Source: a virus. From it: DNA of 64,000 nucleotides. The translations under genes and the position numbers were made by a program. Every line of letters begins with the position of its first letter. Position 1 is the stretch's first letter. The stretch is taken from positions 174,526 through 238,525 of IMG/VR virus record IMGVR_UViG_3300045988_172839. One strand, written 5' to 3'. Below the pieces are notes generated by a model. That model was not told the origin of the DNA. It made no database searches and worked only from the letters and a program-made list of their open reading frames with translations. This document shows positions 1 through 64,000 of this stretch, piece by piece.

Positions 1-44
1 CAAGGTTGGAGCGGATACCGAGAATGCTAGTAAACCAACCACAG

Positions 45-485
45 CTATTTTTGTAAATTTTCGTAACACTGTTCAAATCTCCTTATGTAATTGTCCTCAA
101 GCTCTGAGTAATTCGAAACCAAAAGCATGTACTTATCAGAGGTAACTTTCTTATTGTAGAGGTAAAGCTCTGGTACTGCTATCTTAAATGCTTGGTGCAA
201 CAACTCTAAAGGAAAAGTCTCACGAAGTGATGAGATACCTTGCCTAGACAGTTCCGTAAGCTCAAATAAATCTTTATGTACCAAGCGATTAGAGTAGTTC
301 GTTAAGTTATTTTTTTTGTAATCAAAAGGGTAATCAAGAATTTCAAATAAACAAGTGTAACTCCCCTTTTTATTTGTTTGAACCACCCCTCTATAAAGCT
401 TATGTTTAAAAAGATTTACACACGAAACAGTGCGCTCAACCCCATCATCTTCAATTTCAACCTTGTACTTATATTTATCTTTCAT
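45..485 (-). CDS. hypothetical protein
   Basis: 146-aa minus-strand ORF in co-oriented gene array; no motif recognised. Confidence 0.5.
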   Translation of the reverse strand: MKDKYKYKVEIEDDGVERTVSCVNLFKHKLYRGVVQTNKKGSYTCLFEILDYPFDYKKNNLTNYSNRLVHKDLFELTELSRQGISSLRETFPLELLHQAFKIAVPELYLYNKKVTSDKYMLLVSNYSELEDNYIRRFEQCYENLQK

Positions 486-511
486 CTAAGTACCTTCTTT
501 TTCTAGTAAAG

Positions 512-1744
512 CTATTTAACTTTACAAAAGTCTTGAATTTCATAACCTAACTTTTCTTCCAGTTGCGAGGTGTAAAAGGATACCCTCTCACGGATTTGCG
601 AAACCTCTACGGAATACTGCTTTTGGTAAAGTTCTTCATCAAATAAAACTCCATAAGACAGTAACAAGAATAGAGTTGCAACTTCAATCGGAAGAACGGT
701 CGTTTCAAAGTGTAAGTTCTCATTTAAAACTGTAATCGGTACAGAATAAACAGACTCTACTTTAGTAATAAAATAATGCTCTGCGTAGACTGAGTTATTG
801 GTTTGAGCGTAGTTGACCCCCAAAGTGTCCCAACCTACCTCAACTCTGCTGACTGTTAGTGAAGGTTCCAAAAACTCAATGTAGCTACCATATAATTCTT
901 GAATAGACTCTGGGAGACCTTCAAAATCTTCTAATAAACCCTCTCTGGTCTTATAGACGTTGTAAGTATGGAACTGAACCTCTGTATCTGTGACCTTTGT
1001 AATCTTAGCCAAATGAACCTTGTTAATGAATTTGTTTGTACCTTTGCTACTGCGAACCTCTTCGTTTGCTACATAGCCTTTTTCATAGAGGAAAACGAGC
1101 GAACCAACCTGATACCCTTGCTCTTTAAAGAGCTTTTGTTTCTCAGAAATTGGTAACACCTCTTTGTTCATGTACCCATGAAAGCGAGCCATCTCAACAT
1201 AAAGTTGACTGTTAATCGTGTCTATATCTTTCGCACTCAAATCATAGTCAATCGGTAAATACTCAAAGAGTTTGAAATAGTAAAGAATACTGGACTCAGC
1301 TAACTCTGAGGAAAGACCTTTCACACTTAAATGAAAATCTCCTACAATCACATCAAGATAAATCGCAAACCACAAGACCACCAAACTATACGAGAGTTGG
1401 TAAGGGTAGTTACTAGGTTTCAAATAAGTATAGTTCTCTTCAGTTACCACAAAGGAAGTGCTTGAAACTCTGAAATTCTCTACGATTGTTTCAAAGTGAG
1501 CCAACAACCTCCGATAATCATAGCTAGGAGGAACTGCTGCTATAGTTTCTTTTAAAGTTAAAAGCTTACGAGCGGAAGCCATGCTGACATAGGGATACCC
1601 ATCTAGTTTACTGAGAGCGCTCGGTTCAAATGGAACTGTTGGAATGAACTCTGGAGTAGTTTTGTAAATCTCACTATAAGCAATATTATAGAAAGACCAA
1701 TAAAGAGCCTTATAGGGAGAGTCTATCGTGTATTTATCAACCAT
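512..1744 (-). CDS. hypothetical protein
   Basis: 410-aa minus-strand ORF abutting neighbours; no motif recognised. Confidence 0.55.
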   Translation of the reverse strand: MVDKYTIDSPYKALYWSFYNIAYSEIYKTTPEFIPTVPFEPSALSKLDGYPYVSMASARKLLTLKETIAAVPPSYDYRRLLAHFETIVENFRVSSTSFVVTEENYTYLKPSNYPYQLSYSLVVLWFAIYLDVIVGDFHLSVKGLSSELAESSILYYFKLFEYLPIDYDLSAKDIDTINSQLYVEMARFHGYMNKEVLPISEKQKLFKEQGYQVGSLVFLYEKGYVANEEVRSSKGTNKFINKVHLAKITKVTDTEVQFHTYNVYKTREGLLEDFEGLPESIQELYGSYIEFLEPSLTVSRVEVGWDTLGVNYAQTNNSVYAEHYFITKVESVYSVPITVLNENLHFETTVLPIEVATLFLLLSYGVLFDEELYQKQYSVEVSQIRERVSFYTSQLEEKLGYEIQDFCKVK

Positions 1745-1746
1745 CG

Positions 1747-2508
1747 TTAAACACCCTCAACCCTTTCAAACTCAACTTTGTTGTGGTTTGGGAAATTCTT
1801 CTTTTGAAGTTCTAAAACCAAATCTGCAGGGAGAGTTTTGTTCAAGGTCAGATACCGGGAGAGTGAACCCCAAGTCTTAATATCTTCAAGGCTTTCTGAG
1901 AGAACCTGCTTTAGCGTTTTCTCTACTTCTAAGACTCTTGTAAGAGCTTCTACAATCTCTTCTTTGGACTTCTCTTTAATCAAATCTATCTGGTAAAGCT
2001 CACTTGTACGCTGATTTAAAAGGTTTGGAGCGACTTGTACTAAAGGGAAATCTGAAATTTCTTCTATAATAGTAGAAAGTCCATCAGAATTGACTTGTAA
2101 ATACTCCTCAATCACTTGAAACTGACGGTTTTTCCAAAGACTTAATAAACCTGTCGGAAATCTTGACTCAAGACTTTCTTCAACTTTTAGACTTGCGTAG
2201 TAAACTTGACGAGAAGTCAATCCTGAAAGGTCTACGAGTTGCTTGCAGTTGAGTCCTGATCGATACAATTTCAAAAGACTAAGTGTGCTTTCTTCATTTG
2301 ACTTACTCAGATTTAAGTAAGACCCGCTCTTCAAAAAATCAACAAGCGTTTTTGCAAACTGCAAGTCCTCTACTGTTTGTAAGACCGAACTAGAAGGAAT
2401 GTGCTTGTTATTCTCTAATCTAGTTTGGAATAAAGTAATATCAGAATAAATCTGATTTAAAGTATTAAATATCGGTTTCTTTTTACTCATAAAAGTTAAA
2501 AACCACAC
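1747..2508 (-). CDS. hypothetical protein, possible helix-turn-helix
   Basis: 253-aa ORF; segment LNCKQLVDLSGLTSRQVYYASL resembles an HTH; start uncertain (ATG at 2490 also possible); sigma-A-like promoter at 2651-2679. Confidence 0.45.
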   Translation of the reverse strand: MWFLTFMSKKKPIFNTLNQIYSDITLFQTRLENNKHIPSSSVLQTVEDLQFAKTLVDFLKSGSYLNLSKSNEESTLSLLKLYRSGLNCKQLVDLSGLTSRQVYYASLKVEESLESRFPTGLLSLWKNRQFQVIEEYLQVNSDGLSTIIEEISDFPLVQVAPNLLNQRTSELYQIDLIKEKSKEEIVEALTRVLEVEKTLKQVLSESLEDIKTWGSLSRYLTLNKTLPADLVLELQKKNFPNHNKVEFERVEGV

Positions 2509-2650
2509 AAAAAACTACTATTTTATGATTTACTTTTAAAGCACAAAATAAATCATTCTACTTTTCTGTACTTTATCCTCTCTGTAAAATTTTCAGTCTG
2601 AAATCTAGCTATATGACTAGAAATTTTCTTTGCTGAATTTCTTAAGGTCT

Positions 2651-2679
2651 ATTATACATTATTTTAAAATAAAAATCAA
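2651..2679 (-). promoter_or_regulatory. sigma-A-type promoter (TTGATT-N17-TATAAT)
   Basis: minus-strand TATAAT at 2651-2656 and TTGATT at 2674-2679, 17-bp spacer. Confidence 0.45.
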
Positions 2680-2861
2680 GTAACAAGATGTACAAAATCT
2701 AAATCAAAATGAGATAAGTTTGGTATTTTTTGGACTAAAGTAAATAATTTGGATTGAAATAGAGTTTACTATAAAGAAAAACAAGTTTGAGGATACCGAA
2801 TAGAGGATTTGGGGAGTTCTTTCAATAGTAAAAAAAAACTGAAATTTAAAATTGACAGTTT

Positions 2862-2903
2862 GTTCTCTGTTCTCTGTTCTCTGTTCTCTGTTCTCTGTTC
2901 TCT
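2862..2903. repeat. tandem heptamer repeat (GTTCTCT)x6
   Basis: six perfect head-to-tail copies read directly. Confidence 0.95.
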
Positions 2904-3336
2904 ACTTTCCAAATTCGACCCAACTCAAAAATCTCAGAACTGAAAACTGAATTAGAAATGCACGTGGACTGAGGATACCGCAAGGGTGACTAGAGTTTGC
3001 TCTGATTTTCTTGGAATTAGAATGCTCCATGAACCTCTACTAATCTTACTGAAGTTTAAGTTACTTACTTAAATTAAGGCTTACAAAGAAGGAAGACCGC
3101 AAAACAAATCTGAAGCCCAACGGAGGTTGAGCGTTCCTATTAACAAAGTTAAAGCCAAAAGTAAAGACCAAAACTCAAAGCGAGGATACCACTGAGAGGT
3201 AGGTTGAGGAGTTGAAGTTTTAAGTTCAGACCTCAGACATTAAACCTGCACAACCAAGCAAAAAGCCACCAAATCCTTACGGAATTGGGGCGTTCCCTAA
3301 CCTTAAAACGAAAAATCAGCCTTAAACTTGAAAAAC

Positions 3337-3715
3337 CTATGACACAATTTAAGGAAACCTAAGACAATATATTCTCAATCTAGGACAGAAATTGAGAGAA
3401 TTAGGACAAATAAATCTCATTTTATGACAAACTTTAACCGTTTTAGGACAAACAAACCTTAATTTAGGACAAAAAGGCAAAGATTTATGACAAATTTAAA
3501 CAAAGTTATGACAAATAAACCTATTTCTACGACAAATAAAACCGTTTTTATGACAAAAAGACAAAGACTTAGGACAATTTTAAGTAAAGTTAAGACAAAA
3601 ATAACTAATCTTAAGACAGATTTTAGTACAATTAGGACAAGTGTATGACAGAATTACCTAATCTTAGGACAAAAAGTCTAAAATCTATGACAAAAATAAA
3701 AAGAGTTACGACAAG
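3337..3715. repeat. phased iteron array, about 19 copies of TTA(G/T/A/C)GACAA at roughly 21-bp spacing
   Basis: repeated ttaggacaa / ttatgacaa / ttaagacaa / ttacgacaa cores read directly; the spacers are A-rich and not conserved. Confidence 0.9.
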
Positions 3716-3940
3716 TCACAACTACTGCTTTTCAGAAGCCTAAATACAAGAAATAAGGGAGAAAAAGACACAAACTTCGCAAAAGTCTTGAAAATCTAGA
3801 TACCGCTGAGAGGGTTTAAGAACTAAATTTAGTTCTCAAAATCAAACCGCAGACATTTTTCCCTAAAATCAAGTTTAAAGGCTCTCATTTGCCCCGTGTC
3901 GCATTTTAAATTGAAGTTGGACATATTATACCATAAGAGG

Positions 3941-3969
3941 TTAAAATCAAATCTGGTGCAATCTGGGGC
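3941..3969 (-). promoter_or_regulatory. conserved intergenic element, copy 1 (CCAGATTG direct-repeat box)
   Basis: ttaaaatcaaatctggtgcaatctggggc matches 36880-36910 and 50697-50728; followed on the minus strand by TGGTATAAT (3927-3935). Confidence 0.4.
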
Positions 3970-4140
3970 TTTTTAGAGAAATAGAAAAAGTGAAGACTAA
4001 AATCTTCACTTATCTTCTACGTTTATTAAGGTTATGTTTAGGTTCATCTTCAAAACAGTCTGTGAAATCAACCTCTTTCGAACGATATAGGAAACCCAAA
4101 CTAACCAACATAAGGACTGCAAGTAATAACCACAAAGTCT

Positions 4141-4419
4141 TTACTCCCAACCATCATCTGAGTTTGCTGCACTCTCATAGTCTACTTCAGCTCCGTCTCG
4201 GAAGCTCTTCTTAGTGAGGAGAGAGTAAACCCACAAACCAAAGTACCAAATAGTCACAACACCAACTACAAGTCCGAGTGGAATCGTAGCTACAATCACA
4301 TCAAGATTGGAAAGACCTGTGAGACGGAGAACGAAAAGTACAACAACTGCAAGCATTGTAAGAATCATTGTCGTCATTAAAATCGCTAATGGTAAGTTCC
4401 ATTTGTTGATAAATTTCAT
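4141..4419 (-). CDS. small membrane protein
   Basis: 92 aa with long hydrophobic stretches (LAILMTTMILTMLAVVVLFVL, LGLVVGVVTIWYFGLWVY). Confidence 0.55.
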   Translation of the reverse strand: MKFINKWNLPLAILMTTMILTMLAVVVLFVLRLTGLSNLDVIVATIPLGLVVGVVTIWYFGLWVYSLLTKKSFRDGAEVDYESAANSDDGWE

Positions 4420-4434
4420 TGTTTTTAACCTTTC

Positions 4435-4731
4435 TTAAAGCCTACATTTATATTCGCGCCCTGCGAGGTGATACCGCAATAAGTCTGAACCTTGGGTAAC
4501 CAGAACCTCTCTAGTTACTAAATCAATAGTCTGACCTAAACCATGTTCTAATAAGAGTTCGTAGGCTTCTTGCAGAACCTTGAACTCCTCATGAGACCCA
4601 CCTTCAACATCCGGGTGAACTTCTTTGGAGCGCTTTTTATACGCTTGTTTCAAACTAGTTTGTTCTACGGTTATAACACCTTCAAAGCCGAGAATCTTTA
4701 AGGCTTTTTTAATACTGCTTAATTCTATCAT
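4435..4731 (-). CDS. J-domain (DnaJ-like) protein
   Basis: KQAYKKRSKEVHPDVEGGSHEEFKVLQEAYELL carries the HPD tripeptide and helix II/III pattern of J domains. Confidence 0.75.
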   Translation of the reverse strand: MIELSSIKKALKILGFEGVITVEQTSLKQAYKKRSKEVHPDVEGGSHEEFKVLQEAYELLLEHGLGQTIDLVTREVLVTQGSDLLRYHLAGREYKCRL

Positions 4732-4758
4732 AATCTATCTAAACGTGCAAGAGTTTCT

Positions 4759-5289
4759 TTATCTGTAGTAATTAGCGCTTGCCACGTAAACGTGGGTTGG
4801 GTAACGTCCTACGGTGTAAGGGTGGCGGACAACCTTGTAGTTTGCTTGATTATCTTGGTATTTGAGGATACGGTAAGGGTTATCGTCTACAAAAACCACC
4901 TTATCTGAACTATCCTTTGCAGACTGTAAAAGACGAGCTAGAACTTTCTCTTCTTGCTTTACGCTATAGAAAGACATGAAAGCTGAGTTTCCATAACCTA
5001 ACTTATCAAGCAGTTCTCTCTTCTTCTCTGCAATTTCCTTATTAGGGCTCAAACTAATAAAGCAAATATCCTCAGTATGAGAGCCTACGAGACCTTCGAG
5101 ATACCACTCTACTTCTTCATTTACCTTAATCCCACCGTATTGGTAAAATTGAGGGTTTGAGAAGTGTTTAAGTAACTCCTTCTCCAACTCATAAAACAAC
5201 TGTTTCTCTGGTTCATAAGTTGGTTTGAAATCAACCAAACGACTTGCTGAATCAAGGAGTGTATTGTCTAAATCAACGTAAACGCGCAA
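4759..5289 (-). CDS. HAD-superfamily hydrolase (possible 5'-nucleotidase)
   Basis: N-terminal DLDNTL (DxDxT motif I) and VVFVDDNP (motif IV). Confidence 0.6.
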   Translation of the reverse strand: MRVYVDLDNTLLDSASRLVDFKPTYEPEKQLFYELEKELLKHFSNPQFYQYGGIKVNEEVEWYLEGLVGSHTEDICFISLSPNKEIAEKKRELLDKLGYGNSAFMSFYSVKQEEKVLARLLQSAKDSSDKVVFVDDNPYRILKYQDNQANYKVVRHPYTVGRYPTHVYVASANYYR

Positions 5290-5332
5290 TCTTTTAACCT
5301 CACTAAAATTTAATTTAAACTAGGAAAAGTCC

Positions 5333-5767
5333 TTATTCCAAAGCGATAAAGACTATTTCATCCCATGTGAACTTAGAAAAGAACTTCAAAACTCTTTCTA
5401 AACTGAATTTATTTATAGTATTCTCTGAGTTCTTTATATAAGTCTCCAAATCAAACTGAGGGTAAATGGTCTGATACACCTCTGTATCTAAGCGAGAACC
5501 TAAGTGGGATATACCGCTATAAAATAAGGCGTCTTCAAGACCCATATTGCGAACCCACTTACAAAACTGAAGGCTTTCGCTTGGGGTTAGCTTATAAACC
5601 TTGTTGGTCTGAACAAGCGAATTAGGTGCTAAGGCAATTAGCACCTTATCAAGAATACCCTCACCCTCAATCCACAAGAAACCTAGTTCTTTCAAGGACT
5701 GTAGGAGTTTATCTCTTTCATAAATTGTAACAATTAAGTGTCTATCTTCTTTCATGTAGTGCGACAC
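5333..5767 (-). CDS. hypothetical protein
   Basis: 144-aa ORF; likely true start is ATG at 5755. Confidence 0.5.
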   Translation of the reverse strand: MSHYMKEDRHLIVTIYERDKLLQSLKELGFLWIEGEGILDKVLIALAPNSLVQTNKVYKLTPSESLQFCKWVRNMGLEDALFYSGISHLGSRLDTEVYQTIYPQFDLETYIKNSENTINKFSLERVLKFFSKFTWDEIVFIALE

Positions 5768-5932
5768 CTACTAGCACTAAACCTTACGAGGTTTAGGTTC
5801 TTCCTTATTCTTGTGCAAATCCTTACAAGAGTCATCCTTACAAGAGTGCTTATACTTAGTTACAACTGAAGTGTAAGCACTAGACAAACCTTGCTTCGGA
5901 GGTACTTCTTTTGTCTTCAAAGCTACGCTCCT

Positions 5933-6706
5933 TTACTTTCTTGTTTCTTTCGTCTTCAAGGTGCGAGCAGAAACTTTAGGAGTAGAAGTCTTCGCTACTT
6001 TTGGCGTGGCTTCTGCACTCTTTTTCTTACTGCTCGAACCTGTGCGAATGACCTTTGGCTTTTCAACATCGCCAAATTTCTTATATAAGTCAACCAATTC
6101 ATCATTGATATATTTCTCTCTCAAAATACCTGATTGAGAGTAGACAAGGCGCACGGTTGCGCCATTTTCGAGATACCCGTGGACGGTTTGGTTCATGGAA
6201 GTACGAGTAACACGAACCTCTCCAACTAAGTTATTCTCCTTGCGAATCTTAACTACACTTTGGTGGATTCGGTGGAGCTGAATTTTGAAGACTTTTTCAG
6301 TCTTACTTGTGTACCCCAAAGGAATGTGGTAATTACGCTCTGGGAGAACAAACTCAGCGCCTAAGTTACATGAAGGTAAGTTCTTCAACATGTAAGGTTT
6401 CAACTGAATATCAACATCTTTTGTCAACCACAAGTGGAGCTGAATAGGAATGTCTAAACCTTCAACCTTTAAGGTAATGGTGCGGTTAATGGTAATATCT
6501 AAGTCCAAACCATCTTGAACATATTCCAAATCACTCCACAAGCGAGTGTTGAACTTGTACTTCTTGTCATGGTACAACTGTTTTAAAACGTTGTTTACTA
6601 CTGTCTTTTCCCAGTAGTTCTTAATTTCCTGTGTAACCTTTACAAATGGTGTTGAGGGAAATTTGGTCAAGTCTAAATCTGCTTTCTTTTCTTTCAAATA
6701 CACCAA
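5933..6706 (-). CDS. hypothetical protein with Lys-rich basic C-terminal tail
   Basis: 257 aa; tail SSKKKSAEATPKVAKTSTPKVSARTLKTKETRK suggests nucleic-acid binding. Confidence 0.5.
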   Translation of the reverse strand: MVYLKEKKADLDLTKFPSTPFVKVTQEIKNYWEKTVVNNVLKQLYHDKKYKFNTRLWSDLEYVQDGLDLDITINRTITLKVEGLDIPIQLHLWLTKDVDIQLKPYMLKNLPSCNLGAEFVLPERNYHIPLGYTSKTEKVFKIQLHRIHQSVVKIRKENNLVGEVRVTRTSMNQTVHGYLENGATVRLVYSQSGILREKYINDELVDLYKKFGDVEKPKVIRTGSSSKKKSAEATPKVAKTSTPKVSARTLKTKETRK

Positions 6707-6716
6707 CTCCCTCTAA

Positions 6717-7535
6717 TTATTTACCAAACATAAACTGTTCTTGGTCTTTAGCAAATTGCTCTGTATAACGGTCTAAGCGCATGTACATTGCAGCCTTTGA
6801 AATCCCTTGTTTTTCCGCCCACTGGACGACTGGGATACCTTTGAAATAAATCGCCTTAATGTCATCTCTTACCTGTTTAGTTGTCTTATCTTTCAAGTAA
6901 GCCTTTAGCTTAGTTGGTGAGACTCTAAACAAGTCTTCTTCAAACTCTTTAAAGGCACTTGCTACAACATTGTAAGGGTACAATTTTGATAAGATCTCTG
7001 GTGTTGCTTCTTGGTAGGCTACAACTCCACTTACTCTGTTCTTACGAGATTTTACTTTTACTTCGTTTTGAGCTTCCAACCATTTCTTAAAAGGAACTTC
7101 AAGACCCCTACTTAACCCAATTAAGTAAACAGTTTGCTCTTTGAATGGGAAACAAGTAAAGTGCAAGACTTCAATTCCTTCTGCGTTTGCAAAAGCGTGT
7201 ACTAAAGACGACAGCTTAGACAAGCGACTTAACCCTACAACTTCAGACAACTCGTGTAGTGAAATAATTTCACTATTGTCAATCTTAGAGCCATCTTTCA
7301 AGTATTTATCGCTCTCGATAATTTCTTGATTCGTAAGGGGCGCTTTATCTACATAAGTCACACCTCGAACGCGAGACTTGACTTCCCCTATTTGAAACGG
7401 TTTACTTGCAAGACCAATTCTACCATTTTGCAAGTTGTAATTGAATGATGACTCTTGGATTTGGTACTTATTTCTGTACTCATTACGAGTCAACCCTACT
7501 TCTACTACCATAATTCTATCTAAAATACCTTTCAT
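6717..7535 (-). CDS. hypothetical protein, C-terminal HTH-like segment
   Basis: track ORF runs to 7580 but that extension overlaps a consensus promoter (7552-7580), so ATG at 7535 is preferred; QWAEKQGISKAAMYMRLDRY looks HTH-like. Confidence 0.5.
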   Translation of the reverse strand: MKGILDRIMVVEVGLTRNEYRNKYQIQESSFNYNLQNGRIGLASKPFQIGEVKSRVRGVTYVDKAPLTNQEIIESDKYLKDGSKIDNSEIISLHELSEVVGLSRLSKLSSLVHAFANAEGIEVLHFTCFPFKEQTVYLIGLSRGLEVPFKKWLEAQNEVKVKSRKNRVSGVVAYQEATPEILSKLYPYNVVASAFKEFEEDLFRVSPTKLKAYLKDKTTKQVRDDIKAIYFKGIPVVQWAEKQGISKAAMYMRLDRYTEQFAKDQEQFMFGK

Positions 7536-7551
7536 CTCGATTTTCTCTTTT

Positions 7552-7580
7552 ATTATATCACAAATTTTAGTAAAAGTCAA
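7552..7580 (-). promoter_or_regulatory. sigma-A-type promoter (TTGACT-N17-TATAAT)
   Basis: TATAAT at 7552-7557 and TTGACT at 7575-7580 on the minus strand. Confidence 0.6.
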
Positions 7581-7660
7581 GAAAATAAGATAAAGTTGTG
7601 AAAACGACTTGGAAATCTTGAAAAAAGGAAGAACCCAAGTTCTTCCTAATCTTAGATAAT

Positions 7661-7993
7661 TTAAAGAAGTGGATAATCCACAACAGTAGCGCCTTCTTCG
7701 GACGGATACCCTTTGACACCTCGGTATAAAGCCCTCTCAAGTCCATCTAAACCATGTGAAGAAGAACTAACCAACTGAGCTTGAGAACCCTCTAATAAAG
7801 TCTTCAAGTGGTAAATTGTTCCGTGACCTACGAAACGTTTCACAACAATCACAATGTCAAAGTCTTTCAACTTATCTGGGGCAAGTTCTGTATCGTTGTG
7901 TGAGCTAGAATCAATCACTTCAAGCGCTTCTGCTTTCTTCTCCGTTAATACAAGAGACCTAAAACGCTCTACTTGAGATTTGGGTAATCCCAA
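7661..7993 (-). CDS. hypothetical protein
   Basis: 110-aa ORF in array; no firm motif. Confidence 0.45.
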   Translation of the reverse strand: MGLPKSQVERFRSLVLTEKKAEALEVIDSSSHNDTELAPDKLKDFDIVIVVKRFVGHGTIYHLKTLLEGSQAQLVSSSSHGLDGLERALYRGVKGYPSEEGATVVDYPLL

Positions 7994-8041
7994 TATAGCG
8001 ACTTTCTTACCTTTTAAGTCAAAGTCATATTTGGCAAAGGT

Positions 8042-8893
8042 TCATGAAGGTTTTGAGGATACCACCGATGACGTGATTGGTTTAACTTTATTATCTTGGT
8101 GAACCCAAGCTAAGCGTGGTAGTTCACCCTCTTTAATGACTAAATCCACCGAGTGTGCAGTCGCTAGGCGATAAGTCTTCACTAGGTAATCATTGAGGCT
8201 GAAGACCCCACAACGAGAACCATAATCTCTTAAAGAGTTACCTTCAGAATCAGAAGGAACATAGTAACCTTCCGCATCTTTGTTTAGTGGACAATTTTCA
8301 ACGTAAGTAAGGCCTGTTTTAGGCTCTAAGGTCGTTTCATAAGAAATATCATAAATACGCGGACCTGAAAGATTAAAGGAAATTACAAGACCGTGACTCA
8401 AATCAAACCGTTTGTACACCTCAAAGTTATTATCGTATAGAACTTCTCCAGTTTCAACATCTTCAATTTCAAAACCACGCTCTGTCAATAATACAACACC
8501 ACACAAGTCACCGTTTGCATTTGGTGAGAAAATACGAGGGCACCATTTGTAACTAGGTGTCTCCTCTTCTTGGTACTCTGTTTCATCTGAGTAACCTACT
8601 ACTTCTTCAGTCGTAAGAGTTTGTGGAGCTTGACCTTTAGGCAGAAGCGCATGATCTTCTGAAGATACCGCAACAAGGTTTGAAGGACTATCTGAACGAG
8701 CTAAGTAATGATGCAAGACCAAATCTTGTTCTTCTTTAAACAAAGGAACTAAAAACTCTCCAAAAGCTTGATTGTCTAAGCCTAAAAACTCTTTGGCGAG
8801 TTTTAGGCGTTCCAAATCACCCTCTACCAAAATATCTTTAATTGTCTTGCGAAATTCATTTAAAAATTCTTCTCTAAATTCCATTGAAATCAA
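8042..8893 (-). CDS. hypothetical protein
   Basis: 283-aa ORF in array. Confidence 0.5.
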   Translation of the reverse strand: MISMEFREEFLNEFRKTIKDILVEGDLERLKLAKEFLGLDNQAFGEFLVPLFKEEQDLVLHHYLARSDSPSNLVAVSSEDHALLPKGQAPQTLTTEEVVGYSDETEYQEEETPSYKWCPRIFSPNANGDLCGVVLLTERGFEIEDVETGEVLYDNNFEVYKRFDLSHGLVISFNLSGPRIYDISYETTLEPKTGLTYVENCPLNKDAEGYYVPSDSEGNSLRDYGSRCGVFSLNDYLVKTYRLATAHSVDLVIKEGELPRLAWVHQDNKVKPITSSVVSSKPS

Positions 8894-9354
8894 CCTCTCT
8901 TATTCTTTCTATTTTTCTTCCTAACTTTGTGTATGCGAGGTGCAAACTGCTCCGCAGTTGTGCAAATGTCGTCCCAATTTACTCTAGGTTGTGGGTTAAT
9001 TAGTAGTTTTCTTGTGTCTATAAAGCTCTTTGTGACCTTACTGCAGTTTCTATATCTTTCCTTGTAACAATAGCAGCAGACAAAGAAAGTCAGACCCTTT
9101 TGATTTAAAGCAAACAACTGCTTAACCTTACGGTGGCAAATGTCACAAGGCGTAGTCAAAGGCGCTTTTGAGGATACCGTAACTGTAGGTGTGAGCGAAT
9201 TATCAAAGGTTGTCTCAATATCGAAAGCTACTGCTTTTGGAGAAACTGTAACTGTAGGCTCAGAACCGTTGTAAAAAATTGATTCAGGATCGAAATCCCA
9301 ATTCTTCTTGTCTGGGTTTAAGAACGATTCAAAATTGATAAAATCACCTAACAT
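8890..9354 (-). CDS. Cys-rich (zinc-ribbon-like) protein
   Basis: CDICHRKV...FFVCCYCYKERYRNC; the track extension to 9537 translates the 19-bp tandem repeat and overlaps the upstream gene, so ATG at 9354 with an upstream AGGAA is preferred. Confidence 0.5.
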   Translation of the reverse strand: MLGDFINFESFLNPDKKNWDFDPESIFYNGSEPTVTVSPKAVAFDIETTFDNSLTPTVTVSSKAPLTTPCDICHRKVKQLFALNQKGLTFFVCCYCYKERYRNCSKVTKSFIDTRKLLINPQPRVNWDDICTTAEQFAPRIHKVRKKNRKNKRG

Positions 9355-9392
9355 AAATTTATTCCTATTTTCCTTTCTAAAATATAAGAAAC

Positions 9393-9476
9393 CCCAAAGA
9401 AATTTGGGATACCCAAAGAAATTTGGGATACCCAAAGAAATTTGGGATACCCAAAGAAATTTGGGATACCCAAAGG
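9393..9476. repeat. 19-bp tandem repeat x4.4, each unit holding the near-palindrome TTTGGGTATCCCAAA
   Basis: cccaaagaaatttgggata repeated head-to-tail, in the intergenic space between 9482..10219 and 8890..9354. Confidence 0.95.
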
Positions 9477-9481
9477 TAGTT

Positions 9482-10219
9482 TTATACTGGGATTCTTGCA
9501 CTATGTAAAAAGCTTTCAATCTTTTCCATAGCTTCATTTATTTTTGTCATTACTCCTGAATTAGAGTAAAAATTACAAGGGACAGTAATCTTCGCAGTAA
9601 TAAGCTCATTAACAGAATTTGAAAAATCCAATACTAAACCTTCAGAGCCTAGATTAAACTTCATAGCACGTGAACCTGCAACTTCCTTAGAAACTTCAAC
9701 ACGACCAAGACTAACACTAGAAAAATTTGTCACAACAACTTGAAATTGATTAAAATTGAATGTAATCAATGAATTTGTAAAGTCGTATTTTAAATCAAAT
9801 TTATAAAAGTTACCACCTGTTAATTCAAGTAGAACTGACAAAGCGTTTATTAACCCTGAAACGTCATTAAACCAATATTGAATAGGATTCATAGCAGTTG
9901 CAGTTCCCAATATTTTCTCCATTTTAGCTCGCACTTCAGTTTCAGAATAAACTGCAATAGTGTACGAAATATCAGAGTAATGCTGAACCAACTGCAATGT
10001 ACCTAAAATATGGTTTACTACAACTTCCATCTGCAGTTTAGAACGTAAAGTGGAGTTCAAGCTATCAAGTTTTTCCTGTAATTTCTTACTTAATTTTAAA
10101 AACGGAAGCTCAACTTGGGAAGCTTGTTTTCTTTGTTCTATCTCTTTCATTAGTTGTAATTTAGACATTTCACTCTGTAAATCTAGTAAGCGAGTGTCTA
10201 TAGCGTCAATTAAATCCAT
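9482..10219 (-). CDS. hypothetical protein
   Basis: 245-aa ORF in array. Confidence 0.5.
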   Translation of the reverse strand: MDLIDAIDTRLLDLQSEMSKLQLMKEIEQRKQASQVELPFLKLSKKLQEKLDSLNSTLRSKLQMEVVVNHILGTLQLVQHYSDISYTIAVYSETEVRAKMEKILGTATAMNPIQYWFNDVSGLINALSVLLELTGGNFYKFDLKYDFTNSLITFNFNQFQVVVTNFSSVSLGRVEVSKEVAGSRAMKFNLGSEGLVLDFSNSVNELITAKITVPCNFYSNSGVMTKINEAMEKIESFLHSARIPV

Positions 10220-10220
10220 G

Positions 10221-10610
10221 TTAGTTTACCACCTCTCTATGCTTAAACAAGAGTTCAAAGGACTCTAAAATATCAAATCTTCGACTAGGGTGTGGTGTGA
10301 ACATATAAAGACCACAACTCAAACTAAACTTCAAACCTACCTTGTTCAACTTTAAAATCAAAGCCGTGTCAATTTGAGTCTCAAAACCTATTACTCCAAC
10401 CAAGTTTAACTTGTTATCAGAACCCAATCGAATCTTAGAGTGTTCACTTAGAGGAATTTCAAAATCATCTACCTCGTTTTGAACAAACTGAAGACTAGTT
10501 TTAGTTAGAACAGACAACAAGGTTTCTACCAACTCAGCTCTTTTCTTACTCGTAAAACAAAGTCGGGGTACAGTCGGATTAAGTGTACTTACATAAAAGT
10601 AAGGTTTCAT
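10221..10610 (-). CDS. hypothetical protein
   Basis: track ORF extends over promoter 10642-10670; ATG at 10610 preferred. Confidence 0.5.
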   Translation of the reverse strand: MKPYFYVSTLNPTVPRLCFTSKKRAELVETLLSVLTKTSLQFVQNEVDDFEIPLSEHSKIRLGSDNKLNLVGVIGFETQIDTALILKLNKVGLKFSLSCGLYMFTPHPSRRFDILESFELLFKHREVVN

Positions 10611-10641
10611 ACAGTTTCTCACTTTCTTCTTTATTTTCTTT

Positions 10642-10670
10642 ATTATATCAAAAAAGAGGAAATTTGTCAA
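10642..10670 (-). promoter_or_regulatory. sigma-A-type promoter (TTGACA-N17-TATAAT, TGn extended -10)
   Basis: TATAAT at 10642-10647 and TTGACA at 10665-10670. Confidence 0.7.
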
Positions 10671-10672
10671 AG

Positions 10673-10708
10673 AAAAAGAGAGGATACCGCTTGGTAAACT
10701 CTCTTTTT
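10673..10708 (-). terminator. intrinsic terminator hairpin with GGTATC in the loop
   Basis: 10-bp stem aaaaagagag/ctctcttttt, U-run on the minus-strand RNA, directly after the stop of 10716..11099. Confidence 0.7.
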
Positions 10709-10715
10709 ACATTCT

Positions 10716-11099
10716 TTAAATCTCTTTCGCAAGCGCAAGATACCGCTCAAAAGCTGTTTCTAAGTCAAGAATTTCTGCAAGTGTCAAACTAACAACTCCT
10801 CGGTCTAGTTCGTAAAGCAAACCTTTGTCGTAAAGATTTAAGACCTTTTTAGTTGAAACATAAGGCTCTGGATCATACTCTTCTACAAGTCTAAGACCTA
10901 GTTCTGGAGAAAACTCTAAGTCATAACGATTAGTTAACTTAAATCTAAAATAATCATCACTGGTTTGTTTTAGCTCCAAATCATAATCAATCATAGCTTT
11001 ATAGGCAATTTTCTCTAAAAGAAGAGCTGTCTTTTCACTCAGAAAAGAATAGTTTCCGTAAACTGTTTCAGCAGTGTAAAGAAGTGTGCGTTTAGGCAT
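10716..11099 (-). CDS. hypothetical protein
   Basis: 127 aa; GAGGA 7 nt upstream of ATG. Confidence 0.55.
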   Translation of the reverse strand: MPKRTLLYTAETVYGNYSFLSEKTALLLEKIAYKAMIDYDLELKQTSDDYFRFKLTNRYDLEFSPELGLRLVEEYDPEPYVSTKKVLNLYDKGLLYELDRGVVSLTLAEILDLETAFERYLALAKEI

Positions 11100-11129
11100 G
11101 TTTTGTCCTCATTTCATTTTATTGATTTA

Positions 11130-11158
11130 ATTATATCAAAAATGTCTTATTTTGTCAA
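11130..11158 (-). promoter_or_regulatory. sigma-A-type promoter (TTGACA-N17-TATAAT)
   Basis: TATAAT at 11130-11135 and TTGACA at 11153-11158. Confidence 0.7.
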
Positions 11159-11160
11159 GC

Positions 11161-11197
11161 AAAAAGAGAGGATACCGCTAGGTAAAGCTCTCTTTTT
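11161..11197 (-). terminator. intrinsic terminator hairpin with GGTATC in the loop
   Basis: stem aaaaagagag/ctctcttttt followed by a U-run on the minus RNA. Confidence 0.7.
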
Positions 11198-11199
11198 GC

Positions 11200-11589
11200 T
11201 TATAAAGGTAAATCTAAAGGACTGTGAACTATCATAGTGGCTTTAAACCCATCTTTTTTCTTGTTTTTAACAACACCTTGAGCAACTTCCTGAGAAGAGT
11301 AAAGACCTATAGACTTAGAACCCGTTGAAGTCCAATCATTAGTCTCAGAGTCGTAATTTCGGTCGTCAATGCGAACTTCGTATTTAGGTCTTACATAGCG
11401 AATGAGATAAGTATTTATAATAAAAGTGACACCTACATGGTTAGAAACCAAGGCAACATCTACCACATAATAACCGCGAGCTTTTAGAACATCTAATTTA
11501 GACTGAAGTTGCTTTTCGTCAAAGTCTGAACCTGCTTTTTCAAGAGTAACATACATAAACTCTATATCTGCTTTTGTGAAAACTTCCAT
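11200..11589 (-). CDS. hypothetical protein
   Basis: 129-aa ORF in array. Confidence 0.5.
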   Translation of the reverse strand: MEVFTKADIEFMYVTLEKAGSDFDEKQLQSKLDVLKARGYYVVDVALVSNHVGVTFIINTYLIRYVRPKYEVRIDDRNYDSETNDWTSTGSKSIGLYSSQEVAQGVVKNKKKDGFKATMIVHSPLDLPL

Positions 11590-11591
11590 AA

Positions 11592-11900
11592 CTAAACCTT
11601 ACCTCTAAAAACTTTCCGAGCTAAATCATTACGTTCCTTAACCCAATCCAACCCCTTGTCGTGTAAATCTCGAACCATATCATTGTACTCAATCAGAGAA
11701 TCCAACCCACTCTTTCTAGTAGTTAAATCAATGACCTCAGAAGAAGGTTGAGGAGAAAGACGTCCCATCAAGAAATCCAATTTACGAGTATCTTTAAAGT
11801 AATCATCAGAAGTTCTACCTAAAATAACTACTTTATCTTTTAATCGTTTACCTAATTCAGCACCCATTTTATTCACTATCCTTCCAAACAAACAACGCAC
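11592..11900 (-). CDS. hypothetical protein
   Basis: 102-aa ORF in array. Confidence 0.45.
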   Translation of the reverse strand: MRCLFGRIVNKMGAELGKRLKDKVVILGRTSDDYFKDTRKLDFLMGRLSPQPSSEVIDLTTRKSGLDSLIEYNDMVRDLHDKGLDWVKERNDLARKVFRGKV

Positions 11901-12570
11901 CTAGACTGTTTAAGATATAGAAAAGGTACTTACCAACGTTAGCAAAGTTCCCTTGAATAAGAGCTTTAGCTAACTGCACAAAGTTATAGAACAACCAAAA
12001 GCTCCATTGAGTTGTAAGTTTAAGTGCATTTAAACCGTTAGCCACCAAAGATAAAGCAAAGGCTATGGTTGTTACATAAGCGAGAGGGTTCATTTGACCC
12101 TGATACCCTATATAATTGGTGAGGTACGAGAAGGCAAATGAAATAACTATCAAAGTTGGTACAATCCAATTTAGACGAGCTTTTGAAATAGTATTGGCTT
12201 TACCGTCTTGCGACTTGTTCCATAAGTAAATAGCTCCAAGGTAGATGAGGAACGTAATGGGATAAGTTATAATTGCAGCTTTATTGCCTAAAATATAGTC
12301 AATTAAGCCAGACAAGACTGCATTGATAATACCTAGATAATTCCCTAACTTACTCAATTTTCCAGTAAATCGAGTGGACATCATGGAAATCGCTACATTT
12401 CCTACTGAAATCCAACCAAAAGGAACAAATACTGTCCAAGTTCCCCAATCAACTAACTGGTTGAGCCATTTGGTGTGATACCCTGCGGAAATTGCAATCA
12501 TGAGAACTAGGATAACCCCTAGCAAGTCAAACCACTGAGAAGTGGCGAATTGTTTCAATTTTTGTTTCAT
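11869..12570 (-). CDS. PnuC-like nicotinamide riboside/NMN transporter
   Basis: 233 aa, about 7 hydrophobic helices, size and Trp/Asn-rich helix pattern recalled from the PnuC family; motif-level only. Confidence 0.45.
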   Translation of the reverse strand: MKQKLKQFATSQWFDLLGVILVLMIAISAGYHTKWLNQLVDWGTWTVFVPFGWISVGNVAISMMSTRFTGKLSKLGNYLGIINAVLSGLIDYILGNKAAIITYPITFLIYLGAIYLWNKSQDGKANTISKARLNWIVPTLIVISFAFSYLTNYIGYQGQMNPLAYVTTIAFALSLVANGLNALKLTTQWSFWLFYNFVQLAKALIQGNFANVGKYLFYILNSLGALFVWKDSE

Positions 12571-12584
12571 AAAAATGTTCCTTT

Positions 12585-13391
12585 CTACTCAGTAACCAAT
12601 GTGACTTGTACAGTTACTTTATCATTATCTTCGTTATCTAATTCTACCAAACGAGAAACTAGAGAGTCAAAAGTTGACTGCAAATCAGTTGACGAAACAC
12701 CTTCTTGCAATGCTTGTACTGTTGCACTTTGTACTTTATTGAATTGAAGAGTGACTTTAGAATCTGAGTCTTTAGTGTAAGGTAATAAAGTGATCGAATC
12801 ATCACAAAAACACTCAATTTGACCTTCCAATTTAACCGTATAGCGATCTATTTGAGACTCATAAGAAATATAGAGTTGGTAATCAAAAATACGAGGTAGT
12901 TTAGAACTGTAAACATAAAGTGAAAGTTCTCTTCCAAGTTGACCTTCAAAATAAGGTGAAACACCAATATCCAAATCACACAAGAACTTTATTAAATCAA
13001 GTTGTTGCTCCACGATAGACAGCTGCTCTAACAACTCATCACCTTTAATAACTTCCTCAAAAGTGTAGACCAAAATTGGTACAAAAACATCACCTTTACC
13101 GTAATAAAGAGCAAGTTGCTTGTAGCTTTCTAATGGAAGTTCTTCTTCACTAAGAGTTACTACCTCAGACTTGCGAGCAAGCAATAAAGGGATACTACTA
13201 TTGCTAAGTAAGTCGTTTACATAAGCGAGTTTGCTTTGTAGTTGGACGTCTCCAAATAGTAAGTCGCCCTTTTCTGCTGCATTTAACTGCTCCTCCAAAG
13301 GTTTAATTTTGTGTGAGAAATTTAAGCAAGCGTCATATTCTTCTCTTTTCAACTGTTCTAGTTCTTTTCTTAATTCTTCTGTTGTTTTCAT
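12585..13391 (-). CDS. hypothetical protein (N-terminal coiled coil)
   Basis: 268 aa; ELRKELEQLKREE heptad-like N-terminus. Confidence 0.5.
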   Translation of the reverse strand: MKTTEELRKELEQLKREEYDACLNFSHKIKPLEEQLNAAEKGDLLFGDVQLQSKLAYVNDLLSNSSIPLLLARKSEVVTLSEEELPLESYKQLALYYGKGDVFVPILVYTFEEVIKGDELLEQLSIVEQQLDLIKFLCDLDIGVSPYFEGQLGRELSLYVYSSKLPRIFDYQLYISYESQIDRYTVKLEGQIECFCDDSITLLPYTKDSDSKVTLQFNKVQSATVQALQEGVSSTDLQSTFDSLVSRLVELDNEDNDKVTVQVTLVTE

Positions 13392-13417
13392 TGTCTTTTC
13401 TTTCTAAATCGCTTATT

Positions 13418-14212
13418 TTAATGACTCACTACATTAAACTTGTTACGAAACTCAGTAAGTTCTTCTTCTAGCTCAACCATAACCTTACCTAAATCCTTGT
13501 AGGTAGTAAATGACTTGTGAACTGACAAGATCTGTTCAAATGAACCTGTATAGTCCTCATCATGAACGTACAAATTTTCTGCACGTGTTTGAATACAAAT
13601 ATTACTGTTTTTAAATCTAAGTGAACAAAACTCAGACTCAAAAGTTAAAGTGTCATTTACAATCAAAACATAAGGGCGCTTTACAACCAAAATACAATCA
13701 TAAGAGTCCATGTATTGATTTGTGTAAGTAAAATATAATTTATCCAAAAAATTATCATAAGACTTGAAAGTAAGACTTGCACCATTCAAGTAAAGCAAAC
13801 TTTTAACTTTAAACACACTACTTACTAATTTCAAAGAACCTTGAAGCCATAATTGGATATCCTCAAAAGTAATGATTTGGTTAAAAGACTCCACCAAACC
13901 ATAGAAAACACGCTTATCTTTAGGGTCAAGAACTTTAAAACTAGAGAGGCCTTCTTTCGAATCTCTATCATTAACGATAAATACCCAATTACGTTTGTAA
14001 TCAATACTTAAAGCCAATCCTAATTCACATTTCACCAATTCATTTTGAAGTTTTTGAATCAGATGGCTTAGAGTCTCATCTTCTAACAAACTGGAAGCTT
14101 TATCCTTCGCCAAACTTTCTTGTGCTTTTACGAGTTGTTGTCTTGCTCTCAAAGAACCAAGTTTGTCCTCTAACTCTTTAATTTCTTTATCTAATTCTAC
14201 GGAATTTGTCAT
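13418..14212 (-). CDS. hypothetical protein (N-terminal coiled coil)
   Basis: 264 aa; AAGAAGG RBS; architecture similar to 12585..13391. Confidence 0.5.
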   Translation of the reverse strand: MTNSVELDKEIKELEDKLGSLRARQQLVKAQESLAKDKASSLLEDETLSHLIQKLQNELVKCELGLALSIDYKRNWVFIVNDRDSKEGLSSFKVLDPKDKRVFYGLVESFNQIITFEDIQLWLQGSLKLVSSVFKVKSLLYLNGASLTFKSYDNFLDKLYFTYTNQYMDSYDCILVVKRPYVLIVNDTLTFESEFCSLRFKNSNICIQTRAENLYVHDEDYTGSFEQILSVHKSFTTYKDLGKVMVELEEELTEFRNKFNVVSH

Positions 14213-14243
14213 GTTTATTACCTTCTTTTACTCAATTTTCTTT

Positions 14244-14272
14244 ATTATATCAAAAACAAAAGAAAAAGTCAA
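14244..14272 (-). promoter_or_regulatory. sigma-A-type promoter (TTGACT-N17-TATAAT)
   Basis: TATAAT at 14244-14249 and TTGACT at 14267-14272. Confidence 0.65.
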
Positions 14273-14321
14273 GTAATACCCTCGACTTTTGTTGAACTTG
14301 TAAGATACCGCGAGCGAATTT

Positions 14322-14567
14322 TTAGCGATAAGACTTAAAGCTGTGGTTAATGTATCTTCGGTCTTTGTGTGCTGTCCACAAAAGACGGAGACCTTGTTCC
14401 GTTTGAAGGTATAGAGTCTCTACTACGCTTGTGATCGGTCTGTGGTCTGGTGTGCAAGCAGTTACTTTGCTATGGAAAACTGCAGTTATTGTCACGTCTT
14501 CTCCCTCTTTAGTTGGGAGGTTAAAATCTCGGATACCGAGAACTGTTGGTACTTCTTGAAGTTTCAT
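14322..14567 (-). CDS. hypothetical protein
   Basis: 81-aa ORF in array. Confidence 0.45.
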   Translation of the reverse strand: MKLQEVPTVLGIRDFNLPTKEGEDVTITAVFHSKVTACTPDHRPITSVVETLYLQTEQGLRLLWTAHKDRRYINHSFKSYR

Positions 14568-14583
14568 GTGTCAAACCTACTTT

Positions 14584-15027
14584 CTAATAATTCTCTTGAG
14601 CTAAAGCAAAAACCGACCCTTGAGTGGTCAATAGCAACCAATTTAACGGTGAATCATGTTTTGTGCGCAGATGCAAAGCATCAAAACTTAGAGGAACTTT
14701 CGTACTAAACGTAATCAATTCTTGCCAACATAAATGTGCCAAGGGTTTAATCGGTTCGTAAACTTTAGTGTAGGAATCAGTAAAACAGAGAACCCCTACT
14801 GTGTAAACCTCTGTTGTACCATCAGATAGTTCTTTTCGATAAGGTGGCTTTGTAATCCCAATATTTGTAAGAAGACCAGCTTCAAATTGATCTAACTCCT
14901 TACTCAAAGGAGTTAAAGTGTCCCAAAATTTGTTGAGAAAACCCATGTCATACACGCTCATTGGGTCGTTTACTGGAAAATGGGATTTAGTAATACGAAG
15001 TTCAAATAATTGTACTGTTTTAGTCAT
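14584..15027 (-). CDS. hypothetical protein
   Basis: second ATG (15027) has AAAGGAAA 9 nt upstream; first ATG lies only 11 nt from the -10 box. Confidence 0.5.
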   Translation of the reverse strand: MTKTVQLFELRITKSHFPVNDPMSVYDMGFLNKFWDTLTPLSKELDQFEAGLLTNIGITKPPYRKELSDGTTEVYTVGVLCFTDSYTKVYEPIKPLAHLCWQELITFSTKVPLSFDALHLRTKHDSPLNWLLLTTQGSVFALAQENY

Positions 15028-15056
15028 TCTATTATTTCCTTTCATTTAATGATTTA

Positions 15057-15085
15057 ATTATATCAAAAACAGTAGAAAAAGTCAA
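15057..15085 (-). promoter_or_regulatory. sigma-A-type promoter (TTGACT-N17-TATAAT)
   Basis: TATAAT at 15057-15062 and TTGACT at 15080-15085. Confidence 0.65.
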
Positions 15086-15087
15086 TA

Positions 15088-15114
15088 TAAAAAGAGCAAA
15101 AACTTGCTCTTTTC
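15088..15114 (-). terminator. intrinsic terminator
   Basis: hairpin aaagagcaa/ttgctcttt plus U-run after the stop of 15115..15756. Confidence 0.6.
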
Positions 15115-15756
15115 TTATATTTTTGTTACATCAGACCAACGTAAAACGTCTTTGTTGTAAGGGCTATACTTACTGTATCGAATGAACAATAAAACAACAC
15201 CCATAGCAAGTAGTAAACTACCAAAGAAAGTAAAGGCTGGCACAAAACCATGTGTATTCACATAAGTTTGAAGTTGACTTCCCGAAATAGAAGCACCTTC
15301 GTTAGTAAATGGAGAAGGTACAGAGAGATCGTAAGAATCTCGGAACACCCACATCACAAACTTATTAACTAAAGGACTAATTGCCAAAGCAAGTAGAGCA
15401 GAAATTAAAAGCATCCAATTTTCTAAATGATTTAATCTCTTATAGGCTTTAGATTTCTCTTTAGCACAAGTCAAATAAAGGCGACCTTTCAACTTGAAAA
15501 ATTTGCAGTAAATATAAGGACTTTCGAGTTTTCCCATGACGATACCCAGGTAATCATATTCCATAGTGTCTACATCGGTCACATCAACTGTAAAGTCAAC
15601 CATGTCAAGCTCTTTTGCCTTTTCGACTTCTGGTTGAATAAGTTCAGTTAGACGATTGAGTTTAGCTCTTTCAGTATTTAGAGCACTGTCGTCAGTCAGC
15701 AAAGATTGATATTTTACTAATAACACTGAATAAGAATCGTTTTTAAATAGTTGCAT
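15115..15756 (-). CDS. membrane protein, paralog family member 1
   Basis: soluble N-terminal half plus C-terminal TM helices; same layout as the next two genes. Confidence 0.55.
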   Translation of the reverse strand: MQLFKNDSYSVLLVKYQSLLTDDSALNTERAKLNRLTELIQPEVEKAKELDMVDFTVDVTDVDTMEYDYLGIVMGKLESPYIYCKFFKLKGRLYLTCAKEKSKAYKRLNHLENWMLLISALLALAISPLVNKFVMWVFRDSYDLSVPSPFTNEGASISGSQLQTYVNTHGFVPAFTFFGSLLLAMGVVLLFIRYSKYSPYNKDVLRWSDVTKI

Positions 15757-15794
15757 TGAAATTTCCTTTCAAATAAATTACGCTTATGATTTTA

Positions 15795-16427
15795 TCATAA
15801 AATACTTGGTTTGTCAATAGAATCAAGCGTTCCGAAGTATAACAAATTCTCCAGTTTCTTACCCCATGCAGTTCCCTTAAACCAAACCACATATAAGTCA
15901 AGTGAACCTAAAGAAATGACTACAGATAAAAGGAATGTCAAGAAAACATAGAAAATATAACTAAGTGGAGGTATCATCGGATGATTGGGTCTTGGTAAGT
16001 TAGCTTTCAAAAAGTCAAAAAGCCCATAAAAAGCAAGACCACTTACGGTAAAAGCAAAAATAGGAAGTGACATATAACCTAAAACAAAAGCAAAAACCTG
16101 CAAAAGATACCGAATGTACTCTTCTTTGGGTTTGTTCTTGTACAAAGTTAGTTCAAAATCGTCACCTACTTTGACCCACTTATAGTAAGTGTAATCAAGG
16201 TTCAAATCCTCAATAACCTCTGAGAGTAAACCTAAACTAAAAAGCTCCTTTGACAAAATTCGAAGAGTTAACTTTTTTGATCCGCATAATGAAGGAGAAA
16301 AACTCAAAGTCTTAGTCATTACTTCAAAAACCTTATCTCTCACCGATTGAGACATAGGAGAGCTAACAATATCTTTAGGCAAGAAAACATAAGCATCATC
16401 GAAATAAGTTTGAATAAAATCAATCAT
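15795..16427 (-). CDS. membrane protein, paralog family member 2
   Basis: LTLYKNKPKEEYIRYLLQVFAF aligns with LTLYKTRPEAISRLYLAILL of 16420..17022. Confidence 0.55.
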   Translation of the reverse strand: MIDFIQTYFDDAYVFLPKDIVSSPMSQSVRDKVFEVMTKTLSFSPSLCGSKKLTLRILSKELFSLGLLSEVIEDLNLDYTYYKWVKVGDDFELTLYKNKPKEEYIRYLLQVFAFVLGYMSLPIFAFTVSGLAFYGLFDFLKANLPRPNHPMIPPLSYIFYVFLTFLLSVVISLGSLDLYVVWFKGTAWGKKLENLLYFGTLDSIDKPSIL

Positions 16428-17022
16428 TTTCTACCACCTTATCAAATCTTATTGTATGTTCAAATTCTTTTGCGACTTTCGAATAGCGAAACAGTACGCT
16501 TGCAACCGTATTAGAACTTATTAGCACAAAGAAGACTGTTAGGAAGTTCAAGAGAATTGTAACTAAAAAAGACGAAGCAAACTGCGATTTTACAAGTTCC
16601 AAGCCGGGAGACAATACCTCAAATATCAAGGAAGCCGTCATCAAAGCAAGTATCAACCAAAGCAACCCTCTCAATAATATAGCTAAATATAGCCGAGAAA
16701 TCGCTTCTGGGCGAGTTTTATATAGAGTGAGTAGAAAGTTACCTTCAAACTTCTCAAGGCGCGTGTAGGCGATTTTAGAGCCGATTTTTGATAGTGCTTT
16801 TGAAAGCAAACTATAGTTGAACTTTGAAGGGGTTAAAAGAGTGAATGTCAAGCTCTCTAAGTTATTCTTCTCCATAAAGTCTAACTGAGGAGTTAATTCC
16901 TCAATCATAAAACCCAGTGTTTCTCTATCATATTCTGCTTGACGGTCTTTCTTTCGTTGTTCTAATTCTTTCAATTTGCGATTTTCATCGCCAAATAAAA
17001 ATCCTAACCAGAACATTATCAA
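16420..17022 (-). CDS. membrane protein, paralog family member 3
   Basis: see 15795..16427. Confidence 0.55.
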   Translation of the reverse strand: MIMFWLGFLFGDENRKLKELEQRKKDRQAEYDRETLGFMIEELTPQLDFMEKNNLESLTFTLLTPSKFNYSLLSKALSKIGSKIAYTRLEKFEGNFLLTLYKTRPEAISRLYLAILLRGLLWLILALMTASLIFEVLSPGLELVKSQFASSFLVTILLNFLTVFFVLISSNTVASVLFRYSKVAKEFEHTIRFDKVVEND

Positions 17023-17525
17023 AGTCCTCCCCCAAGCTTAAATTCCAAGGATACGGTGTGACTTCCCCTAAGTCCTGTAATCGTAATTGTCTCAGAACTT
17101 GCAGAGAAACCAAATGGAAATTGTAAGGCTTGTCTTACTTCTCTTGTAGTTAAAGGTAGCAAGTCAGTAAACCACACATGAACCTCAGTGTCTTGCAACT
17201 CTGTGAAATCTAAGTGGTCTGAGCTGCGCATTACTCGTGCAATGTCAGTAGGTGGAATAACTGCAACCCTTACCCAATTAGGTGCAAGTGCTTGAACTAC
17301 TGCTACTACTTTACCTCTTAGATAAACATAAGTATGGTAAACAAAACCATCAGACATGGGGTTAATTGAACCCTCAATCTTAAAATCAAACTCATAGTCT
17401 TTAAGTTTACCATAGCTTCCAAATTCTTCACTCACTAATGCTTGTTTGATAAAAGCTGAAAGCTTTCTGAACGCTACTTTTTGTTTCTGAAAATAGGGGA
17501 ATGTTTCAAGTAAAATTGTGTCCAT
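17019..17525 (-). CDS. hypothetical protein
   Basis: 168-aa ORF in array. Confidence 0.5.
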   Translation of the reverse strand: MDTILLETFPYFQKQKVAFRKLSAFIKQALVSEEFGSYGKLKDYEFDFKIEGSINPMSDGFVYHTYVYLRGKVVAVVQALAPNWVRVAVIPPTDIARVMRSSDHLDFTELQDTEVHVWFTDLLPLTTREVRQALQFPFGFSASSETITITGLRGSHTVSLEFKLGGGL

Positions 17526-17539
17526 AACTTAACTCCATT

Positions 17540-17833
17540 CTAACCAAAATCATACTCAATGAACAAATTAAATTCATTCTTTCTGCTATGTGGAGTCAAC
17601 CACAAACCTTTAACCTTATAAGGTTTTTCAATGCGCTCAAGGGAACGCATAAGACCATGCAATTCTTTCATATTGTCAACGTAGTAGTGAGGGTAAGCGC
17701 CCCAATTATAATTTTCAACTTTACCATGTTGGCGAAGCTTTTTGTGTGATACCCCTGGTGTGTTACGTAGCAAGTTATAAAACTCTTCTCTCATGCTAAT
17801 GTTAGATGAAATCCAAATTTTTGTTGAGTTCAT
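17540..17833 (-). CDS. hypothetical protein
   Basis: 97-aa ORF in array. Confidence 0.45.
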   Translation of the reverse strand: MNSTKIWISSNISMREEFYNLLRNTPGVSHKKLRQHGKVENYNWGAYPHYYVDNMKELHGLMRSLERIEKPYKVKGLWLTPHSRKNEFNLFIEYDFG

Positions 17834-17850
17834 GTAATTTTCCTTTCAAT

Positions 17851-18267
17851 CTAATTCAAAACATCATTTAAATTTAAATCCAGTTGTGTGACTTTCTCAA
17901 TCTCGTCCCACTTGTTTTCAAAAGCACTTTTGTACTCATCAGAAGGTGGTTGAGTTTTCGAATACGACACTATAGCTAACAACTCCTCTAAGGTCAACTT
18001 AGCTAATTTCATGGGTTTAACAGAATGTTCAACAAAGTCTTCATGCACTACTGTCTTTACAATCTCACCTTTGTCCGTCATGTGAAACTTATGTTCCAAC
18101 AAAACTTTACCTAAAGGGTCTACGATAGCGTGAGTCCCAAAATGTTTCTCACTTAAAGCCAAGTAATTCAACAAAATTTGAACATCTGAGCCAACAGTTT
18201 GTACTGCTTGTAGTAGTTGTTTTATGCGCATTATACTTCTCCAATCAAAAACTTGATTTCTTCCCAA
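17851..18267 (-). CDS. hypothetical protein
   Basis: 138-aa ORF in array. Confidence 0.5.
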   Translation of the reverse strand: MGRNQVFDWRSIMRIKQLLQAVQTVGSDVQILLNYLALSEKHFGTHAIVDPLGKVLLEHKFHMTDKGEIVKTVVHEDFVEHSVKPMKLAKLTLEELLAIVSYSKTQPPSDEYKSAFENKWDEIEKVTQLDLNLNDVLN

Positions 18268-18590
18268 TTAGTTGCACAAATTCCTCTATATCTCAAAGGA
18301 GCTTGGTGTTTACTGCGCTCAATAGCATTTTCTAAATCAGCTAAAGTAACTTCCATAGGAAAACCTTTAGATTGCTCAAAAGTTTCAAAAGATACCGATT
18401 TTCGCAGTTGACCATCTACGGTTGCATAAATGTCAACCTCCAAAAGAGAACCATCCGGGGATGTATGTAAATACTGTAATGTATTTGATGGTGTTTGTTT
18501 CAAGTATCTACCAACTGTTAAAAATCCTTCAACTTCACTATGTTCCATTACTTGTCCCAAGTTATTTAAAATTATTTCTTCTTTTTTCAT
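18231..18590 (-). CDS. hypothetical protein
   Basis: 119-aa ORF in array. Confidence 0.45.
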   Translation of the reverse strand: MKKEEIILNNLGQVMEHSEVEGFLTVGRYLKQTPSNTLQYLHTSPDGSLLEVDIYATVDGQLRKSVSFETFEQSKGFPMEVTLADLENAIERSKHQAPLRYRGICATNWEEIKFLIGEV

Positions 18591-18595
18591 TTTTT

Positions 18596-19153
18596 TTACT
18601 CCTTACAATCCAAAGCCTTTTGAAACTCTTCACTTGTGTGTTGAGTTCCACCCTTGTTAATCAAAACATAAAAGTCAATTAAGTCATTCCAAGCTTCAAT
18701 GTAAGAGTGGACAATGCTGATTGGATACCGCTTGATATTTAGCCATTCTTGGAAAGACAAATCAGTTACATAATATTCTTTACCCTCAAAGGTAATCGGA
18801 AATTGACCTGTTAAAAACTCTAAAATTGCAGTAAACCGTTGTTGACCATCAAATAAAACGTGATCCATTTTAGCACGTTTTTCATCCTCGTCAAACCACC
18901 AATCGTTTAGGTAAAACGCACCAATAGGCAAACCATTAAGCATAGATACAATCAAATTCTCCTTCTGCTCTTGTGTCCAAACCAGTCCACGTTGAAACTC
19001 TGGGAACCAAGAACCGTTAGGATGTTCCTCACAGTATGTTGTGTAAGTATTGTACAAACTTTCAAAGCTAGAGGAATATGTGTCACACCGAACTGTCTTA
19101 ATATCAACACCTTGATTTTCTTTATTTGGTCGAAATTTAGATAGATTAGACAT
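18596..19153 (-). CDS. DUF262 (ParB/Srx-like, GmrSD N-terminal type) domain protein
   Basis: FQRGLVWTQEQKENLIVSMLNGLPIG ... FDGQQRFTAILEF matches the DUF262 QR/DGQQR signature. Confidence 0.6.
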   Translation of the reverse strand: MSNLSKFRPNKENQGVDIKTVRCDTYSSSFESLYNTYTTYCEEHPNGSWFPEFQRGLVWTQEQKENLIVSMLNGLPIGAFYLNDWWFDEDEKRAKMDHVLFDGQQRFTAILEFLTGQFPITFEGKEYYVTDLSFQEWLNIKRYPISIVHSYIEAWNDLIDFYVLINKGGTQHTSEEFQKALDCKE

Positions 19154-19154
19154 C

Positions 19155-19553
19155 TCAAAGCTCCTTCTTTAATTGCATAAGCGTCAATTCTTGTCCAAAC
19201 ATGAAATAAAAATACTTCCCTTGCGATACATAATCTCTTACTGCTCTTACAAAAGCTAATTGACGAGTCTTAGAACTCTCTAACTTCAACTGATTTGTTT
19301 CATTCAACTTCAAGTTCAAAATGCGAGTAATATACTCTTTTTGCGAAGGTGTAAGCTCAGACATAGCGTAGATACCCAATTCACGAGCGAAAACTTTTCT
19401 TAAATCATTGAACAATGCTTTACGGTTACGTTGTCCATTGTGTATAGGTTGCAAATAACCCTTACCTTTTGCCCCATGACCTTTAAAACCTTGATAATCT
19501 CCACGAATTACCATAGACTCCAATTTGTTAAAATCTAGTAGTGTTGGTTTCAT
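19155..19553 (-). CDS. hypothetical protein
   Basis: 132 aa; AAAGGAGAAAAGG RBS. Confidence 0.5.
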   Translation of the reverse strand: MKPTLLDFNKLESMVIRGDYQGFKGHGAKGKGYLQPIHNGQRNRKALFNDLRKVFARELGIYAMSELTPSQKEYITRILNLKLNETNQLKLESSKTRQLAFVRAVRDYVSQGKYFYFMFGQELTLMQLKKEL

Positions 19554-19582
19554 AACCTTTTCTCCTTTTCTTAATTATCTCT

Positions 19583-19611
19583 ATTATATCAAAATAATTA
19601 AATTAAGTCAA
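19583..19611 (-). promoter_or_regulatory. sigma-A-type promoter (TTGACT-N17-TATAAT)
   Basis: TATAAT at 19583-19588 and TTGACT at 19606-19611. Confidence 0.65.
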
Positions 19612-19613
19612 GC

Positions 19614-19640
19614 AAAAAGAGAGGATATACCTCTCTTTTC
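19614..19640 (-). terminator. intrinsic terminator
   Basis: hairpin aaaagagagg/cctctctttt after the stop of 19653..20249. Confidence 0.6.
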
Positions 19641-19652
19641 TTCAATTCAAGT

Positions 19653-20249
19653 TTACCTCGGAATTTCTTTAATTTGTACAGTTTGATTTACGAACATATC
19701 TTCAAAAGACTTAAATGTATTTTGAAGCCAATCAAGATTTTCAACCACTTCTGTTTCGTGAATCGCTCGTTTTAAAATAGCTCTAGTACGAACAGGGAAT
19801 TTTTCGCTAGGTATAAGAACTTTTTCAAGTGCTATCTCACCAACTTTGTTACCCAAACGAGTTAAGTCTTTTTCATAATACTTATAAGCTATAATAACTA
19901 ACGTTTCATTAACATATTTGAAAAGGTAAGTTATATCTTTTAAAGTTAAAGTTAAACTGTCATCTTCTAACATAGTTGCTCTGTAAAAAGACCCTTTGAA
20001 ATACTTAGCTAACTGTACATATAAGTATAAGTTACTCTCTTGGTAATCTAACCACTCTACCAAATCTAAGTAGTAATCACTAACAATATATGCAATTAGA
20101 TCAAAGCTAGGCTTCGAGTGATAGCTTAATCTCAACAAACCCCACGTAGGTTCAAAATCGAATTTGAGTTGGGAGATACCGCTATCCTTTAACCTTTGAT
20201 TTAGTTCCGTTACTTTCTTTTCAACTTGTGTTCTTTGTTCTAAATTCAT
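19653..20249 (-). CDS. hypothetical protein, tandem paralog A
   Basis: NLEQRTQVEKKVTELNQRLKDSGISQLKFDF aligns with the N-terminus of 20250..20900. Confidence 0.55.
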   Translation of the reverse strand: MNLEQRTQVEKKVTELNQRLKDSGISQLKFDFEPTWGLLRLSYHSKPSFDLIAYIVSDYYLDLVEWLDYQESNLYLYVQLAKYFKGSFYRATMLEDDSLTLTLKDITYLFKYVNETLVIIAYKYYEKDLTRLGNKVGEIALEKVLIPSEKFPVRTRAILKRAIHETEVVENLDWLQNTFKSFEDMFVNQTVQIKEIPR

Positions 20250-20900
20250 CTAATTAACCTCACTAAATTCTACGGTACGTTCAAATTCTTTAAATGTATC
20301 TTGCACGAAATCTAAAAAGTCGATTAACTCAGTCTCAGACAAATTTCGAGTTATTGAAACTTTTGTACCTAGATATTCACGATTATATAGGGGAGTTACA
20401 CATTCTAACTTCAACTCACCCACTTCCAAACCCAATTTAACTAAATCCTTACCAAAGTAATATTTAAAAGCAGTAACTACTAAATGCTCTTTATCATAAC
20501 TAAAAATATAAGCCAGTCGATTTAAAACCAAAGTAACTGTAGAATCATTTGGAATGATAGCGTGGGCAAAACCGTCTCCGAAATATGAAATAAGTTGTTT
20601 ATACAAGTAAAATTGAGTTTCTTGAGTTTTCAACCACTCAAGTATTTCTATTGGAGTAGAGTCTACAACAGAACCAACCCATTCATTATAGCCATTAGCA
20701 ATATAACTTAACTGAACTAAGTCACCCTCAGAATCAAAATCATAATGCAGTTGAGGGATACCACTATCCTTTACTTGCTGATTTAGTTGTGCTACTCTGT
20801 TTTCAATTTGTGTTCTTTCTTCTAAATTCACTGACAAACCCCCTTTGTATTTCGTTCCCCTATAAGCGTTCTTAGTCCTAAGTTTGAATAGGTTAAACAC
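20250..20900 (-). CDS. hypothetical protein, tandem paralog B
   Basis: NLEERTQIENRVAQLNQQVKDSGIPQLHYDF. Confidence 0.55.
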   Translation of the reverse strand: MFNLFKLRTKNAYRGTKYKGGLSVNLEERTQIENRVAQLNQQVKDSGIPQLHYDFDSEGDLVQLSYIANGYNEWVGSVVDSTPIEILEWLKTQETQFYLYKQLISYFGDGFAHAIIPNDSTVTLVLNRLAYIFSYDKEHLVVTAFKYYFGKDLVKLGLEVGELKLECVTPLYNREYLGTKVSITRNLSETELIDFLDFVQDTFKEFERTVEFSEVN

Positions 20901-20903
20901 GTT

Positions 20904-21290
20904 TTAGGAATTTTCTCCATCAGAAACCAGTTCTTCATATTTAATAATATAAGAAACCTTAGACCAAACTCTCTTATCATAAAATGTAATGGGGATAAAA
21001 GAATATAAATCCCCCACTAAATATTGATAAATCAGTCTTAAAGCATCTTCTTTTACAGAGGTGTTCAAACCACTTGGGTCGGAACAAATAAAACTACCTA
21101 CGTTTAAATCATCTGCAGTCAGGTCTGCAAACTCAAACTCTGAACGCATAAAATTAATACCGAAGTCAATAACTGCTGACAAGTCTTCACTTTCGATTGT
21201 TTGCAGCAAACTCAATTTAAACTCCGATTCGTTAGCTTTTATGGAAGAATAAGGCTCCCTGTAAATTTCAATTCTGTGCATCATAATCAA
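20904..21290 (-). CDS. hypothetical protein
   Basis: 128-aa ORF in array. Confidence 0.5.
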   Translation of the reverse strand: MIMMHRIEIYREPYSSIKANESEFKLSLLQTIESEDLSAVIDFGINFMRSEFEFADLTADDLNVGSFICSDPSGLNTSVKEDALRLIYQYLVGDLYSFIPITFYDKRVWSKVSYIIKYEELVSDGENS

Positions 21291-22717
21291 TCTCCTACTT
21301 CAAGCAAACCCTCACTGAGCATAAAAGGCAAAGGTGCTTGTTTTAATTTTTCTTTTGGAACACACTCAGACAAAGCAGACTCAGATGCTCTAGCCATGTC
21401 AATCAACCAAAAATCAGAGCCGTTTTGCATCACATCGATAGACCACTGACCTTTCAATTTACAGTCTTTGAGCAGGTTTGAAACCTCAGATACCACTAAG
21501 TCTTTGTTCTCTTCATAACGTTTCATGAGAGTTTCTTCATGGTTGATATAGTTGATGTAATCGTGCTGTTTTTGAACATCATTTAAACTACCTAAGTCCA
21601 AGAAGTGTTCTTTCATAACTGAGGGTTCCCAGTATGGGGAGATGCCGATAATCTCTTTTGTATCGAAGTCTACAAACACTCGATATTCTGTATGTAAAGG
21701 TAAACCATTATAAATTGTAGGATTATCTTCTTTGTCCTCAATGAACTCTCGAACCACCCACTCATTGTTAGAAGAAACTCCATAAACCACCTGATTATTT
21801 AAAGGCGAAGCGAACTGACTTGCTTGGTGTTGAATAAACCACAAGTAAGAGCCTAGCTCTGAAACTTCTTGACCTTTGGTAACTTTGGCGTTTCTAAAGT
21901 CAAACTTAGATGAAAACGTACCTGTTTTGATAAAGTAGTCTTTCTCTAAATCTAAATCGAAAACCTTTTGAGCATATTGGTTGATAATCCCAAGACTTAA
22001 AGGGTTTAAATCTTGAAACTCATAGACACGTGTACTTTGTAATAGCGTTAATGGCACTTTGATAATACGAGTTTTTGGGATTTTGAAAAACCTAGTTTTA
22101 TCTACAACTTGCTTAATTGGAAGCAACCAATTTGACATAGCATTTGGGTCTAAATGCAATAGGCGATAAAGCAACTCATCAATATCCAAAATATCTAACC
22201 CTTGGCGGAACGTATGATAAAAGTGCATGTTTCTTGTCTCAACGTAGCGTTTATAAAGACTAAGTAAGGTTTTACCACTAGGTTCAGGAACATCTTGCTT
22301 TGCGAGATACCCTGTGAACTGCACTCCAAGTTGTTTTTCCAACTTCGGAGCTACTTCTTTCTCATAGTGTTGAATAGGGTTTGGTAAAGCTAGTACATCT
22401 CCTACTTCGGAATCCCAAATTATAGTCTGAGAGACCAACTCCTCTACTATCTTCTTAACAACCTCTTCTGTTTCTGAGGTCAAATCTACTAATTTATCTG
22501 ATTTTGCAATTTGTTTTTGAGCGTTCTGTTGAGCTAAGTTAGGCGTTTCTAACTTACTCTCAACTTCTTCATAAGCACTCTCAAAGGCACTTTGTCTCAC
22601 TGAATTGTTTTTAATAAGCAAAGCTAAAGTGTCAAGTTCAGCTTTGCTATATGACCGTTTAGGACTTAAATCCGATAAAATAGACTTAGACTTCAAATTT
22701 TTAAATAAATCAAACAT
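21287..22717 (-). CDS. ATP-grasp-like protein (tentative)
   Basis: C-terminal WSIDVMQNGSDFWLIDMA resembles the last strand/metal-binding region of ATP-grasp enzymes; weak. Confidence 0.3.
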   Translation of the reverse strand: MFDLFKNLKSKSILSDLSPKRSYSKAELDTLALLIKNNSVRQSAFESAYEEVESKLETPNLAQQNAQKQIAKSDKLVDLTSETEEVVKKIVEELVSQTIIWDSEVGDVLALPNPIQHYEKEVAPKLEKQLGVQFTGYLAKQDVPEPSGKTLLSLYKRYVETRNMHFYHTFRQGLDILDIDELLYRLLHLDPNAMSNWLLPIKQVVDKTRFFKIPKTRIIKVPLTLLQSTRVYEFQDLNPLSLGIINQYAQKVFDLDLEKDYFIKTGTFSSKFDFRNAKVTKGQEVSELGSYLWFIQHQASQFASPLNNQVVYGVSSNNEWVVREFIEDKEDNPTIYNGLPLHTEYRVFVDFDTKEIIGISPYWEPSVMKEHFLDLGSLNDVQKQHDYINYINHEETLMKRYEENKDLVVSEVSNLLKDCKLKGQWSIDVMQNGSDFWLIDMARASESALSECVPKEKLKQAPLPFMLSEGLLEVGD

Positions 22718-22747
22718 TGGACTTCTTTCTTTTCTAGTTAGTTAGAT

Positions 22748-23035
22748 TTAAAATTTGGGAAGGAACTCAAAAGTATGATACCCTTTCCTTATATTTCTGA
22801 GGTGCAAATCCAACTCTTCCAAAGTTTTAAAGTAGTTGGTACATTTAACTTCCCCAATTTTATCACTTTTACGCAAGACTTCAATTACCTTATAATCCCA
22901 GTCTCTTGAAATAATGCGGATATGGTGCGTATTGAAACCTCGTCTTAAGGTGAAATCATAAAGCGAACCATTACTTTCGAAGTCTGGTTCATCAAAAATT
23001 TCTTGGATTATAGTTGTTAACTCAGACATACTCAA
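22748..23035 (-). CDS. hypothetical protein
   Basis: 95-aa ORF in array. Confidence 0.45.
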   Translation of the reverse strand: MSMSELTTIIQEIFDEPDFESNGSLYDFTLRRGFNTHHIRIISRDWDYKVIEVLRKSDKIGEVKCTNYFKTLEELDLHLRNIRKGYHTFEFLPKF

Positions 23036-23295
23036 CCTCTGGGACTCAAATCGAACAAACTTAAAAAGTTCTTCAAATAAGCAAGAGATTTGAACTTGTG
23101 CGTTTTGGAGATACTACTTACTAGTTCTTTAGAGGTGTAGGTTTCAACAACCTTAACGAAATTACCTACTTGTATCAAAGTAAGTACAAACTCATCAGCA
23201 CCTCGGTTGAAAACAAGCGTTAAAACATCTTCCGTTCGCTCAAGCTCTGTATATTTCAATTCCTTTTCGATAAATTGTTTAACTTCTTCTAACAT
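23032..23295 (-). CDS. hypothetical protein
   Basis: 87-aa ORF in array. Confidence 0.45.
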   Translation of the reverse strand: MLEEVKQFIEKELKYTELERTEDVLTLVFNRGADEFVLTLIQVGNFVKVVETYTSKELVSSISKTHKFKSLAYLKNFLSLFDLSPRG

Positions 23296-23300
23296 ACTCT

Positions 23301-23738
23301 CTACTTTCTAGGAGAAAAATACCCAATCGGAAAACCATCTATAACCCCATTTGAATTATAGTTCAAACAAATTACTGAACCATTTGACTGTTCAACTTGA
23401 ATAGTTACCTCAGTCGGAGCAATCTCTTGATATTCAATCTTTTCCCCTACCCAATTCAAAAAGCTAGAAGAGTAAGTCGAAACTTCAACTGTATAACCAT
23501 TCAAAACCAAACCAAGCAAAGAAGTATAAACGACACCTAAATGCTCTGGGTGGAAATAAGCTTCTGGTTTAGGGAAGTTGACTTCTCTACGGTTGGATAA
23601 AGCAATCAACTTGACTGCACTCCAATATCTATCTAAATTCTCACTAGAGGTTGCACTTACAGACAAACCTCCTAAATCAACTAAAGACTTCCCGTTTAAC
23701 TTAGTCTTCTGACCAATTTCTGAATAAATGTGTAACAT
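23301..23738 (-). CDS. hypothetical protein, tandem paralog A
   Basis: KLNGKSLVDLGGLSVSATSSENL and C-terminal PIGYFSP align with 23748..24215. Confidence 0.55.
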   Translation of the reverse strand: MLHIYSEIGQKTKLNGKSLVDLGGLSVSATSSENLDRYWSAVKLIALSNRREVNFPKPEAYFHPEHLGVVYTSLLGLVLNGYTVEVSTYSSSFLNWVGEKIEYQEIAPTEVTIQVEQSNGSVICLNYNSNGVIDGFPIGYFSPRK

Positions 23739-23747
23739 ACAAAAACC

Positions 23748-24215
23748 TCACAAACTTAAATCAAACGGAGCGCTAGGTTCAAAGTAACCTACTGGCCAAT
23801 TATGGATGCGACCTTGTTCATCAAAGCGCAACTCTTTTCTACCGCCATCTTCAAGTTCAAACTGGATACGAACTAATTCTGTTGGAACGGAACCTCGTAA
23901 AATGCTCTCTCCAACTAAGTTAAGGAGAGTGTCGTCATAAACTGAAAAGTCGATTGTAACTGCGCGCTCCATGATAAGATACCGCAAGTATTCATAGACT
24001 TCTCTTAGGTGAATTGGGTGGAAATAACTTGTCATATTAGGGAAATTGACTACTTTACCTCCAAACTCACCACTCTGAATAATAGGGTTAATTTGTGTTG
24101 TAAACAACTCTAAATTCTCCAAAGAAGACTTACGAGTTGAAAGTCCAAATAAGTCTACAAGAGACTTACCTCTCAATCTTGGGTTTTGATAAATTCCTGA
24201 TTTGATAATAAACAT
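23748..24215 (-). CDS. hypothetical protein, tandem paralog B
   Basis: RLRGKSLVDLFGLSTRKSSLENL ... PVGYFEP. Confidence 0.55.
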   Translation of the reverse strand: MFIIKSGIYQNPRLRGKSLVDLFGLSTRKSSLENLELFTTQINPIIQSGEFGGKVVNFPNMTSYFHPIHLREVYEYLRYLIMERAVTIDFSVYDDTLLNLVGESILRGSVPTELVRIQFELEDGGRKELRFDEQGRIHNWPVGYFEPSAPFDLSL

Positions 24216-24225
24216 GTTCTTTTAC

Positions 24226-24462
24226 CTACCTTTCTATTGACGGGGGAACATTGAGTTCGTAACCATAACTTTTAGAAACCACAGTAACGTGTGGATACCC
24301 TTTGGTAATCAAGAGCTTTTTCAGATCATCTAAGTCCAACAAATCTAAAATGACCGTTCCGTTAATGCGAACTAGTACATGGTTTTGCGACTTAAATAAC
24401 TTCTCTAGTAATTGTGGTAGAGTCTCTGAAGTGAGTTCTACCTTTTCTTTCTCTACTTTCAA
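24226..24462 (-). CDS. hypothetical protein
   Basis: 78 aa, TTG start with AGGAGAA 9 nt upstream. Confidence 0.5.
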   Translation of the reverse strand: MKVEKEKVELTSETLPQLLEKLFKSQNHVLVRINGTVILDLLDLDDLKKLLITKGYPHVTVVSKSYGYELNVPPSIER

Positions 24463-24494
24463 AATTTAGTTCTCCTATTGATTTAATTTCTCTT

Positions 24495-24523
24495 ATTATA
24501 TCAAAAAGTTGTAAGAATGTCAA
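24495..24523 (-). promoter_or_regulatory. sigma-A-type promoter (TTGACA-N17-TATAAT)
   Basis: TATAAT at 24495-24500 and TTGACA at 24518-24523. Confidence 0.7.
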
Positions 24524-24550
24524 GTAATCAACTAGCAAAAAGGTAAAAAG

Positions 24551-24572
24551 AAAAGAGAGCGTTAGCTCTCTT
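24551..24572 (-). terminator. intrinsic terminator
   Basis: agagagc-gtta-gctctct hairpin followed by a U-run on the minus RNA, after the stop of the 1414-aa gene. Confidence 0.6.
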
Positions 24573-24617
24573 AACTACATTTTGAAAACCTAAGAGAAAA
24601 AGCGGATACCCCTACCC

Positions 24618-27600
24618 TTAGTGTTTCGACTTGTCCATTTCTTTCCAATTCTCAGCAACAGAGGAACCTGCTTGACGGAAGACTCTTGCAGCCTTATTGA
24701 AGAATCCACCGACATGACTTGCTCCTTGGAAACCAACCCCAAGACCTGCACCTATAGCCGAAGCGACTGCTCTACCAGTATGACCTTCAGCCATGTGTTC
24801 TCTTGCTTTCTGCCAACGTTTTTGACGGAAAGATTTCCCTTTGCTATTTCCTCTACGGAAAACTTGTTGTCTACGGTCATAGCTTGATAAGAACGGTTGT
24901 CTTTCAAGTATCATTTCTTCAACCTCTGCTCTTGTAAAGGTGTATGTACCGACTTGTAAGTCTTGCAACATAGAATAACGCTTAAATGCAGTTTCTACAA
25001 CTGCTTTAGAACTACTAGACTCCATAAGGTCAAATTCTCTATAAGCATAATCCATAGAGTCAAAGACTAAAGAAGTTGGGTTCAAATACTGTCTAATCAG
25101 TTTCCAATCGAATAATTCTCCGAAACCTCCACTGTCCCATAAAGAAATAGAGTATGGGGAAACTTCAGGACTAAATTGGATACCCTCTTTCTCTGGTTCA
25201 TAAAGTAAACCATTGAAGTACAACTGACGACCAATAATTTCAATCTTACGAACTCTACTCCAATCACCAAAGTAAGTGTAAATATCCTCTAACAAATACT
25301 CTCTCAAGTCTTGGTCATCTTTAATGACTACACCTGCTTGATGTGAAGCAACTCGACTCATAGTTGTTCTATCATTCAATTCCTCAGTAGAAACAATCGT
25401 CTCTACTTTAGGAATACTAGCACCTTGCAAACCAAAGGCAGACTGCAAAACAGACATAAGTGCTTGTTCGGATACCCCTAATTGACTTGCTAAAGTGGAA
25501 GCAACATTTACAGAGTCAGCTACACTAGGTGTTTTCGCTTGTGCGCTCTCATAAGGCTCAGATTGCTCTCTGGTCCATTTTTGAGGTTCAACCTCTAAGT
25601 TATCGACTGATGAGTTTAAATCGCTCTCAGACGAAACTGGAGATTCTGAGGTAGGCTCTGAGATAATTTCTTCGTGAAGGTCTGAGAAGCTTGAAGTGTC
25701 TTCTTCCTCAGAAAGAGAGGTTGGTTCTTCTACTTCATCTGCTTTGACTTCTTTAGTCGCAAACTCTGGACGGAGGTCTACAATATTAGAACCCTCAGAA
25801 ACCTGATCAGTTGCTCCACCACTTTGTTTAAAATCAACTAACTCAGTTAATAACTCATTAACTTTGTAGTAAACAGTTTCTTTTTTCTTAGCTAAATAAG
25901 CGTCTTGGTTGGTGAAAGCCATAACGACATCTTCACAAGAGAAGTTCCACTCAGGTCTTAAATCTAAAAGGAACTCTAAGTAAGAACCCTTATAACCCAT
26001 TTGTGCTACAACCAGGTCAGCAATCTCTCTTGCACGTACAAAAGAACGACTAATATCACTGGAACCTAAAGCCTTCAAATACCCTAGAACACCAATACGT
26101 TCATCCCACTCACTTGGATTGTCTGGATTTGAATTGCGAGACTTAATAGACTCTGCTTTGCTTCCTAAGTTCTTCTCCAACTGAGTAACACAGGAACCTT
26201 GGGAGTCACCTAAAATCAAATAAGGTTTAAAGTAGACTGCCCCACCCTCCATTTGAGAGTTAACCGAGCGAGCTAAACCTTTATTTTGTGGATTTTCGTC
26301 TCGAATAGTTGGGAAATCTACACTACCAAAATAGGCAAATCTACGAGAACTTGAAGTGAGATACCGCTTAGAGTCTGACCCATTTTGACTAGACCAATAC
26401 TGAGACTTCTCAGTACCTTTGTAGCCAACCATGAAGCCTGTGTCTAAGTTCAACAATGTATACAACCAAGGGTCTACTACACCATTCTTATAGTCACAAG
26501 CTGCTTTAAAGGAGGATGCATCATTTCCTTTATTTCTAGGAAGTCGTTCAAAACCACCTATGTTAAAGCTCTGACCCACTAAATAAATACTTGAACGTAA
26601 ACTCTCCTCATTTTGAAAGCCTGCTTTTTTCAACTTGTTCAATAGTTGCATACTTTCATCTAATTTATCGTACAAGTCTCTTAAATAAGCTCTATCTCTA
26701 TAATCATCGGACTTTTCTTCCAAAGCTCGTTCAAATTTGCGAGTTGCTTGTTCTTTTAGTAAACCACCTAAGTAATTTTGACCTAAATCTACAAGCTCAT
26801 CTAATTCTGGATCTGACATAATACTTTGGAACCAGCCACCATTAGAACTCAAAGCCTTAGAACCAAATAGGTTAGACCAGTTTGTAACCTCGTCGAAAAT
26901 TCCGAGGATACCTTCATCACCTCCAAGTTTTTCATAGAGAGCAACATCACTAGCTTTTACAGTAGCACGGAGAGAAACAATACCCATGACAAGTAACATG
27001 TGGCGATAAAAAGCCATATCTCCCCAAGCACCTGTGTAACGCTTTTGAGAACTGCTCACACCACTAAACCACTTAGGTATAGACTTGTCGAACCAACCCA
27101 TAATCGTTGGGTTGTTATCCCAATCCAACTGCTCAGAAATGTTGTTGACAACGGGCATAGCAGACTTATTGAAAACACCAGCTTGGATAAAGTAACCTTT
27201 CGGAATTCCATTAGAATCAGCTCCACCAAAGGCAATGTAGTAAGGAACCATTGTGTCTGGTTTACCATCACCTCCAAATACTGGACGACCGTTAGCAATC
27301 GATACCGCTAAACCATTAGAAATGGAAACTCCTTTCCCTGAGCGAGAACCAGCCCAATAAGTGAGCACCAACTTTGCTCCAGCGTTTATAGCTGCTGTTA
27401 GTTCATTAGACGAAGTTAAAATACGACCATCAAGACCTTTACCTAACAACTGATAACCATAAGTTAGTTTCTCACCTTTTCTTTGTAAAGACTCCAAAGC
27501 TTTATAGGCAAATAAAGGCTCACTCTCTGCAATTTCTGGTTTTGCAATATGAGAATAGTGACTCACTCGAACATCTTTAAAGTCTTTGACTAAAGGAGCT

Positions 27601-28862
27601 TCAAAGTCGCCACCATAATCAAAAACATCAGTGTATAAAGCACTAGTATGATTGAACTCACTGTTTTGCAACTCCGAAATTGGGGCTGATACCACCCACT
27701 CAGCGGACGCCCATTTCTCGTCTTCCATCATTCCTACATGGTTTTTCAAGATAGAAAATGTTGAGAAAGTAGCTTTGAACTTAGCTAGATAATCTTTGAA
27801 CACTTGGTTGTCTGTTGGAGTAATTGGTCTTGTCGCACCTTTACCGAAGTAAGCAACTTTGTCTGACCAAAAATACCCATCTTGGTAAGTATCACACACC
27901 AACACCAAATACTCCCAAGCTCTCTTTGTTAAGTAATCTTTAATTGATTCACGCTGACCATCTGAACCTTTCCACTTCATAGGAACTGAAGGGAAGTTCA
28001 AATCATCTTTTTGAACCGTTACTTTACGACTTAAAGCAAACTCCAACATCTTGTAAGGGTAATAAATAGGTTTACTTGACTCTACAATTTCTTTTAAGTC
28101 TACTTGTCTTGAAGTGTTTACCGAAATAGAGCGAAGAGGAGAAAACATAGCTTCTCCTGCATAGTAAGATGCAGTATAATTTGGTTGGACTGCTTGTTCT
28201 CCTTGGATAATCACCATAGGCAGATCAGGTAGACCAACTACGACCCCTTCGTATTTATCTAATTCATAGCCTGCTTCAAAAGCAAAATCATAAATATCAA
28301 GCAAAGAGTCAACCAAAGAAACCACATCAGCGTTCAATTTACTTGACGACTTTAAAGCCTTTATTTTTCTAGCGAAAGTCTCATCTTCAACAGAAACCAA
28401 ACTGTCTTTGATTTCTGAGGATACCGAAGTGGGGTCAAACTCTAAATCTAAAGCCTTTGAAACAGTCGCAATATCATCAATTAAGAAGTGTTCTAATTGT
28501 TCGGCTTTTAAGTCTTTCAAAGAATTAGAGCGCAAGTCGGAGACCGCTAACTGATTTTTCAGTTGGTTTTCAACAGAATGAACTGCTAACTCTGACTCTA
28601 ACTGAGTATAAATCGGTTTTAAGTCACTAAAACCAAAGGTAAACCCGCTTGCTTTTCTATCTAAAGAAAGTTGACCGAAGGCACAAGCTAACATACAAGT
28701 AGCATAGAAATAAACGACCTCATCTGAACCTTCAAGTCCGTTTTCTACTAATTCCTCTACAGAACTGTAGACTACATCTACAATCTGTTGATTGTCTAAA
28801 CCTAAACCAAGTTGGTTTGAGATTTTCTCCATCTGGTCTTGTACTTTACTCACTAATCTCAC
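24618..28862 (-). CDS. very large protein with a central P-loop NTPase-like region
   Basis: 1414 aa; YWAGSRSGKGVS (Walker A-like) and GILGIFDEVTNW (Walker B-like), acidic Ser/Glu-rich linker near residue 1000; family not identified. Confidence 0.55.
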   Translation of the reverse strand: MRLVSKVQDQMEKISNQLGLGLDNQQIVDVVYSSVEELVENGLEGSDEVVYFYATCMLACAFGQLSLDRKASGFTFGFSDLKPIYTQLESELAVHSVENQLKNQLAVSDLRSNSLKDLKAEQLEHFLIDDIATVSKALDLEFDPTSVSSEIKDSLVSVEDETFARKIKALKSSSKLNADVVSLVDSLLDIYDFAFEAGYELDKYEGVVVGLPDLPMVIIQGEQAVQPNYTASYYAGEAMFSPLRSISVNTSRQVDLKEIVESSKPIYYPYKMLEFALSRKVTVQKDDLNFPSVPMKWKGSDGQRESIKDYLTKRAWEYLVLVCDTYQDGYFWSDKVAYFGKGATRPITPTDNQVFKDYLAKFKATFSTFSILKNHVGMMEDEKWASAEWVVSAPISELQNSEFNHTSALYTDVFDYGGDFEAPLVKDFKDVRVSHYSHIAKPEIAESEPLFAYKALESLQRKGEKLTYGYQLLGKGLDGRILTSSNELTAAINAGAKLVLTYWAGSRSGKGVSISNGLAVSIANGRPVFGGDGKPDTMVPYYIAFGGADSNGIPKGYFIQAGVFNKSAMPVVNNISEQLDWDNNPTIMGWFDKSIPKWFSGVSSSQKRYTGAWGDMAFYRHMLLVMGIVSLRATVKASDVALYEKLGGDEGILGIFDEVTNWSNLFGSKALSSNGGWFQSIMSDPELDELVDLGQNYLGGLLKEQATRKFERALEEKSDDYRDRAYLRDLYDKLDESMQLLNKLKKAGFQNEESLRSSIYLVGQSFNIGGFERLPRNKGNDASSFKAACDYKNGVVDPWLYTLLNLDTGFMVGYKGTEKSQYWSSQNGSDSKRYLTSSSRRFAYFGSVDFPTIRDENPQNKGLARSVNSQMEGGAVYFKPYLILGDSQGSCVTQLEKNLGSKAESIKSRNSNPDNPSEWDERIGVLGYLKALGSSDISRSFVRAREIADLVVAQMGYKGSYLEFLLDLRPEWNFSCEDVVMAFTNQDAYLAKKKETVYYKVNELLTELVDFKQSGGATDQVSEGSNIVDLRPEFATKEVKADEVEEPTSLSEEEDTSSFSDLHEEIISEPTSESPVSSESDLNSSVDNLEVEPQKWTREQSEPYESAQAKTPSVADSVNVASTLASQLGVSEQALMSVLQSAFGLQGASIPKVETIVSTEELNDRTTMSRVASHQAGVVIKDDQDLREYLLEDIYTYFGDWSRVRKIEIIGRQLYFNGLLYEPEKEGIQFSPEVSPYSISLWDSGGFGELFDWKLIRQYLNPTSLVFDSMDYAYREFDLMESSSSKAVVETAFKRYSMLQDLQVGTYTFTRAEVEEMILERQPFLSSYDRRQQVFRRGNSKGKSFRQKRWQKAREHMAEGHTGRAVASAIGAGLGVGFQGASHVGGFFNKAARVFRQAGSSVAENWKEMDKSKH

Positions 28863-31098
28863 CTTCTTTCTTCTCTACTAATTCTAAGGCTTTTTGGAAC
28901 ACCCCACTAATATCTCTTACTTCGCTAGGCGGATAGTAACTGAAAATGCTACTTACTACTTTTACGAAAGTATGAGGGTCTATAGCATGACTTAGGAAAT
29001 CTCCTTCTTTGGTTAAGTGTTTACTGCTCAAACGACTAATAACATCTGCTCCAAATTCTTTTTCAAACTTCTCAAAGTCTCGACGGAAACGGTAGGATAC
29101 CCTTGTGGTATTTACCAAATCTGTTAGAAGTTTGCTTAATTTAGGTAGTTGAGATACTTTAGGCAATGGAACACCCAAAGCATTAAAACCATAAGCAGAA
29201 CGCAAGACATCTACTGCTAAATAATTAGGCGCAGTCAACAACTCCACAGAAACTTCATTAGCGAAACGCTCTGCAAAATCTTTAAAAGAAGGTCTAATCT
29301 GTTTAAACTCTGAATCTTTACCTTCATTTGCGAAGTAACTATCCAATTCTGCAAATTGTTCTTTTAGTTTAGAGTGTTTATCAATAAACTCATTGTAACC
29401 ATCAAAAATAGAAGTTGACTCTAAACCAAAGATACCGAAACTTGCTAGTTTAATTGCTTCTTCATCTGATAAATCCAACTCTTTCAAAGAGCAAGCTAAT
29501 TGGAAGAACTCTTTTTCGTTAAAGAACGTATCAAAAGAGTAAACCGAGTTCATTGATAACCAACTGATTACTGCAAACAAAGGCGAAACCTCACCTACTG
29601 TTTCTAAAACACTATCTGGTAAAAAATCTACACCCTCTAAAGTAATTTCTCTTGCTAAAGGTTTAAACTCTACACCCTCTAAATCAAGTCCGAAACTCTC
29701 TAGTTTATCGTAAAGACTTTGGTACTTCTCACTATTTTTATCTTCTTCGTTTGGTTCTTCTGAAACCTCGTCTTCTGTCTCCAAAGGTTCTTCTGTTTCT
29801 TCCGTTTCATCAGACAAGTTACTTAAGTACAATTCTAACCCACTCTTATAACTTGAAACAAACTCAGAACTCATAAAATCAAAAGTGATGTTTTCTAAAG
29901 CCAACTCCAAGCAAGTGGTGAGCGCAGTGAGATACCCCACAAATACGGAATCAACACCTTTACTCAAGCCTACCTTATCTTTATTCTTCAAAAGGTAATT
30001 AGCTACGGAAACTGCTCTCAAATAAGTTGTGTCAGAAGTGATAGTCACCTTAGGAGTCGGATAAGAAGTAATATCTCTATGCTCTTTCACAAAAGCAACC
30101 ATCGAGTTTACATACTCTTTTGCTAGAGCTTCGTTATGTTCTCCAACCTCTAAAGTCTCTTTCAAAGTTGGAAATTGAGCTGAAATCTCAGACTGATACC
30201 CCTCAAGTACACGAACCAAACCTAAGAAGTTAGTAACTAAAGTTAAGTCGGAGTCTTTTAAGAACCCTTCTCCAATATCTTTAGTCTCAACAAGTTTAGT
30301 TGATTTAGGCGTTCCTTTCTTCACTTCTTGGAAATAATTCCACAGAGCGCCACCTTCTTCATCCATCTCATAATATTGTGGACGAAGAGCAGTATGAGTA
30401 TAGTACAAATCATCATTAAATAAGGCACCTACAAAGTTTAACTCAGTATCTCTCAAAATTAAACCATACGGATCATTGATTTGTTCTCTATGGATTTCTA
30501 CAAACTCTTTACAGGTAATGCTATCTTCAACTAAACCAACTGCTCTTAGTCGTTTGAATGAAGACTCTACTGTTTGCTTTCTACTTGGGTCTAAGAACCA
30601 ATCGAGACCGTGGTTGTCTAAAAGATACCCTTGAACTTCTGAGCTACTATTCAGTACAATAATTTCTTCTACACTAGAGAAGACACGTGAACCAAAGAGC
30701 GAGCGACTATCACCTCTTAAAACCTTAGTAATTGGAGTTGACTTGCTTTCTGCTGATAATTCTGTACCTAACTGCTCTGTAAAAGTAATTGGTACAAACT
30801 GTTCCTTTGCCTTGAAATTGACTGGGGAAACATAAAATTGAACATAAATACCATCCAACCCAAGTACTACTCTACGAACATTATTAGGTGAGAACTTGGA
30901 AATGATACCCTCAGTTATTCCTTTGTCTTTTCGCTCTTTTAACTGTTTATATGCTCCTGCACATAAGAGCCTTTCAAAATTTTCAACGTATTTATTGGTT
31001 ACTTTACCTTGTACAACTCCTTGACCTTGTTGGTTTTGAGTTGAGTTAGGTTGTGAACCTTTTAGTAGTTCATACATTTGTTTTATCTCAACTTTCAA
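28846..31098 (-). CDS. large hypothetical protein
   Basis: 750-aa ORF with an internal acidic stretch; no motif recognised. Confidence 0.55.
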   Translation of the reverse strand: MKVEIKQMYELLKGSQPNSTQNQQGQGVVQGKVTNKYVENFERLLCAGAYKQLKERKDKGITEGIISKFSPNNVRRVVLGLDGIYVQFYVSPVNFKAKEQFVPITFTEQLGTELSAESKSTPITKVLRGDSRSLFGSRVFSSVEEIIVLNSSSEVQGYLLDNHGLDWFLDPSRKQTVESSFKRLRAVGLVEDSITCKEFVEIHREQINDPYGLILRDTELNFVGALFNDDLYYTHTALRPQYYEMDEEGGALWNYFQEVKKGTPKSTKLVETKDIGEGFLKDSDLTLVTNFLGLVRVLEGYQSEISAQFPTLKETLEVGEHNEALAKEYVNSMVAFVKEHRDITSYPTPKVTITSDTTYLRAVSVANYLLKNKDKVGLSKGVDSVFVGYLTALTTCLELALENITFDFMSSEFVSSYKSGLELYLSNLSDETEETEEPLETEDEVSEEPNEEDKNSEKYQSLYDKLESFGLDLEGVEFKPLAREITLEGVDFLPDSVLETVGEVSPLFAVISWLSMNSVYSFDTFFNEKEFFQLACSLKELDLSDEEAIKLASFGIFGLESTSIFDGYNEFIDKHSKLKEQFAELDSYFANEGKDSEFKQIRPSFKDFAERFANEVSVELLTAPNYLAVDVLRSAYGFNALGVPLPKVSQLPKLSKLLTDLVNTTRVSYRFRRDFEKFEKEFGADVISRLSSKHLTKEGDFLSHAIDPHTFVKVVSSIFSYYPPSEVRDISGVFQKALELVEKKEGEISE

Positions 31099-31177
31099 GA
31101 TTTTCTACTTACTATCCAAACGAGAACACGAAAAAATCCCGCATACCTACTATGCGAGACCAAAATTCCTATTTTTC

Positions 31178-32497
31178 TTAATTTTGATAGATATAAGTTA
31201 CAAAACCTTCAGAGGTTGTTGTTGGGTTAAACCAACCACGGTGGTTGCCAATGTAACGTTTTCCACCAACATTTGATTCAGAAACCTGAATGCGTGTAGC
31301 TGATTCTACCGCAGTTACCACCGCAACGTGACCATAAGCACCGTCATTCCAACATGCAATCGCACCTACTTGTGGAGTTGAACCTGTTCTAAACCCCGCT
31401 GCAGCAGCACTTGTCGCCCACTGCGCTCCATTACCCCAATAATCTCCAGCCCAAGGTGCCAATGTTTTAGCTCCCCAAGTACACTCTCCCATTGGATAAC
31501 TTGAAGCGTCTGTATTGTATCTAGGACGACTTGTTGTGGTCACCGTAGGAGTTACTGTTGGTGTTGGGGTTGGAGTTGTTGCTTCCTCTTGAGGTTCTGA
31601 ACTTGGAGCTACTTCTTCTGAGGTAGTTGGGGCAGACGGAGTGGATACCGAAGAAACTTCTTGCGCTAATGAAGTATTTGCAGAGTTAGTTACTACTGCT
31701 TTTTCACTCTCTTTTTGAGCTAGGTAAGCCTTCTCTTCTTCCAAAGCTTTAGCTGCTTGACGTTCTGCTTCAGCTTTTTGCTCTACCAACTCAGCTTTCT
31801 TATCTTCTGCTTCAGTTTTTTCAACCTCTAAGTTCAACTTCGCTACTTCTAACTCAGCCTTGCGAGAATTAAGAGCTTGCGCGTCATCTTCTAACTTCTC
31901 TTTATTGGTAATAACCGTGTTAATCGCTTGGTTGTTCTCTTCTTGTTTCGCTAAAATGTCTTCTTTGTCACTCTTTTGTTGTGCTAACATCTTGTTACTT
32001 GCTTCAACAATTTGGTTCATAGAAGTAACCTTAGAAATAGCTTCAGAAATAGAATTTGAGTTAACAACTGCATTCACATAGTCTAAAACAGAACCACTAG
32101 TTTGCGCACTACGAGCTTGTTTTTCCAAAGACTCTTGACGAGACACAATGTTCTTAGATAAGTTGTTGATGTCTTTTTCTAAGTCTTTAGACACTGACTC
32201 CAAACGGTTAGTTTCAGCTTGTAAATTAGCTTGTTCAGTTTCTAAAGCAGTAACTTTACTTTGGACACTCTCTAACTGGGAACTTGCTTCTTTTTGTTTC
32301 TCTGTTAATTGCTCCACTTTCTGGTCTTGTTCTGCAATGGCAGAATTAGATACCCCAACTGGATTTGAGGTTGTTTGTGGCACATCAACTACCTCATGAG
32401 GACTTAACGCTCCTGCGCTGACTGTTTGAATGGTTGTTAAACCTTGACTTAATAATACTGTACTTAATAATAAAGTCGATAAAACTCTCTGTTTCAT
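31178..32497 (-). CDS. secreted PcsB-like coiled-coil / CHAP-domain peptidoglycan hydrolase
   Basis: signal-peptide-like [28 protein letters not shown], long coiled coil, Thr/Pro linker, C-terminal CHAP pattern (CTWGA ... GHVAVV ... ESN); ATG at 32497 preferred over the TTG at 32521. Confidence 0.75.
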
Positions 32498-32532
32498 ACT
32501 GGGAAAATCCTTTACTTTCAAAATATGAAATC

Positions 32533-32541
32533 ATTATACCA
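32533..32541 (-). promoter_or_regulatory. extended -10 promoter (TGGTATAAT)
   Basis: TGnTATAAT on the minus strand upstream of the PcsB-like gene; no good -35. Confidence 0.4.
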
Positions 32542-32616
32542 AAGAAAGTCGCAATTTCATATTACGACTTTGTTACAATTTCGATTTGGTTGGCAGAAAT
32601 AGATACCGCAAGGGTT

Positions 32617-32877
32617 TTACTGCTTGAAAGGTTTATATAACGCTTGAAAGTTACTCAAAGACAAAGTTTCACGTTTAGGTGGTACAAGCCAGTGGATGTC
32701 ACTATTCATCGGAGGTGCGTGGAGAAAAGTGACCTCATTACCTTTTATTTCTTTGACAACTACGACTTTGTTAGAGTCTAATTGATTTTTGTACAGTCTA
32801 TTCTCTGTCAAATCCAAAAGCAAATCCACCTTTCGTTTATTTTTCTTTATTCTAACAAAACCACAAAGGAAACGCAA
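32617..32877 (-). CDS. hypothetical protein
   Basis: 86-aa ORF in array. Confidence 0.4.
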   Translation of the reverse strand: MRFLCGFVRIKKNKRKVDLLLDLTENRLYKNQLDSNKVVVVKEIKGNEVTFLHAPPMNSDIHWLVPPKRETLSLSNFQALYKPFKQ

Positions 32878-32913
32878 GAAAAGAGAGGATACCGCACGAA
32901 GGTGAACCTCTCT
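32876..32913 (-). terminator. intrinsic terminator hairpin with GGTATC in the loop
   Basis: stem agagagg/cctctct, inner CACC..GGU pairing, U-run; after the stop of 32923..33591. Confidence 0.6.
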
Positions 32914-32922
32914 TCACAATAT

Positions 32923-33591
32923 CTAAGCTACACTCTCAGTTGCAACTGCTTTTTCTTCTGGCAATAATGGATATTCTCTCGAATCCACAATGTTGGTGCG
33001 TTCTTTCTTATTGTCAAAAGCCAACATCAACTCTTTACCAAAGTCCTCAAAGGTGTACTCAATCATAGTGAATTGCCCTCCATGACCTTCAAACTCAGCA
33101 ATACAACGTTGCACTAGTTCTACTGCTTTTTCATGAAGCCCACCCATCAACTCGTCTACGACAAACAACATACGGTGATTGGTAATCTCAGTCAATACTA
33201 CAGAGAACAGAAAGGCAATGATTTGACCCATACCGTCTCCTGTTTGCTTACCAATCACTAATTCGTTCCATTGACCGTTCTTGAACTCCAATAAATTCAA
33301 GTGAACTTTCTGAGCTTTCAAGTCGGAAATCAAAGAGAACTTATACACGTTTTCTCCAAAGACCAAAGCCAAAGCACGGTTAATGATACCCTCCATATAG
33401 TCACGCAAACCTTTTGTACCATCATTGCTCAACATAACAACGTATTGTAAGGCTTTCGCTCTATTCAAGTAGAGAGTGCGCAAATCTTCTAGTTGTGCAA
33501 TGTCATCTTGGCGCTTTCTAAGTCTATCCTCTTTCAAGGAGTAGTCTTGTTTAATCGCACCGAGGCGACTTGCGAATGTTTCTGAAACCAA
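32923..33591 (-). CDS. ABC/SMC-type ATPase C-terminal half (signature-like plus Walker B)
   Basis: N-terminal coiled coil, QTGDGMGQ (signature-like), MLFVVDELMGGLH (Walker B/D-loop); no Walker A. Confidence 0.4.
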   Translation of the reverse strand: MVSETFASRLGAIKQDYSLKEDRLRKRQDDIAQLEDLRTLYLNRAKALQYVVMLSNDGTKGLRDYMEGIINRALALVFGENVYKFSLISDLKAQKVHLNLLEFKNGQWNELVIGKQTGDGMGQIIAFLFSVVLTEITNHRMLFVVDELMGGLHEKAVELVQRCIAEFEGHGGQFTMIEYTFEDFGKELMLAFDNKKERTNIVDSREYPLLPEEKAVATESVA

Positions 33592-33624
33592 GGAAACCCT
33601 CCTTTTCTATTCACTTACTTAGAT

Positions 33625-34851
33625 TTAGTTACTACTCATAGCAACAGACCAAATGTTAGATGAGTCAAAACTCTTAATAAAGACAAACTTCCCTGCACCC
33701 GCAAATCCAAAGCGAATATCGTCAGCAAACTCACCTTTACCATACAACAAGTAGTCAAAGTAAACTGGGGAAAGTCCAAATTGGAAACCTCCTAACTCCA
33801 ACTCCGCTTGGTTACCTTCTGTTACCTTATGCACGTGTTCAATAGGAGCAGTTAAATCCAAGTCTCCATACTTGAAAGTAATGTTCTTCAAATCCTCAGA
33901 AATAATCACTTGAATGCGATCTGCGGACATCAAACCACTTAGAGCGTTAATACGTTTCAAGTACATTTCAACAAGGGGGCGAGAAAGGGATACCCAAGGT
34001 AAATCTCCCAGTTGATCCAAAGAGTTTGGTGGGTAAGCTACATCTGCATCATAAAGGACACCTAGTACAGTAGCGCCTTGTTTCAAAACAAAGAAGTGTT
34101 TTTCTTCATCTTTGTAGAACGAGAACAACCCTTTAGCCAACAAATCTTTCAAAGCAATCAAACTCATTGGACGAAGACCACCTTCTTCCAAGAAGAAGTC
34201 CATGTTGTTCTGAACACTAGGCATATAAGTGTCTTTGTAGAACTCCAAAGCCTTTGTACTTGGGTTGAACATTAAATCGTTGTGGATTTCATTCGTTGTT
34301 GGAGTGTAAGGAGCTAAGTCATTTAAGGTTTGAATCATATCCTCACGTTGTTGTTCTGTCAACTCAACAAAAGGAACCTCTTCATTATCTGCAATGCTAA
34401 TATACTCCAAACGGTACAAGTCCGAAACATAAAACGGTGGAGTAGTTGCAATGAGAGAAGAGTTGCGAATCTCTTCATCTTTGTCTGGTAACTTCAAGCT
34501 CTCTTGAACCGTGATGGCAACCTCAATATCCGTTAGAGGATGGAAAGTTACGCTCAAAGGAGTTGTCAATTCACTAGCAGAGTAAGTTGAAATCAATTTT
34601 TCCAAAGTCAAAGCTGGTACTTGGAAGTAAATTGGTTCTTCCCCTTCAAATTCTGTAACCTCTACTGCAGAAGTGGTTACACTTGTTTTTGCAACTACAA
34701 TATCTGTAAGGGCAAGGAAGGATACCGCACCGCTAGGTTCGACCTTCATAACTACATTCTTGCTCTTAGGGTCAATCATAGATCGCTTTACTGTATCAAT
34801 GAGCAAACGACTTTCTTCTGCTAATGTGTCAAATGCAATTTTTAAAAACAT
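33625..34851 (-). CDS. sliding-clamp (DnaN-like) protein, tentative
   Basis: 408 aa; the N-terminal pattern (MFLKIAFDTL..LIDTVKRSM..KNVVMKVEPSGAVSFLALTDIVVAKTSV) resembles beta-clamp domain I; sits within the replication/recombination cluster. Confidence 0.35.
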   Translation of the reverse strand: MFLKIAFDTLAEESRLLIDTVKRSMIDPKSKNVVMKVEPSGAVSFLALTDIVVAKTSVTTSAVEVTEFEGEEPIYFQVPALTLEKLISTYSASELTTPLSVTFHPLTDIEVAITVQESLKLPDKDEEIRNSSLIATTPPFYVSDLYRLEYISIADNEEVPFVELTEQQREDMIQTLNDLAPYTPTTNEIHNDLMFNPSTKALEFYKDTYMPSVQNNMDFFLEEGGLRPMSLIALKDLLAKGLFSFYKDEEKHFFVLKQGATVLGVLYDADVAYPPNSLDQLGDLPWVSLSRPLVEMYLKRINALSGLMSADRIQVIISEDLKNITFKYGDLDLTAPIEHVHKVTEGNQAELELGGFQFGLSPVYFDYLLYGKGEFADDIRFGFAGAGKFVFIKSFDSSNIWSVAMSSN

Positions 34852-34867
34852 AACTTAAATGCACCCC

Positions 34868-35620
34868 TTAATCTAATTTGAAGCCTTGTTCCCAAGAAGC
34901 AGTGTCAAATCCTGCAAAGGGATTGGTGTCTGCGCTTGGTGTCGATTTAGGCGTTTCCTCAACTTTAGGAACGTCTACCTCTACAGTTTCAGTTGGAGTT
35001 GCACTACCAAATACACCACTCAACAAATCAACTGCGCTTGTATCTGTATTTGAAGGGGTTTCTACACTAGTTGGAATTTCTACGGTGTTTGGGGATACCA
35101 CTTGCTCTTCCTTAGTTGGAACCGTTTCTTCAAATTTAAGTTCCTTTGCAGGTTCTGGAATAAGTGGAGAGTCCCCTTTTGCAATATCAACAACTGCATC
35201 GTTTTCCAACATTTGAGCAGTCATCTCTTTTGCTTCTGCTTTGACTTCTTTGCTATCTGCTACTTCAACATCATAAGAAACCGCAGACACATCTTCTCCT
35301 GTAATTTCTTTAATGGTATCATAGTCTTTCTTTTCAACCGCTTCAAAGAACTTCTCTAAGCGCTCTGCTTCAGCAACTTTCTCAGCCAAGATTTTACTTG
35401 CAAGTGCTTTGTAAGCTTCAATCGACTCTTTTGTGAACTCTGTTTCACTAGCGAGTTCCATTTTAATCGGATACCCAAGGGAGTTGAGGATTTCAACTTC
35501 TTTCAAAATCGCTTGAACACGAGCCTTTTTAGACCCTCGAATTTCTTGCTCTTTGCGGTTATGCTCCAATGCTTGTTTATTTAGAGACTCTAATCGAGCC
35601 AATGTTTGTTCTACTGACAT
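34868..35620 (-). CDS. acidic coiled-coil protein
   Basis: 250 aa, heptad-rich N-terminus, Glu/Thr/Pro-rich C-terminal half. Confidence 0.5.
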   Translation of the reverse strand: MSVEQTLARLESLNKQALEHNRKEQEIRGSKKARVQAILKEVEILNSLGYPIKMELASETEFTKESIEAYKALASKILAEKVAEAERLEKFFEAVEKKDYDTIKEITGEDVSAVSYDVEVADSKEVKAEAKEMTAQMLENDAVVDIAKGDSPLIPEPAKELKFEETVPTKEEQVVSPNTVEIPTSVETPSNTDTSAVDLLSGVFGSATPTETVEVDVPKVEETPKSTPSADTNPFAGFDTASWEQGFKLD

Positions 35621-35761
35621 TTTATGTCCTTCCTATTTTCTTCTTGTTTTCTTCGTTTTTCACTTCTTATCGAAAACTTTACAACTTCAATCATTAAGTA
35701 GAAGAGTTGAAAAGTAATCAACAAACCTACTGCAATTAACATATTCACAACGAAATAATAG

Positions 35762-36799
35762 TTAATTAAGCGCTAAATAATACTTAATCAAGTCCTTAAT
35801 CTCTGGTTCCAAGACCATAAGATTTAAGCGTTCTGAAAGGGATACCCCTGCCCAGTTAAAATCTCTCAAACCTTCTAAGGCTTCTGAAAGTTGAGCTTGT
35901 TTCCCTTCTGCTTTGACTTGTTCTGCTACTGACCCTTCTGTATCTTCCAAGAAAATCTCAGAAGGTGGTTTTAATTCAAAAACTTGTGGGTCAAAGTGAA
36001 CCTCTGGTAAGCCTGTGTGTGGGTTTTTACGCATCTTCACTACTGCACACCATACAAAGCTATAATCTTCTGAGCGTTTCGGTCTTGCCATGCAGCCTAA
36101 GTTCATAAAGGCACACTTCGTACCACCCTCAGTCTTAAAGGCTTTCAATTCACTAGGTTGATGAATATGACCATTTAAAATTAAGTCCACACCATAAAAA
36201 GGTTCATGTGTTGTTAAGTCAATCGCTTCCGGATTGTTTGTAAAGTTTGTTAAACCAACTCGAAAATCGTAGTGAGTTATCGCAATATTAGTGACACCTT
36301 CTACAATATCCAATTTCTCAAACTCTTTCCCATAAGGAACATAGTGGAAAACCACTCTCATAGGCTCATTTGTATCTGGATCAATTAAGTCTGGTGACTC
36401 TAACATCACTCGACCTACTTGTTTATCTTCATCTGCTAGATGTGCAGGGGAGTCAAAGTAACCCAAGGACGACAAGAACAAATAGTCATTACGCTCTTCC
36501 GACCCATGTAAATCATGGTTTCCTCGGTTAATAACCTTGTGACCTTTAATTGAGTCCAAGAATTTCATAGTGCGACTTAGCATAATGCGGTCGCCAGAGA
36601 GCCACGATACCCCTGTGCGGACTCCAATAAAGTCGCCTGTTTCATTATATAACTCTGGCTCAAGGAGTTGAACTCTCTCCAAAGTTTTATCCATACAATA
36701 ATAACAGTTCTCTTGGTAATTTATATGTTGACCTCTGTACACATTTTCAATGTGGCGGTCACCAAAAGTAACTGAGGTGTTGCCTATTACTGTTTTCAA
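35762..36799 (-). CDS. Mre11/SbcD-like metallophosphoesterase nuclease
   Basis: GDRH, GNHDLHG and LNGHIHQ calcineurin-type phosphoesterase motifs; TTG start with GAGAGGT RBS. Confidence 0.55.
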   Translation of the reverse strand: MKTVIGNTSVTFGDRHIENVYRGQHINYQENCYYCMDKTLERVQLLEPELYNETGDFIGVRTGVSWLSGDRIMLSRTMKFLDSIKGHKVINRGNHDLHGSEERNDYLFLSSLGYFDSPAHLADEDKQVGRVMLESPDLIDPDTNEPMRVVFHYVPYGKEFEKLDIVEGVTNIAITHYDFRVGLTNFTNNPEAIDLTTHEPFYGVDLILNGHIHQPSELKAFKTEGGTKCAFMNLGCMARPKRSEDYSFVWCAVVKMRKNPHTGLPEVHFDPQVFELKPPSEIFLEDTEGSVAEQVKAEGKQAQLSEALEGLRDFNWAGVSLSERLNLMVLEPEIKDLIKYYLALN

Positions 36800-36845
36800 A
36801 TATACTTACCTCTCAAAATGCTCTCATTTGCTCTCTATTCGAGTT

Positions 36846-36910
36846 TAAATCTCAGAGGTAGAAATAGACCTAAAAGGATTTAAAATCAAATCTGAGCCAA
36901 TCTGAGACTT
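36846..36910 (-). promoter_or_regulatory. conserved intergenic element, copy 2
   Basis: aatctcagaggtagaaat ... ttaaaatcaaatctgagccaatctgagacttcc, shared with 50664-50730. Confidence 0.45.
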
Positions 36911-36911
36911 C

Positions 36912-38360
36912 CTAGCTATGCTCATGTGGACTTACTACAGTCGAACCAATTTCAAAAGGTTCTGTAATCGAAAGATGACCACAGTGTGAGCAGACACCAA
37001 CGGGATACCCTTGAGTTTTTAGTTCTTGTAAGAGTTCTTCGCTTTCTTTAAAGCAAGACTCTTTCTCTGAACCTTCAAGTTCTAATTGTTTGTTCAAAGT
37101 TTCCAATTCTGAGAACTGAGACTCTAAAGCTAAGAGAGATAGAACTTCCTCACTTCTGCTTTCTTCAATCAAACCAAAGCTAGGTGCAGTGTTCAAATCC
37201 TCAATAGCTGAGTTCAAAGTTGAAATAACTTCCAAAACTTGAGTAGAAGAGCTACTAGGAGCTTGACCGAAACTTTCAATCTCGTTTAAAGCAGTTAAAC
37301 CTTTTGAAATCTTATCGAGAGTTGCTAAACCACTTAAATTAACAATTTCAACAAGAGGTAAGGAAATCTCTGAACCAAACTCTTTTAACTTAGTCTGAAT
37401 AGAATGAACTTGATTAAGTGCTTTTAAATTAACCCCATCAATCGTAGTTGTACCTTCCAACTCAGACATAGCTTTCAAATTGCTTGCGATTGTAAGGATA
37501 CCCTCAGAGCCTTTTTCCAACTGTTCAAAAGCATTTGTTTGACTCTCTAACTGTCGAATAACTTCTTTCGTTAAGTGTCTACGCTCTACAATATCTTGAG
37601 AATAGACTCGGATACGACCCTCTACAACCTCTAACTGTTGGAAAGTCTCCTTGTTATCATCCGTCATTTGTTTAATCGCTTGCTCCGCAGTCTCTAAGTC
37701 CGCAGCTTGCGATAACATCTTATTGAGTGAAGCTGGTGATTGTTCCAAAACTGGAAGACCTTCTGCCCCCCTCATTAAATTCAAATAACGACCTCCAACC
37801 TCTGCTAAGTTGAAGTAGCGCTTCAAGAAACTTGGGGTTTCCCCAACTTTTACAAAGCGACCATCTACAAGGGTGTTATACACCTCTTTGCGAGTGCCAT
37901 CTTCGTTCAAGTACACTCTATAACCGTTCTTAAACGTAGAGCGAGGACTCAAACTCGTTCGAGTTAAATAATATTCAACCTCTAACCCATCAGACCAAAA
38001 GGTTGTAATCTTTGCTTCTAATGCTCCATGCTTAATAAAGCCTTTCGCCAGTTGCAAGCCAATACCCTTAGTGGTTAGGTTGTATTCCAAAGCCTTTAAA
38101 GCATTGGACTTCCCAGTTGAGTTGAAAGCCTTAAGCAACAACACCCAATGAGAACCAAACTCAAAGCGTTCTTTCTCATACTGAGCAAAGTTTTCAATCT
38201 CCCAAGCCAACAACTTAGCTTTCTGACCTCTAGCAATAATACCCTCTAGGTAATTACGGTGTTCTTCCGAGTCAAATAGTGAAGTTTGTTTCAACTCACT
38301 TTTGCTCTCACCCTTACTCACCTGTAGGTCAGCAAATAGTTCATCTACTACTGTTGCCAA
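36912..38360 (-). CDS. Rad50/SbcC-like ATPase N-terminal half (Walker A, coiled coil, CxxC)
   Basis: FNSTGKSNALKALEYNL (Walker A), long coiled coil, C-terminal CSHCGH; TTG at 38360 with AAAGGAAG RBS is preferred, because the track extension to 38456 runs into hairpin 38451-38474. Confidence 0.5.
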   Translation of the reverse strand: MATVVDELFADLQVSKGESKSELKQTSLFDSEEHRNYLEGIIARGQKAKLLAWEIENFAQYEKERFEFGSHWVLLLKAFNSTGKSNALKALEYNLTTKGIGLQLAKGFIKHGALEAKITTFWSDGLEVEYYLTRTSLSPRSTFKNGYRVYLNEDGTRKEVYNTLVDGRFVKVGETPSFLKRYFNLAEVGGRYLNLMRGAEGLPVLEQSPASLNKMLSQAADLETAEQAIKQMTDDNKETFQQLEVVEGRIRVYSQDIVERRHLTKEVIRQLESQTNAFEQLEKGSEGILTIASNLKAMSELEGTTTIDGVNLKALNQVHSIQTKLKEFGSEISLPLVEIVNLSGLATLDKISKGLTALNEIESFGQAPSSSSTQVLEVISTLNSAIEDLNTAPSFGLIEESRSEEVLSLLALESQFSELETLNKQLELEGSEKESCFKESEELLQELKTQGYPVGVCSHCGHLSITEPFEIGSTVVSPHEHS

Positions 38361-38450
38361 ATTTGTTCTTCCTTTCTTCTTTATCTTCGCAAAATTCCTA
38401 GAAAAGGCTAGGAACTTAGAGAAAACAAAGAAATTTCTTTCTTTGTTAAA

Positions 38451-38474
38451 GGTCAAACCATAGTTAGTTTGACC
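38451..38474 (-). terminator. hairpin (weak terminator) after the 458-aa gene
   Basis: 8-bp stem ggtcaaac/gtttgacc; only a weak U-tract. Confidence 0.35.
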
Positions 38475-38553
38475 TTCTCGGTTTTATGAGACATACCCCT
38501 CTACCAATTAAGGAGAGTTTAAAGGCTAATAACTCTTAATGATAGAGTTTTCC

Positions 38554-39930
38554 TTATTCTTCAGCTCCAAAGTCCAAAGCACTAGCTGGGTCAACGTCTA
38601 CACCCGGAGGAAGTTGACTCGCGTTTGCACCTAGACGGTTCGCTGCAGAATTTGTGATAGGGTTGGCAGAACCCCCTGCTGCTACACCTTTTTTAAGGTT
38701 TTCAGCAGTTGTTTGAATGTTCTCAACCTCAGCTTTCACTTTGTCAAGACCACCATACATTTTATCCAACTTCTCGTTTACCTCTTCGTCAGAAAGCAAT
38801 TCGCAGTTACGAACTGTTTGTACAAGGTAAAGAGCGTTATAGTGAGCTTGAGCTTCCTTGTCCCACTGCTCTTGAAGACCAAGGTATTCAGTCAAATCGT
38901 ACAAGTCAGTGAACGGAGCCACTTTTTGCATGATTTGAATGTTCAATGAAGCACCTGATTTAGAGTCTTCACTTTCGTAAGAAGCTCCACCGTTCTTCTT
39001 AGCTTTTGCAAGAGCTTGTTCATCAATCTCATAATTGAAGAGAACGAAGAACCCACCAAGTTCAGTGATACCCGGTTGTTGCGCTTGCAATTCAAAAGCT
39101 TTCATTAATTTCTCAGTGAAAGCTTTTGTAGTAAGCTTATGCCACTTCAACTCACCTTCAATCGTGTGAGCAAACTCACGTTCTGCAAACATTTGATTTC
39201 CTTCGTTATCAAGCAAAGGCGCACCTGTACTTTCGTAACGTGGAATTTGTTTTTTCACAGACGTTGGGTTTCCAGCTTCATCAAGCAAAGGATGTGTTTC
39301 TGGCGTAGTTGTAAACTTGCCATGTGCGTCCTTTGTAGTTGGAATTACCACAATAGGGAACCACATATCTGAGTTATTTTGAACTTGCAAGAACACATAC
39401 TCCATGAAGTTTTTAGTGAAGTCTTTTTCTTCTTTATACTGAGGGTCACTTGCAACCAACTCAGCTACAGAAGAATACCCTTGACGAGCTACTTCAAGCT
39501 CAATTTTCGCACGGCGCATGTCAAATGCTGCTGAAATGTAGTCACGAAGGTACTCATTGTTACCTGATTGACCGTAAGGTGCGAAGACACGGTTTTCCTC
39601 TTTTGCTTCCTCAAAGTAAGGCATTGAACCTGCCCAGTTGTTATCTTTGTCACCATTGTTAAATTTCTTCATAGTAACACTACGCATAGGTACACGGAAA
39701 GGAATCAAATCACCTTTCTCGTCAACAGTTGGGAAGCCCATGCGAGGGATGTAAACCAAAAGTTTTTGGTTTGTGTAACCGTCCTTCGCACGGTTAAAGA
39801 TTTGGATACCGAGTTCTTCTCCAAGTTCAGTGAGTGGAGAACGTTTAGCACCCGCAGTATCTTTTGCAAGGACAGCTTGCATTTGAGCCATTTGCTCTTG
39901 CGAAATTTTTGTCAAGTCTAGTTTTACCAT
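38554..39930 (-). CDS. hypothetical protein with acidic C-terminal tail (possible ssDNA-binding protein)
   Basis: 458 aa; ends DVDPASALDFGAEE, like SSB/gp32 acidic tails; GAGGT RBS; sits next to recombination genes; function is speculative. Confidence 0.55.
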   Translation of the reverse strand: MVKLDLTKISQEQMAQMQAVLAKDTAGAKRSPLTELGEELGIQIFNRAKDGYTNQKLLVYIPRMGFPTVDEKGDLIPFRVPMRSVTMKKFNNGDKDNNWAGSMPYFEEAKEENRVFAPYGQSGNNEYLRDYISAAFDMRRAKIELEVARQGYSSVAELVASDPQYKEEKDFTKNFMEYVFLQVQNNSDMWFPIVVIPTTKDAHGKFTTTPETHPLLDEAGNPTSVKKQIPRYESTGAPLLDNEGNQMFAEREFAHTIEGELKWHKLTTKAFTEKLMKAFELQAQQPGITELGGFFVLFNYEIDEQALAKAKKNGGASYESEDSKSGASLNIQIMQKVAPFTDLYDLTEYLGLQEQWDKEAQAHYNALYLVQTVRNCELLSDEEVNEKLDKMYGGLDKVKAEVENIQTTAENLKKGVAAGGSANPITNSAANRLGANASQLPPGVDVDPASALDFGAEE

Positions 39931-41416
39931 GTTTGTTTTACCTCAAGTTTTTCTAAGCAATAATTAGCATTATTTAGTAATTTAAAGCAATTTCTAAGCA
40001 ATTTAAAGCATTTTAAGCAATGTGTAACTACCGTTAGTCTTTTGTTTCTTTTGTAAAGCTTTCTATTCAGTATCTTTAGTAAAGTAAAATCTGCTAGTTT
40101 AACTAACAGTATGTAACCAAATTTTTGAAAGAGGAATTACTAAGCAACCAAATCAATTAACCAACAAATTAACAAAATCTTAGTCTATCATCCAGACCTA
40201 ACGATAGTTGTGCCTTTTGAGGTAATCTCATAAAACCAACAGTGCGACTTCTCAGCCGGACTTAAAAAGCCAACGAAAAAGGACACCCTTAACAGTGGTT
40301 ACGGTAGTCTCTACATTGGCTTTGCCTGTCATCACGACGGTCAAATAAATTAAGTGTCCTGTACGGACTTCAGTAAGCTAAACTTACTTATAAGTCATAA
40401 GCCTTTTACAACTTATGACCTGAAAAAATTTGGAAAGGAAATAGTTCAACGAGAACCACTCGGAGCTAGGAAAATAAACCTAAAAACTAGCTCCTATAAC
40501 CTAAAGACCTTTTACAATCTCTAAGTTTGAAAAGAAAGGGACAACTATGCGTTATCTAAATTGGTGAACCAAAATTCAACCATAAATCACAAATCTTTTA
40601 TAATTGGTGACCTAATAGGTTCAAAGGGTTGTTACAAATGTTAAAAACAGATATAAATGTACCATTCAATTCTTAACGCTCCACAATAACTTGCTTTGCA
40701 AGTTATTGTTTCCGCTAAAGGCATCCTACGATACCCCTAAACCCGCTCTTAAATAAAGATAAGATATAGGTTTACATTTAAAAGTTAAATTTAAGTTTTT
40801 AAACCTCGTCAGATAAATAAGTCTCAAAGACCAAGGACGGTGGGTTTTATTTGTATTCAAATGAATACAAAGATTACTTAATTTATTTAACCTTTAAAAT
40901 ACAATTAAAGAAAAGGTATTAAGATAAACTTAACTACCCTTGTGAAAGAAAAGAATAAACTTTTCCTCACAATGAGCTTTGAACCTTTTACAATTCAAAG
41001 CCCTGAACCAAAATAAATACTAGGAGAACATCAATGAGCAAACAAAGTCACGCATTAAACATTCTAAGAGGAGGGAACCAATCTCCTCTAAAAGTTGCAG
41101 ACCTCTTACAATCTACAACTCAAAAAGAAAAGAAGAAATTCTAAGATTTCTTTTGGTAAGGATGAGAAAACCTTACCTATCACATAACAACTGATTAAAG
41201 TTGCTATATGCACTACTTAATAGGAGAATCAAGTATGGAAAAATTAAGAAGTTTTGTTCAAATATTGAACACCCTACAAAATTGTAGGTATTAGTTGCAA
41301 ACCTTTTACAATCTGCAACCACAACTAAATAATATAAGGAGTGCTTACCTAACGGTAAAGTGAGCTACTTTATTAAAAATAGATCACAGTAAAGTATTTA
41401 TCAACTTTACTTATTT
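39931..41416 (-). ncRNA. 1.5-kb gene-free, hairpin-rich transcribed leader or large ncRNA candidate
   Basis: no ORF of 60 aa or more on either strand; own consensus promoter at 41417-41445; five decaloop hairpins plus many other 7-12 bp stems. Confidence 0.4.
39951..40023. repeat. about 7 phased 10-bp repeats (TTGCTTWAAA on the minus strand) just upstream of the RBS
   Basis: aagcaat / aagcatt cores recur at about 10-bp spacing. Confidence 0.8.
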
Positions 41417-41445
41417 AGTATATCACAAAAAGTAAGGTGTGTCAA
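41417..41445 (-). promoter_or_regulatory. sigma-A-type promoter (TTGACA-N17-TATACT) firing into the gene-free segment
   Basis: TATACT at 41417-41422 and TTGACA at 41440-41445. Confidence 0.6.
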
Positions 41446-41488
41446 GAGTTTTCTTTACTTTTTACTACTTTTTCTATTCTATAGTTTT

Positions 41489-41827
41489 TTAACGAATGCG
41501 TTCCAAACGCAAATGTACGACTACATTATCTTTGTAATCTGTGCGGTCAATGTCACGTTGCAAACGGTAAGAAATGTAATGCTCCGCAATTTGGAGATAT
41601 CCATTTGAGAGGAGTTTGTTTTCTACCAAAGCTTGAACCATAGAAATGGTAATATTCCCAGAGTGAGACTCTTCTAACTCTACTTCAACACTCTTAGCAA
41701 TTTTAGCTAAATTCTGTCTCAAATCATCACTCACTACAAATACAGACTGCGCTGCTTTAATCAAAGCACCGTAAATCTTATTAGCGTCAAAACCCTCTAA
41801 TTGACCGTTACGTTTTACAATTTTCAT
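41489..41827 (-). CDS. stand-alone ATP-cone domain protein
   Basis: MKIVKRNGQLEGFDANKIYGALIKAAQ matches the ATP-cone N-terminus of NrdR/NrdA/NrdD. Confidence 0.6.
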   Translation of the reverse strand: MKIVKRNGQLEGFDANKIYGALIKAAQSVFVVSDDLRQNLAKIAKSVEVELEESHSGNITISMVQALVENKLLSNGYLQIAEHYISYRLQRDIDRTDYKDNVVVHLRLERIR

Positions 41828-41846
41828 GTGTTACCTGCTTTCATTT

Positions 41847-42083
41847 TTAATTTTTATAATCGCGAATAAAACGACCATCTACAAATTGGTCTACTGAACT
41901 AAAGTTGATTAAGTGAGGAGCATCCTCAGAAATGTACTCTATCTTAATCGAATCTGTATCGCTACAATAAACAATGTCTGTAACCATTATTGCTACAGGC
42001 TCAAACTCAACAGTCAACCACTCAGAACCAATACCAATCCAGTTTTTCCAATAGTTTATCTTATCTTCTATAGTTACTTCCAT
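41847..42083 (-). CDS. DUF1653-like small protein
   Basis: C-terminal VDQFVDGRFIRDY, paralogous to 42061..42339. Confidence 0.4.
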   Translation of the reverse strand: MEVTIEDKINYWKNWIGIGSEWLTVEFEPVAIMVTDIVYCSDTDSIKIEYISEDAPHLINFSSVDQFVDGRFIRDYKN

Positions 42084-42339
42084 CTGTTACCTCATCTTTA
42101 AACAAAACCTCTCGCTTAAATCGACCATCTAAAAATTCATCTAATGGACGGAGCCAGTGTAGACGATTAGCATCTCCAAGGCGCTTATAGGATACCGCAA
42201 GAGTTAAATCAGACTCCACTATTACAATGTCTTTAACAGTGTAAAGGTTGTCTGTCTTTAAATGTCGCCAAAGAGAACCTATGGGAACTTCTTTACGTTT
42301 AAGAGATAAATCTTCTTGCACTTCTTCTAGTGATTTCAT
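42061..42339 (-). CDS. DUF1653-like small protein
   Basis: WRHLKTDNLYTV ... HWLRPLDEFLDGRFKRE pattern. Confidence 0.45.
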   Translation of the reverse strand: MKSLEEVQEDLSLKRKEVPIGSLWRHLKTDNLYTVKDIVIVESDLTLAVSYKRLGDANRLHWLRPLDEFLDGRFKREVLFKDEVTDGSNYRR

Positions 42340-43106
42340 AAACTCAACCTCTCCACTACCGCTGCCTTGTTTTCTACCAAAGGAACTAATACCTCATGTA
42401 TCTGAGAACCAAATAAACTTAAAAAGTTGTCTATATCTTTTACTTGAAATGAAAGTCCTTCGCCAAATTGATACCGCTTCTCTTCCACATATAAGAAAGT
42501 TGAATTAGTAGGTACTTGCCACTTCTTCTTTAGCAACGCTTTTTGCCCTGCTTCATCATTATCCGGAACACAAATTACCTTGTCGAACAAGTTAAGAACT
42601 GCTCCCTTATAAGCATTTACGTCCGCTCCCATAGTCGCAATAGCTGGTACACCATAAGCGTCCAAATGAAGAGCATCGAAAATACCTTCAACCACCACTA
42701 CAGAACCTCGATACCGCTTGTCACCGTTAAAGGACTTATCTAAGGCTCGATCTAAATTGAACCAATGACTTTCTTTAGAGAAGTCTTTGTCAGCAATAGT
42801 GTAGTATTTTGGAAACCCTTTTCGCCAACCTACTAAAGTTGCAATCGAACCATCTGCGTTACGAATAGGTACAACCACTCGACCTTCTAAAGTAAAAGTT
42901 CCTTTATCTAACCAACCTACCTCATCTAAGGCATTCATCAACTCAATATTAACTGAAGGACTTGTTGCGAAACCTAAATAATTCTCAATCAAATAAGACT
43001 TAATCTCATCATGAATGTACTTTCGCTGAGTGGCGACTTCGGATACCGAGTCTAAATCGATAAGGTGTGACTTAACCAATTCAAAAACTTCTTCTTTGGT
43101 TCTCAA
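42336..43106 (-). CDS. TOPRIM-domain primase-like protein
   Basis: VVVVEGIFDALHL and VICVPDNDEAGQKA (TOPRIM E and DxD motifs); no zinc-binding domain seen. Confidence 0.6.
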   Translation of the reverse strand: MRTKEEVFELVKSHLIDLDSVSEVATQRKYIHDEIKSYLIENYLGFATSPSVNIELMNALDEVGWLDKGTFTLEGRVVVPIRNADGSIATLVGWRKGFPKYYTIADKDFSKESHWFNLDRALDKSFNGDKRYRGSVVVVEGIFDALHLDAYGVPAIATMGADVNAYKGAVLNLFDKVICVPDNDEAGQKALLKKKWQVPTNSTFLYVEEKRYQFGEGLSFQVKDIDNFLSLFGSQIHEVLVPLVENKAAVVERLSL

Positions 43107-43140
43107 CGTATAAATTCTTCCTTTCCTTTAAATTTCTTTT

Positions 43141-43169
43141 ATTATAGCACAAAAACGCAAAGAAAACAA
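43141..43169 (-). promoter_or_regulatory. sigma-A-type promoter (TTGTTT-N17-TATAAT, TGn)
   Basis: TATAAT at 43141-43146, with TG at -15/-14. Confidence 0.5.
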
Positions 43170-43185
43170 GTACATGACTTGTTTT
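43164..43185 (-). terminator. intrinsic terminator
   Basis: aaaacaagt/acttgtttt hairpin after the stop of 43196..43942. Confidence 0.55.
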
Positions 43186-43195
43186 CCAGACTATA

Positions 43196-43942
43196 TCAAA
43201 GAACTTGACTATTAGGTACGTCTGAGCTTGCTAAACTTAAAAGTAAATTCTGAATGTAGAGCAAGCAAACTCTATGAGATACCCCATTAACTGCATCTTT
43301 TGGTTTAAAGTTCTTAAAGGACTGTAAACCTATCTCTAAAGCATCAGATTGCGACCATCGGGGATTTAAGTTAAAAGAACAACTGTATTGAGCTAATAAA
43401 TCTAAAATCTCACCCTTCGAAATTCCGTTTGGGAACTTATATGCAATAATGTTATAAACATCAACCTTATCTTTTGCTCGACGATCCACATATCTATTGC
43501 ACATTTGGATTTTTCTTGCTAAAGAGTGTTCAATCGGAAGAACTTCGTACTGCCAAGTTCCTAAATTTGAGCTGAAGTCAATCTTCAAACAAGGAGTTAC
43601 GCAAGTACCGTTTGTTACTTGGAACTTATAAATAACTGAAGTCTCACGGACTTTTATCGGTTTGAAGGATACCGTTAGACCTAGTTCATTTAGTCTCAAT
43701 GCGAAACGGTCTTGAAACGTAAAGTAATCAAGCTCAGATAAATCGCCAAAGTAGTCTAAATCTAAATCCGTAGTTTCCCTTGTCTCTTCTGCTAAGTCAA
43801 TCAAACCCGCAAAGTAGTTCGAGTAAATCGCATGAGCGCCCACTACTGTAATCTTGTTTGCTAAACCTAAATCTTCTTGCAAAGTACGAAAAGCCAAGTT
43901 TAATAAGTCATTGTAAGTGCGTTTTGTTTTAAGATTAAACAA
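43196..43942 (-). CDS. nucleotidyltransferase-fold (AbiEii-like) protein, tentative
   Basis: VVGAHAIYS ... RETTDLDLDY resembles the GG/GS..R.S/T.D.D NTase motif. Confidence 0.3.
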   Translation of the reverse strand: MFNLKTKRTYNDLLNLAFRTLQEDLGLANKITVVGAHAIYSNYFAGLIDLAEETRETTDLDLDYFGDLSELDYFTFQDRFALRLNELGLTVSFKPIKVRETSVIYKFQVTNGTCVTPCLKIDFSSNLGTWQYEVLPIEHSLARKIQMCNRYVDRRAKDKVDVYNIIAYKFPNGISKGEILDLLAQYSCSFNLNPRWSQSDALEIGLQSFKNFKPKDAVNGVSHRVCLLYIQNLLLSLASSDVPNSQVL

Positions 43943-43978
43943 TGTATAGCTCCTTTCCTAGTAGTTTTATTGCTAATT

Positions 43979-44007
43979 ATTTTAACACAAAACAGTAGAA
44001 AAATCAA
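43979..44007 (-). promoter_or_regulatory. sigma-A-type promoter (TTGATT-N17-TAAAAT, TGn)
   Basis: hexamers at 44002-44007 and 43979-43984. Confidence 0.5.
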
Positions 44008-44039
44008 CCCTCTACGAGAGTTGACCGTTCCAATCCTAT

Positions 44040-44414
44040 TTAGTTCTTCAACTGTTTCAAAACTTCAAATAGCATTGTAATATCCGGTGCTAAGTACGTT
44101 TGAACTGATAACAAAGCGTAATCAACCAAGCACAATACTAGGAAGGATACCGCTAGGTATTTGAGCCACTTCTTTCGAATAGCAGTTACTTCTTCCTCAA
44201 GTTCATCTTCTAAATCTGAGTGGTACTTAAATCCTACATAAATTAAGACACCTAGTACAATCAAGGCAGTGAAACTTAGAAAGTCGTTCCAAAGGTCAAA
44301 AACCTTATAAATTTGCCACTGAGAGCGTAGTTGTGGGTAGTTTCCTACAAATTGTTGTACCAAATCGGTGCTTACATTTGGCGATTTTGCTAGTTCATCA
44401 AATAATTTATCCAC
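44040..44414 (-). CDS. membrane protein
   Basis: 124 aa with two hydrophobic helices. Confidence 0.5.
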   Translation of the reverse strand: MDKLFDELAKSPNVSTDLVQQFVGNYPQLRSQWQIYKVFDLWNDFLSFTALIVLGVLIYVGFKYHSDLEDELEEEVTAIRKKWLKYLAVSFLVLCLVDYALLSVQTYLAPDITMLFEVLKQLKN

Positions 44415-44756
44415 TTAGTTTACCCCCCTCAAAAATAAAGACTTTCCTAATTCATCATAATTAAGAATAAGCAGTTTGTAATTGGTATTCACAACTTCTA
44501 GTGAAATGCGATCTTGAGCTTCACTTACCTCAAATGTTACATAACTATTTAATAAAATCGAACTTATAGTCTCAATTACGTTATCTACGCTCAAATAAGA
44601 CTGTTGATAAGAAATAGAATCGTGTCCGAGTCTATCTTCTTCAAATTTTGAGACTACATAGCGTGCGTTTTTCTTTAAATGTCTTCTCAGTTTCCTAATA
44701 ACTTCTTCTGTTGAGTAAACTGTTAAACGTTTTGGTTTTGAGTGTTCAGGAAACAT
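44415..44756 (-). CDS. hypothetical protein
   Basis: 113-aa ORF in array. Confidence 0.45.
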   Translation of the reverse strand: MFPEHSKPKRLTVYSTEEVIRKLRRHLKKNARYVVSKFEEDRLGHDSISYQQSYLSVDNVIETISSILLNSYVTFEVSEAQDRISLEVVNTNYKLLILNYDELGKSLFLRGVN

Positions 44757-44775
44757 TTAGATACCCTTTCTAAAT

Positions 44776-45024
44776 TTATTTTGTAAGGAGCAAGTCTAAA
44801 CCGTTTGTATACTGTTTCGATAAGTATAAAAGTTCTTCCTCAGAAATATAAGTAATACCCTTACGCTTTATATAAGACCAAGTTCTGTTGTACATCTCAT
44901 CAGGTACAGACAACCAACCGTAGTCATCTCTAAAGAAAATCTTCAATATTTGGTCTTGAACCATGAAAATAGTTTGGTCTCCGTTTTTAAAGTTAATACG
45001 AAAAGGTTTTAATTCTTCAATCAT
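44776..45024 (-). CDS. hypothetical protein
   Basis: 82-aa ORF in array. Confidence 0.45.
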   Translation of the reverse strand: MIEELKPFRINFKNGDQTIFMVQDQILKIFFRDDYGWLSVPDEMYNRTWSYIKRKGITYISEEELLYLSKQYTNGLDLLLTK

Positions 45025-45027
45025 ATT

Positions 45028-45171
45028 TTAGTCCTCAAATTCACTACGCATTTCTTCAACAAAATCGTCTGAGATTAAACCTTGTTTTAAAGCTTCTTCC
45101 ACTACAAATTCCTTAACTAAAAGCTCATTTAACTCCGTCAAAGGTAAAGAAACCATCTGTGTTTGTGTCAT
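45028..45171 (-). CDS. small hypothetical protein (47 aa, not in ORF track)
   Basis: ATG..TAA ORF MTQTQMVSLPLTELNELLVKEF...EFED exactly fills the gap between two genes. Confidence 0.35.
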   Translation of the reverse strand: MTQTQMVSLPLTELNELLVKEFVVEEALKQGLISDDFVEEMRSEFED

Positions 45172-45172
45172 A

Positions 45173-45535
45173 CTATTTTCCTTTCAATTCTTCTTCATAA
45201 TGAGTTACAAGCTCTTCCATATAACGTCTAGTCCAACGTTTAATTTTGGCGAGTTGACCTACTGATAGTAAACTAATTTCATATAGAGGAGCTAACGTAC
45301 TTTTACGTACCCAATCAAAACTCGTATCTGGCCAAATATATCCCTCACAAACAGTTGTGCCACCTAGGGAATAATCCTCTATTTCAACATTTAGTGGACT
45401 AATTGAATCAGAATAGATAAAAACTTCTAATTTCAATTCTTTATCTTTCAACTTCTCATTCAGTAAGGAGTTCAACTCCATAGAGCACCCTTTTAAGTCT
45501 TTAGGGTCGCTTTTTACTAATTGTGCTTTTGCCAT
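45173..45535 (-). CDS. hypothetical protein
   Basis: 120-aa ORF in array. Confidence 0.5.
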   Translation of the reverse strand: MAKAQLVKSDPKDLKGCSMELNSLLNEKLKDKELKLEVFIYSDSISPLNVEIEDYSLGGTTVCEGYIWPDTSFDWVRKSTLAPLYEISLLSVGQLAKIKRWTRRYMEELVTHYEEELKGK

Positions 45536-45547
45536 ATTATACCTCTT

Positions 45548-46219
45548 TTAACTAAAATACTCAGAATCACAAGATACTCCAAGTAAACCTTCTACTAATG
45601 TTTTATTAATCAAAGAAAAAGGAAAACCAGACTCAAAATGGGATACCCAAATATCACTAATAACTAAATCCTTAGTAGTGAATTCCTGCAAGAGATTACG
45701 TTTTACAAGAGCATGAGGTAACACTTTAAAGTCTACTTGACATCGAATACGTTTCAGTTTCATCCCCTGATGTGAGAACTCAAACACTAATTTATTAGCT
45801 TTCACATCCGTCTCAAAATAACCAAATGTAATTTCACCCCTATAACACTCACCAAACCACTTAGATAGTGGACTAGTTTCGTAAATAAGCGTTTCAATAG
45901 AAGTAACGGAACAAGACTTTTCAAACTCTTTTAACTTATTAACCTTAGTAGAACAATATAATCGTAAAACCTCTTGATATTGCTCTAATTGTAATAAACG
46001 TTGAAGAAGGTCTATAAATTGCTCCTCAGTTTCAATCAGAAAATCATCTCGATCATCTGTTTTGGGTTTATACCCCTTAGGATGAACAGAAGTTTGCAAA
46101 AATTCTTTTAAACTAGGCATTAAATCAACCTCCAACCTTATCTGAAACTTCGTATAGCAAACAAATAGACTCGTGGAAGTCATTAGCAGATACCCCACTA
46201 TCAGCAAATCCTGAAACAT
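45548..46219 (-). CDS. hypothetical protein
   Basis: 223-aa ORF; start uncertain because of overlap with 46125..46349. Confidence 0.45.
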   Translation of the reverse strand: MFQDLLIVGYLLMTSTSLFVCYTKFQIRLEVDLMPSLKEFLQTSVHPKGYKPKTDDRDDFLIETEEQFIDLLQRLLQLEQYQEVLRLYCSTKVNKLKEFEKSCSVTSIETLIYETSPLSKWFGECYRGEITFGYFETDVKANKLVFEFSHQGMKLKRIRCQVDFKVLPHALVKRNLLQEFTTKDLVISDIWVSHFESGFPFSLINKTLVEGLLGVSCDSEYFS

Positions 46220-46349
46220 TTGCTTGATAGCGCATATCTAAAACTCTAACATTTGGATTTTCTGCTAACCACTTATTTGCTTTCTCGTCTGCACTAACCC
46301 AATTCTCCCTAAAACCAGAGTCCGTTGTAAAAATCTTAATTTGTTGCAT
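46125..46349 (-). CDS. hypothetical protein
   Basis: 74-aa ORF in array. Confidence 0.4.
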   Translation of the reverse strand: MQQIKIFTTDSGFRENWVSADEKANKWLAENPNVRVLDMRYQANVSGFADSGVSANDFHESICLLYEVSDKVGG

Positions 46350-46854
46350 CTTTTAAGTCCTTTTCCTTAACCCACTTACCATCTACAACTTGACCTTTTC
46401 GGTCTTTAATTTCTTCCCAAGCGTGTTCAACACAGTCAGTTAGGTTCCAACCGTAGTGTTTTGCAATGTGTTTTAAATCTGCAACAACATCTCGCAAAAC
46501 CCAGATACCGCTTGCACCTGAGAAAATCAAATTTGTAGAGATAGCGATTTGGTCTAGGTGGAAACCCAAATAATTAGACTCACCTTTATCTATCCACCAA
46601 AATTCTTCAAAAAAGTTATGCTCACCCTTTGAAAATTGCTGCACGTAGATAATCAAAGTGACTATAATATCACCCAAAGAGTCTTTCAATTCAAGTGTGT
46701 TACCTCGGTAATAAGCACCGAAGAGTTCTCCAAACTCTTCCATAATCTTGTAGCGTTGCTCTTGATAAGATAACTTGTTGATACCCCTAGCCCTAGACCA
46801 CTCTTCGATTTTGGTAATCAAGAGGGGCATTTCTTTTAATTCATTTGTAATCAT
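46336..46854 (-). CDS. MazG-like nucleotide pyrophosphohydrolase
   Basis: IMEEFGELFGAYYRG ... LKDSLGDIIVTLIIY (EExxE ... D motif of all-alpha NTP-PPases). Confidence 0.6.
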   Translation of the reverse strand: MITNELKEMPLLITKIEEWSRARGINKLSYQEQRYKIMEEFGELFGAYYRGNTLELKDSLGDIIVTLIIYVQQFSKGEHNFFEEFWWIDKGESNYLGFHLDQIAISTNLIFSGASGIWVLRDVVADLKHIAKHYGWNLTDCVEHAWEEIKDRKGQVVDGKWVKEKDLKDATN

Positions 46855-46857
46855 AAA

Positions 46858-47139
46858 CTAAGCTCCGTAAATATAGTCTACAATTTCATTAACCGTTGAA
46901 AATTGCAACTCATCTGTTGGATATAACAGCAAAACATCTGCTAGAGGAGTTGAGTGATCCACACAATAATACTTAATTGTGTTTGTTTTGAAATCTACTC
47001 TGAAAATTTCCTTAACATGATTCGCTTTTAACCGCTCAAAATACAATTTCCACTTTGTTTTACGTGCAATATGCTCATAACCCGTGTCCATGTATTCTGA
47101 CAACTCTTTAATTAAATCTTGCATCATGATTTTTACCAC
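46858..47139 (-). CDS. hypothetical protein
   Basis: 93-aa ORF in array. Confidence 0.45.
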   Translation of the reverse strand: MVKIMMQDLIKELSEYMDTGYEHIARKTKWKLYFERLKANHVKEIFRVDFKTNTIKYYCVDHSTPLADVLLLYPTDELQFSTVNEIVDYIYGA

Positions 47140-47146
47140 CTTTTAA

Positions 47147-47641
47147 TTATTTCTGTTCCTTATTTTTAATCAAATCAGCGTTTTCATAAAGGTTCCCCAC
47201 AATCGTAAAATCATCTGACAACTGTAGAAAATCACTCAATACTCTCATATTATCTTCATAGATAGAAGACCACAAAGCTGATTCCTCCAATAAACCATAT
47301 TTGCTCTTTGTTAGTAAGAACTCGAAACCGTTAAACTCCAAAGCAAAGTAGTTCTCAATCTGAGTTTCACCATAAGCTTCGTCTTGGTTTTCACAAAAAC
47401 CACCATCACTAAAGTACACTGTATCAGCAACTTTAATAATAGCCCCTGCAAATAGAGGTTGACCTTTAGAGTCTACAAAGGGAGTTTGAGGTAAGAGGAT
47501 ACTCTCAGACAGTGGGATGAACTGTTTAAAGTCATCTTCATGTACTGGATAAATCTCCCCTTGCACATAATCGATTCCTGCTACTTGGAACATCTGTTTA
47601 GTTTTGGTGTCCCATACTTTGTAAGTCATTGTGTTGTTCAT
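47147..47641 (-). CDS. YopX-like protein
   Basis: YKVWDTKTKQM N-terminus and C-terminal IVGNLYENADLI, typical of the YopX family. Confidence 0.5.
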   Translation of the reverse strand: MNNTMTYKVWDTKTKQMFQVAGIDYVQGEIYPVHEDDFKQFIPLSESILLPQTPFVDSKGQPLFAGAIIKVADTVYFSDGGFCENQDEAYGETQIENYFALEFNGFEFLLTKSKYGLLEESALWSSIYEDNMRVLSDFLQLSDDFTIVGNLYENADLIKNKEQK

Positions 47642-47649
47642 GAAATCCT

Positions 47650-48111
47650 TTATTTACCTTTCAGCGCTTTATAAAGCAAACCAACCAAAACTTCTTTTTC
47701 TTGAGTCTCTAAAAACCAACACAAGTCCAAATCAGAGTCAATCGGAAATTCATCCAAAGAGCGCGTACCGTTTACAACCTCTACAAGTTCGGAAACCGAA
47801 ACCTTATAATGGTTTGAATCTCGGAAACCTACATAATCATTGCAAAGAAAGACAGTTTCAGTTTCAAAGTCATAGTAATACTTATTAACCCCTTTAACTA
47901 AAGAAACACCACGAAACTGTTTACATAGTTCAGACTCAAATTCTACCAACTCAGTCAAACCTACTAAAGTGTAAGAATCTGGGTAAGTAGGTAAATCTTT
48001 TAAAGCAAAGTCCGTTAACTGACCTTCTGTATGTAATTTTTGTAGCTGTTTCAAATTAAGCTTCATCTTAAATTCCTTCCAATAAATCCTTGTTTTGATA
48101 AATGTTGCCAA
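47650..48111 (-). CDS. hypothetical protein
   Basis: 153-aa ORF in array. Confidence 0.45.
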   Translation of the reverse strand: MATFIKTRIYWKEFKMKLNLKQLQKLHTEGQLTDFALKDLPTYPDSYTLVGLTELVEFESELCKQFRGVSLVKGVNKYYYDFETETVFLCNDYVGFRDSNHYKVSVSELVEVVNGTRSLDEFPIDSDLDLCWFLETQEKEVLVGLLYKALKGK

Positions 48112-48487
48112 CTACTTTCACATCAAGTCGATGGTCTCCCAATAGCAAATCCTCAAGCTCTACTGTAAAACGGTTTGTAATATTTAAACCTAAATCCAAG
48201 CGCTCAACGATACCGAGAGAATAAAAAGTGTCTTCTAATTGAGGATCATAATCTTCAAACTGGACAATATCACCTTCAAAAATCTCAACCTTATCCTCAG
48301 AATTGTCGAACACGTGGAAAGACTGCATGGCATTGTTAGGGAATAAAGCTTTTGCAATAGGTAATCTATATCCTGTTAAGGGAGAAAAAATCTCATAAAT
48401 TGCTCCATTAAAGTGCTTTGTTAAACAATGGTCTGGAACCATAAGGCAAAGCTCTGGATCCCAAGCTCTTATCTTTGGTATAGTCAT
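48068..48487 (-). CDS. YopX-like protein
   Basis: IRAWDPELCLM ... VVGNIYQNKDLL. Confidence 0.5.
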   Translation of the reverse strand: MTIPKIRAWDPELCLMVPDHCLTKHFNGAIYEIFSPLTGYRLPIAKALFPNNAMQSFHVFDNSEDKVEIFEGDIVQFEDYDPQLEDTFYSLGIVERLDLGLNITNRFTVELEDLLLGDHRLDVKVVGNIYQNKDLLEGI

Positions 48488-48522
48488 CTTAACATCCTCC
48501 TAGGAATTCAATCTAACTGCGC

Positions 48523-48879
48523 TTACGGACACGCAACCCAAGTTGGGTATTCTAAGTCATACCCTACATCATTTGGTGAGAATAATACATCCTCAATGTA
48601 AGACTTAGAGTCCTTGTCATAGTGCATCAAAGTCAATGTCATTGAATGTTTAAATGCAATTCGAATGACTGCAGTTAAAGCTGGTGTTAAACCTGTTACA
48701 TAGATAATTAAATCATCATGGTCTGTAATCCCTAACTCATTGAACCTATCTACTACTTGATTTCTCAAAGTTTTAGGGTCGATGGGGAAAGTAATAGAAC
48801 CCTCAGCGAAGATGTAAGTTGTTACATCTTTAATTTCATGTCGGTTGTCGCAAAGACCTAATTTGTAAGTTTTAGCCAT
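48523..48879 (-). CDS. hypothetical protein
   Basis: 118 aa; AGGAGAA RBS. Confidence 0.5.
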   Translation of the reverse strand: MAKTYKLGLCDNRHEIKDVTTYIFAEGSITFPIDPKTLRNQVVDRFNELGITDHDDLIIYVTGLTPALTAVIRIAFKHSMTLTLMHYDKDSKSYIEDVLFSPNDVGYDLEYPTWVACP

Positions 48880-48920
48880 AGTTTTATTCTCCTATTTATC
48901 TTTTATTTTAAGTATGTTTT

Positions 48921-48949
48921 ATTATAACACAAATAAAAGAATAAGTCAA
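48921..48949 (-). promoter_or_regulatory. sigma-A-type promoter (TTGACT-N17-TATAAT, TGn)
   Basis: TATAAT at 48921-48926 and TTGACT at 48944-48949. Confidence 0.65.
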
Positions 48950-48952
48950 GTA

Positions 48953-49219
48953 TTAAAAGACTTGACCTACTCCCAACACAAGTAAAAGCAAAATAAAGGA
49001 TATCGAAAGTAAGAAAATCATACCGTTAAGACACCATTGAACAATTTTCTTCTTTTCTGCCTTAGTTGGTGCGTGTTTGAATAACTTCCAACAAATACGA
49101 AACCAACTCAAAAAGAGAAATATCAACAGTCCAATAAAGACATAAAGGTGTTGATCCATGAAACTTAAAAAAGCGTGTGCATAATGTTTTAAAGTGTTCC
49201 AAAGTTGTGTATAGTTCAT
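48953..49219 (-). CDS. small membrane protein
   Basis: 88 aa with two hydrophobic helices. Confidence 0.5.
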   Translation of the reverse strand: MNYTQLWNTLKHYAHAFLSFMDQHLYVFIGLLIFLFLSWFRICWKLFKHAPTKAEKKKIVQWCLNGMIFLLSISFILLLLVLGVGQVF

Positions 49220-49683
49220 GAGTGTAGTTTTTCTAAGTCGGAATTAGAGAGTAAGCTTAACTGAAAACTATCTAAAGTTTCCAATAAACCAGTGTTTATT
49301 TCAAGGTCGAACCATTCACCTTGAATGTTCACTTTATAAGTATAAGAACTGTGAGACCTATATCGTTTATTCAACAAATAAATTAAGCGAAGAAACAACA
49401 AACCATAATGTTGATCTAACCAGATCCAAAAGGAGCGCTCAATTAAACGGTGTTTAGAATCTCTTATATTTCCCCAAAACCTAATTTCCTTATTCGTAAT
49501 AGAAACTTCAATCGCCAACATATAGGTATCTTCAAATTCATAAACGAACTTAAGCTCATTACCTAACTTGTGGTTACTATCGAAATATTGGATACCAAGG
49601 AAAGTTAAAACCTCTTCTAGTGTAGCTTCTCTCATCAAATAAGTAAGGTCTTTGTCTAGCTTTTGTAATGTCTTTAGTGTCAT
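49216..49683 (-). CDS. hypothetical protein
   Basis: 155-aa ORF, 4-nt overlap with the downstream gene. Confidence 0.5.
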   Translation of the reverse strand: MTLKTLQKLDKDLTYLMREATLEEVLTFLGIQYFDSNHKLGNELKFVYEFEDTYMLAIEVSITNKEIRFWGNIRDSKHRLIERSFWIWLDQHYGLLFLRLIYLLNKRYRSHSSYTYKVNIQGEWFDLEINTGLLETLDSFQLSLLSNSDLEKLHS

Positions 49684-49693
49684 GAACTTCCTC

Positions 49694-50401
49694 TTAAATT
49701 AAAATTTTTAAACCTTTGTGCGAGTAAAGATACCCCAGTAGACTAGTTTGAGTCGCAGCCTCAATTAAAGGTTTCTCTAACCAGTGAGACAGAGAGTCTT
49801 TTCCATAGGTCTTCTGAGTATAAGTCAATAATCGAAGTGATTTTAGAAAATCTACTAACCGAATAGAAGAATCCTCTACTAGAATAAATTTCTGCTCTTT
49901 TCTAAGTCGGTCTTTAATGAAATCTAACTGATTTAAGTTCAACTCAGGTAACTCAGAATTAAAGACATAGTATTCTTTATAAGTTTCAATCTTCTGTTTC
50001 AACTCAGAATAACTACTTATTTTAGAGAAAATATACTGAATCAAGTCTTCTAAATCTTTAGTGCGAGTTGAGAAGAGTTTCATAATTGCTAAATCTTCAT
50101 AAGACAAAATCTTAACTATTAAATTCTTAAACTCGTTTAGCTCTAAAGCACTATACTCATCAGTACCATACAAAGCAAAGAAGGTCTTTACATTGTTTGA
50201 GAACCCCAAACTCGCTAAATAATCTTTCGGTAAATAATCGAGAGAGCCAAGGTAATCAATATCAGAGGTTAATCTTGACTCTCCTAACAAAGCAAGTGCA
50301 GAACCTCCTACAATAAGCACATCAACTTTTGAGGATACCCCTTCTGACTTTAAATCTAATTCTCTCAATCGAGCTAAAATATCAGATTTGTTTAAAAACA
50401 A
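49694..50401 (-). CDS. nucleotidyltransferase-fold (AbiEii/MNT-like) protein
   Basis: VDVLIVGGSALALLGESRLTSDIDYLG matches the GG.AL ... R.T.DID NTase motif. Confidence 0.45.
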   Translation of the reverse strand: MFLNKSDILARLRELDLKSEGVSSKVDVLIVGGSALALLGESRLTSDIDYLGSLDYLPKDYLASLGFSNNVKTFFALYGTDEYSALELNEFKNLIVKILSYEDLAIMKLFSTRTKDLEDLIQYIFSKISSYSELKQKIETYKEYYVFNSELPELNLNQLDFIKDRLRKEQKFILVEDSSIRLVDFLKSLRLLTYTQKTYGKDSLSHWLEKPLIEAATQTSLLGYLYSHKGLKILI

Positions 50402-50413
50402 TATTAGACCCTC

Positions 50414-50629
50414 CTACTCATCTTTTTGCTCAAACCACCCACCGAGAGCCATCTGTATGTTCAGCCAAACTTTATGTGGTAGTTCTTCTTCGCTCATATC
50501 GGCAGAATATGTTCCAGTTTCAAAAGCAGAAATCAACTCAGTTAATTCTCGATACCGCACCTTGTCTGCCATAAAGAGCCTCTGAGCCTTTAGAAACTCA
50601 ATTACTCTCTTGTCTTTCTCACTTAGCAT
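50414..50629 (-). CDS. hypothetical protein
   Basis: 71-aa ORF; AAGAGG RBS. Confidence 0.45.
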   Translation of the reverse strand: MLSEKDKRVIEFLKAQRLFMADKVRYRELTELISAFETGTYSADMSEEELPHKVWLNIQMALGGWFEQKDE

Positions 50630-50663
50630 TTAAAACCTCTTATTTTGCTTTCTATCAAATTTT

Positions 50664-50730
50664 CTATCTGAGAGGTAGAAATTATCGACCTCAACTTTAA
50701 AATCGAAACTGGGGCAATCTGGGACTTCTG
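50664..50730 (-). promoter_or_regulatory. conserved intergenic element, copy 3
   Basis: tatctgagaggtagaaat ... ttaaaatcgaaactggggcaatctgggacttctg. Confidence 0.45.
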
Positions 50731-50762
50731 AGAGTGCTTTGAGAGTTTTATCTCAATTTACG

Positions 50763-50786
50763 AAAAAGAGCAGACAACTATCTGCT
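50763..50786 (-). terminator. intrinsic terminator closing the tnpB-ncRNA unit
   Basis: agcaga-caacta-tctgct hairpin followed by UUUUU on the minus RNA. Confidence 0.6.
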
Positions 50787-50818
50787 TTCTTTCTCTGTCC
50801 AAACTGCGTTTTTGGAAA

Positions 50819-50888
50819 TGAGAACTTGAGGAGTCGAACCTCAAACCTAGACCAACTGCAATTGGAGCAACAGTTCTTCTAGTTCTCA
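50819..50888 (-). other. tRNA-like element (perfect acceptor stem and T-arm, no convincing D-arm)
   Basis: 8-bp terminal stem TGAGAACT/AGTTCTCA; T-arm TGAGG-TTCGACT-CCTCA; possible anticodon-like arm GTTGC-TCCAATT-GCAGT that includes two G.U pairs. Confidence 0.35.
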
Positions 50889-51149
50889 CCTACTTTTCAG
50901 TTCTGCTGAAAAGTAGAAAATATGAAACATCACAAATCTACATCTGGAAAAGGTAGTCTTTAAAGACTAGTAAAAGTCATGTAAGAACCTTTCTAAGTAT
51001 AAATTTGTTCACACGAAATAATCAGTTTCGTGCTATATATTTAACACCTTTTAGAGTGGTAAATATTAAGTTCAATCTAAAGAGTCTCTTTGAACACTCA
51101 TAAAAACCATAAAATTTAAACCAAGCCTAAATTTTTATCATCGGTTAAG

Positions 51150-51328
51150 TGTCGGCACCTTTGGAACCCTATTAAATAACCAACTACCAAAATGAATTCC
51201 CACTAAGGGTTCACCAAGTAGTTTCATTTAGAACAGCATCAAATAAATATGTACCAAAACTATACTCCTTGAAGTCTCGTTGCCGATACACCTTTGGAAC
51301 CATATCAAATAAATATGAACCAAAACTC
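51150..51328. repeat. three dispersed copies of a roughly 45-nt hairpin-forming repeat
   Basis: cacctttggaacc(c/a)tat(t/c)aaataa..accaaaa at 51150-51194 and 51281-51328, with a degenerate copy at 51231-51262. Confidence 0.75.
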
Positions 51329-51571
51329 ATGTATTTAGTTTGAAAATAACCTATCTATTTAACAAAGTTGCAACATGAATGTTATTGTCTACTCAGAAGT
51401 TACTACTGGATACCCTCAATGAAAGCACCTCTTATGTACATTGCTTTTTGAGCCGAGAATAAGCATCTGGTTGCTTAGAAGCAATTCAAACCTCTGTTTG
51501 AATTAACAACCTCCTAACGAAGTCTCCAAACGAACTCCGAAACAGTTTAAGGTCTTATTTAGGACAAGGTT

Positions 51572-53020
51572 TTAATTAAAATATTCTTTACCTACAGATT
51601 TTAGGTCTGTAGTTAGTTGCGACATTGTAAGCTCTTGATTGCGCAAAAACGTATCAAAGTCAGACTTACAACCATCAATGTCTACTGTTACTCCATCTAA
51701 ACCTACATGCTGTAACAGAAAGGCTGAATATAAGTCACGTTGAACTAAGTCATCACCAATCAGTTTTGAACGTGTACCTAATGAAACTTTGTTGTACTCT
51801 TCAGTTAAGTGGTTTAACTGGGAAGCCTTTACTTCTCTTGTATTTGCAAGAATAAATGTTTTACCTTGGTACATGGTTTTATAACGAATCTGTTCAATCA
51901 ACATAGACGGTGCTTTGTGTAAAAGAGTTTTACCAAAGCGTTTCTTAGACTGGTATTTACCTGTCTTTTCACTTACTTTCGTTTCCTTTGTACGAGCTTG
52001 TAAACCTTTAAAGGACATTTGCTCTACTACGAAAGTTGAACCCATACGCACAACTCTGTTAGCTAAAGTTTTATGAGCCAACTTACGTTGCTCCGCTGCT
52101 TTACGATGTAACTCACTAAGTTCTGCTTTTGTCTTCAGATACTCATTAGAATCTACCCAAGTTTGGCGCACACCCTTTTTAATAGTACCATCTGCATTGT
52201 ACTTGTGAGGATTGTTAGCCCTACGTTGACGATCAAGTTTGCGACTTAAACGTATAAGTTCTTGTTGATCTAAGTCAACTCCCCTTGCTAGTTCCTCTAA
52301 CTCAGTCTGATAATAAGAGGATACCGCAATCGTAGATGTACCAATATCAATTCCCACAGAACCTTCAAGTTCGGAAGTGTATTTAGTTGGGAGTGTTCCC
52401 TCAAAAATAGACTGTACATAGTAGTTCCACTCCCCAAACTCAAATCTGCGAACTAAACGGTTGTACTTCAAAGTATTACGTAAAACTTCTTCTTCAAAAA
52501 CATCGTTTTCGTTACGAATGGTACATGAAACTTTCTTTTTGCGAGTTGAGATAGTGAAAACATTACCTTTTATACTAACTCCTGTAGTTCCGCTACTCTC
52601 AAAGGAAGTCAAATTACCTCTAAGATTCACTTTCTCAGCACCTTTAGCAAACATCACTTTACTAAATGCACCCCATGCTCTAAAACCTAACATATAAGCA
52701 ACCTTAGAAGGAATATAATCACTGTAATTACGAGCATTACGGTAGTCATTTGCAAACTTACCTGCTGTGAACTTACCTACTAAGTCATACTTAGTACCAA
52801 GATCTTTCAAAATTGCATTACGCTCTTTTCCTTTAGGGAACTTATAGGCTTTCTTATAAAGGGGATCTTTCTTCATCTTAGAGTAACGTTTTAACAACGC
52901 AATTAAAGTCTTCTTGTAAATATCGTCTGCCATACGGAAACGCTTTGCAAACTGCTCTTTGTGAGACTTGTTTGCATTTAATTTACGAGTATAGACAAAT
53001 AGTTGTTTACCTTTCTCCAT
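51572..53020 (-). CDS. tnpB: TnpB-like RuvC-fold protein (IS200/IS605 OrfB family) lacking the zinc-ribbon cysteines
   Basis: GIDIGTSTIAVS (RuvC-I D), FVVEQMSFKGLQ (RuvC-II E), LVQRDLYSAFLL (RuvC-III D); the usual TSQxCxxCG position reads ASQLNHLTEEYN; strong AAAGGAGG RBS. Confidence 0.75.
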   Translation of the reverse strand: MEKGKQLFVYTRKLNANKSHKEQFAKRFRMADDIYKKTLIALLKRYSKMKKDPLYKKAYKFPKGKERNAILKDLGTKYDLVGKFTAGKFANDYRNARNYSDYIPSKVAYMLGFRAWGAFSKVMFAKGAEKVNLRGNLTSFESSGTTGVSIKGNVFTISTRKKKVSCTIRNENDVFEEEVLRNTLKYNRLVRRFEFGEWNYYVQSIFEGTLPTKYTSELEGSVGIDIGTSTIAVSSYYQTELEELARGVDLDQQELIRLSRKLDRQRRANNPHKYNADGTIKKGVRQTWVDSNEYLKTKAELSELHRKAAEQRKLAHKTLANRVVRMGSTFVVEQMSFKGLQARTKETKVSEKTGKYQSKKRFGKTLLHKAPSMLIEQIRYKTMYQGKTFILANTREVKASQLNHLTEEYNKVSLGTRSKLIGDDLVQRDLYSAFLLQHVGLDGVTVDIDGCKSDFDTFLRNQELTMSQLTTDLKSVGKEYFN

Positions 53021-53055
53021 GTGAAGAGACCTCCTTTCAAATTTTAACTGTATTT

Positions 53056-53084
53056 ATTTTACCTCACCAATTAAATTTTGTCAA
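53056..53084 (-). promoter_or_regulatory. sigma-A-type promoter (TTGACA-N17-TAAAAT) for tnpB
   Basis: hexamers at 53079-53084 and 53056-53061. Confidence 0.6.
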
Positions 53085-53184
53085 CAGGAAATTAGCTAAA
53101 TTTGAAAAACTTATTAAAAAGTATTGAAAATGCAAAGAAAATATCCTAAAAGTATGATACCGAGATTAACTTTGGGTGCAAGTA

Positions 53185-53216
53185 AAGAAAACCAAGCACC
53201 TAAAAATAGTGCTCGG
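53185..53216 (-). terminator. intrinsic terminator
   Basis: 8-bp stem ccaagcac/gtgctcgg (one G.U on the minus RNA) followed by UUUUCUUU. Confidence 0.65.
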
Positions 53217-53229
53217 TTTATTTAACTAA

Positions 53230-54078
53230 CTAATCTAAATAACGTTGAATTCTACTTGTAAATCTTTTAGAATAACTCATAAGTGGAGGCAACTCTCTCC
53301 AGTAACTCAGTAAATCACTAGCTTTTTCATAAACTTCTTTGCACTTCTCCTTGTTATGCTCTTTATTAAGGTGATCCATTTGAATAAAGAGCGTACTTAC
53401 CGTTATATCATTATTCCCTAACTGCTCTTCCCACATCTCAACTTGCGAAAGACTGAACACCCCATAATTGATGTAATAATCAAGACAACCCAACCTAGAA
53501 AAATTATCAGACAGTAAAAGGAACTCTGTGCCATTAAGTGAACTGTTTAACCCAAGTTTTCTGTAATAAATAGCTTTTAAAAACTCTCTAGCTTCACTCT
53601 CTTCTGTAGTCAAAGAAGGTAAAGGAGGTTTGTCTTTCTTTACTTTAACTATGTAGTACAAAGTAAATACAGTAATCAAGACTATAGACATGAAAGACAA
53701 TAAGTAAGGACTTGGCGTTGGTGCACCAATTAAAGGTAAAGCGAAGTAGAAACCAAAAGATACCACTGTTATAAATATAGCGATAAATATAGAGTTCATG
53801 TAATAAGTATAATGCCCTACTCTATGTCGATTGTAAATCATGTTCCAATTTTCATAAACTTCAACATAGGTGGAACCCACAACTCCTGAAAGGACAACTA
53901 CCATCAATAACGGTAAACCTACATAAATTACTGCATCAAGGTGACGATAAAATAAATAACCTAAAACAAAGAGGAAAACTACAAAAGCCAAAGCTAGAAG
54001 AATAAACAAAGATACAGCTTGAAGGTTTTTCCAATAAGCTGCTTTCTCTTCTTTAGTGGGTGATTTGATATAAGACAT
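53230..54078 (-). CDS. polytopic membrane protein
   Basis: 282 aa, about five hydrophobic helices in the N-terminal two thirds. Confidence 0.55.
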   Translation of the reverse strand: MSYIKSPTKEEKAAYWKNLQAVSLFILLALAFVVFLFVLGYLFYRHLDAVIYVGLPLLMVVVLSGVVGSTYVEVYENWNMIYNRHRVGHYTYYMNSIFIAIFITVVSFGFYFALPLIGAPTPSPYLLSFMSIVLITVFTLYYIVKVKKDKPPLPSLTTEESEAREFLKAIYYRKLGLNSSLNGTEFLLLSDNFSRLGCLDYYINYGVFSLSQVEMWEEQLGNNDITVSTLFIQMDHLNKEHNKEKCKEVYEKASDLLSYWRELPPLMSYSKRFTSRIQRYLD

Positions 54079-54198
54079 ATTCTGTCAATCCTTTCTCTAA
54101 TTTTAATTTTCAAGCATTTCATTTCGAATAAATGAGTTTATCTAATTTACAAAAACGAGTATATAAATAAAATAGGAAAATTTAAGATACCCTTGAGT

Positions 54199-54633
54199 TT
54201 AAAAATCACTGTCATATTGCAAACCTAACAAATAATCTTCCTCTATATCCTCTTTAACATGTCTATAATAGTCCCACTCTTCTTGTGTTACCTGCTCCTC
54301 GGTTTTATGCTGACCCATGCGACCGACCCTATTAGAAAACATCAAAGCTCTATCATTTATAGTCACTTTACCAACTATACGCTCCACCGAAGTGTTAGGC
54401 TCTGGGAGACAAGAAAAGCACACCCAATATCTTGGTTTTAGTCTGGGATTGAAAGTATAACACCTAGTTCCTTTTTCTAAAGTACAACCACAATCCTTAC
54501 AAGTTCGGTCTGCTTTTATCTTTACAACTTTACAGTTCGAGTTTGGGTCTTCTAATGTGATTTCATTTATCTCGACAATAGACTCCGAGAAATATCTTAC
54601 TCCGATTATTTGAGTATTCACTAATCTAGGCAA
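54199..54633 (-). CDS. zinc-ribbon protein
   Basis: CKDCGC ... CYTF ... VCFSCL; TTG start with AAAGGAGA RBS. Confidence 0.5.
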   Translation of the reverse strand: MPRLVNTQIIGVRYFSESIVEINEITLEDPNSNCKVVKIKADRTCKDCGCTLEKGTRCYTFNPRLKPRYWVCFSCLPEPNTSVERIVGKVTINDRALMFSNRVGRMGQHKTEEQVTQEEWDYYRHVKEDIEEDYLLGLQYDSDF

Positions 54634-54666
54634 CTTAAACCACGTCTCCTTTATAGATTTTTCTTT

Positions 54667-54695
54667 ATTATATCATAAAAACCTTGAAAAATCAA
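54667..54695 (-). promoter_or_regulatory. sigma-A-type promoter (TTGATT-N17-TATAAT, TGn)
   Basis: hexamers at 54690-54695 and 54667-54672. Confidence 0.6.
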
Positions 54696-54705
54696 GAAAT
54701 AGAAA

Positions 54706-54735
54706 AGAGAACCTAAGTTAGTTAAAGGTTCTCTT
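54706..54735 (-). terminator. intrinsic terminator
   Basis: agagaacct/aggttctct stem plus a U-run. Confidence 0.55.
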
Positions 54736-54952
54736 CAAATTGTATTGAGTTCAAAATAAACTGTGTTTATTGGCACACAGTGAACCACAACAGTTTTCTA
54801 TCTTGTTGGGGATACCGCTAAGTATTTTCAACCACACTAAGTTGAGTGCCCATAAGACTTAACGTAAAAATAAAACCTACCTATCTTCTGAAAGTAAGCC
54901 AACCTTAATTAGAAATTAAGTATAACATACTTAGTGAGGTTTGTAAAGCTAT

Positions 54953-55414
54953 TTAATATCTTGAACGTTCTTTATCCACCATCTCCAATTCATTTAAAAC
55001 TAATTTTACAAGATGATTTAAAAATTCAACTGTGGGAACCGCTTCATTTATGTATTTATTGAACCTTAAAGCATCATACGGAAAACGTTGTAAATAAGCA
55101 AACTCCCCATTGCTCACATACTTTTGGTGTTGTTCTTTAATAGCATAACCTAACTGAAACTTAGACTTATACTCTATTTTAGACGAAATATCAAAAATCA
55201 AAGACCCTACATTATGTGAAGTTGTTGAAACATCTAAACCTAAGTGTATAGCAATTTTCTTCAATGCTACCTCAATTACTAAATGAGTTATAGTTGCATA
55301 AACTCTGTAATCAAAATGACCTGTATTAGCAACCGAGTTGTACATCGAGATAAGTTCCTCACATGACATATATTCTTCGTAAGTAGGTTTTCGCTTATGT
55401 CGAGCAGCAATCAT
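54953..55414 (-). CDS. hypothetical protein
   Basis: 153 aa; 4-nt ATGA-type overlap with the upstream 91-aa gene (two-gene module). Confidence 0.5.
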   Translation of the reverse strand: MIAARHKRKPTYEEYMSCEELISMYNSVANTGHFDYRVYATITHLVIEVALKKIAIHLGLDVSTTSHNVGSLIFDISSKIEYKSKFQLGYAIKEQHQKYVSNGEFAYLQRFPYDALRFNKYINEAVPTVEFLNHLVKLVLNELEMVDKERSRY

Positions 55415-55686
55415 AAAATAACCTCTCTATAACCTAAAGCTAACTTTTCATCGCTATCATCAACTGCATTTTCTGGTACACCTACTGAGTTCCAAGTAGG
55501 CATTACTCCAGTTTCACGGTACAAGTCATCTAAAGAGTCAGCAAATAACTTACCACCTCGAAATGGGTTACTATCGACTTTTCTAGGATAAAATACAATG
55601 TGTACATCCCAAAAACCATTTTCTTGTTCTTTAAAGAAAGTTCTTACACCTTTCTTGGTATATCTTTTATCAAATAATTGTTCCAC
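55411..55686 (-). CDS. hypothetical protein
   Basis: 91 aa; GTG start with AAGAAGG upstream. Confidence 0.45.
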   Translation of the reverse strand: MEQLFDKRYTKKGVRTFFKEQENGFWDVHIVFYPRKVDSNPFRGGKLFADSLDDLYRETGVMPTWNSVGVPENAVDDSDEKLALGYREVIL

Positions 55687-55718
55687 ACTTAATAACCTTC
55701 TTTCATTTAATTTATTTA

Positions 55719-55747
55719 ATTATAACATAAAAACCTTGAAAAATCAA
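55719..55747 (-). promoter_or_regulatory. sigma-A-type promoter (TTGATT-N17-TATAAT, TGn)
   Basis: hexamers at 55742-55747 and 55719-55724; spacer nearly identical to the promoter at 54667-54695. Confidence 0.6.
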
Positions 55748-55942
55748 GGTTTAAATGAGGATACCCTCTCAATATCTTATTCGGTTTTCCCCAACGAGGT
55801 CTCCACTGAAAACCCTAGACAAAGCTTGTCAATAAACCCGTGGGTAGTCTAAAAACTTTATAACGCTTAAGTATACTCTAAGTAACACTTTTATATTAAC
55901 TCATGTTATACATGTGTGGTTTTATAGTCTTTTCCTTGACAA

Positions 55943-56013
55943 CTAAGGTAGCTGGATTCGAACCAACGATGAAGGAGTCAAAGTCCTTTGCCTTACCTCT
56001 TGGCTATACCTTA
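55943..56013 (-). tRNA. tRNA-Gln (anticodon TTG)
   Basis: hand-folded cloverleaf: acceptor TAAGGTA/TACCTTA, D GCC/GGC, anticodon arm AAGGA-CTTTGAC-TCCTT, T-arm GTTGG-TTCGAAT-CCAGC; no encoded CCA. Confidence 0.85.
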
Positions 56014-56208
56014 ACAATAAAAGATGTAGCTGATTGGTACAGCGCTCTTCCCAATCACTTGCGCCAAACACGTTCGTATCCAGACTACATCGTAACAACA
56101 TATCTTCCTAACAACGAGGATGGTATGTTGTCACCAAGTATACTTGGGGAAGCAAGAACCCAATACCACTGTTTCTCACCAGTGAACTAGTTTCTCTCCA
56201 TAATCCCA

Positions 56209-56281
56209 TGCAGATTAACGGACTCGAACCTCTGACCCTCTGATTACAAATCAGATGTTCTACCAACTGAACTAAATCTGC
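56209..56281 (-). tRNA. tRNA-Thr (anticodon TGT)
   Basis: acceptor GCAGATT/AATCTGC, D GTTC/GAAC, anticodon arm TCTGA-TTTGTAA-TCAGA, T-loop TTCGAGT; one mismatch in the T-stem. Confidence 0.8.
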
Positions 56282-57168
56282 TCACTAAGTTTGTGGTCAA
56301 GCACTTAGAAAACTTGTCAAAGGACTCCAACCCTTCGAAGAAAGCACCCACGGTTAACCAATCTCATTAGGTTCCGAGTATCTTGGAATTATGTGCTTTT
56401 TATTTTAGGATTCCCACCTATAGACCTTCTACCAAAGCCTATCCCCGTCGAGTATTGAGCATACCCAGTCAACTTTGTTACTGCTTGGTTTTCACTAGTA
56501 GTTGACCTAGAGTTTCTTTTTTGGGTTCTAAAGAAACTTAAACCTCAAGTTTGTGTAGCTGAGAGGTTCGTGCGCACGTCCTCTCACTTACCCCAATCAC
56601 TAAGCGCGACTGAACTACATCATTTAAAAGAGAAAATAACTTTTCTCAAATGCTCGATACCGAAGTGTTAGAGCAAACACCTCAGCAATTTATTTTCTTG
56701 GATTTTTACTTAAGGGGTCAAGGGGTGGAAAAGACAAACCGTTGCCAAAACTGCGCCTTGCGTCCACCTAGTTTTAATGTACACTCAACTAGGATTTACC
56801 GCCTGAGTTTATCGACTTCATCGGATTATTGGTCACGTATAAAAGGTATTTACTTATAGCTTCAATTTTGTAAATGTGTTCTCCCCTAAAAGTTATTTTG
56901 ACAAAGCAGGGAACAAGCAGTTAGAAGTTCTTAACACGTTTTCCATAAATGACTATGTTAGACAGGGAGCCATGTTATATCAGATTTACAAACAAAATAC
57001 AAGTAAATTCGGGTTTAAACCCTCACCCGCGGTGTACACCGAAAACCCTAATCAGAAGCTCGTCTAAGATACCGTGAGGTAGCACCTTAAAATCAACGCT
57101 CGTTTAACGTCCAAAAGACGAAACAGTTTAGGTGTCTTATTTAGGACAATAATTACTAAGTAACAAAT
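56282..57168 (-). ncRNA. about 0.9-kb gene-free, comparatively GC-rich structured segment between the methyltransferase gene and tRNA-Thr (large ncRNA candidate)
   Basis: only plus-strand shadow ORFs; stems such as CCTAGTT/AACTAGG, GGTGGA/TCCACC and CGC-AAG-GCG; starts with the 30-nt box shared with the tnpB 3' flank. Confidence 0.4.
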
Positions 57169-57972
57169 TTAGTTCTTCTGAAAAACACAAACCATTTTCG
57201 TATCAAAAGGAACTAAGTCTAGCTCAAAGTAATTCTGTAAATAAGCTAAATAACTCTGATCCTTATATCTATGAATACCTTGCAACTGCAAACAATCTTT
57301 CCAAGGATACGCAATCCACTTTATGAAGGCATTTGTAACATTATATTGCTCTTTTGACTCTCGACTCAAAGACTTCAAACCCCAAACTGTATGAAAAATA
57401 ATCTCATAAGCATTTTTAACAGTAGTTACAATAGAACCGTCTTCTTTTGTCTCAACAGTATCAATAATCGAGTTTTTCTGAAGTTCTTTAATCCAAGTAT
57501 GTATTTCTATCTCACTTTGTTTTGAAACAGGTCGGAGCGTAAATGTCTCAGATACCAAATCTGGGTTAGCCCAATCTCGAATAACTAGAGAACCACCTGT
57601 TTTTAAACTATTTACAATCATGGATATGGTTTCTGTACGTTCTTGACGAGTTAAATAACTCATAATTTCGTGGAAAACACTAGAGAGATAAATTATATCA
57701 AATTGAAGTTCCCCTTTAAGTAACTCTTGTTTAGTTACCACATTTACACCCATACGAGATAAAGTAGTTTGCACAGTCGGAGAAATATCATAAGAATAGT
57801 AATTAGTACCTGTAGAAACTACATTAGCTATAAACTCATAAGAAATACCAGAACCAAAATCCAAAAGTGTAACCCCCTCTCCAAGAAATGGCTCAACTAC
57901 CTTAAATTTAGACTCAGCAGTTTGGTTCATTCTTTGAATATAGCTATTATTATCACTTAAATAGTTATCCAT
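57169..57972 (-). CDS. class I SAM-dependent methyltransferase
   Basis: VTLLDFGSGISYEF (motif I), FDIIYLSSVFHEI, LKTGGSLVIRDW. Confidence 0.65.
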   Translation of the reverse strand: MDNYLSDNNSYIQRMNQTAESKFKVVEPFLGEGVTLLDFGSGISYEFIANVVSTGTNYYSYDISPTVQTTLSRMGVNVVTKQELLKGELQFDIIYLSSVFHEIMSYLTRQERTETISMIVNSLKTGGSLVIRDWANPDLVSETFTLRPVSKQSEIEIHTWIKELQKNSIIDTVETKEDGSIVTTVKNAYEIIFHTVWGLKSLSRESKEQYNVTNAFIKWIAYPWKDCLQLQGIHRYKDQSYLAYLQNYFELDLVPFDTKMVCVFQKN

Positions 57973-58216
57973 TAAATACTCTCTCAGTTTTTCTACATGT
58001 TTAGAAAAATATCAATTATTAGACTTCCATTTTTGAAGAAATCTGATAACTTGTTCTACTTCTGACTTAGATAAATCGTAAGTACCACAGTCATACGAGC
58101 CTTTAGTTTGACAAGTAATAGATACCCCATCATTATATCCTTGTATGGTTTAATCTCCATCAGCATTCTCAAAATCTAATTGACTCATAATTACACATTT
58201 CCTTTTCTCATAGTTA

Positions 58217-58287
58217 TGTACCTTGTAGGAATCGAATCTACGATCCTCAGCTTATGAGACTGAAGATCTACCAACTGCTACCATTCC
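58217..58287 (-). pseudogene. tRNA-like element with CAT anticodon loop but no matching acceptor strands
   Basis: good anticodon arm TCAGT-CTCATAA-GCTGA and T-loop TTCGATT, but 5' GGAATGG cannot pair with 3' AAGGTAC and the D-stem is defective. Confidence 0.35.
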
Positions 58288-58303
58288 ACTTTAATTTAAC
58301 AAA

Positions 58304-58374
58304 CACAGGCAGTAGGAATTGAACCCACACTGACGATTTTGGAGACCGTAGTTCTACCTTTAAACTATGCCTGT
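58304..58374 (-). tRNA. tRNA-Trp (anticodon CCA)
   Basis: acceptor ACAGGCA/TGCCTGT, anticodon arm ACGGT-CTCCAAA-ATCGT, T-arm GTGGG-TTCAATT-CCTAC. Confidence 0.9.
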
Positions 58375-58378
58375 ATAA

Positions 58379-58459
58379 TGGAAAGAGAGGGATTCGAACC
58401 CCCGAACCCGAAGGAGCGGATTTACAGTCCGCCGCGTTTAGCCTCTTCGCTATCTTTCC
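58379..58459 (-). tRNA. tRNA-Tyr (anticodon GTA), long variable arm
   Basis: acceptor GGAAAGA/TCTTTCC, anticodon arm GCGGA-CTGTAAA-TCCGC, T-arm GGGGG-TTCGAAT-CCCTC. Confidence 0.9.
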
Positions 58460-58470
58460 GAATATTAAAA

Positions 58471-58833
58471 CTAAGTTTGACCATACAATAGACTATTACT
58501 AAACTCAAGCACAACCTTGAAAACTGTATCTATGTTTAGAGTGAAAAGTAAGATAAGTAGTCCAAATAAGATCTTTGAGACTAGTGAAGGTAGAATATCT
58601 TCAATCGAAAGACCTAATAATTCTAGTTTAATCTCAATTAGATATTTGAAAATTATCATCCCACCAAATGCAATGGCAACCGCACCATCAGTATTAGGTT
58701 GAGGAAAACCAAAGTAAATATGTAATTTATACAAAATCACCCAAGCTAGTAAACCTAAAGCAGAAGAAAGGATACCACCTGCAAGGTAAAGTAACGCTTC
58801 GTTTCGTAAATCTTTAAACCAACTACCTTCCAT
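58471..58833 (-). CDS. small membrane protein
   Basis: 120 aa with 3 hydrophobic helices; its RBS (AAGAGG) lies inside the anticodon-loop remnant of the upstream tRNA 5' half. Confidence 0.5.
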   Translation of the reverse strand: MEGSWFKDLRNEALLYLAGGILSSALGLLAWVILYKLHIYFGFPQPNTDGAVAIAFGGMIIFKYLIEIKLELLGLSIEDILPSLVSKILFGLLILLFTLNIDTVFKVVLEFSNSLLYGQT

Positions 58834-58880
58834 ATTCCAACCTCTTCAAACCAATGCTCTACCAACTGAGCTACCTTTCC
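58834..58880 (-). pseudogene. tRNA 5' half (Phe-GAA-like) with no 3' half
   Basis: GGAAAGG-TA-GCTC-AGTTGGTA-GAGC-A-TTGGT-TTGAAGA, then runs straight into the ATG of 58471..58833. Confidence 0.5.
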
Positions 58881-58930
58881 TAAAATGTGGAGACTCCTTA
58901 GAGGAGAGTTCGCACATATAAACCAACAAA

Positions 58931-59003
58931 CGGTCTCGAAGGGAATTGAACCCTCGATCTCTGCCGTGACAAGGCAGCGCGATAACCACTACGCTACGAG
59001 ACC
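58931..59003 (-). tRNA. tRNA-Asp (anticodon GTC)
   Basis: acceptor GGTCTCG/CGAGACC, anticodon arm CTGCC-TTGTCAC-GGCAG, T-loop TTCAATT. Confidence 0.9.
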
Positions 59004-59007
59004 TAAT

Positions 59008-59089
59008 GTGATAGGAAGGTCTTGAACTGACTTCCCTAGAAGTAACGGCACCTCTCCTTACTGCATCAACCTACAAATGCTTCTATCAC
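59008..59089 (-). other. atypical 82-nt tRNA-like cloverleaf with extended, bulged arms
   Basis: terminal stem GTGATAG/CTATCAC, D-like GCAT/ATGC, two roughly 7-bp bulged arms with 7-nt loops AGAGGTG and AGTTCAA. Confidence 0.3.
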
Positions 59090-59100
59090 TTAACAAAAAA

Positions 59101-59385
59101 TTAAAAGCCACCAAGAACTAAACATTCTTCCAAAGGTCTAAGAACGAGGTTTTGAAATTTAAGAAAATCCGGATACCCTAAACTATCTCTATAATGTAGC
59201 AACTGTCTTGAGAAGTAAAACTCTGTACCGTTGTAGTAAACATTACCAAGATATTCTCCAGTATGTCGATTACGCACCATAACTGCTTTAGTACCTACTA
59301 CAAAATATAGGTCTTTAACTCTAGTTCTATGTTGGATAATCAAGCGTCTAAGACTTACTGGTAATAGTTTTCTGACTCGTTTCAT
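59101..59385 (-). CDS. hypothetical protein
   Basis: 94-aa basic ORF; AAAGGAGAAG RBS. Confidence 0.5.
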   Translation of the reverse strand: MKRVRKLLPVSLRRLIIQHRTRVKDLYFVVGTKAVMVRNRHTGEYLGNVYYNGTEFYFSRQLLHYRDSLGYPDFLKFQNLVLRPLEECLVLGGF

Positions 59386-59900
59386 TCTACTTCTCCTTTC
59401 TTTTTGATAAATAATATGACTTCGGAGGGAGTCCCACCCACGACACCTGCGCTTGGTGTATTGTAAACATCAAAGCCACGTGTGTTTTTAATTCTGATAA
59501 CTAACTAGACCTTTGTCCAAGGCTTGCAACACACAAAACACCGTAAATCCACTAATGCATCTATACCCCTACACAAGAGGTAAGACCATTAGCGCAACTT
59601 CCAACTCGTGCACAAGTTGGAGGGCTGGCTGTCGCCCTTGTCGTTGCCGACAATACACCATACAGGATTCGAACCCGTGTTACTGCCGTGAAAAGGCAGT
59701 GTCTTAACCCCTTGACCAATGGTGCTTAAGGAGGGCAGGTCTCTGTTTTCCAACAGACGGATTTGGATGCACTGATCGACTGTGTACTTTTATTTGGGCA
59801 GCCCACGTTTCCCTTGTAGACAAATATGTGCAGATGTTTGGTAGTCGTTACCAAACGCTCAGTCAAATCTATCTACTGCAAAAATTAACTTCACGAATTT
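59386..59900 (-). ncRNA. promoter-driven roughly 0.5-kb non-coding unit with tRNA-Glu embedded between structured flanks
   Basis: promoter at 59901-59929; flanks contain GNRA-capped helices (TCTGTT-GGAA-AACAGA, GTCG-GCAA-CGAC) and CCAACT/AGTTGG. Confidence 0.4.
59654..59725 (-). tRNA. tRNA-Glu (anticodon TTC)
   Basis: acceptor GCACCAT/ATGGTGT (one G.U), anticodon arm CTGCC-TTTTCAC-GGCAG, T-arm ACGGG-TTCGAAT-CCTGT. Confidence 0.85.
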
Positions 59901-59929
59901 ATTATAACACAAAGAGTCAAGTTTGTCAA
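59901..59929 (-). promoter_or_regulatory. sigma-A-type promoter (TTGACA-N17-TATAAT, TGn)
   Basis: hexamers at 59924-59929 and 59901-59906. Confidence 0.65.
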
Positions 59930-59985
59930 TAAGTTTTAATTAAAAGTTCACTATTTACTAAATTAGTTAGAAACTTACCGAAAGC

Positions 59986-60348
59986 TTAGAGTGCTGTGTG
60001 ATACTCTTTTAATAGCCTAAGTTCCCTTTCATATTCACGTTGAAGTTTTAAACGCTCCGATTTAGTTTCTTCGGTCATAGGGATTTCAAAAAGCATAGAA
60101 GCATAATTGTGAGTAAACAACTCATAGGTATCATTGAAGTCTACAACAACAAACCAAAGAAACTTAACCTCAGTAAGAGTTGTTTTAGTGTTTAAAGTTA
60201 GTTGAATCCCACAGTTTAGAATCTCATTTAAAGGGTTTGAAGCAAGTTGCTCAAAAGTGAATCCCATATGTTCATTTTCATTGCTCTGAATAGTCTTATA
60301 ATCCCCAAACAAAGGACTGAGAGAAGAAGTATCTAACAAAGAAATCAC
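59986..60348 (-). CDS. hypothetical protein
   Basis: 120-aa ORF; start uncertain. Confidence 0.45.
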   Translation of the reverse strand: MISLLDTSSLSPLFGDYKTIQSNENEHMGFTFEQLASNPLNEILNCGIQLTLNTKTTLTEVKFLWFVVVDFNDTYELFTHNYASMLFEIPMTEETKSERLKLQREYERELRLLKEYHTAL

Positions 60349-60577
60349 ATCCTACTTAGACAAATACCCATATTTCTCAAAAATCTTTAATAACCTAGTG
60401 TAGCTCTTAGGGAGTGAAAAGTAGCGAACTGTATCACTATATAAAAAAGTAGAACCCTCACTCAACCTAAGTAACTTCATAACAAAACTCCTTAAAAATC
60501 TTTATTTAATATAGTATACCATATAAGTCTAAGAATTACAAACATAAAAAAAAGTAAGTAAATCAACTAAGGCTTAC

Positions 60578-60823
60578 TTACAATACTTCACTTGAAGGTT
60601 CATATTCTTTTAAAAGTTCATCTAAATCATAGTTTGGAATATCTAACTGATCAGACTTATTTCTTAAAATAATCTTCCCATCTTCAAAAATAAACTCTAC
60701 CTCATTACCTTCAGACAAATTTAAGTTTTCTAAAACTGTAGTTGGTAGAAGGATACCCTTACTGTTTCCCCATTTAGTAACCTTTTTAGTTCCTAAACTG
60801 CATCGATAATGTTCTTTAACCAT
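60578..60823 (-). CDS. AbrB/MazE/SpoVT-family DNA-binding (antitoxin-like) protein
   Basis: VTKWGNSKGILLPTTVLENLNLSEGNEVEF is the swapped-hairpin barrel signature. Confidence 0.65.
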   Translation of the reverse strand: MVKEHYRCSLGTKKVTKWGNSKGILLPTTVLENLNLSEGNEVEFIFEDGKIILRNKSDQLDIPNYDLDELLKEYEPSSEVL

Positions 60824-60837
60824 CTAAGAATCACCCC

Positions 60838-61188
60838 CTAATCATCAATTAAATCTAAGTATAAAGAGCTGAGAAGATTTTCCAAACTATCAACTGCTGC
60901 TTTATTGCAATCAACACGTAAATACTCATCATCTGGGAAAATATCTAACCAATCTAAACTTGTAGGGTAAAAACCTGTCTCTTCATAAATCTGTGCAGAA
61001 ACTTCATCTAAAGTTTCCGCTAGTTTGTCTACATCAGTAGGTTTAAAATCACCTAAACCACAAATTGCACCGTCATCTTCCCAATAATAAGGATTGATAC
61101 AAATATGGACACTACAAGGATATTCATTTAAAGCTTCTTTTGCTAAAGTTTTAGTTATAAAAGACATTTCAATTTCCTTATCTTTCAT
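60838..61188 (-). CDS. acidic hypothetical protein
   Basis: 116 aa, strongly Asp/Glu-rich. Confidence 0.5.
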   Translation of the reverse strand: MKDKEIEMSFITKTLAKEALNEYPCSVHICINPYYWEDDGAICGLGDFKPTDVDKLAETLDEVSAQIYEETGFYPTSLDWLDIFPDDEYLRVDCNKAAVDSLENLLSSLYLDLIDD

Positions 61189-61195
61189 TAGTTTA

Positions 61196-61562
61196 TGGAG
61201 CCGGTGGGAGTCGAACCCACGTCCAAACGACCTTTCCAGCTAACCTTACTGCGCACTGCTACGTTTTAACATTCTACTTTTAGGAAACGCACAAAGCTAA
61301 AAGTTATATCTCTCTTTAACAAACTAAGTTGAGAAATCTTAGTTGCGAGTACCGATGTTTATAGCAACTAAAAGATACCGGTACTTATCTTAGTCGCTCG
61401 TCTATTCGACTTTTTACTTGTGTTGAGTGACAACTAAGCCGAAGCTTAGGCAACCATTTCAACTGGTGCATTGTTATTTGCAGTTATGTTTAGGTTGGTG
61501 ATTACGTCACCACTCGGTACGAGGTTAAAAGGTACAATCGCCTGTCGAATCCAAGCGACCCC
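61196..61562 (-). ncRNA. ssrA: tmRNA (ssrA)
   Basis: 5' GGGGTCGCTTGGATTCGACAGG and 3' GTGGGTTCGACTCCCACCGGCTCCA form a tRNA-Ala-like acceptor with a G3.U pair and a T-arm; internal ORF ..GCA AAT AAC AAT GCA CCA GTT GAA ATG GTT GCC TAA followed by a UUCG-capped helix; about 367 nt. Confidence 0.85.
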
Positions 61563-61578
61563 TCATTAAGATAAATCT

Positions 61579-61607
61579 ATTATATCAGAAAGATGGTTAA
61601 ATGTCAA
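61579..61607 (-). promoter_or_regulatory. sigma-A-type promoter (TTGACA-N17-TATAAT, TGn) for the tmRNA
   Basis: hexamers at 61602-61607 and 61579-61584, about 17 nt upstream of the mature 5' end. Confidence 0.7.
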
Positions 61608-61874
61608 GGGTTATTTGTGCTATTCTCAGCTTTTGTAGGTGTTTTTGCGAATAAAAGTAAACCAAACAAACCTGCGAACCACAGGAACATCAAGGATACT
61701 CCTCTCAATTATAACTTACTATTGAGTTCATATTGGTTAAATAGAGTTGAAACATGAGAAACTACATCAATCGGAAAACTATACTCAATAGTAATAAACA
61801 AGGTAAATGCGAAGAGGAAACATAAAACTATGTAAACATTCAAAAACTTAATTTTCATTCAAGACCTCTATTTA

Positions 61875-62162
61875 TTAAGCTATCGTCCGTTGAGACAAGA
61901 ACGAAAGAAGTTCTTCTGGGGTTTGGCATCTCATCAACCGTTTAAATTCTAAACTATCTGCAATTATAGACTCAAACTCCATGTTTTGAGTTGGATCATA
62001 ATAACCTATAGTCAAACAATTACCCTCATCTACTCTTATCTGAGCAGACACTCCCCACTCACTATCGAAATCTTCTAAAACTACTTCTAAGTGTCTTTGT
62101 AACTCACTTAAACTAGACTCTAATTCGTTATGTAGTTTCATCATTTTGTTGTAGGTTAGCAT
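61875..62162 (-). CDS. hypothetical protein
   Basis: ATG at 62162 preceded by GAGGGAAGGG; the track ORF extends to 62207. Confidence 0.45.
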   Translation of the reverse strand: MLTYNKMMKLHNELESSLSELQRHLEVVLEDFDSEWGVSAQIRVDEGNCLTIGYYDPTQNMEFESIIADSLEFKRLMRCQTPEELLSFLSQRTIA

Positions 62163-62341
62163 TTTGTGGATACCCTTCCCTCTTAGATATAAAAAGTTTA
62201 CCAGCAAGAAGTTATACCAGTAAACGGGAACATTATGTGATTTATATAGCGGTTCATAACCTTGAGGAGCTTAACTCTAGAAAATAAACACCTCAACAGC
62301 ATTCTTGACTTCTGTTCAATCGCACCGCTACGAAAATCTTA

Positions 62342-62429
62342 CGGAGAATAAGGGATTCGAACCCTTGCGCCAGTTACCCGACCTAACGATTTAGCAAACC
62401 GTCCTCTTCAACCTCTTGAGTAATTCTCC
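62342..62429 (-). tRNA. tRNA-Ser (anticodon GCT)
   Basis: acceptor GGAGAAT/ATTCTCC, anticodon arm ACGGT-TTGCTAA-ATCGT, long variable arm, T-arm AAGGG-TTCGAAT-CCCTT. Confidence 0.9.
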
Positions 62430-62925
62430 AAACTAAAGGGAACCTCTTTGAAAAGAGGATACCCTTACGGTTTGTTTTCCGAAGTAAACCTTACTTCTAC
62501 ACTTCACGTCGCGAACTAGAGTGTAACGAGAGTTCTTTAGAACCCTAACGGTTGTACGTTAGGGGATTTTGTCAGTCTCTAAATGACGATGTTTAGGAAC
62601 CAATATAGGTTCTATAAGTTGCTAACCTTTTACAGTTAACAACCTTCCCGAAAGGAGGATTTAATGAAAGCTAACCTCTCTCCCATTCTCATGAGGAGAG
62701 GAATGATGTAAAAACCTTTAACAGTTCTTACACCAAATAAATTAGAAAAAGAAGGTCTAACTAAACGCTAGAACCAGCCTAGCGAGGAACCAATCAAAAC
62801 CAACTAGACTAGGAGGTAGCGACCTTTGAAAGCCGATACCCCAGTAAACAAAATGCTCTATAACTCTGCTGCACATTTTAAAACATTAGGAGTTATTTTC
62901 TTGAATTGAAATTACTTCAATTCAA
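62430..62925 (-). ncRNA. structured 0.5-kb spacer between the two tRNA-Ser genes (two decaloop hairpins)
   Basis: no ORF; hairpins at 62618-62643 and 62708-62731, plus a 10-bp stem at 62900-62924. Confidence 0.35.
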
Positions 62926-63016
62926 CGGAAGATGTGGGATTCGAACCCACGCGCCGTTTTACCGACCTGACGGTTTTCAAGACCGTTCCCTTATAGCCAG
63001 ACTTGGGTAATCTTCC
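62926..63016 (-). tRNA. tRNA-Ser (anticodon TGA)
   Basis: acceptor GGAAGAT/ATCTTCC, anticodon arm ACGGT-CTTGAAA-ACCGT, long variable arm, T-arm GTGGG-TTCGAAT-CCCAC. Confidence 0.9.
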
Positions 63017-63467
63017 ATGAGGGAAGGTTTCAACCCGTGAAGATTGAAACCCCACCCTAAATTCTAAGAGGATTCATGGAAAATGTGAAAACCATGAATT
63101 TTCCCACACAACAAAGTGTGGTATAACGCAAAGACCTTTGAAAATCATTGCGCTTGAATAAAATTAAGAGGTATTTTGAAAGCAAGTCCTGATCACGAAA
63201 CTCACTTATCAACCAAATTCACTTTAGTAGTAGTTTAGGACATGACTTCACAAAATCCTTGAAAGACATTGTTACTGACTCTAAAATTTGCAACTACTAA
63301 AGCTACGACTCAGCAACCTTCTTCAGATTGCCAAGCCTAAAGGATACAAATCTCACCTACCGAGAAAATACTTACAAATAAACTCAGTAGGCTACGACTC
63401 AACAACCTTATTCAAATTGTTGAGCCTAAAAGGTAACACATACAAAAAATATACATTACATTTGGCA
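63017..63467 (-). ncRNA. structured 0.45-kb spacer with a duplicated roughly 50-nt hairpin module
   Basis: gctacgactca(g/a)caacctt..ttca(g/a)attg.. repeated at 63302-63350 and 63391-63440, with compensatory stem changes. Confidence 0.35.
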
Positions 63468-63542
63468 TCGGAATTGCAGGATTCGAACCTACGACCCCGT
63501 GTTCCCAAAACACGTGCGCTAACCAAACTGCGCTAAATTCCG
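63468..63542 (-). tRNA. tRNA-Pro (anticodon TGG)
   Basis: acceptor CGGAATT/AATTCCG, D GCGC/GCGC, anticodon arm CGTGT-TTTGGGA-ACACG, T-arm GTAGG-TTCGAAT-CCTGC. Confidence 0.9.
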
Positions 63543-63558
63543 ATAATATAAAAGGTAA

Positions 63559-63697
63559 TGAGGATAGAGGGAATTGAACCCTCGGTCATAAGCAGTCGCT
63601 GCCTTACCCCTTGGCTATACAACGACCTAGTCGTCGTAAAAGGATTCGAACCCGTGGTCTACGGTCTCTTATTGCCTTACCACTTGGCTATATCCTC
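63559..63697 (-). other. composite nested tRNA-like element (a permuted tRNA-like module inside the anticodon stem of another)
   Basis: outer 7-bp stem GAGGATA/TATCCTC; two D-arms (GCC-AAGTGGTAA-GGC, GCC-AAGGGGTAA-GGC); two T-arms (TTCGAAT, TTCAATT); inner hairpin TACGACG-ACTAGGT-CGTTGTA; ATAAG/CTTAT helix at the anticodon-stem position. Confidence 0.6.
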
Positions 63698-63789
63698 GAT
63701 AATTAAAATACGAAGAGCAAGAGATTTGCTCTAAGAACTTCTGCAACCCTCTTTCAAGCATTGCACGCCGTTGTGGCACAAAGACAAAT

Positions 63790-63891
63790 ACCACCGCAAG
63801 GATTCGAACAGTTTTCAAAGAAAACTCCGCTGATCTACCGGCTCATCTATGTAAGTCATGACTCAAACATAAGCACCATGCTATCGGTGGT
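63790..63891 (-). pseudogene. tRNA-derived element (decayed tRNA-Lys-like core closed by a new 7-bp terminal stem)
   Basis: ACCACCG/CGGTGGT terminal stem; the interior GAGCCGGTAGATCAGCGGAG..TTTTCTTTGAAAAC..TTCGAATCC resembles tRNA-Lys(TTT) but lacks a T-stem and its own acceptor. Confidence 0.3.
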
Positions 63892-63932
63892 AATCAGGAT
63901 TTAAACGTTTAAACTTCCACTTCGCAATGGAA

Positions 63933-64000
63933 CTCCACCAACTGGGTTCGAACCAGTGACATCATGATTAACAGTCATGCGCTCTACCAACTGAGCTATG
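63933..64000 (-). tRNA. tRNA-Asn (anticodon GTT), 5' end truncated by the window edge
   Basis: D GCTC/GAGC, anticodon arm CATGA-CTGTTAA-TCATG, T-arm ACTGG-TTCGAAC-CCAGT, 3' acceptor TGGTGGA. Confidence 0.8.

Follow-up and report, generated by a model that had tools for sequence, protein, structure and literature searches.

Why should one short oligomer recur along a single strand of a large viral genome, inside genes and between them, when hardly any copies face the other way? The stretch of DNA analysed here (the window; 64,000 nucleotides) is part of a ~240-kb jumbo phage from human oral metagenomes, of which ~150 kb (~60%) was examined. Mouth streptococci are probably the hosts of this large-virus group; the phage HU protein is 85 to 88% identical to Streptococcus HU. 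The genome-wide (G/C)GGTATC signal is real; it is most likely read by a viral enzyme that acts on one DNA strand, either starting or cutting it. Judging from the sequence, we tentatively rank a primase-type start signal first, with T5/tf-type nicking close behind as a possible alternative.

The + strand of the window carries 107 copies of GATACC and 4 of its reverse complement, GGTATC (binomial P = 5e-27 for this split). The first-pass annotation had counted about 105 and placed the four reverse copies exactly; the signal is stronger than first reported. Markov models of order 0 to 3 predict 7 to 17 copies of GATACC (the earlier estimate was 10 to 15), far under 107, and 7 to 10 of the reverse complement. 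The real unit of the signal is 5'-SGGTATC-3' on the coding (-) strand, present 93:0 in the window with 2 to 5 expected (20- to 40-fold enrichment); SGGTATCY is split 71:0. Among the 107 sites, the coding strand has G at -1 in 51 cases and C in 42, while at +6 it has C in 52 and T in 32, for a consensus of D-S-GGTATC-Y, as in the flanks originally described, (G/A)GATACC(G/C). All 18 one-mismatch variants were checked, and none came close to this enrichment or skew (the highest, GGTTTC, stood at 36:14). All four reverse hexamers have A or T at -1, off the consensus, and look like chance background.

Genes and motif point the same way. Every ORF of at least 120 amino acids in the window (57/57) lies on the - strand, as the initial reading had it, and a single gene orientation and a single motif polarity persist over ~150 kb (263:10); neither absence of the bias elsewhere in the genome nor parity of the reverse complement, each named earlier as grounds for dropping the signal, was seen. 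GC skew keeps one sign throughout, with G exceeding C on the motif strand, the sign expected for leading-strand sequence, i.e., for the lagging-strand template.

Coding sites are divided 23/30/30 among the reading frames, and 24 sites are non-coding, in line with the reported occurrence in all three frames and in leaders; densities are 1.6/kb (coding) and 2.0/kb (non-coding). Synonymous-codon shuffling leaves ~17 coding sites, against 83 observed. Since three frames and non-coding DNA hold the motif at the same density and mismatch variants stay at background, codon use is no explanation, and the Markov nulls exclude composition likewise. Long genes carry the motif too (7 copies inside one 4.2-kb gene), it is found between tRNA genes at the same density, and the tmRNA gene contains it. 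The motif bears no relation to where genes begin or end and is evenly spaced inside long ORFs; canonical sigma-A promoters and hairpin terminators, distinct from the motif, make up the expression signals. In predicted single-strand folds, the motif had no structural context and was no more accessible than control hexamers. The ACC-N4-GGT mini-hairpins noted in the first-pass annotation do exist (20/107 sites versus 6% of control GGT triplets) but are a minority feature rather than a frequent one.

Spacing is more even than chance. The motif recurs about every 570 bases in this virus group, and the mean gap in the window is 593 bp (earlier put at ~600 bp). The coefficient of variation (CV) of the gaps in the window is 0.58 to 0.61, versus 0.99 +/- 0.09 under random placement; just 2 gaps fall below 150 bp (22 expected), and the longest measures 1,827 bp (random mean, 3,178 bp).

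All relatives have the motif with the same polarity, and it is confined to the clade with this phage's TOPRIM protein. At 76% nucleotide identity, 71 to 77% of motif sites are kept, compared with 24 to 25% for hexamers generally, and the conservation footprint is restricted to the motif itself. In the most divergent members, a sister clade, the motif becomes GGGTATC, with S at -1 replaced by G. One relative carries an IS605-type insertion that has no motif and leaves a 3.4-kb gap, which implies that motifs are installed slowly by selection and by no fast mutational process. Together, the shuffle, the frame densities, and this conservation bear out the original view that selection acts on the nucleotide sequence and not on the peptide.

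Local elements that carry or flank the motif are listed in the table. All three hairpins in which it had been placed (near 10683, 11171, and 32887) do contain it, and the first is directly followed by a TTGACA-N17-TGATATAAT promoter. The four copies reported in the 19-bp tandem array were found; array copy number is 1, 4, or 5, depending on the assembly. The iteron array, a candidate for an origin or a centromere, has 10 or more exact repeats and about 19 once degenerate repeats identified by eye are included. It is flanked by four motif copies (2797, 2979, 3190, and 3804), and neither motif polarity nor GC skew changes across it. A 1-kb non-coding region ~4.5 kb from the iteron array, adjoining a UvrD/PcrA-type helicase gene, holds six or seven motif copies with a period of ~137 bp.

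Table. Positions of the motif, the elements around it, and a candidate reader within the window
Feature	Position	Strand	Remark
GGTATC, 107 copies, 93 as SGGTATC	1..64000	-	counts, spacing
Reverse GGTATC hexamers	start 15970 (15970..15975), 35315, 49525, 60127	+	hexamer count
Iteron array, TTGTC(N)TAA, 21-bp period	3401..3672	-	within 2.2-kb non-coding stretch
Tandem array, 19-bp unit (GGTATCCCAAATTTCTTTG)n, 4 motif copies	9393..9475	-	intergenic
Terminator hairpin, motif in upper stem and loop (AAAGAGAG..TACCaagcGGTATC..CTCTCTTT)	10673..10708	-	
Second motif-bearing terminator hairpin, same build, then promoter	11161..11196	-	
Third motif-bearing hairpin, terminator-like	32878..32915	-	
256-aa protein, DnaG-type TOPRIM / RNA-polymerase core	42336..43106	-	EGxxD, DxDxxG motifs

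Our tentative preference is that SGGTATC would serve as a cis-acting signal at which discontinuous (lagging-strand) DNA synthesis starts, a phage replication enzyme reading it on one strand. We infer that genome copying would be one-way, in sigma or rolling-circle style and co-directional with transcription, the displaced strand always being the coding strand and the lagging-strand template. On that strand, a phage primase system (the zinc-finger-less DnaG-type TOPRIM protein plus a putative specificity factor) would recognise the heptamer and start a primer; as in T7, it would treat the 3' C as cryptic and make 5'-pppAUACC(S). Chance alone supplies few copies of a 7-nt site (2 to 5 per 64 kb), so selection would install one per ~570 nt and hold each gap under ~2 kb. 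Enrichment and polarity are consistent with such a start signal, and few short gaps with no long ones are what would be expected if each template stretch needs a nearby start. Gene-independent density, positional conservation, slow installation, and one polarity with the GC-skew sign of the lagging-strand template and no flip at the iteron array also argue for it, as does the ~137-bp-period cluster beside the helicase gene. The host chromosome lacks the signal, and the reader should therefore be phage encoded; the phage has a 5'-3' exonuclease (FEN) gene that could serve primer removal.

The TOPRIM protein, present in all motif-bearing relatives (52 to 97% identity) and clade-specific along with the motif, is a candidate for the reader or the reader's partner. 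It was first described as TOPRIM primase-like, which its assignment to the DnaG type supports; however, it has no zinc-binding domain, the part with which T7 gp4 and DnaG recognise their template, and no zinc ribbon was found nearby. No primase is known to have 6- to 7-nt specificity. The analogy with T7 primase drawn in the first-pass annotation is weak: T7 sites number 161 on the top and 159 on the bottom strand and are randomly spaced (CV, 0.92 to 1.0), and, being neither polar nor even, they offer no earlier example of primase sites wired into a whole genome. Also counting against a start signal, intolerance of single mismatches is more nuclease-like, the predicted folds show no greater accessibility, and the ~60% of the genome seen yielded neither a DNA polymerase nor a replicative helicase. 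As all genes are co-oriented with the motif, replication-linked and transcription-linked readings are inseparable.

Somewhat less probable is a phage nickase that would cut one strand at or near SGGTATC, leaving an interruption per ~570 nt in virion or replicating DNA. Localized nicks (T5, phiKMV-like, and tf/LUZ24-like phages) are the sole documented class of phage motif with this set of properties. In phage tf (PMC3517423), TACTRTGMC has 14/14 copies on one strand, all nicked, with similar positions and slight motif differences among relatives, and changing a single base is enough to prevent nicking. SGGTATC matches tf in its single strand, enrichment, positional conservation, sister-clade change at S, and exact match; the TOPRIM fold could alternatively be a nuclease, and the helicase encoded beside the motif cluster is of a class that loads at nicks. 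Its density, on the other hand, is 5 to 10 times that of tf (14 nick sites in 46 kb), its even spacing has no tf counterpart, no known nick function demands coverage, and the phage DNA seen has no recognisable nickase gene (HNH, GIY-YIG, or similar). As a weak test, the ends of 45 public contigs lay at a median of 425 bp from the motif and were not associated with it. A nick target was among the original alternatives; it now has the closest documented precedent but is placed second to priming.

Unlikely, in our estimate, is a phage-specific Chi-like or guide sequence at which a phage tracking enzyme (helicase-nuclease, FtsK/SpoIIIE-like pump, or packaging or ejection motor) would switch activity or direction, labelling phage DNA as self while motif-free host DNA is degraded or ignored. 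Polarity, enrichment, and gene independence typify Chi and KOPS, a host without the signal would allow self/non-self discrimination, selection for coverage suits a need for any broken end soon to meet a site, and a UvrD-family helicase is present. That helicase, however, is of UvrD/PcrA/Rep size and type, without a nuclease domain and with a weak RecB match; the phage DNA seen has no AddAB/RecBCD-like or FtsK-like gene and no KOPS-style polarity switch at a terminus. E. coli Chi or KOPS density is ~8 to 20 times lower than that of the phage motif, which also counts against this idea.

More doubtful still is a transcription or RNA signal, either a non-template-strand element for elongating RNA polymerase or a NusG/RfaH-like factor, or GGUAUC bound or cut in transcripts. 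In its favour, the GCGGTATC subset looks like the RfaH ops element GGCGGTAGNNTG, the genes seen all face the same way with the motif invariably on their coding (non-template) strand, and terminator hairpins and non-coding leaders contain it. Against this stand its independence of gene boundaries, promoters, terminators, and structural context, its presence in the tmRNA gene, where a cleavage site would be harmful, a -1 G as frequent as C, unlike ops, and the lack of a NusG-like domain among the Pfam annotations seen.

Borrowing of a host signal for protection (streptococcal RexAB Chi or a KOPS-like motif) is very improbable: such signals are polar, G-containing, leading-strand oligomers, and the motif's orientation is compatible with GC skew, but 454 kb of sequence drawn from 23 Streptococcus chromosomes has 110 copies of GGTATC and 116 of GATACC (Markov expectation, 123 and 106), with neither enrichment nor skew. 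The published Streptococcus and Lactococcus Chi is GCGCGTG (PMC5959072), which differs from the motif, is skewed 49:10 in the same 23 chromosomes' loci as a positive control, and has 1+1 copies in the window. If the host is Streptococcus, the phage-borne host Chi proposed earlier is rejected; only another host genus, with GGTATC enriched and skewed in its chromosome, would bring it back. Overall, nucleotide selection, polarity, and the TOPRIM gene survive from the first interpretation; the T7 analogy and the hairpin context are weakened, and host Chi is rejected for a streptococcal host. An equally improbable by-product without a dedicated reader (codon or dinucleotide usage, or one-orientation Type III site avoidance) draws on coding-strand composition, which skews many oligomers, and on the EcoP15I site CTGCTG at 36:0 in T7, where avoidance yields a single-orientation hexamer, but it is rejected by the null models (Markov and synonymous shuffle): the favoured orientation is 6 to 40 times above every null, the disfavoured one is only mildly low (4 versus 6 to 9 expected), and neither avoidance nor codon use yields equal non-coding density, positional conservation, or even spacing.

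Among known systems, Chi (RecBCD, AddAB, and RexAB) and KOPS/SRS (FtsK and SpoIIIE) are likewise polar, over-represented leading-strand oligomers read by tracking enzymes, but the phage motif is not a signal of the host chromosome, is much denser, and has no cognate enzyme found in the phage. The T7 EcoP15I site is also an asymmetric hexamer in essentially one orientation of a co-oriented genome; there one orientation is avoided, whereas here the kept one is enriched up to 40-fold, even, and positionally conserved. The DNA uptake sequences USS/DUS (Haemophilus and Neisseria) are also short words in very large numbers, and their spacing, more regular than random, indicates that coverage is selected, but they occur in both orientations on a bacterial chromosome, and an uptake role is senseless for a lytic phage genome. 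Primase sites (T7 gp4 5'-GTC and preferred pentamers; DnaG trinucleotides) and the single-strand initiation signals sso/ssi are strand-specific starts on a lagging-strand or displaced template; SGGTATC ends in TC, which would allow a cryptic 3' C of the T7 kind and then an ATP start, and this phage encodes a DnaG-type TOPRIM core. Known primase sites are 3 to 5 nt with no enrichment needed, in contrast to an enriched 7-nt site, and sso and ssi of rolling-circle plasmids are long structured sequences found once or twice per replicon. SGGTATC, known here from sequence alone, has ~430 evenly spaced sites per genome versus 14 in tf; with the nick sites of tf/LUZ24, phiKMV-like phages, and T5 it shares a short, exact, one-strand motif far above chance, conserved positions, slight variation among related phages, and independence of transcription units.

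GATACC occurred 107 times on the + strand of the window and its reverse complement four times, in line with the ~105 copies and at the same four reverse positions reported by the first-pass annotation; Markov models of orders 0 to 3 predicted 7 to 17 and 7 to 10 copies, respectively. The most strand-skewed 6-, 7-, and 8-mers of the window were all fragments of this motif, whose consensus on the coding (−) strand was D-S-GGTATC-Y. With positions numbered relative to GGTATC on that strand, base −1 was G at 51 sites and C at 42, C was nearly absent at −2, base +6 was C at 52 sites and T at 32, and information content outside the nine consensus positions was near background. Extended to SGGTATC, the count was 93:0 (expected, 2 to 5), and all four reverse GGTATC hexamers had A or T at −1, as background would. 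None of the 18 one-mismatch variants of the hexamer showed comparable enrichment or skew; the hexamer must therefore be exact. Information content and the conservation footprint (the hexamer plus −2 and −3 only) both stop at ~9 nt, and a longer hidden motif was rejected accordingly; a search for frequent 14-mers or longer containing the motif established that none exists. A weak wider context was present in the window and tiling path, with C raised at −20 to −4 (0.19; background, 0.156) and at +7 to +20 (0.22) and T at 0.36 against 0.32 at +21 to +40.

All 57 open reading frames of at least 120 amino acids in the window were on the − strand. Motif sites were distributed alike over reading frames 0, 1, and 2 (23, 30, and 30 sites), with a further 24 in noncoding DNA (2.0/kb outside genes, 1.6/kb within them), and synonymous-codon shuffling left ~17 coding copies versus the 83 observed. 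Selection at the nucleotide level, as first proposed, was thereby supported, and a by-product of coding is ruled out.

The proteins of the window are encoded on ~238-kb contigs from human oral metagenomes, and the window spans the end of one of them, in keeping with a circular or circularly permuted assembly. No relative was found among isolated phages (megablast, tblastn), and no description of either motif or phage clade turned up in the searchable literature, where full-text matches to GGTATC were primer sequences only. Walking outward from both window ends through further loci of the same or related phage contigs (L082, L086, L166, L183, L188, L283, L305, L335, and L348) covered ~150 kb, or ~60% of the genome (~245 kb). 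The bias extended across this region (GGTATC, 263 forward versus 10 reverse), and all genes were co-oriented, which seems unusual for a jumbo phage. It was also kept in all IMG/VR relatives compared (34 to 48 forward versus 1 to 4 reverse per 20 kb), whose TOPRIM proteins shared 97% to 52% identity with that of the window; in the most divergent members, a sister clade, the word was GGGTATC (38:0 and 21:0). No such motif was present in unrelated phages that have distant homologues of the TOPRIM, TnpB, or tail proteins. At 76 to 77% nucleotide identity, 71 to 77% of sites were retained, versus 24 to 25% of hexamers in general. A divergent relative (loci L195/L196) carried a second one-strand word, AGGAGCCTA, at 9–11:0 per 22 kb.

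Sites occurred about once per 570 bp and were evenly spaced. In the window, the coefficient of variation (CV) of the gaps was 0.58 (0.99 ± 0.09 under random placement), only 2 gaps were shorter than 150 bp (22 expected), and the longest was 1827 bp (random mean, 3178 bp); along a 140-kb tiling path, gap CV was 0.61, with a median of 495 bp and a maximum of 1989 bp. Since chance sites are rare, even spacing is what would result from selection adding a site wherever a stretch lacks one, that is, a coverage requirement by which one site is kept per stretch of genome. Lost sites had no compensatory site within 100 bp, their nearest neighbours being 105 to 501 bp away. The three exceptions to even spacing all lie in noncoding or recently acquired DNA. 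One is the 19-bp tandem array, which carries the motif as previously noted and has 1, 4, or 5 copies depending on the assembly. The units of the motif cluster beyond window position 1 (Table) have GGGTATCTCATC...AATTTT in common; a UvrD/PcrA-type helicase gene follows immediately downstream, and close relatives keep the cluster with varying copy number. The IS605-type insertion, seen in one relative, lacks GGTATC and opens a 3.4-kb gap in the spacing.

Table. Coordinates of features in and around the window (L numbers denote loci of the same or related phage contigs)
Feature	Location	Remarks
Motif cluster, 6-7 GGTATC, period ~137 bp	L082 11093-11817	1-kb noncoding; ~0.6-1.3 kb beyond window position 1
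IS605-type insertion (OrfB plus Cas12f-like TNB domain)	L083 14637-16521	Adjoins helicase gene in some assemblies
Microsatellite (AGAGAAC)6, perfect, 7 bp	window 2861-2903	Coding strand
Iteron array TTGTC(N)TAA	window 3401-3672	Within noncoding stretch about 2508-4140
Strong host-type promoters	window, near 7559, 10649, 11137, 14251, 15064, 19590, 24502, 54674, 61586	Coding strand
19-bp tandem array	window 9393-9475 (−)	Intergenic
TAAGCAATTT repeat, 6.8 copies	window 39954-40021	10/21-bp period
TOPRIM gene	window 42336-43106 (−)	
TnpB/IS605 OrfB-like protein, 482 aa	window 51572-53020	
tRNA cluster, 10 genes (Rfam; ARAGORN, 9), plus tmRNA	window 55942-64000	
Phage tmRNA	window 61193-61562	Unusual tag ANNNAPVEMVA
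DNA methylases	L082 19117-20415; L283 11440-12768, 18729-19715; L335 10871-11695; window 57169-57972	
Phage HU protein	L183 4501-4776	~2.4-2.7 kb beyond window position 64000; 85-88% identity to oral streptococcal HU

Genes in or near the window included those for a CHAP/PcsB-type lysin, a FEN-type exonuclease, a DHH phosphoesterase, an actin-like protein, and a Ser/Thr kinase. The TnpB/OrfB-like gene was rejected as a multicopy element, being a single gene; its synteny and 87 to 89% identity across all close relatives suggest a resident, possibly domesticated gene rather than a mobile copy, and it has homologues (36 to 41% identity) in Geobacillus virus E3 and large Clostridium phages. The methylase loci encode DNA methylases of the C5 cytosine type (at least three) and the N6/N4 type (one), together with another methyltransferase, and their targets could include the motif. 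The tmRNA holds one copy of GGTATC, in a variable, poorly aligned part.

The motif is unusual in being very dense, exact, evenly spaced, and restricted to one clade of uncultured jumbo phages, very probably of oral streptococci, and this combination implies that a phage enzyme reads a one-strand, 7-nt word at hundreds of places per genome. Its reader must be phage encoded and directional, acting on one strand or tracking along DNA. Our leading but tentative reading, which stands nearly level with nicking, is a lagging-strand start signal. Under it, Okazaki fragments would start solely at SGGTATC, recognized by a heptanucleotide-specific phage primase system; the genome would have coevolved ~430 single-strand, evenly spaced sites, and its copying would be unidirectional throughout (sigma mode), one strand always being the displaced template. 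This reading best explains the coverage-type spacing, the Okazaki-scale density, and the one polarity over at least 150 kb, since unidirectional replication would give just one polarity. GC skew has a sign that fits a motif on the lagging-strand template if replication is codirectional with transcription. The product of the TOPRIM gene (256 amino acids), described at first pass as primase-like, matched DNA primase PHROGs (2e-23), Toprim_2, and the DnaG cores of Aquifex and Escherichia coli, and this conserved DnaG-type protein and the FEN gene fit the lagging-strand reading. Primases of the T7 gp4/DnaG type read template sequence through a zinc-binding domain, and their recognition core is 3 to 5 nt, frequent by chance; we know of no primase that reads 6 to 7 nt. 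The TOPRIM protein and its neighbours have no CxxC motifs and so no such domain by this measure. The T7 primase analogy drawn earlier was also weak, as T7 primase sites lack polarity, enrichment, and even spacing. The word here is an exact 6- to 7-mer. Taken whole, with hard-wired start sites, a heptanucleotide primase, ~430 sites, and unidirectional copying, the lagging-strand reading is possible rather than probable. If true, no earlier genome would be known to encode its Okazaki start sites, and the sequence-specific primase would be a possible tool.

The iteron array is a candidate replication origin, with 10 exact co-oriented matches at an exact 21-bp period (~19 with degenerate copies, by eye) in a noncoding stretch of ~2.2 kb; the motif cluster and helicase gene are ~4.5 kb away. 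Across the array, the motif keeps its polarity and GC skew its sign; as an origin, the array would imply either unidirectional replication or a motif not linked to replication. Alternatively, the actin-like protein may use it as a partition site or centromere. A public scaffold (L085) terminates within the (AGAGAAC)6 microsatellite. The TAAGCAATTT repeat lies within a 1.5-kb noncoding stretch upstream of a 458-amino-acid gene (38554 to 39930).

Site-specific nicking, which we place only slightly below the lagging-strand reading, is the sole phenomenon documented in phages that has this signature. Each of the 14 TACTRTGMC sites of phage tf falls on the same strand and carries a nick; the site positions recur in relatives, among which the motif varies slightly, and sites with single substitutions are uncut (PMC3517423). 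The word studied here is likewise confined to one strand and above chance (SGGTATC, 93:0; GGTATC, 263:10 over ~150 kb), its positions are common to relatives (71 to 77% against the 24 to 25% baseline), and it covaries in the sister clade (GGGTATC); the same sites may be programmed nicks from which one strand is repeatedly started. However, the motif is 5 to 10 times denser than the tf sites, nicking leaves its even spacing unexplained, and contig ends, a weak proxy, had no association with sites. PHROG and Pfam scans of ~50 proteins also returned no nickase, nor a polymerase, replicative helicase, or NusG-like factor. With a nickase as reader, no known viral genome would be nicked as heavily or as regularly as this one, which would offer a new nicking specificity and a handle on the unsolved purpose of phage nicks.

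Less likely still is a phage-private Chi-like or guide sequence. Its host-encoded counterpart could be checked against a putative host: the phage HU protein, with matches in Streptococcus parasanguinis, S. intermedius, S. australis, S. mitis, and S. oralis, suggests a recent origin from the host and also indicates the host genus. From HU and lysin, the host is very probably Streptococcus; a host search using the lysin found nothing. Streptococcus chromosomes (23 loci, 454 kb) contained 110 copies of GGTATC (expected, 123) and 116 of GATACC (expected, 106), with the control Chi GCGCGTG skewed 49:10 in the same loci. GCGCGTG is the published Chi of Streptococcus and Lactococcus (PMC5959072) and occurs once per strand in the window. 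The Chi-like alternative offered at first pass thus fails as host Chi if the host is a Streptococcus, and on that condition host Chi and KOPS were both rejected, the Streptococcus loci showing neither enrichment nor skew of a motif that differs from GCGCGTG. KOPS/SRS polarity switches at the terminus or dif site, and no switch of this type was found in the ~60% of the genome examined.

A transcription- or RNA-level signal is improbable. Motif-to-gene-start distances in the window were near random with no preferred value, long genes had 6 to 7 evenly spread copies each, and a promoter or ribosome-binding-site role was rejected because a positional link to genes was absent. The actual promoters (TTGACA-N17-TGATATAAT) are separate from the motif and of ordinary host type (cTTGACa-N17-tGATATAAT, extended −10) behind hairpin terminators, which suggests that host sigma-A RNA polymerase transcribes these promoter-headed units. 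Several of those examined sit immediately 3′ of a hairpin terminator. Three terminator hairpins in the window do have the motif in the upper stem or loop, as claimed earlier; the ACC..GGT minihairpin described at the motif exists, but at 20 of 107 sites and not "often." Predicted single-strand accessibility equaled that of control hexamers, and a general hairpin or accessibility context was rejected on both counts. The motif is not a promoter, ribosome-binding site, or structured RNA element. Nor does it fit an ops/RfaH-type element, which would sit in operon leaders with a NusG paralogue encoded: the motif is distributed through coding DNA, and no NusG-like domain was among the Pfam annotations seen. 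The remaining probability falls to host Chi, by-product readings, and readers not thought of. Type III restriction-site orientation bias (T7 CTGCTG, 36:0) was excluded, because the kept orientation is 6 to 40 times above all nulls and avoidance is unable to yield such an excess, even spacing, or positional conservation.

With either a primase or a nickase as reader, the motif is a simple metagenome marker for this phage clade. Chi, KOPS, and phage nick sites are polar oligomers of a kind that offers a rare view of enzymes tracking along DNA. A polar, overrepresented phage oligomer is a known kind of feature; the density, regularity, and scale seen here are new.

Follow-up and report, generated by a model that had tools for sequence, protein, structure and literature searches.

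In jumbo phages, DNA is organised inside the cell by spindles of the tubulin-like protein PhuZ. In plasmids, the centromere parC of R1 consists of ten 11-bp iterons flanking a promoter, that of pSK41 of four 20-bp repeats, and sopC of the F plasmid of 12 tandem 43-bp repeats with one SopB site each. Iteron origins have a related geometry: the R6K gamma origin carries seven 22-bp iterons, and the iterons of P1, F and RK2 measure 17–19 bp and recur about every 22 bp. As judged from F sopC and R1 parC, some 20 sites in one array are usual for a centromere but many for an origin. Phage actin-like systems are, to our knowledge, established experimentally for the prophage CGP3 alone. In this prophage of Corynebacterium glutamicum, 24 alpS repeats lie upstream of the operon, and the adaptor AlpA binds these repeats and ties the DNA to the actin-like protein AlpC (PMC4446434).

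Phased arrays that act as iterons or centromeres are a known kind of element, and one prophage is known to combine repeat sites with an actin-like system. What is new in the locus reported here is its setting in an abundant family of uncultured jumbo phages from human samples, together with the split of the sites into two arrays, the occurrence of one core per two helical turns, and the lack of a canonical ParR. The element itself is strongly supported by sequence, whereas the evidence for its mechanism is circumstantial.

The genome and its relatives

The DNA analysed, hereafter called the window, is a stretch of 64,000 nucleotides from a virus. All of its 76 gene-like open reading frames of at least 90 amino acids are on the - strand, and it carries nine tRNA genes and one tmRNA gene. 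Few of its proteins are recognisable: a PcsB-coiled-coil/CHAP lysin (31178-32521), which suggests a Streptococcus-like host, TnpB-like, Toprim, ATP-cone and GmrSD_N-like proteins, and very little else. Pfam scans of about 68 proteins from the window and its relatives yielded almost no DNA-binding annotation. Nucleotide searches of the INPHARED phages with the intergenic gap described below and with 20 kb of the window gave no match, and neither did a search of INPHARED with the ParM-like protein of the relatives. A DNA pattern scan of IMG/VR, by contrast, retrieved a family of contigs of 226–284 kb (about 230–290 kb) from human metagenomes, which are 66–89% identical to the window around the array, and contigs of up to ~297 kb in the protein database encode the neighbouring proteins. 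The genome features and the related contigs identify the source as a jumbo phage, or a phage-like replicon, with a Firmicute host; its bacteria are human-associated and probably oral. Pattern scanning of IMG/VR also gave 96 matches outside the family; most of these were repeats coding for seven-residue units, which were set aside as irrelevant.

A one-stranded array of 19 sites in helical register

The long array (3338-3715, + strand) is built of a 21-bp unit with A-rich, variable spacers. It contains 19 TA[N]GACA sites on the + strand and none on the - strand of the same span, and the remaining 63.6 kb of the window contain the motif ten times on the + strand and 12 times on the - strand. The start-to-start intervals of the 19 sites are, in order, 22 bp, 21 bp thirteen times, 11 bp and 21 bp three times, which makes 16 exact 21-bp steps out of 18. 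Fifteen sites match the longer form TANGACAA, and the pattern TANGACAA-N13-TANGACAA occurs 11 times, always within the array, with an expectation of 0.00 from 100 dinucleotide-preserving shuffles. In Tandem Repeats Finder, this stretch shows up with periods of 21, 42, 63 and 84. The count, the strand bias and the shuffles thus agree with the first-pass annotation of this DNA, which had listed about 19 sites at roughly 21 bp in one orientation.

The site consensus of the long array is (A/T)(A/T)TT-TA-N-GACA-AA; the core reads TTANGACAA on the + strand and TTGTCNTAA in the direction of the genes (- strand). A matrix of 169 units gives A-A-T-T-TA-N-GACA-A-A followed by a variable A/T-rich stretch, and the free base N, over 219 exact sites, is T in 100, G in 78, A in 38 and C in 3. 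The 11-bp interval belongs to a pair of sites, TAGGACAAG-TG-TATGACAG (3633-3651, + strand), which shifts the register by one helical turn. A shift of one turn near the same end of the array is kept in the relatives, with spacings of 11 bp, of 12 plus 9 bp, or of 32 bp.

Absence of the array from close relatives with otherwise syntenic regions had been named by the first-pass annotation as grounds for refutation; the array lies at the same syntenic position in every relative found, with 12–23 exact sites in each. In an alignment of the window with six relatives, the six fixed positions of the core are 96.8% identical, the free third position 44% and the spacers 64.6%, a contrast between core and spacer that is somewhat inflated as the alignment was anchored by the cores. 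The spacers, noted at the outset as A-rich and not conserved, are less conserved than the neighbouring non-coding DNA. Array units have been gained or lost among the relatives in blocks of 21 bp. Among 207 spacings from 12 non-redundant arrays, 169 are 21 bp, 11 are 20 or 22 bp and ten are 42 bp, and nine of these ten 42-bp gaps contain a one-mismatch site at +21; the rest are 9, 11 or 12 bp (15 cases) and 32 bp (two cases). All spacings are thus close to multiples of 10.5 bp. The dinucleotide AA also recurs with a 10.5-bp periodicity in every array (z = 3–11), a sign of phased A-tracts and thus of probable intrinsic curvature. The helical phasing pointed out earlier from the window sequence is borne out by these comparative data, which show selection on both the core and its phase.

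As 21 bp correspond to seven codons, the repeat could in principle act at the level of a protein or an RNA, as a heptad-repeat micro-protein or a repeat-bearing transcript. Open frames of 100–152 codons do cross the array, on either strand, in some relatives, and a hairpin resembling a terminator comes after the array on the strand of the genes. However, these frames are not conserved, the longest measuring 64 codons in the window and 24–56 codons in three divergent relatives (L040, L085 and L011), and the 152-codon frame of L006 reads the same core in two different frames. The constraint is at the nucleotide level: ACA is never swapped for a synonymous codon, and a T at a third codon position is invariant. 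Finally, the 11- and 32-bp spacings break any reading frame and keep the helical phase, which argues for a constraint on double-stranded DNA and not on RNA, and an Rfam search of positions 1500-5000 gave no match. The unconserved frames, the core read in two frames, the nucleotide-level constraint and the frame-breaking spacings rule out a coding repeat, and a function of the repeat as protein or RNA of any kind is hardly credible.

Taken together, the synteny, the conservation of the core, the phasing and the non-coding nature of the array make it look like a selected protein-binding array that presents its sites on one face of the helix. It very probably serves to load a sequence-specific protein, with the copies aligned along a single face of curved DNA.

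The intergenic region around the long array

The gap that holds the array had been delimited as 2509-4140 and gene-free. This description probably applies to 2509 to ~4009 only, since a 46-codon open reading frame at 4010-4150 (- strand), encoding a small hydrophobic protein, has near-identical counterparts of 46–47 amino acids in two relatives (L006 and L028). Following transcription from right to left, the gap begins with an intrinsic-terminator-like hairpin (4011-3988, - strand) that closes the upstream transcription unit; about 270 bp separate it from the array, which is thus placed after a terminator and ahead of the promoter that follows. Adjoining the array on its other side is a second terminator-like hairpin with a T-run, CCAATTCCGTAAGGATTTGG then TGGCTTTTTG (3296-3262, - strand), which is 82–91% identical in the relatives, is among the best-conserved stretches of the gap, and has a weaker copy at 3113-3137. 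Beyond this hairpin come the heptamer microsatellite (CAGACCT)n (3226-3240, + strand), with two copies in the window and more than eight in L028 and L045, then GAGGATACC boxes, and then the heptamer microsatellite (GTTCTCT)6, which had been noticed before and was placed by Tandem Repeats Finder at 2861-2903 (+ strand), in the least conserved part of the gap. The last element is a sigma-70-like promoter, TTGATT-17-TATAAT (2679-2651, - strand), which with its upstream flank (2651-2710) is 99–100% identical in the relatives and is the presumed promoter of p247. Next come p247, p410 and p146; in the relatives, p146 is succeeded by p205, a repeat-rich gap of 900 bp, a UvrD-like helicase gene, insertion-sequence genes and a C5 methylase gene.

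Two further elements of the gap had been listed earlier. The single copy of CAATCTGG (CCAGATTG on the - strand) is indeed present, at 3959. As for the four GGATACC boxes, three are GAGGATACC boxes on the + strand (2789-2797, 2971-2979 and 3182-3190), but the fourth is a degenerate copy, AGATACC, at 3796-3803. These boxes belong to a strand-specific GGATACC motif found throughout the window and are not specific to the gap.

The array had also been proposed to mark a genome end or a packaging site. Phased short repeats are found at pac sites such as SPP1 pacL/pacR and P1 pac, several fragment contigs of the family end 160–900 bp from the array, and in one phage outside the family, the unrelated L015, five TTGTATGACAA sites form an array that precedes the terminase operon. 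A recognition array for the small terminase, a genome terminus or the boundary of a terminal repeat is nevertheless very improbable here, as ten near-complete contigs (226–284 kb) cross the array at arbitrary internal positions. The nearby contig ends fall exactly at the heptamer microsatellites and not at the array: those of L014, L034 and L060 at (CAGACCT)n, and those of L098 and L099 at (GTTCTCT)n. The copy number of both microsatellites varies between strains, and in two samples two contigs simply abut there. The contig ends were accordingly rejected as physical termini and treated as assembly breaks. No terminase gene was recognised near the long array or near the second array described below.

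A shorter array at the promoter of a ParM-like operon

The ten near-complete or multi-locus relatives all carry another cluster of these sites, likewise oriented, 15–18 kb further in the gene direction, at a position that corresponds to beyond the left end of the window. This short array begins at the terminator hairpin of the preceding gene and comprises 9–10 in-register units (17–18 in L088). Its last two sites are 11 bp apart and end 4 nt from the -35 element of a promoter, TTGCAA-17-TATAAT, which precedes an operon encoding a DHH-family protein (518 aa), a ParM-like protein (406 aa) and p462, followed by p289 and p611. In the ten relatives with both arrays, no more than these two clusters of sites were found per genome, and the second array is the only phased array within 10 kb on either side of the ParM-like gene.

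The 406-aa protein matches Pfam PF21522 with E = 7e-10, above the gathering score, the match to ALP_N being weak. When its profile was compared to the PDB, the first matches were those of Clostridium botulinum ParM (7x3h and 7x54, E ~1e-9), followed by MamK, MreB and other ParMs. The translation carries phosphate-1, phosphate-2 and adenosine motifs (DLGNSETR, DFGEGTTD and VGGG), and the homologue from Bacillus thuringiensis is annotated by NCBI as a member of the ParM/StbA family. By its sequence, this ATPase is a ParM-like protein of the actin fold. A small ribbon-helix-helix ParR gene is absent directly downstream of the ParM-like gene, where p462, of 462 residues, is encoded instead. The N- and C-terminal domains of p462 are almost invariant, and its Pro/Ser-rich linker and coiled coil vary freely; a Pfam scan recognised no DNA-binding domain in it, and its AlphaFold model, with a pLDDT of 49, is uninformative.

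We therefore favour, with a probability of about 0.4, the interpretation that the array is a parC/alpS-like centromere, and at the same time an operator, of an actin-based system for DNA positioning or segregation. This estimate is based on the second array abutting a promoter, the large number of sites, the restriction to two clusters per genome, and the precedent of alpS, AlpA and AlpC in CGP3. The long array would be the main centromere-like site, of the parC/alpS type, of a jumbo phage or phage-plasmid. Many copies of one sequence-specific protein would load on the single face of curved DNA, and this adaptor, coating the 19 sites, would couple the phage DNA to filaments of the ParM-like ATPase, the gene of which is located outside the window, 15–18 kb further along in the relatives. 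At the short array, next to the -35 element, the same protein may autoregulate the ParM-like operon. The partition or centromere-like site that figured among the options of the first-pass annotation thus gains specific support from the same-site second array at the ParM-like operon promoter.

The comparison with described systems bears on this proposed centromere in both directions. As in CGP3, the system is phage-encoded, includes an actin-like ATPase, and has short repeats concentrated upstream of the operon promoter; the CGP3 system also acts on the replication and positioning of phage DNA and not in classical plasmid inheritance. In contrast, the alpS core is TTAAnnG, no strict 21-bp phasing has been reported for it, and the alpS repeats form a single cluster at the operon, compared to two arrays 15–18 kb apart here. 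In addition, no AlpA homologue was identified here, and the ParM-like protein is, in the PDB comparison, nearest to clostridial ParMs.

With the ParMRC centromeres, the short array shares tandem direct repeats in helical phase at the promoter of a ParM operon, and curved or wrapped DNA, cooperative coating by an adaptor and repression of the operon would be expected in both cases. The differences argue against a centromere. Only the short array occupies the classic parC position; the main array, of 19–23 units, lies far from the operon, the ParM-like gene being 15–18 kb off and not in the window, and even the closest predicted promoter is some 660 bp away. The DHH gene is interposed between the short array and the ParM-like gene, and no ParR-like adaptor was found, p462 being without a recognisable DNA-binding domain. 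There is also one core of 7–9 bp per 21 bp here, whereas the sites in ParR centromeres recur every 10–11 bp. In F sopC, too, a single short core recurs along a tandem array after each integral number of helical turns, the sequence being otherwise free, and this long array is a centromere; however, the sopC units are near-identical 43-bp copies with an inverted-repeat core, and their partner is a ParA-type ATPase system and not an actin-like one.

The position of the arrays is also consistent with operators of a purely regulatory kind, by which a phage repressor or activator, for example p247, would time the operons beginning with p247/p410 and with DHH/ParM. Each array lies between a terminator and the next promoter, and the short array touches the -35 element of a strong promoter. 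A 9-bp repeat with a 12-bp spacer has, in addition, the geometry of LytTR sites, a similarity that we regard as a lead only. LytTR regulators (AgrA, ComE, PlnC/D), which are common in streptococci, recognise paired 9-bp direct repeats separated by 12 bp. The 9-bp core, the 12-bp AT-rich spacer adding up to 21 bp and the direct orientation are shared, but the known sites are paired and do not form runs of about 20, and their consensus, of the ACAGTTAAG type, mismatches TTANGACAA/TTGTCNTAA on either strand. No LytTR domain (PF04397) was detected in the ~68 window and relative proteins compared to Pfam, a scan that was not exhaustive. Regulation accounts for the short array but not for an array of 380 bp located 660 bp from the nearest promoter; some 20 sites over 380 bp are far beyond the needs of an operator, and only two clusters of the motif were found per genome in ten relatives, the motif being not spread over the other promoters of the window. 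We consider a purely regulatory role improbable.

Candidate binding proteins and the case for an origin

If the array is a centromere, p247 and p462 are the candidate proteins, as yet unproven, to bind it. The p247 gene (1747-2490, - strand, within the open reading frame 1747-2508) is the first gene downstream of the long array in the direction of transcription. Its product is all-helical and evolves fast, the L072 counterpart being 75% identical compared to 97% for p410, and its family comprises only 18 clusters among 1.84 billion representative proteins. Sub-threshold helix-turn-helix signals (HTH_23 in three members, Sigma70_r4_2 and a resolvase DNA-binding domain) coincide at residues ~65–105, where the sequence probably encodes a tri-helical helix-turn-helix. 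The AlphaFold model of p247, with a pLDDT of 50, is uninformative. Searches with p247 gave no Rep, DnaD or winged-helix initiator match, and comparison of p247 and p410 to PDB sequences gave no significant match. No remote homologue of p247 could be placed at the distant loci described below; an hhalign comparison of a 214-aa protein of one of these (L127) to the p247 profile was not significant (E = 0.07), with the same segment aligned. Two nearby open reading frames had been named as encoding helix-turn-helix candidates. The proposal retains some basis for 1747-2508, with its sub-threshold signals, but not for the second frame (6717-7580, given earlier as 6717..7535), which has no DNA-binding match.

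The product of p247 is also a candidate for the initiator of an iteron-type replication origin or control locus, in which it would bind the 21-bp iterons, bend the DNA and open a nearby region, the second array serving as an auxiliary or handcuffing site. Direct repeats two helical turns apart are the classic geometry of iterons, and as in R6K, P1 oriR/incA, F oriS/incC and RK2 oriV they are accompanied by a second cluster elsewhere on the replicon and by an adjacent gene for a possible DNA-binding protein. With about 250 residues and a probable helix-turn-helix, p247 is close in size to plasmid Rep proteins. Furthermore, the array heads a DNA-metabolism module (p247, p410, the UvrD-like helicase, then DHH), and two other phages (L033 and L055) have short TACGACAA arrays at 21 bp beside DnaA boxes.

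However, several hallmarks of such origins are missing. With at most one mismatch allowed, no DnaA box TTATCCACA is present in 2509-4140. No AT-rich unwinding element adjoins the array: its flanks (3200-3330 and 3716-3900) are 52–70% AT, not above the array or the genome average, and the AT-rich stretch of the gap is the p247 promoter, ~600 bp away. Both in the window and in L097, the cumulative GC skew passes the array monotonically, with no change of sign, although this is weak evidence because all genes are co-oriented. No Rep-family match was obtained for p247. The 19–23 units exceed the iterons of known origins three to five times, and only 7–9 of 21 bp are conserved, unlike in the iterons recognised by Rep proteins. 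The origin considered by the first-pass annotation thus keeps its geometry but lacks the DnaA boxes, the AT-rich element and the skew switch, and we consider it unlikely.

Implications of a possible actin-based system

The broader proposal, that widespread 230–290-kb phages of human-associated Firmicutes possess a ParM-like machine with a split centromere and a new adaptor, p247 or p462, that is not ParR, is less likely than not. If true, these jumbo phages would either live as plasmid-prophages or have, in actin, a counterpart of the tubulin (PhuZ) system by which replicating jumbo-phage DNA is positioned. If the sites act in cis for a ParM-like system, the 380-bp fragment with its 19 sites would be a defined, testable DNA handle, and two candidate adaptors would be available for studying genome positioning, replication and inheritance in very large phages of oral Firmicutes. 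The arrays may also serve as a marker for a possible plasmid-prophage lifestyle in this abundant uncultured phage family. Should the array be an origin instead, this phage group would have its first mapped cis element.

Phased repeats in more distant relatives

The module formed by p410, UvrD, DHH, the ParM-like protein and p611 is kept in other large phage contigs and in 350-kb plasmids of Bacillus thuringiensis; if the actin-based system is real, this module and its co-evolving arrays would extend to large phages and to such B. thuringiensis 'plasmids'. In one clade (L127, L128, L129, L134 and L135), a phased array is found between the p410-like and helicase genes, 5.5 kb from the ParM-like gene; its core, TTTCCGAA/TTTCTGA, is of quite another kind and occurs in 5–7 copies spaced by 21 or 42 bp. 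The array is directly upstream of the UvrD-like helicase gene, as might suit an origin, and its sites reach right to the ribosome-binding site of that gene, as might suit a regulatory element. The association may therefore be with the whole replication and recombination module and not strictly with the ParM-like gene, which counts against a centromere. So does L126 (ParM identity 34%), which keeps the DHH/ParM/p611 module and has no array upstream.

In L101 (ParM identity 54–56%), phased CTTGCATA/CTTGCGTA repeats with spacings of 22, 11, 21 and 10 bp immediately precede the promoter of the corresponding operon, and the contig stops inside the repeats. This core is related to that of the window, yet different from it. 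Different cores with the same module indicate that the phased-repeat architecture recurs, as a co-evolving pair of protein and DNA would produce. A scan for the L101 core (TANGCAAG three times at 21 bp) recovered unrelated, mostly perfect repeats in contigs without homologues of the family proteins, and was discarded. The DNA-metabolism module of L101 also includes a 5'-3' exonuclease. No relationship to p611 was detectable for the ~628-aa protein of L102. In L103, the ParM-like protein of which is 26% identical, 30-bp iterons are found upstream of the ParM-like gene.

Elements beside the array

Two heptamer microsatellites lie in the same gap as the array, (GTTCTCT)6 at window positions 2861-2903 and (CAGACCT)2 at 3226-3240. 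The copy number of both differs among the relatives, that of (CAGACCT)n exceeding eight in L028 and L045, two contigs of the same phage family, and several metagenome contigs break exactly at these two microsatellites. The array is directly adjoined by a hairpin element (3262-3296) that carries GGCGTTCC at its end and is kept even in the most divergent relatives; a weaker second copy is found at 3113-3137, 159 bp from the first. This element may serve as a terminator or as some other signal involving protein or RNA. Just past the left end of the window, as seen in the family contig L097, a 900-bp non-coding gap (L097:13038-13941) lies 5' of the UvrD-like helicase gene and contains about 5-6 dispersed repeats, 115-150 bp apart. 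Each repeat consists of (A)GAGGGTATC followed, about 20 nt on, by CTTGCCAC(T/A)AA, and the set could represent a series of phage promoters in tandem or a further binding array.

A polar motif across the window

GGATACC is an extremely polar motif: the whole 64-kb window holds 52 copies on the + strand and none on the - strand, where about 2 per strand are expected. The sites (for example at 578, 2791, 10682, 11170, 32887 and 62457) are found within genes as well as in terminator-like hairpins of the - strand genes, where they occupy the loop or the inner part of the stem. The motif is contained in every unit of a 19-bp tandem repeat, AAAGAAATTTGGGATACCC x4 (9395-9470), which falls inside ORFs 8890-9537 and 9482-10219 or where the two meet. 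The polarity of GGATACC resembles that of Chi, KOPS or nick sites.

Arrays and modules elsewhere

The distant large-phage clade carries a different phased array, with the core TTTCCGAA/TTTCTGA in 5-7 copies at a spacing of 21 or 42 bp (L127:4292-4494; L128:3680-3860; L134:2685-2860; L135:2240-2430). It is flanked by the p410-like gene on one side and the UvrD-like helicase gene on the other, both genes of the same conserved module. Short non-coding arrays with similar cores were also found in unrelated viral contigs (L001:9585-9790; L015:3492-3574; L033:7057-7147; L055:7589-7679; L016:1678-1791). One of these arrays, TAGGACAA x11, is near a P4-type integrase; that of L015 comprises TTGTATGACAA x5, with spacings of 11, 22, 21 and 21, 5' of a terminase operon; and those of L033 and L055 are made of TACGACAA x5 adjoining two DnaA boxes.

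The module running from the DHH and ParM-like genes to p611 is present at a Bacillus thuringiensis plasmid locus (L143; NZ_CP045024.1 233491-252492) and on nine further B. thuringiensis plasmids of about 350 kb. The 19 kb of L143 that were inspected showed no phased array. The module is embedded in a long series of hypothetical genes, all in one orientation, which suggests that the 350-kb "plasmid" carrying them is a jumbo phage-plasmid.

Other genes

TnpB/OrfB_IS605-like genes are present in the window (51572-53020), and an IS607-type pair, a serine resolvase and TnpB, lies between the two arrays of the relative L010 (L010:5777-7598), so the genomes of these phages harbour active insertion sequences. 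The window further encodes a GmrSD_N-like nuclease domain (18596-19153), an ATP-cone protein (41489-41827), a Toprim (primase-like) protein (42336-43106) and a PcsB-coiled-coil/CHAP lysin (31178-32521); the lysin is a hint that the host is Streptococcus-like. A gene cluster at 55942-63543, entirely on the - strand, comprises nine tRNAs and one tmRNA, whose tag peptide is ANNNAPVEMVA.

What the first reader, a model, noticed from the sequence alone, without database searches (positions are those of the whole stretch)
40394..63424. Family of hairpins with conserved decaloop (U/C)UGUAAAAGG and covarying stems, confined to the gene-free segments
Seven hairpins share the loop on the minus-strand RNA: 40394-40419, 40498-40527, 40976-41001, 41093-41120, 41294-41319, 62618-62643 and 62708-62731. 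The loop reads TTGTAAAAGG, with variants TTGTAAGAGG, CTGTAAAAGG and CTGTTAAAGG. The 7-10 bp stems have unrelated sequences: GTCATAAG/CTTATGAC, GCTTTGAA/TTCAAAGC, GTTGCAGA/TTTGCAAC, GTTGTTAA/TTAGCAAC and others. Several stems contain G.U pairs that exist only if the minus strand is the folded strand; on the plus strand they would be C.A. Two further copies (63309-63335 and 63398-63424) have 11-nt loops, TCTGAAGAAGG and TTTGAATAAGG. Their stems (CTTGGCAA/TTGCTGAG versus CTCAACAA/TTGTTGAG) differ by compensatory changes. Each hairpin is followed within a few nucleotides by a second, non-conserved hairpin and is usually preceded by a U/C-rich tract. A conserved loop on variable stems is the signature of a protein- or RNA-recognition element, such as a coat-protein-type operator, a kissing loop or a processing signal. 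I do not recognise it as a described motif.
Basis: seen in the sequence. Interest (0 to 1): 0.75.

Follow-up and report, generated by a model that had tools for sequence, protein, structure and literature searches.

The report
Phage hairpin family mimicking tRNA top-halves
A family of large phages from mouth bacteria makes many copies of a small RNA hairpin with a fixed 12-pair stem, a conserved tip and the same 3' junction as the phages' own tRNA precursors; it matches no catalogued RNA family and may be cut out by the cell's tRNA-trimming enzymes.

Summary
All nine hairpins are at the stated places on the minus (gene-sense) strand. A covariance model adds one diverged copy and one or two degenerate ones. 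All lie in gene-free DNA. Relatives and other phage lineages give 117 distinct copies. Stems covary fully: 99.8% of cells are paired and 10 of 12 pairs show double changes. The tip is conserved. G.U outnumbers A.C 190 to 17, so the gene-sense strand folds.

The "decaloop" is better read as two closing pairs (Y-G, U.G) on a hexaloop G-U-M-A-A-A. That gives a helix of exactly 12 pairs that never extends further. Rfam has no match.

The copies lie in an array behind a conserved strong promoter, between phage tRNA genes, and just after two genes of a Ligilactobacillus salivarius phage-plasmid.

The two bases after the helix are AU/GU/UU, never CCA. This matches the discriminator-U74 junction of about 90 CCA-less tRNAs from these phages. 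A control hairpin lacks it.

My best reading (confidence 0.35) is a mimic of the tRNA acceptor/T-arm minihelix, released by RNase Z. The partner of the conserved tip is unknown. Rivals are a protein sponge, a boxB/nut-like site and an RNase III-type ruler site.

The parts
41292..41321 (-). HP1 copy 1: TGGTTGCAGA-TTGTAAAAGG-TTTGCAACTA, followed by ATAC
   Evidence: model R1 48.0 bits
41092..41121 (-). HP1 copy 2: GAGTTGTAGA-TTGTAAGAGG-TCTGCAACTT, followed by TTAG
   Evidence: 45.1 bits
40974..41003 (-). HP1 copy 3: GGGCTTTGAA-TTGTAAAAGG-TTCAAAGCTC, followed by ATTG
   Evidence: 46.4 bits
40579..40616 (-). Degenerate HP1 copy (loop TTATAAAAGA, one stem mismatch)
   Evidence: 16.7 bits, E 0.06; orthologous degenerate copies in relatives
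40498..40527 (-). HP1 copy 4: AACTTAGAGA-TTGTAAAAGG-TCTTTAGGTT, followed by ATAG
   Evidence: 46.6 bits
40392..40421 (-). HP1 copy 5: AGGTCATAAG-TTGTAAAAGG-CTTATGACTT, followed by ATAA
   Evidence: 47.3 bits
63396..63426 (-). HP1 variant with 13 pairs and pentaloop GAAUA (GGCTCAACAA-TTTGAATAAGG-TTGTTGAGTC, then GTAG), 40 nt after tRNA-Pro
   Evidence: 20.4 bits
63307..63337 (-). HP1 variant with pentaloop GAAGA (GGCTTGGCAA-TCTGAAGAAGG-TTGCTGAGTC, then GTAG)
   Evidence: 12.8 bits
63120..63157 (-). Its ortholog in L029 reads TTGTAAAAGG; its stem ends 7 nt before tRNA-Ser.
   Evidence: 22.4 bits, E 0.0015
62704..62735 (-). HP1 copy: TGGTGTAAGAA-CTGTTAAAGG-TTTTTACATCA
   Evidence: 40.3 bits
62616..62645 (-). 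HP1 copy: AGGTTGTTAA-CTGTAAAAGG-TTAGCAACTT, followed by ATAG
   Evidence: 47.7 bits
41273..41288 (-). HP2 (variable second hairpin) of copy 1. Other HP2s, read from the folds, lie at about 41067-41089, 40940-40972, 40462-40494, 40372-40388, 63355-63392, 62675-62701 and 62597-62612.
   Evidence: MFE folds; HP2 starts 0-3 nt after HP1 in 107 of 117 copies
41417..41445 (-). Sigma-70-type promoter TTGACA-17-TATACT with TG extension, pointing into the hairpin array
   Evidence: 11 of 12 matches; the same kind of promoter sits at the same place in L014, L018 and L020
63468..63542 (-). tRNA-Pro, CCA-less, junction A73-U74. Together with tRNA-Ser 62926-63016 and tRNA-Ser 62342-62429 it brackets the second group of hairpins.
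40180..40345 (-). Approximate extent of a conserved structured leader between the array and the 458-aa gene (TTTGACYGTCG..GGCAAAGCCAATG..CGTTGGCTTTTT..CGGCTGAGAAGTCGCA). It is context only, and its link to the hairpins is unknown.
   Evidence: conserved across W, L001, L005, L014, L017, L018 and L020

Best explanation
HP1 is a small structured RNA element transcribed from the gene-sense strand. It imitates the 'top half' of a tRNA precursor, that is, the acceptor stem stacked on the T stem.

Shown:
- A helix of exactly 12 pairs: 10 covarying pairs plus conserved Y-G and U.G pairs.
- A conserved compact tip: a G.A-type pair over U-M-A-A.
- A G-poor, U-rich 5' leader.
- A 3' junction of one unpaired A/G/U (almost never C) followed by a near-invariant U, with no CCA. 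This is the junction found after every tRNA of these phages.
- Placement in tRNA clusters, in a promoter-driven array, and after genes.

Inferred:
- The host tRNA 3' endonuclease RNase Z cuts between that base and the U, measuring from the tip. In Streptococcaceae RNase Z matures all tRNAs, because all are CCA-less.
- RNase P or another nuclease trims the U-rich leader.
- Each copy is released as a minihelix of about 31 nt, possibly CCA-tailed. The following hairpin or tRNA starts a new fragment.
- Because only the hairpin is conserved and it is present in many copies, the released minihelix is the product. Its conserved tip then binds an unidentified partner.
For: Structure and strand:
- 117 distinct copies; 99.8% of cells paired; 10 of 12 pairs show compensatory changes.
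- G.U 190 against A.C 17 when copies are selected in a strand-neutral way.
- All 112 model hits in 17 relatives lie on the gene-sense strand inside one leader region.

Fixed length:
- Pairing beyond the 10th stem pair equals chance expectation (48 observed, 48.1 expected).
- MFE folds add the Y-G and U.G pairs, giving 12 pairs. That equals acceptor 7 plus T stem 5.

Junction:
- The two bases after HP1 are AU 66, GU 23 and UU 22 of 117, and U32 is present in 112 of 117.
- After the phages' own tRNAs, N73-N74 is AU 60, GU 23 and UU 7 of 90. U74 is present in 87 of 87, and none has CCA.
- Control: only 28 of 110 second hairpins have U at the equivalent place.

Context:
- Copies are interspersed and co-oriented with tRNA genes in the tRNA cluster of the window's own family and in contigs that share none of 11 tested window proteins within the short stretches held.
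- The stem of one copy ends 7 nt before a tRNA.
- A conserved strong promoter lies upstream of the array.

Literature:
- RNase Z of an oral Streptococcus cuts just after the discriminator (A73|U74). All Streptococcaceae tRNAs are CCA-less (PMC8549757).
- B. subtilis RNase Z does the same, and CCA inhibits it (PMC1874595, PMC7479834).
- B. subtilis trnSL-Ala1 has U74-A75 followed by a hairpin (PMC1874595). This resembles HP1-D-U-A-HP2.

Tip:
- A minority of tips read UUCAAC, close to the T-loop UUCAAUU. Positions 3 and 8 covary as G/A versus U/C.
Against: - No cleavage data exist; the RNase Z step is inference from sequence parallels.
- The usual tip (GUMAAA, 6 nt) is not a T-loop (UUCRANY, 7 nt).
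- The apical pairs have the opposite purine/pyrimidine polarity to a T stem.
- The Rfam tRNA model does not see the hairpins.
- B. subtilis RNase Z is inhibited by long 5' extensions (PMC1874595), so an unproven earlier 5' cut is needed.
- A tRNA-enzyme mimic does not need such a strongly conserved tip, nor a G.U at the second pair (89 of 117 have G there). Both point to an extra, unknown partner.
- tRNAs do not need these hairpins for their own release.
Confidence: 0.35

Rival explanations
1. Multivalent sponge or decoy without tRNA-type processing. The conserved tip is the binding site of a phage or host protein (or of a nuclease that targets RNA loops). The many copies in abundant untranslated transcripts titrate or scaffold that protein. 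One sub-version is anticodon-loop mimicry: the first seven tip bases read Y-U-G-U-N-R-A, the loop profile of Tyr/Asp/His/Asn tRNAs.
For: - Only the hairpin is conserved. Spacers and second hairpins are not.
- Copy number varies from 4 to 13 between relatives, with recent tandem duplications.
- A strong promoter lies upstream.
- The tip profile is Y1 U2 G3 U4 N5 R6 A7. CTGTAAA equals the phage's own tRNA-Tyr anticodon loop and CTGTTAA that of tRNA-Asn.
Against: - It does not explain the exact 12-pair length or the tRNA-like not-C/U junction.
- G3 is not invariant: U in 22 and A in 8 of 117.
- The extra invariant AGG, and the predicted pairing of U2 and Y1, do not fit a 7-nt anticodon loop.
- No candidate binding protein was found.
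Confidence: 0.2
2. A nut/boxB-like antitermination site. A GNRA-like loop on a hairpin, preceded by a CU-rich boxA-like tract, loads a factor onto RNA polymerase. Long untranslated tRNA and leader transcripts are then read through terminators.
For: - Tip positions fit G-(U)-N-R-(N)-A.
- Two copies have true GNRNA pentaloops (GAAGA, GAAUA). From memory, CUGAAGAAGG equals the core of lambda nutL boxB.
- CU-rich words (TTCTTT, TCCTTT, CTCCTT) peak 10-25 nt upstream.
- The array sits between a strong promoter and a conserved hairpin-plus-U-run element ahead of the gene.
- Terminator-like sites are in excess in the tRNA region (9 against 2.2 expected).
- Copies lie after genes in pMP1046B.
Against: - There are 5-13 tandem sites with nothing between them, unlike any known nut arrangement.
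- Stems are 12 pairs of fixed length, against about 5 for boxB.
- The CU tract has no fixed sequence or spacing (1-18 nt).
- No N-like protein was identified.
Confidence: 0.12
3. A ruler-type double-strand RNase site. This would work like yeast Rnt1p hairpins or phage T7/SP82 RNase III sites: the tip is recognised, the helix is cut a fixed distance away near the conserved G.U, and a 3' stabilising hairpin is left behind.
For: - Conserved tip on variable stems of fixed length.
- Conserved G2.U29 near the base.
- Intergenic positions after genes in pMP1046B.
Against: - 12 pairs is short for a bacterial RNase III substrate (from memory).
- No RNase III or dsRBD domain was found among the window proteins.
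- It does not explain the tRNA-like junction.
Confidence: 0.08
4. Self-assembling RNA architecture. The GNRA-like tip docks into the conserved base of the helix (G.U/G-C pairs) of another copy one helical turn away. This is the geometry of tectoRNA. It would condense the array in the manner of the cage-forming phage RNAs ROOL and GOLLD, which also lie next to phage tRNAs.
For: - Both ends of the helix are conserved and its length is fixed.
- The tip is GNRA-like.
- The copies are associated with tRNA clusters.
Against: This is purely geometric reasoning. No receptor motif was recognised. Single copies after genes in pMP1046B do not suit an assembly.
Confidence: 0.05
5. A single-stranded DNA element (priming or origin signal, recombination site, hairpin promoter) or a selfish repeat, not an RNA.
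For: G.T wobble also stabilises DNA hairpins, so the strand asymmetry alone does not prove RNA. TnpB-type insertion sequences are present in these genomes.
Against: - The copies are co-oriented with transcription and sit only in transcribed gene-free RNA regions behind promoters and among tRNAs.
- Stems are not conserved, unlike REP or IS200/IS605 ends.
- The junction matches an RNA-processing junction.
Confidence: 0.05

Closest known systems
CCA-less pre-tRNA 3' junction and acceptor/T-arm minihelix substrates of RNase Z; tRNA-like punctuation such as mascRNA (from memory)
   Same: A 12-pair stacked helix. An unpaired A/G/U 'discriminator' followed by U. No CCA. A U-rich, G-poor leader. A hairpin or tRNA immediately downstream. 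Location inside tRNA operons (PMC8549757, PMC1874595).
   Different: The tip is a 6-nt GUMAAA loop on Y-G/U.G pairs, not a 7-nt T-loop on G53-C61. There is no D arm, anticodon arm or cloverleaf. A G.U is conserved at the second pair. Processing is unproven.
Lambda-type boxB hairpins of nut sites (from memory)
   Same: A phage RNA hairpin whose GNRA-like loop is conserved while its stem varies. It is preceded by a pyrimidine-rich tract and placed in untranslated leaders. Two copies carry GAAGA/GAAUA pentaloops.
   Different: The helix is 12-13 pairs of fixed length rather than about 5. There are many tandem copies. No boxA consensus and no N-like protein were found. The 3' junction is tRNA-like.
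Rnt1p (yeast RNase III) AGNN-tetraloop hairpins (from memory)
   Same: The logic of a conserved tip on arbitrary stems that act as a ruler for cleavage at a fixed distance.
   Different: Different organism, different loop, shorter distance. No RNase III evidence here.
GOLLD and ROOL, large RNAs of Firmicute phages found next to tRNA genes (from memory)
   Same: Phage non-coding RNA of unknown function embedded in tRNA clusters of Lactobacillales-type phages.
   Different: Those are single large ornate RNAs with Rfam models, and neither was found here. This is a 30-nt unit repeated many times.
CsrB/RsmZ-type sponge RNAs and ToxI-type antitoxin repeat arrays (from memory)
   Same: Many hairpin units in one abundant transcript, with a copy number that evolves quickly.
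   Different: The loop has no GGA motif and the two G are predicted to be paired. The units are not near-identical direct repeats. No toxin gene was recognised downstream.

Membership tests
RNase Z substrate of the CCA-less pre-tRNA / minihelix type | Stacked helix of 12 pairs (acceptor 7 + T stem 5) ending at the cleavage junction | tested here: met
   10 covarying pairs plus Y-G and U.G pairs. No extension beyond chance: 48 observed against 48.1 expected.
RNase Z substrate of the CCA-less pre-tRNA / minihelix type | Unpaired discriminator followed by U74 and no CCA | tested here: met
   HP1: AU 66, GU 23, UU 22 of 117. Phage tRNAs: AU 60, GU 23, UU 7 of 90. U74 is present in 87 of 87 tRNAs. 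Control hairpins have U in 28 of 110.
RNase Z substrate of the CCA-less pre-tRNA / minihelix type | T-loop (7 nt, UUCRANY) closed by G53-C61 | tested here: not met
   The tip is GUMAAA (6 nt) closed by U.G. Only the minority U3 variants (UUCAAC, UUAAUC) resemble a T-loop.
RNase Z substrate of the CCA-less pre-tRNA / minihelix type | Actual cleavage after the discriminator by RNase Z | not testable with these tools
   This needs end mapping or an in vitro assay. The enzymology is taken from PMC8549757, PMC1874595 and PMC7479834.
tRNA (Rfam RF00005) | Cloverleaf scoring above the gathering threshold | tested here: not met
   No tRNA hit on any hairpin, even at E up to 5; ARAGORN is silent.
Lambda-type nut site (boxA + boxB) | Short hairpin with a GNRNA pentaloop | tested here: inconclusive
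   Two of 11 window copies have GAAGA/GAAUA. The rest have G-U-N-R-N-A, which is compatible with a GNRA-like fold (G3/A8 covaries with U3/C8). Stems are 12-13 pairs.
Lambda-type nut site (boxA + boxB) | boxA consensus at a fixed short distance 5' of boxB, one site per transcription unit | tested here: not met
   There are only CU-rich words at variable distance, 1-18 nt. There are 5-13 tandem copies.
Anticodon stem-loop mimic (substrate of tRNA-guanine transglycosylase or of a colicin E5-type nuclease) | 7-nt loop with U33-G34-U35 on a 5-pair stem | tested here: not met
   The loop region is 10 nt with an invariant extra AGG, and U2 and Y1 are predicted to be paired. G3 is present in only 86 of 117 copies.
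CsrA-binding sponge RNA | GGA in the hairpin loop | tested here: not met
   The base after GG is a variable stem base (T 106, C 6, G 3, A 2 of 117), and the two G pair with Y and U.
Type III toxin-antitoxin RNA array (ToxI-like) | Near-identical direct repeats of about 35 nt upstream of an endoribonuclease toxin gene | tested here: not met
   Stems differ between copies. The tandem-repeat finder reports no array over the hairpins. The downstream 458-aa protein has no family or fold match.
Any Rfam 15 family | Covariance-model match | tested here: not met
   Gathering-threshold scan of the whole window and E up to 5 scans of both regions.

The most novel reading that the evidence does not exclude
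These hairpins are a new class of tiny 'minihelix genes'. They hijack the host tRNA maturation enzymes (RNase P, RNase Z, perhaps the CCA-adding enzyme) for their own biogenesis. They are made in dozens of copies per infection. Their conserved tip then acts on a tRNA-directed process. For example, it might decoy a tRNA-targeting host defence nuclease or toxin, or throttle RNase Z itself, on which every tRNA of a streptococcal host depends.
Probability: 0.15. Interest if true: 0.85.

Novelty: new variant of a known kind. Interest (0 to 1): 0.65.

Why it matters
Phage tRNA clusters are known to carry unexplained non-coding RNAs. This is a compact, very well supported new motif of that kind. There are 117 distinct copies. 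Conservation spans relatives whose neighbouring protein is only 54% identical. The motif is also present in a cultured strain, Ligilactobacillus salivarius JCM1046 with plasmid pMP1046B. If the tRNA-top-half reading is right, phages can make small RNAs in bulk without terminators or dedicated enzymes, by borrowing tRNA maturation. It would also give a concrete handle, the conserved tip, for finding what these RNAs bind. The model makes sharp and cheap predictions: ends at one phosphodiester bond, dependence on U32 and dependence on stem length.

Tried and rejected
- Rfam, at the gathering threshold and at E up to 5: no family.
- Phage GenBank records by megablast, blastn and tblastn: no relative of the window.
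- Small ORFs on the plus strand with AGGAG ribosome sites (the reverse complement of the CU tracts): read by eye from the sequences, one 36-codon ORF in the window stops after 3 codons in L001 and L002, so rejected.
- A trans kissing partner CCUUUUAC: 3 gene-sense sites, not enriched.
- A pseudoknot between the loop's AAAGG and the upstream CCUUU: spacing is variable, and there is no covariation when the loop changes to ATAGG, ACAGG or AACGG.
- Each module as its own promoter unit: -10-like words have no consistent spacing and there is no -35.
- The downstream 458-aa protein as the partner: no Pfam or PHROG family, a poor AlphaFold model (pLDDT 58.6) and no fold match.
- A tRNA-guanine transglycosylase, RNase III or N-like gene in the window: none among 80 ORFs scanned.
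- Bacterial genomes: a strict pattern scan gave only chance hits, many of them inside a repeated GGGIVKGSL-type coding stretch that I take, from memory, to be RadA.
- Full-text literature search for the loop word: nothing relevant.
- Stem extension that would put the G.U at position 3 (alanine-tRNA identity): not supported.

Full report
**What the window is.** All genes and 10 tRNA/tmRNA genes lie on the minus strand. No GenBank phage record matches it by DNA or protein. Close and distant relatives are IMG/VR and assembly contigs of 230-285 kb, many with Human Microbiome Project-style record names (7000000xxx, HMPC, SRS). A PcsB/CHAP protein and uniformly CCA-less tRNAs point to a host in the Lactobacillales.

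**Checking the observation.**
- With G.U allowed, each stem has 10 pairs directly flanking the 10- or 11-nt 'loop'.
- The loop word occurs 9 times against 2.4 expected.
- A covariance model (R1) built from 45 distinct copies scores the seven decaloop copies at 40-48 bits.
- R1 also finds an extra diverged copy (63120-63157), the two 11-nt-loop copies, and a degenerate copy (40579-40616).
- All hits are on the minus strand and in gene-free DNA. Nothing comparable lies on the plus strand or inside genes.

**Conservation elsewhere.**
- In 17 related contigs, all 112 model hits are on the gene-sense strand. All lie in the one gene-free leader upstream of the ortholog of the 458-aa gene, with 4-10 copies per genome and with different stems.
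- Relatives whose 458-aa protein is only 54-61% identical keep the array, with 7 and 13 copies.
- The tRNA clusters of relatives also carry copies between tRNA genes.
- A pattern scan of viral contigs followed by a hairpin filter found true copies in further contigs. In the short stretches held, those contigs show no similarity to 11 tested window proteins. Most copies again sit in tRNA clusters.
- One such contig is the 129-kb plasmid pMP1046B of Ligilactobacillus salivarius JCM1046, a phage-plasmid with tape-measure, holin and polymerase genes. The whole replicon has just two strong copies. Each lies 8-10 nt after the stop codon of a gene.
- A strict scan of one genome per bacterial species gave only chance hits in coding sequence.

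**Anatomy from 117 distinct copies.**
- The 18 nt upstream are G-poor and U-rich. CU-rich words lie at variable distance.
- The stem is R1-Y30, G2.U29 (G in 89 of 117), G3-C28, then free covarying pairs, then R9-Y22 and A10-U21.
- The 'decaloop' reads Y U G U M A A A G G. MFE folds pair Y1 with G10 and U2 with G9.
- Position 3 covaries with position 8: G/A in 85 copies, U/C in 11, U/A in 9, A/A in 7, and C8 occurs only with U3. These two bases therefore interact, leaving a 4-nt tip U-M-A-A.
- The helix has exactly 12 standard pairs. Pairing beyond it is at chance level (48 observed, 48.1 expected).
- The two 11-nt-loop copies form 13 pairs and a GNRNA pentaloop.
- After the helix come D31 (A 67, G 24, U 23, C 3), U32 (112 of 117), A/U33 and G34.
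- A second, entirely variable hairpin (5-16 pairs) begins 0-3 nt after the first in 107 of 117 copies. In one copy a tRNA follows in its place, 7 nt after the stem.

**Which strand folds, and as what.**
- On the 45-copy alignment, 99.8% of cells are paired and 10 of 12 pairs have changes on both sides. No shuffle of 500 reaches this, and slid controls collapse.
- When copies are selected only by Watson-Crick pairs, which treats both strands equally, the non-Watson-Crick positions are G.U 190 times and A.C 17 times.
- So the gene-sense strand is the folded one.
- A near-consensus promoter (TTGACA, 17 nt, TG-extended -10) lies upstream of the array in the window and in L014, L018 and L020.
- RNA is therefore the natural reading, though single-stranded DNA of that polarity is not formally excluded.

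**What it is not.**
- No Rfam family matches.
- Plus-strand mini-ORFs are not conserved.
- No complementary partner sequence is enriched.
- The upstream CCUUU tract does not covary with the loop.
- There is no GGA motif of the CsrA type.
- The units are not near-identical repeats like ToxI.
- The downstream 458-aa protein has no recognisable family or fold.
- None of 80 window ORFs scanned shows an RNase III, transglycosylase or obvious RNA-binding domain.

**The most informative parallel.**
- All nine tRNAs of the window lack an encoded CCA and have U immediately after the discriminator.
- Across about 90 distinct tRNAs of these phage lineages, the junction N73-N74 is AU 60, GU 23 and UU 7. 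U74 is present in 87 of 87 and there is never a C73.
- The junction after HP1 has almost the same distribution: AU 66, GU 23, UU 22 of 117.
- The second hairpins serve as a control, and only 28 of 110 have U at that place.
- A helix of 12 pairs is the length of the acceptor stem stacked on the T stem.
- The G-poor, U/A-rich leader also resembles the tRNA leaders in composition, though not position by position.
- In an oral Streptococcus all tRNAs are CCA-less, and RNase Z cuts immediately after the discriminator, before a U (PMC8549757).
- In B. subtilis, RNase Z does the same. It is blocked by CCA and is hampered by long 5' extensions, so RNase P is thought to act first (PMC1874595, PMC7479834).
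- B. subtilis trnSL-Ala1 has U74-A75 followed by a hairpin (PMC1874595). This is the layout seen in HP1-D-U-A-HP2.

**Proposed mechanism.**
- Shown: HP1 is a gene-sense RNA hairpin with tRNA-top-half dimensions and a tRNA-precursor 3' junction. It is co-transcribed with tRNAs or from its own strong promoter.
- Inferred: RNase Z cuts between D31 and U32. A 5' cut by RNase P or another nuclease in the U-rich leader frees a minihelix of about 31 nt, which may receive CCA.
- Inferred: because nothing between the hairpins is conserved and copy number is high and fluid, the minihelix is the product, and its tip contacts an unknown partner.
- Not explained: why the tip is GUMAAA rather than a T-loop, and why G2.U29 is conserved.
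- I put this at 0.35.

**Rivals.**
- A plain sponge or decoy (0.20) fits the multiplicity and the conserved tip. It includes the observation that the first seven tip bases have the profile of a GUN anticodon loop and equal the phage tRNA-Tyr and tRNA-Asn loops. It does not explain the length or the junction, and G3 varies.
- A boxB/nut-like site (0.12) fits the GNRA-like tip, the CU tract and the promoter-array-terminator-like layout. It does not fit 5-13 tandem copies or 12-pair stems.
- An RNase III-type ruler site (0.08), a self-docking RNA assembly (0.05) and a DNA-level element (0.05) remain possible.

**Novelty and interest.** The motif is not catalogued, is strongly supported and recurs in several phage groups and in one cultured strain. 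In kind it resembles known things: tRNA-like processing mimics and loop-recognised phage hairpins. In form it is new: arrays of tRNA-top-half-like minihelices with their own conserved tip. I rate it a new variant of a known kind, with interest 0.65.

Noticed in passing
window 63555-63700, minus strand; conserved in L029 8620-8770: Two adjacent tRNA-like bodies score below threshold on the Rfam tRNA model (21.8 and 25.7 bits, model positions 6-65), and ARAGORN misses them. Their acceptor strands look swapped. The 5' strand of the first (GAGGATA) pairs with the 3' strand of the second (TATCCTC), while the inner strands (TACGACGAC / GTCGTTGTA) form a local hairpin. The MFE fold shows this nested arrangement (z = -2.7).
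   Followed up: partly
window about 40180-40345, minus strand: A conserved structured leader lies between the hairpin array and the 458-aa gene. It is kept even in relatives at 54% protein identity. It includes a stem AAAGCCAAUG...CGUUGGCUUUUU around a variable insert, and the block CGGCTGAGAAGTCGCA. In L002 a TnpB-carrying insertion of about 1.5 kb has landed inside it. It may be an attenuator or riboswitch-like element.
   Followed up: partly
window 39954-40021: A 10-nt tandem repeat (AAATTGCTTA on the gene strand, about 6.8 copies) lies just upstream of the start of the 458-aa gene. L014 has a different repeat (CTAAGAAAAMT, about 8 copies) at the same place.
   Followed up: partly
window tRNAs (55943-63542) and about 90 tRNAs in L022-L141: Every phage tRNA examined is CCA-less and is followed by U74. 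The discriminator is A, G or U and never C.
   Followed up: yes
window 61193-61562, with promoter 61579-61607, minus strand: A phage-encoded tmRNA (108 bits) with tag ANNNAPVEMVA sits behind a perfect 12-of-12 sigma-70 promoter. The tag ends in MVA, MAA or VAA in relatives.
   Followed up: no
window 51572-53020 and the gene-free stretch 50574-51572: A 482-aa TnpB/IS605-OrfB-like ORF is present. The gene-free stretch downstream holds about three copies of a 60-70-nt repeat ('...ttttggt.catatttatttgat..ggttccaaaggtg...') around 51180-51340.
   Followed up: no
L056 8726-8801; L140 89-175; L141 124-210: ARAGORN calls tRNAs with four-base anticodons (tttt, gctt) in the tRNA clusters of other hairpin-bearing phage contigs. 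They may be frameshift-suppressor-type tRNAs or mis-calls.
   Followed up: no
L169 25978-26016 (pMP1046B record about 115978-116016), minus strand: Model R1 weakly hits (18 bits) the 3' part of a tRNA-Tyr-like gene. There the T arm extends into a continuous 12-pair hairpin (ACAUGAUAAAGG-UUCGACU-CCUUUGUCAUGU) followed by UUAG. This is a minihelix with a true T-loop and the same junction.
   Followed up: partly
L167 13994-14031 and 15831-15868 (NZ_CP007648.1, L. salivarius JCM1046 plasmid pMP1046B): The only two strong copies in this complete, cultured phage-plasmid sit 8-10 nt after the stop codons of a MazG-like gene and a pgpA-like gene. Each is followed by AUAG and a short GGUAG...CUACC hairpin. 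This makes a ready experimental system.
   Followed up: yes
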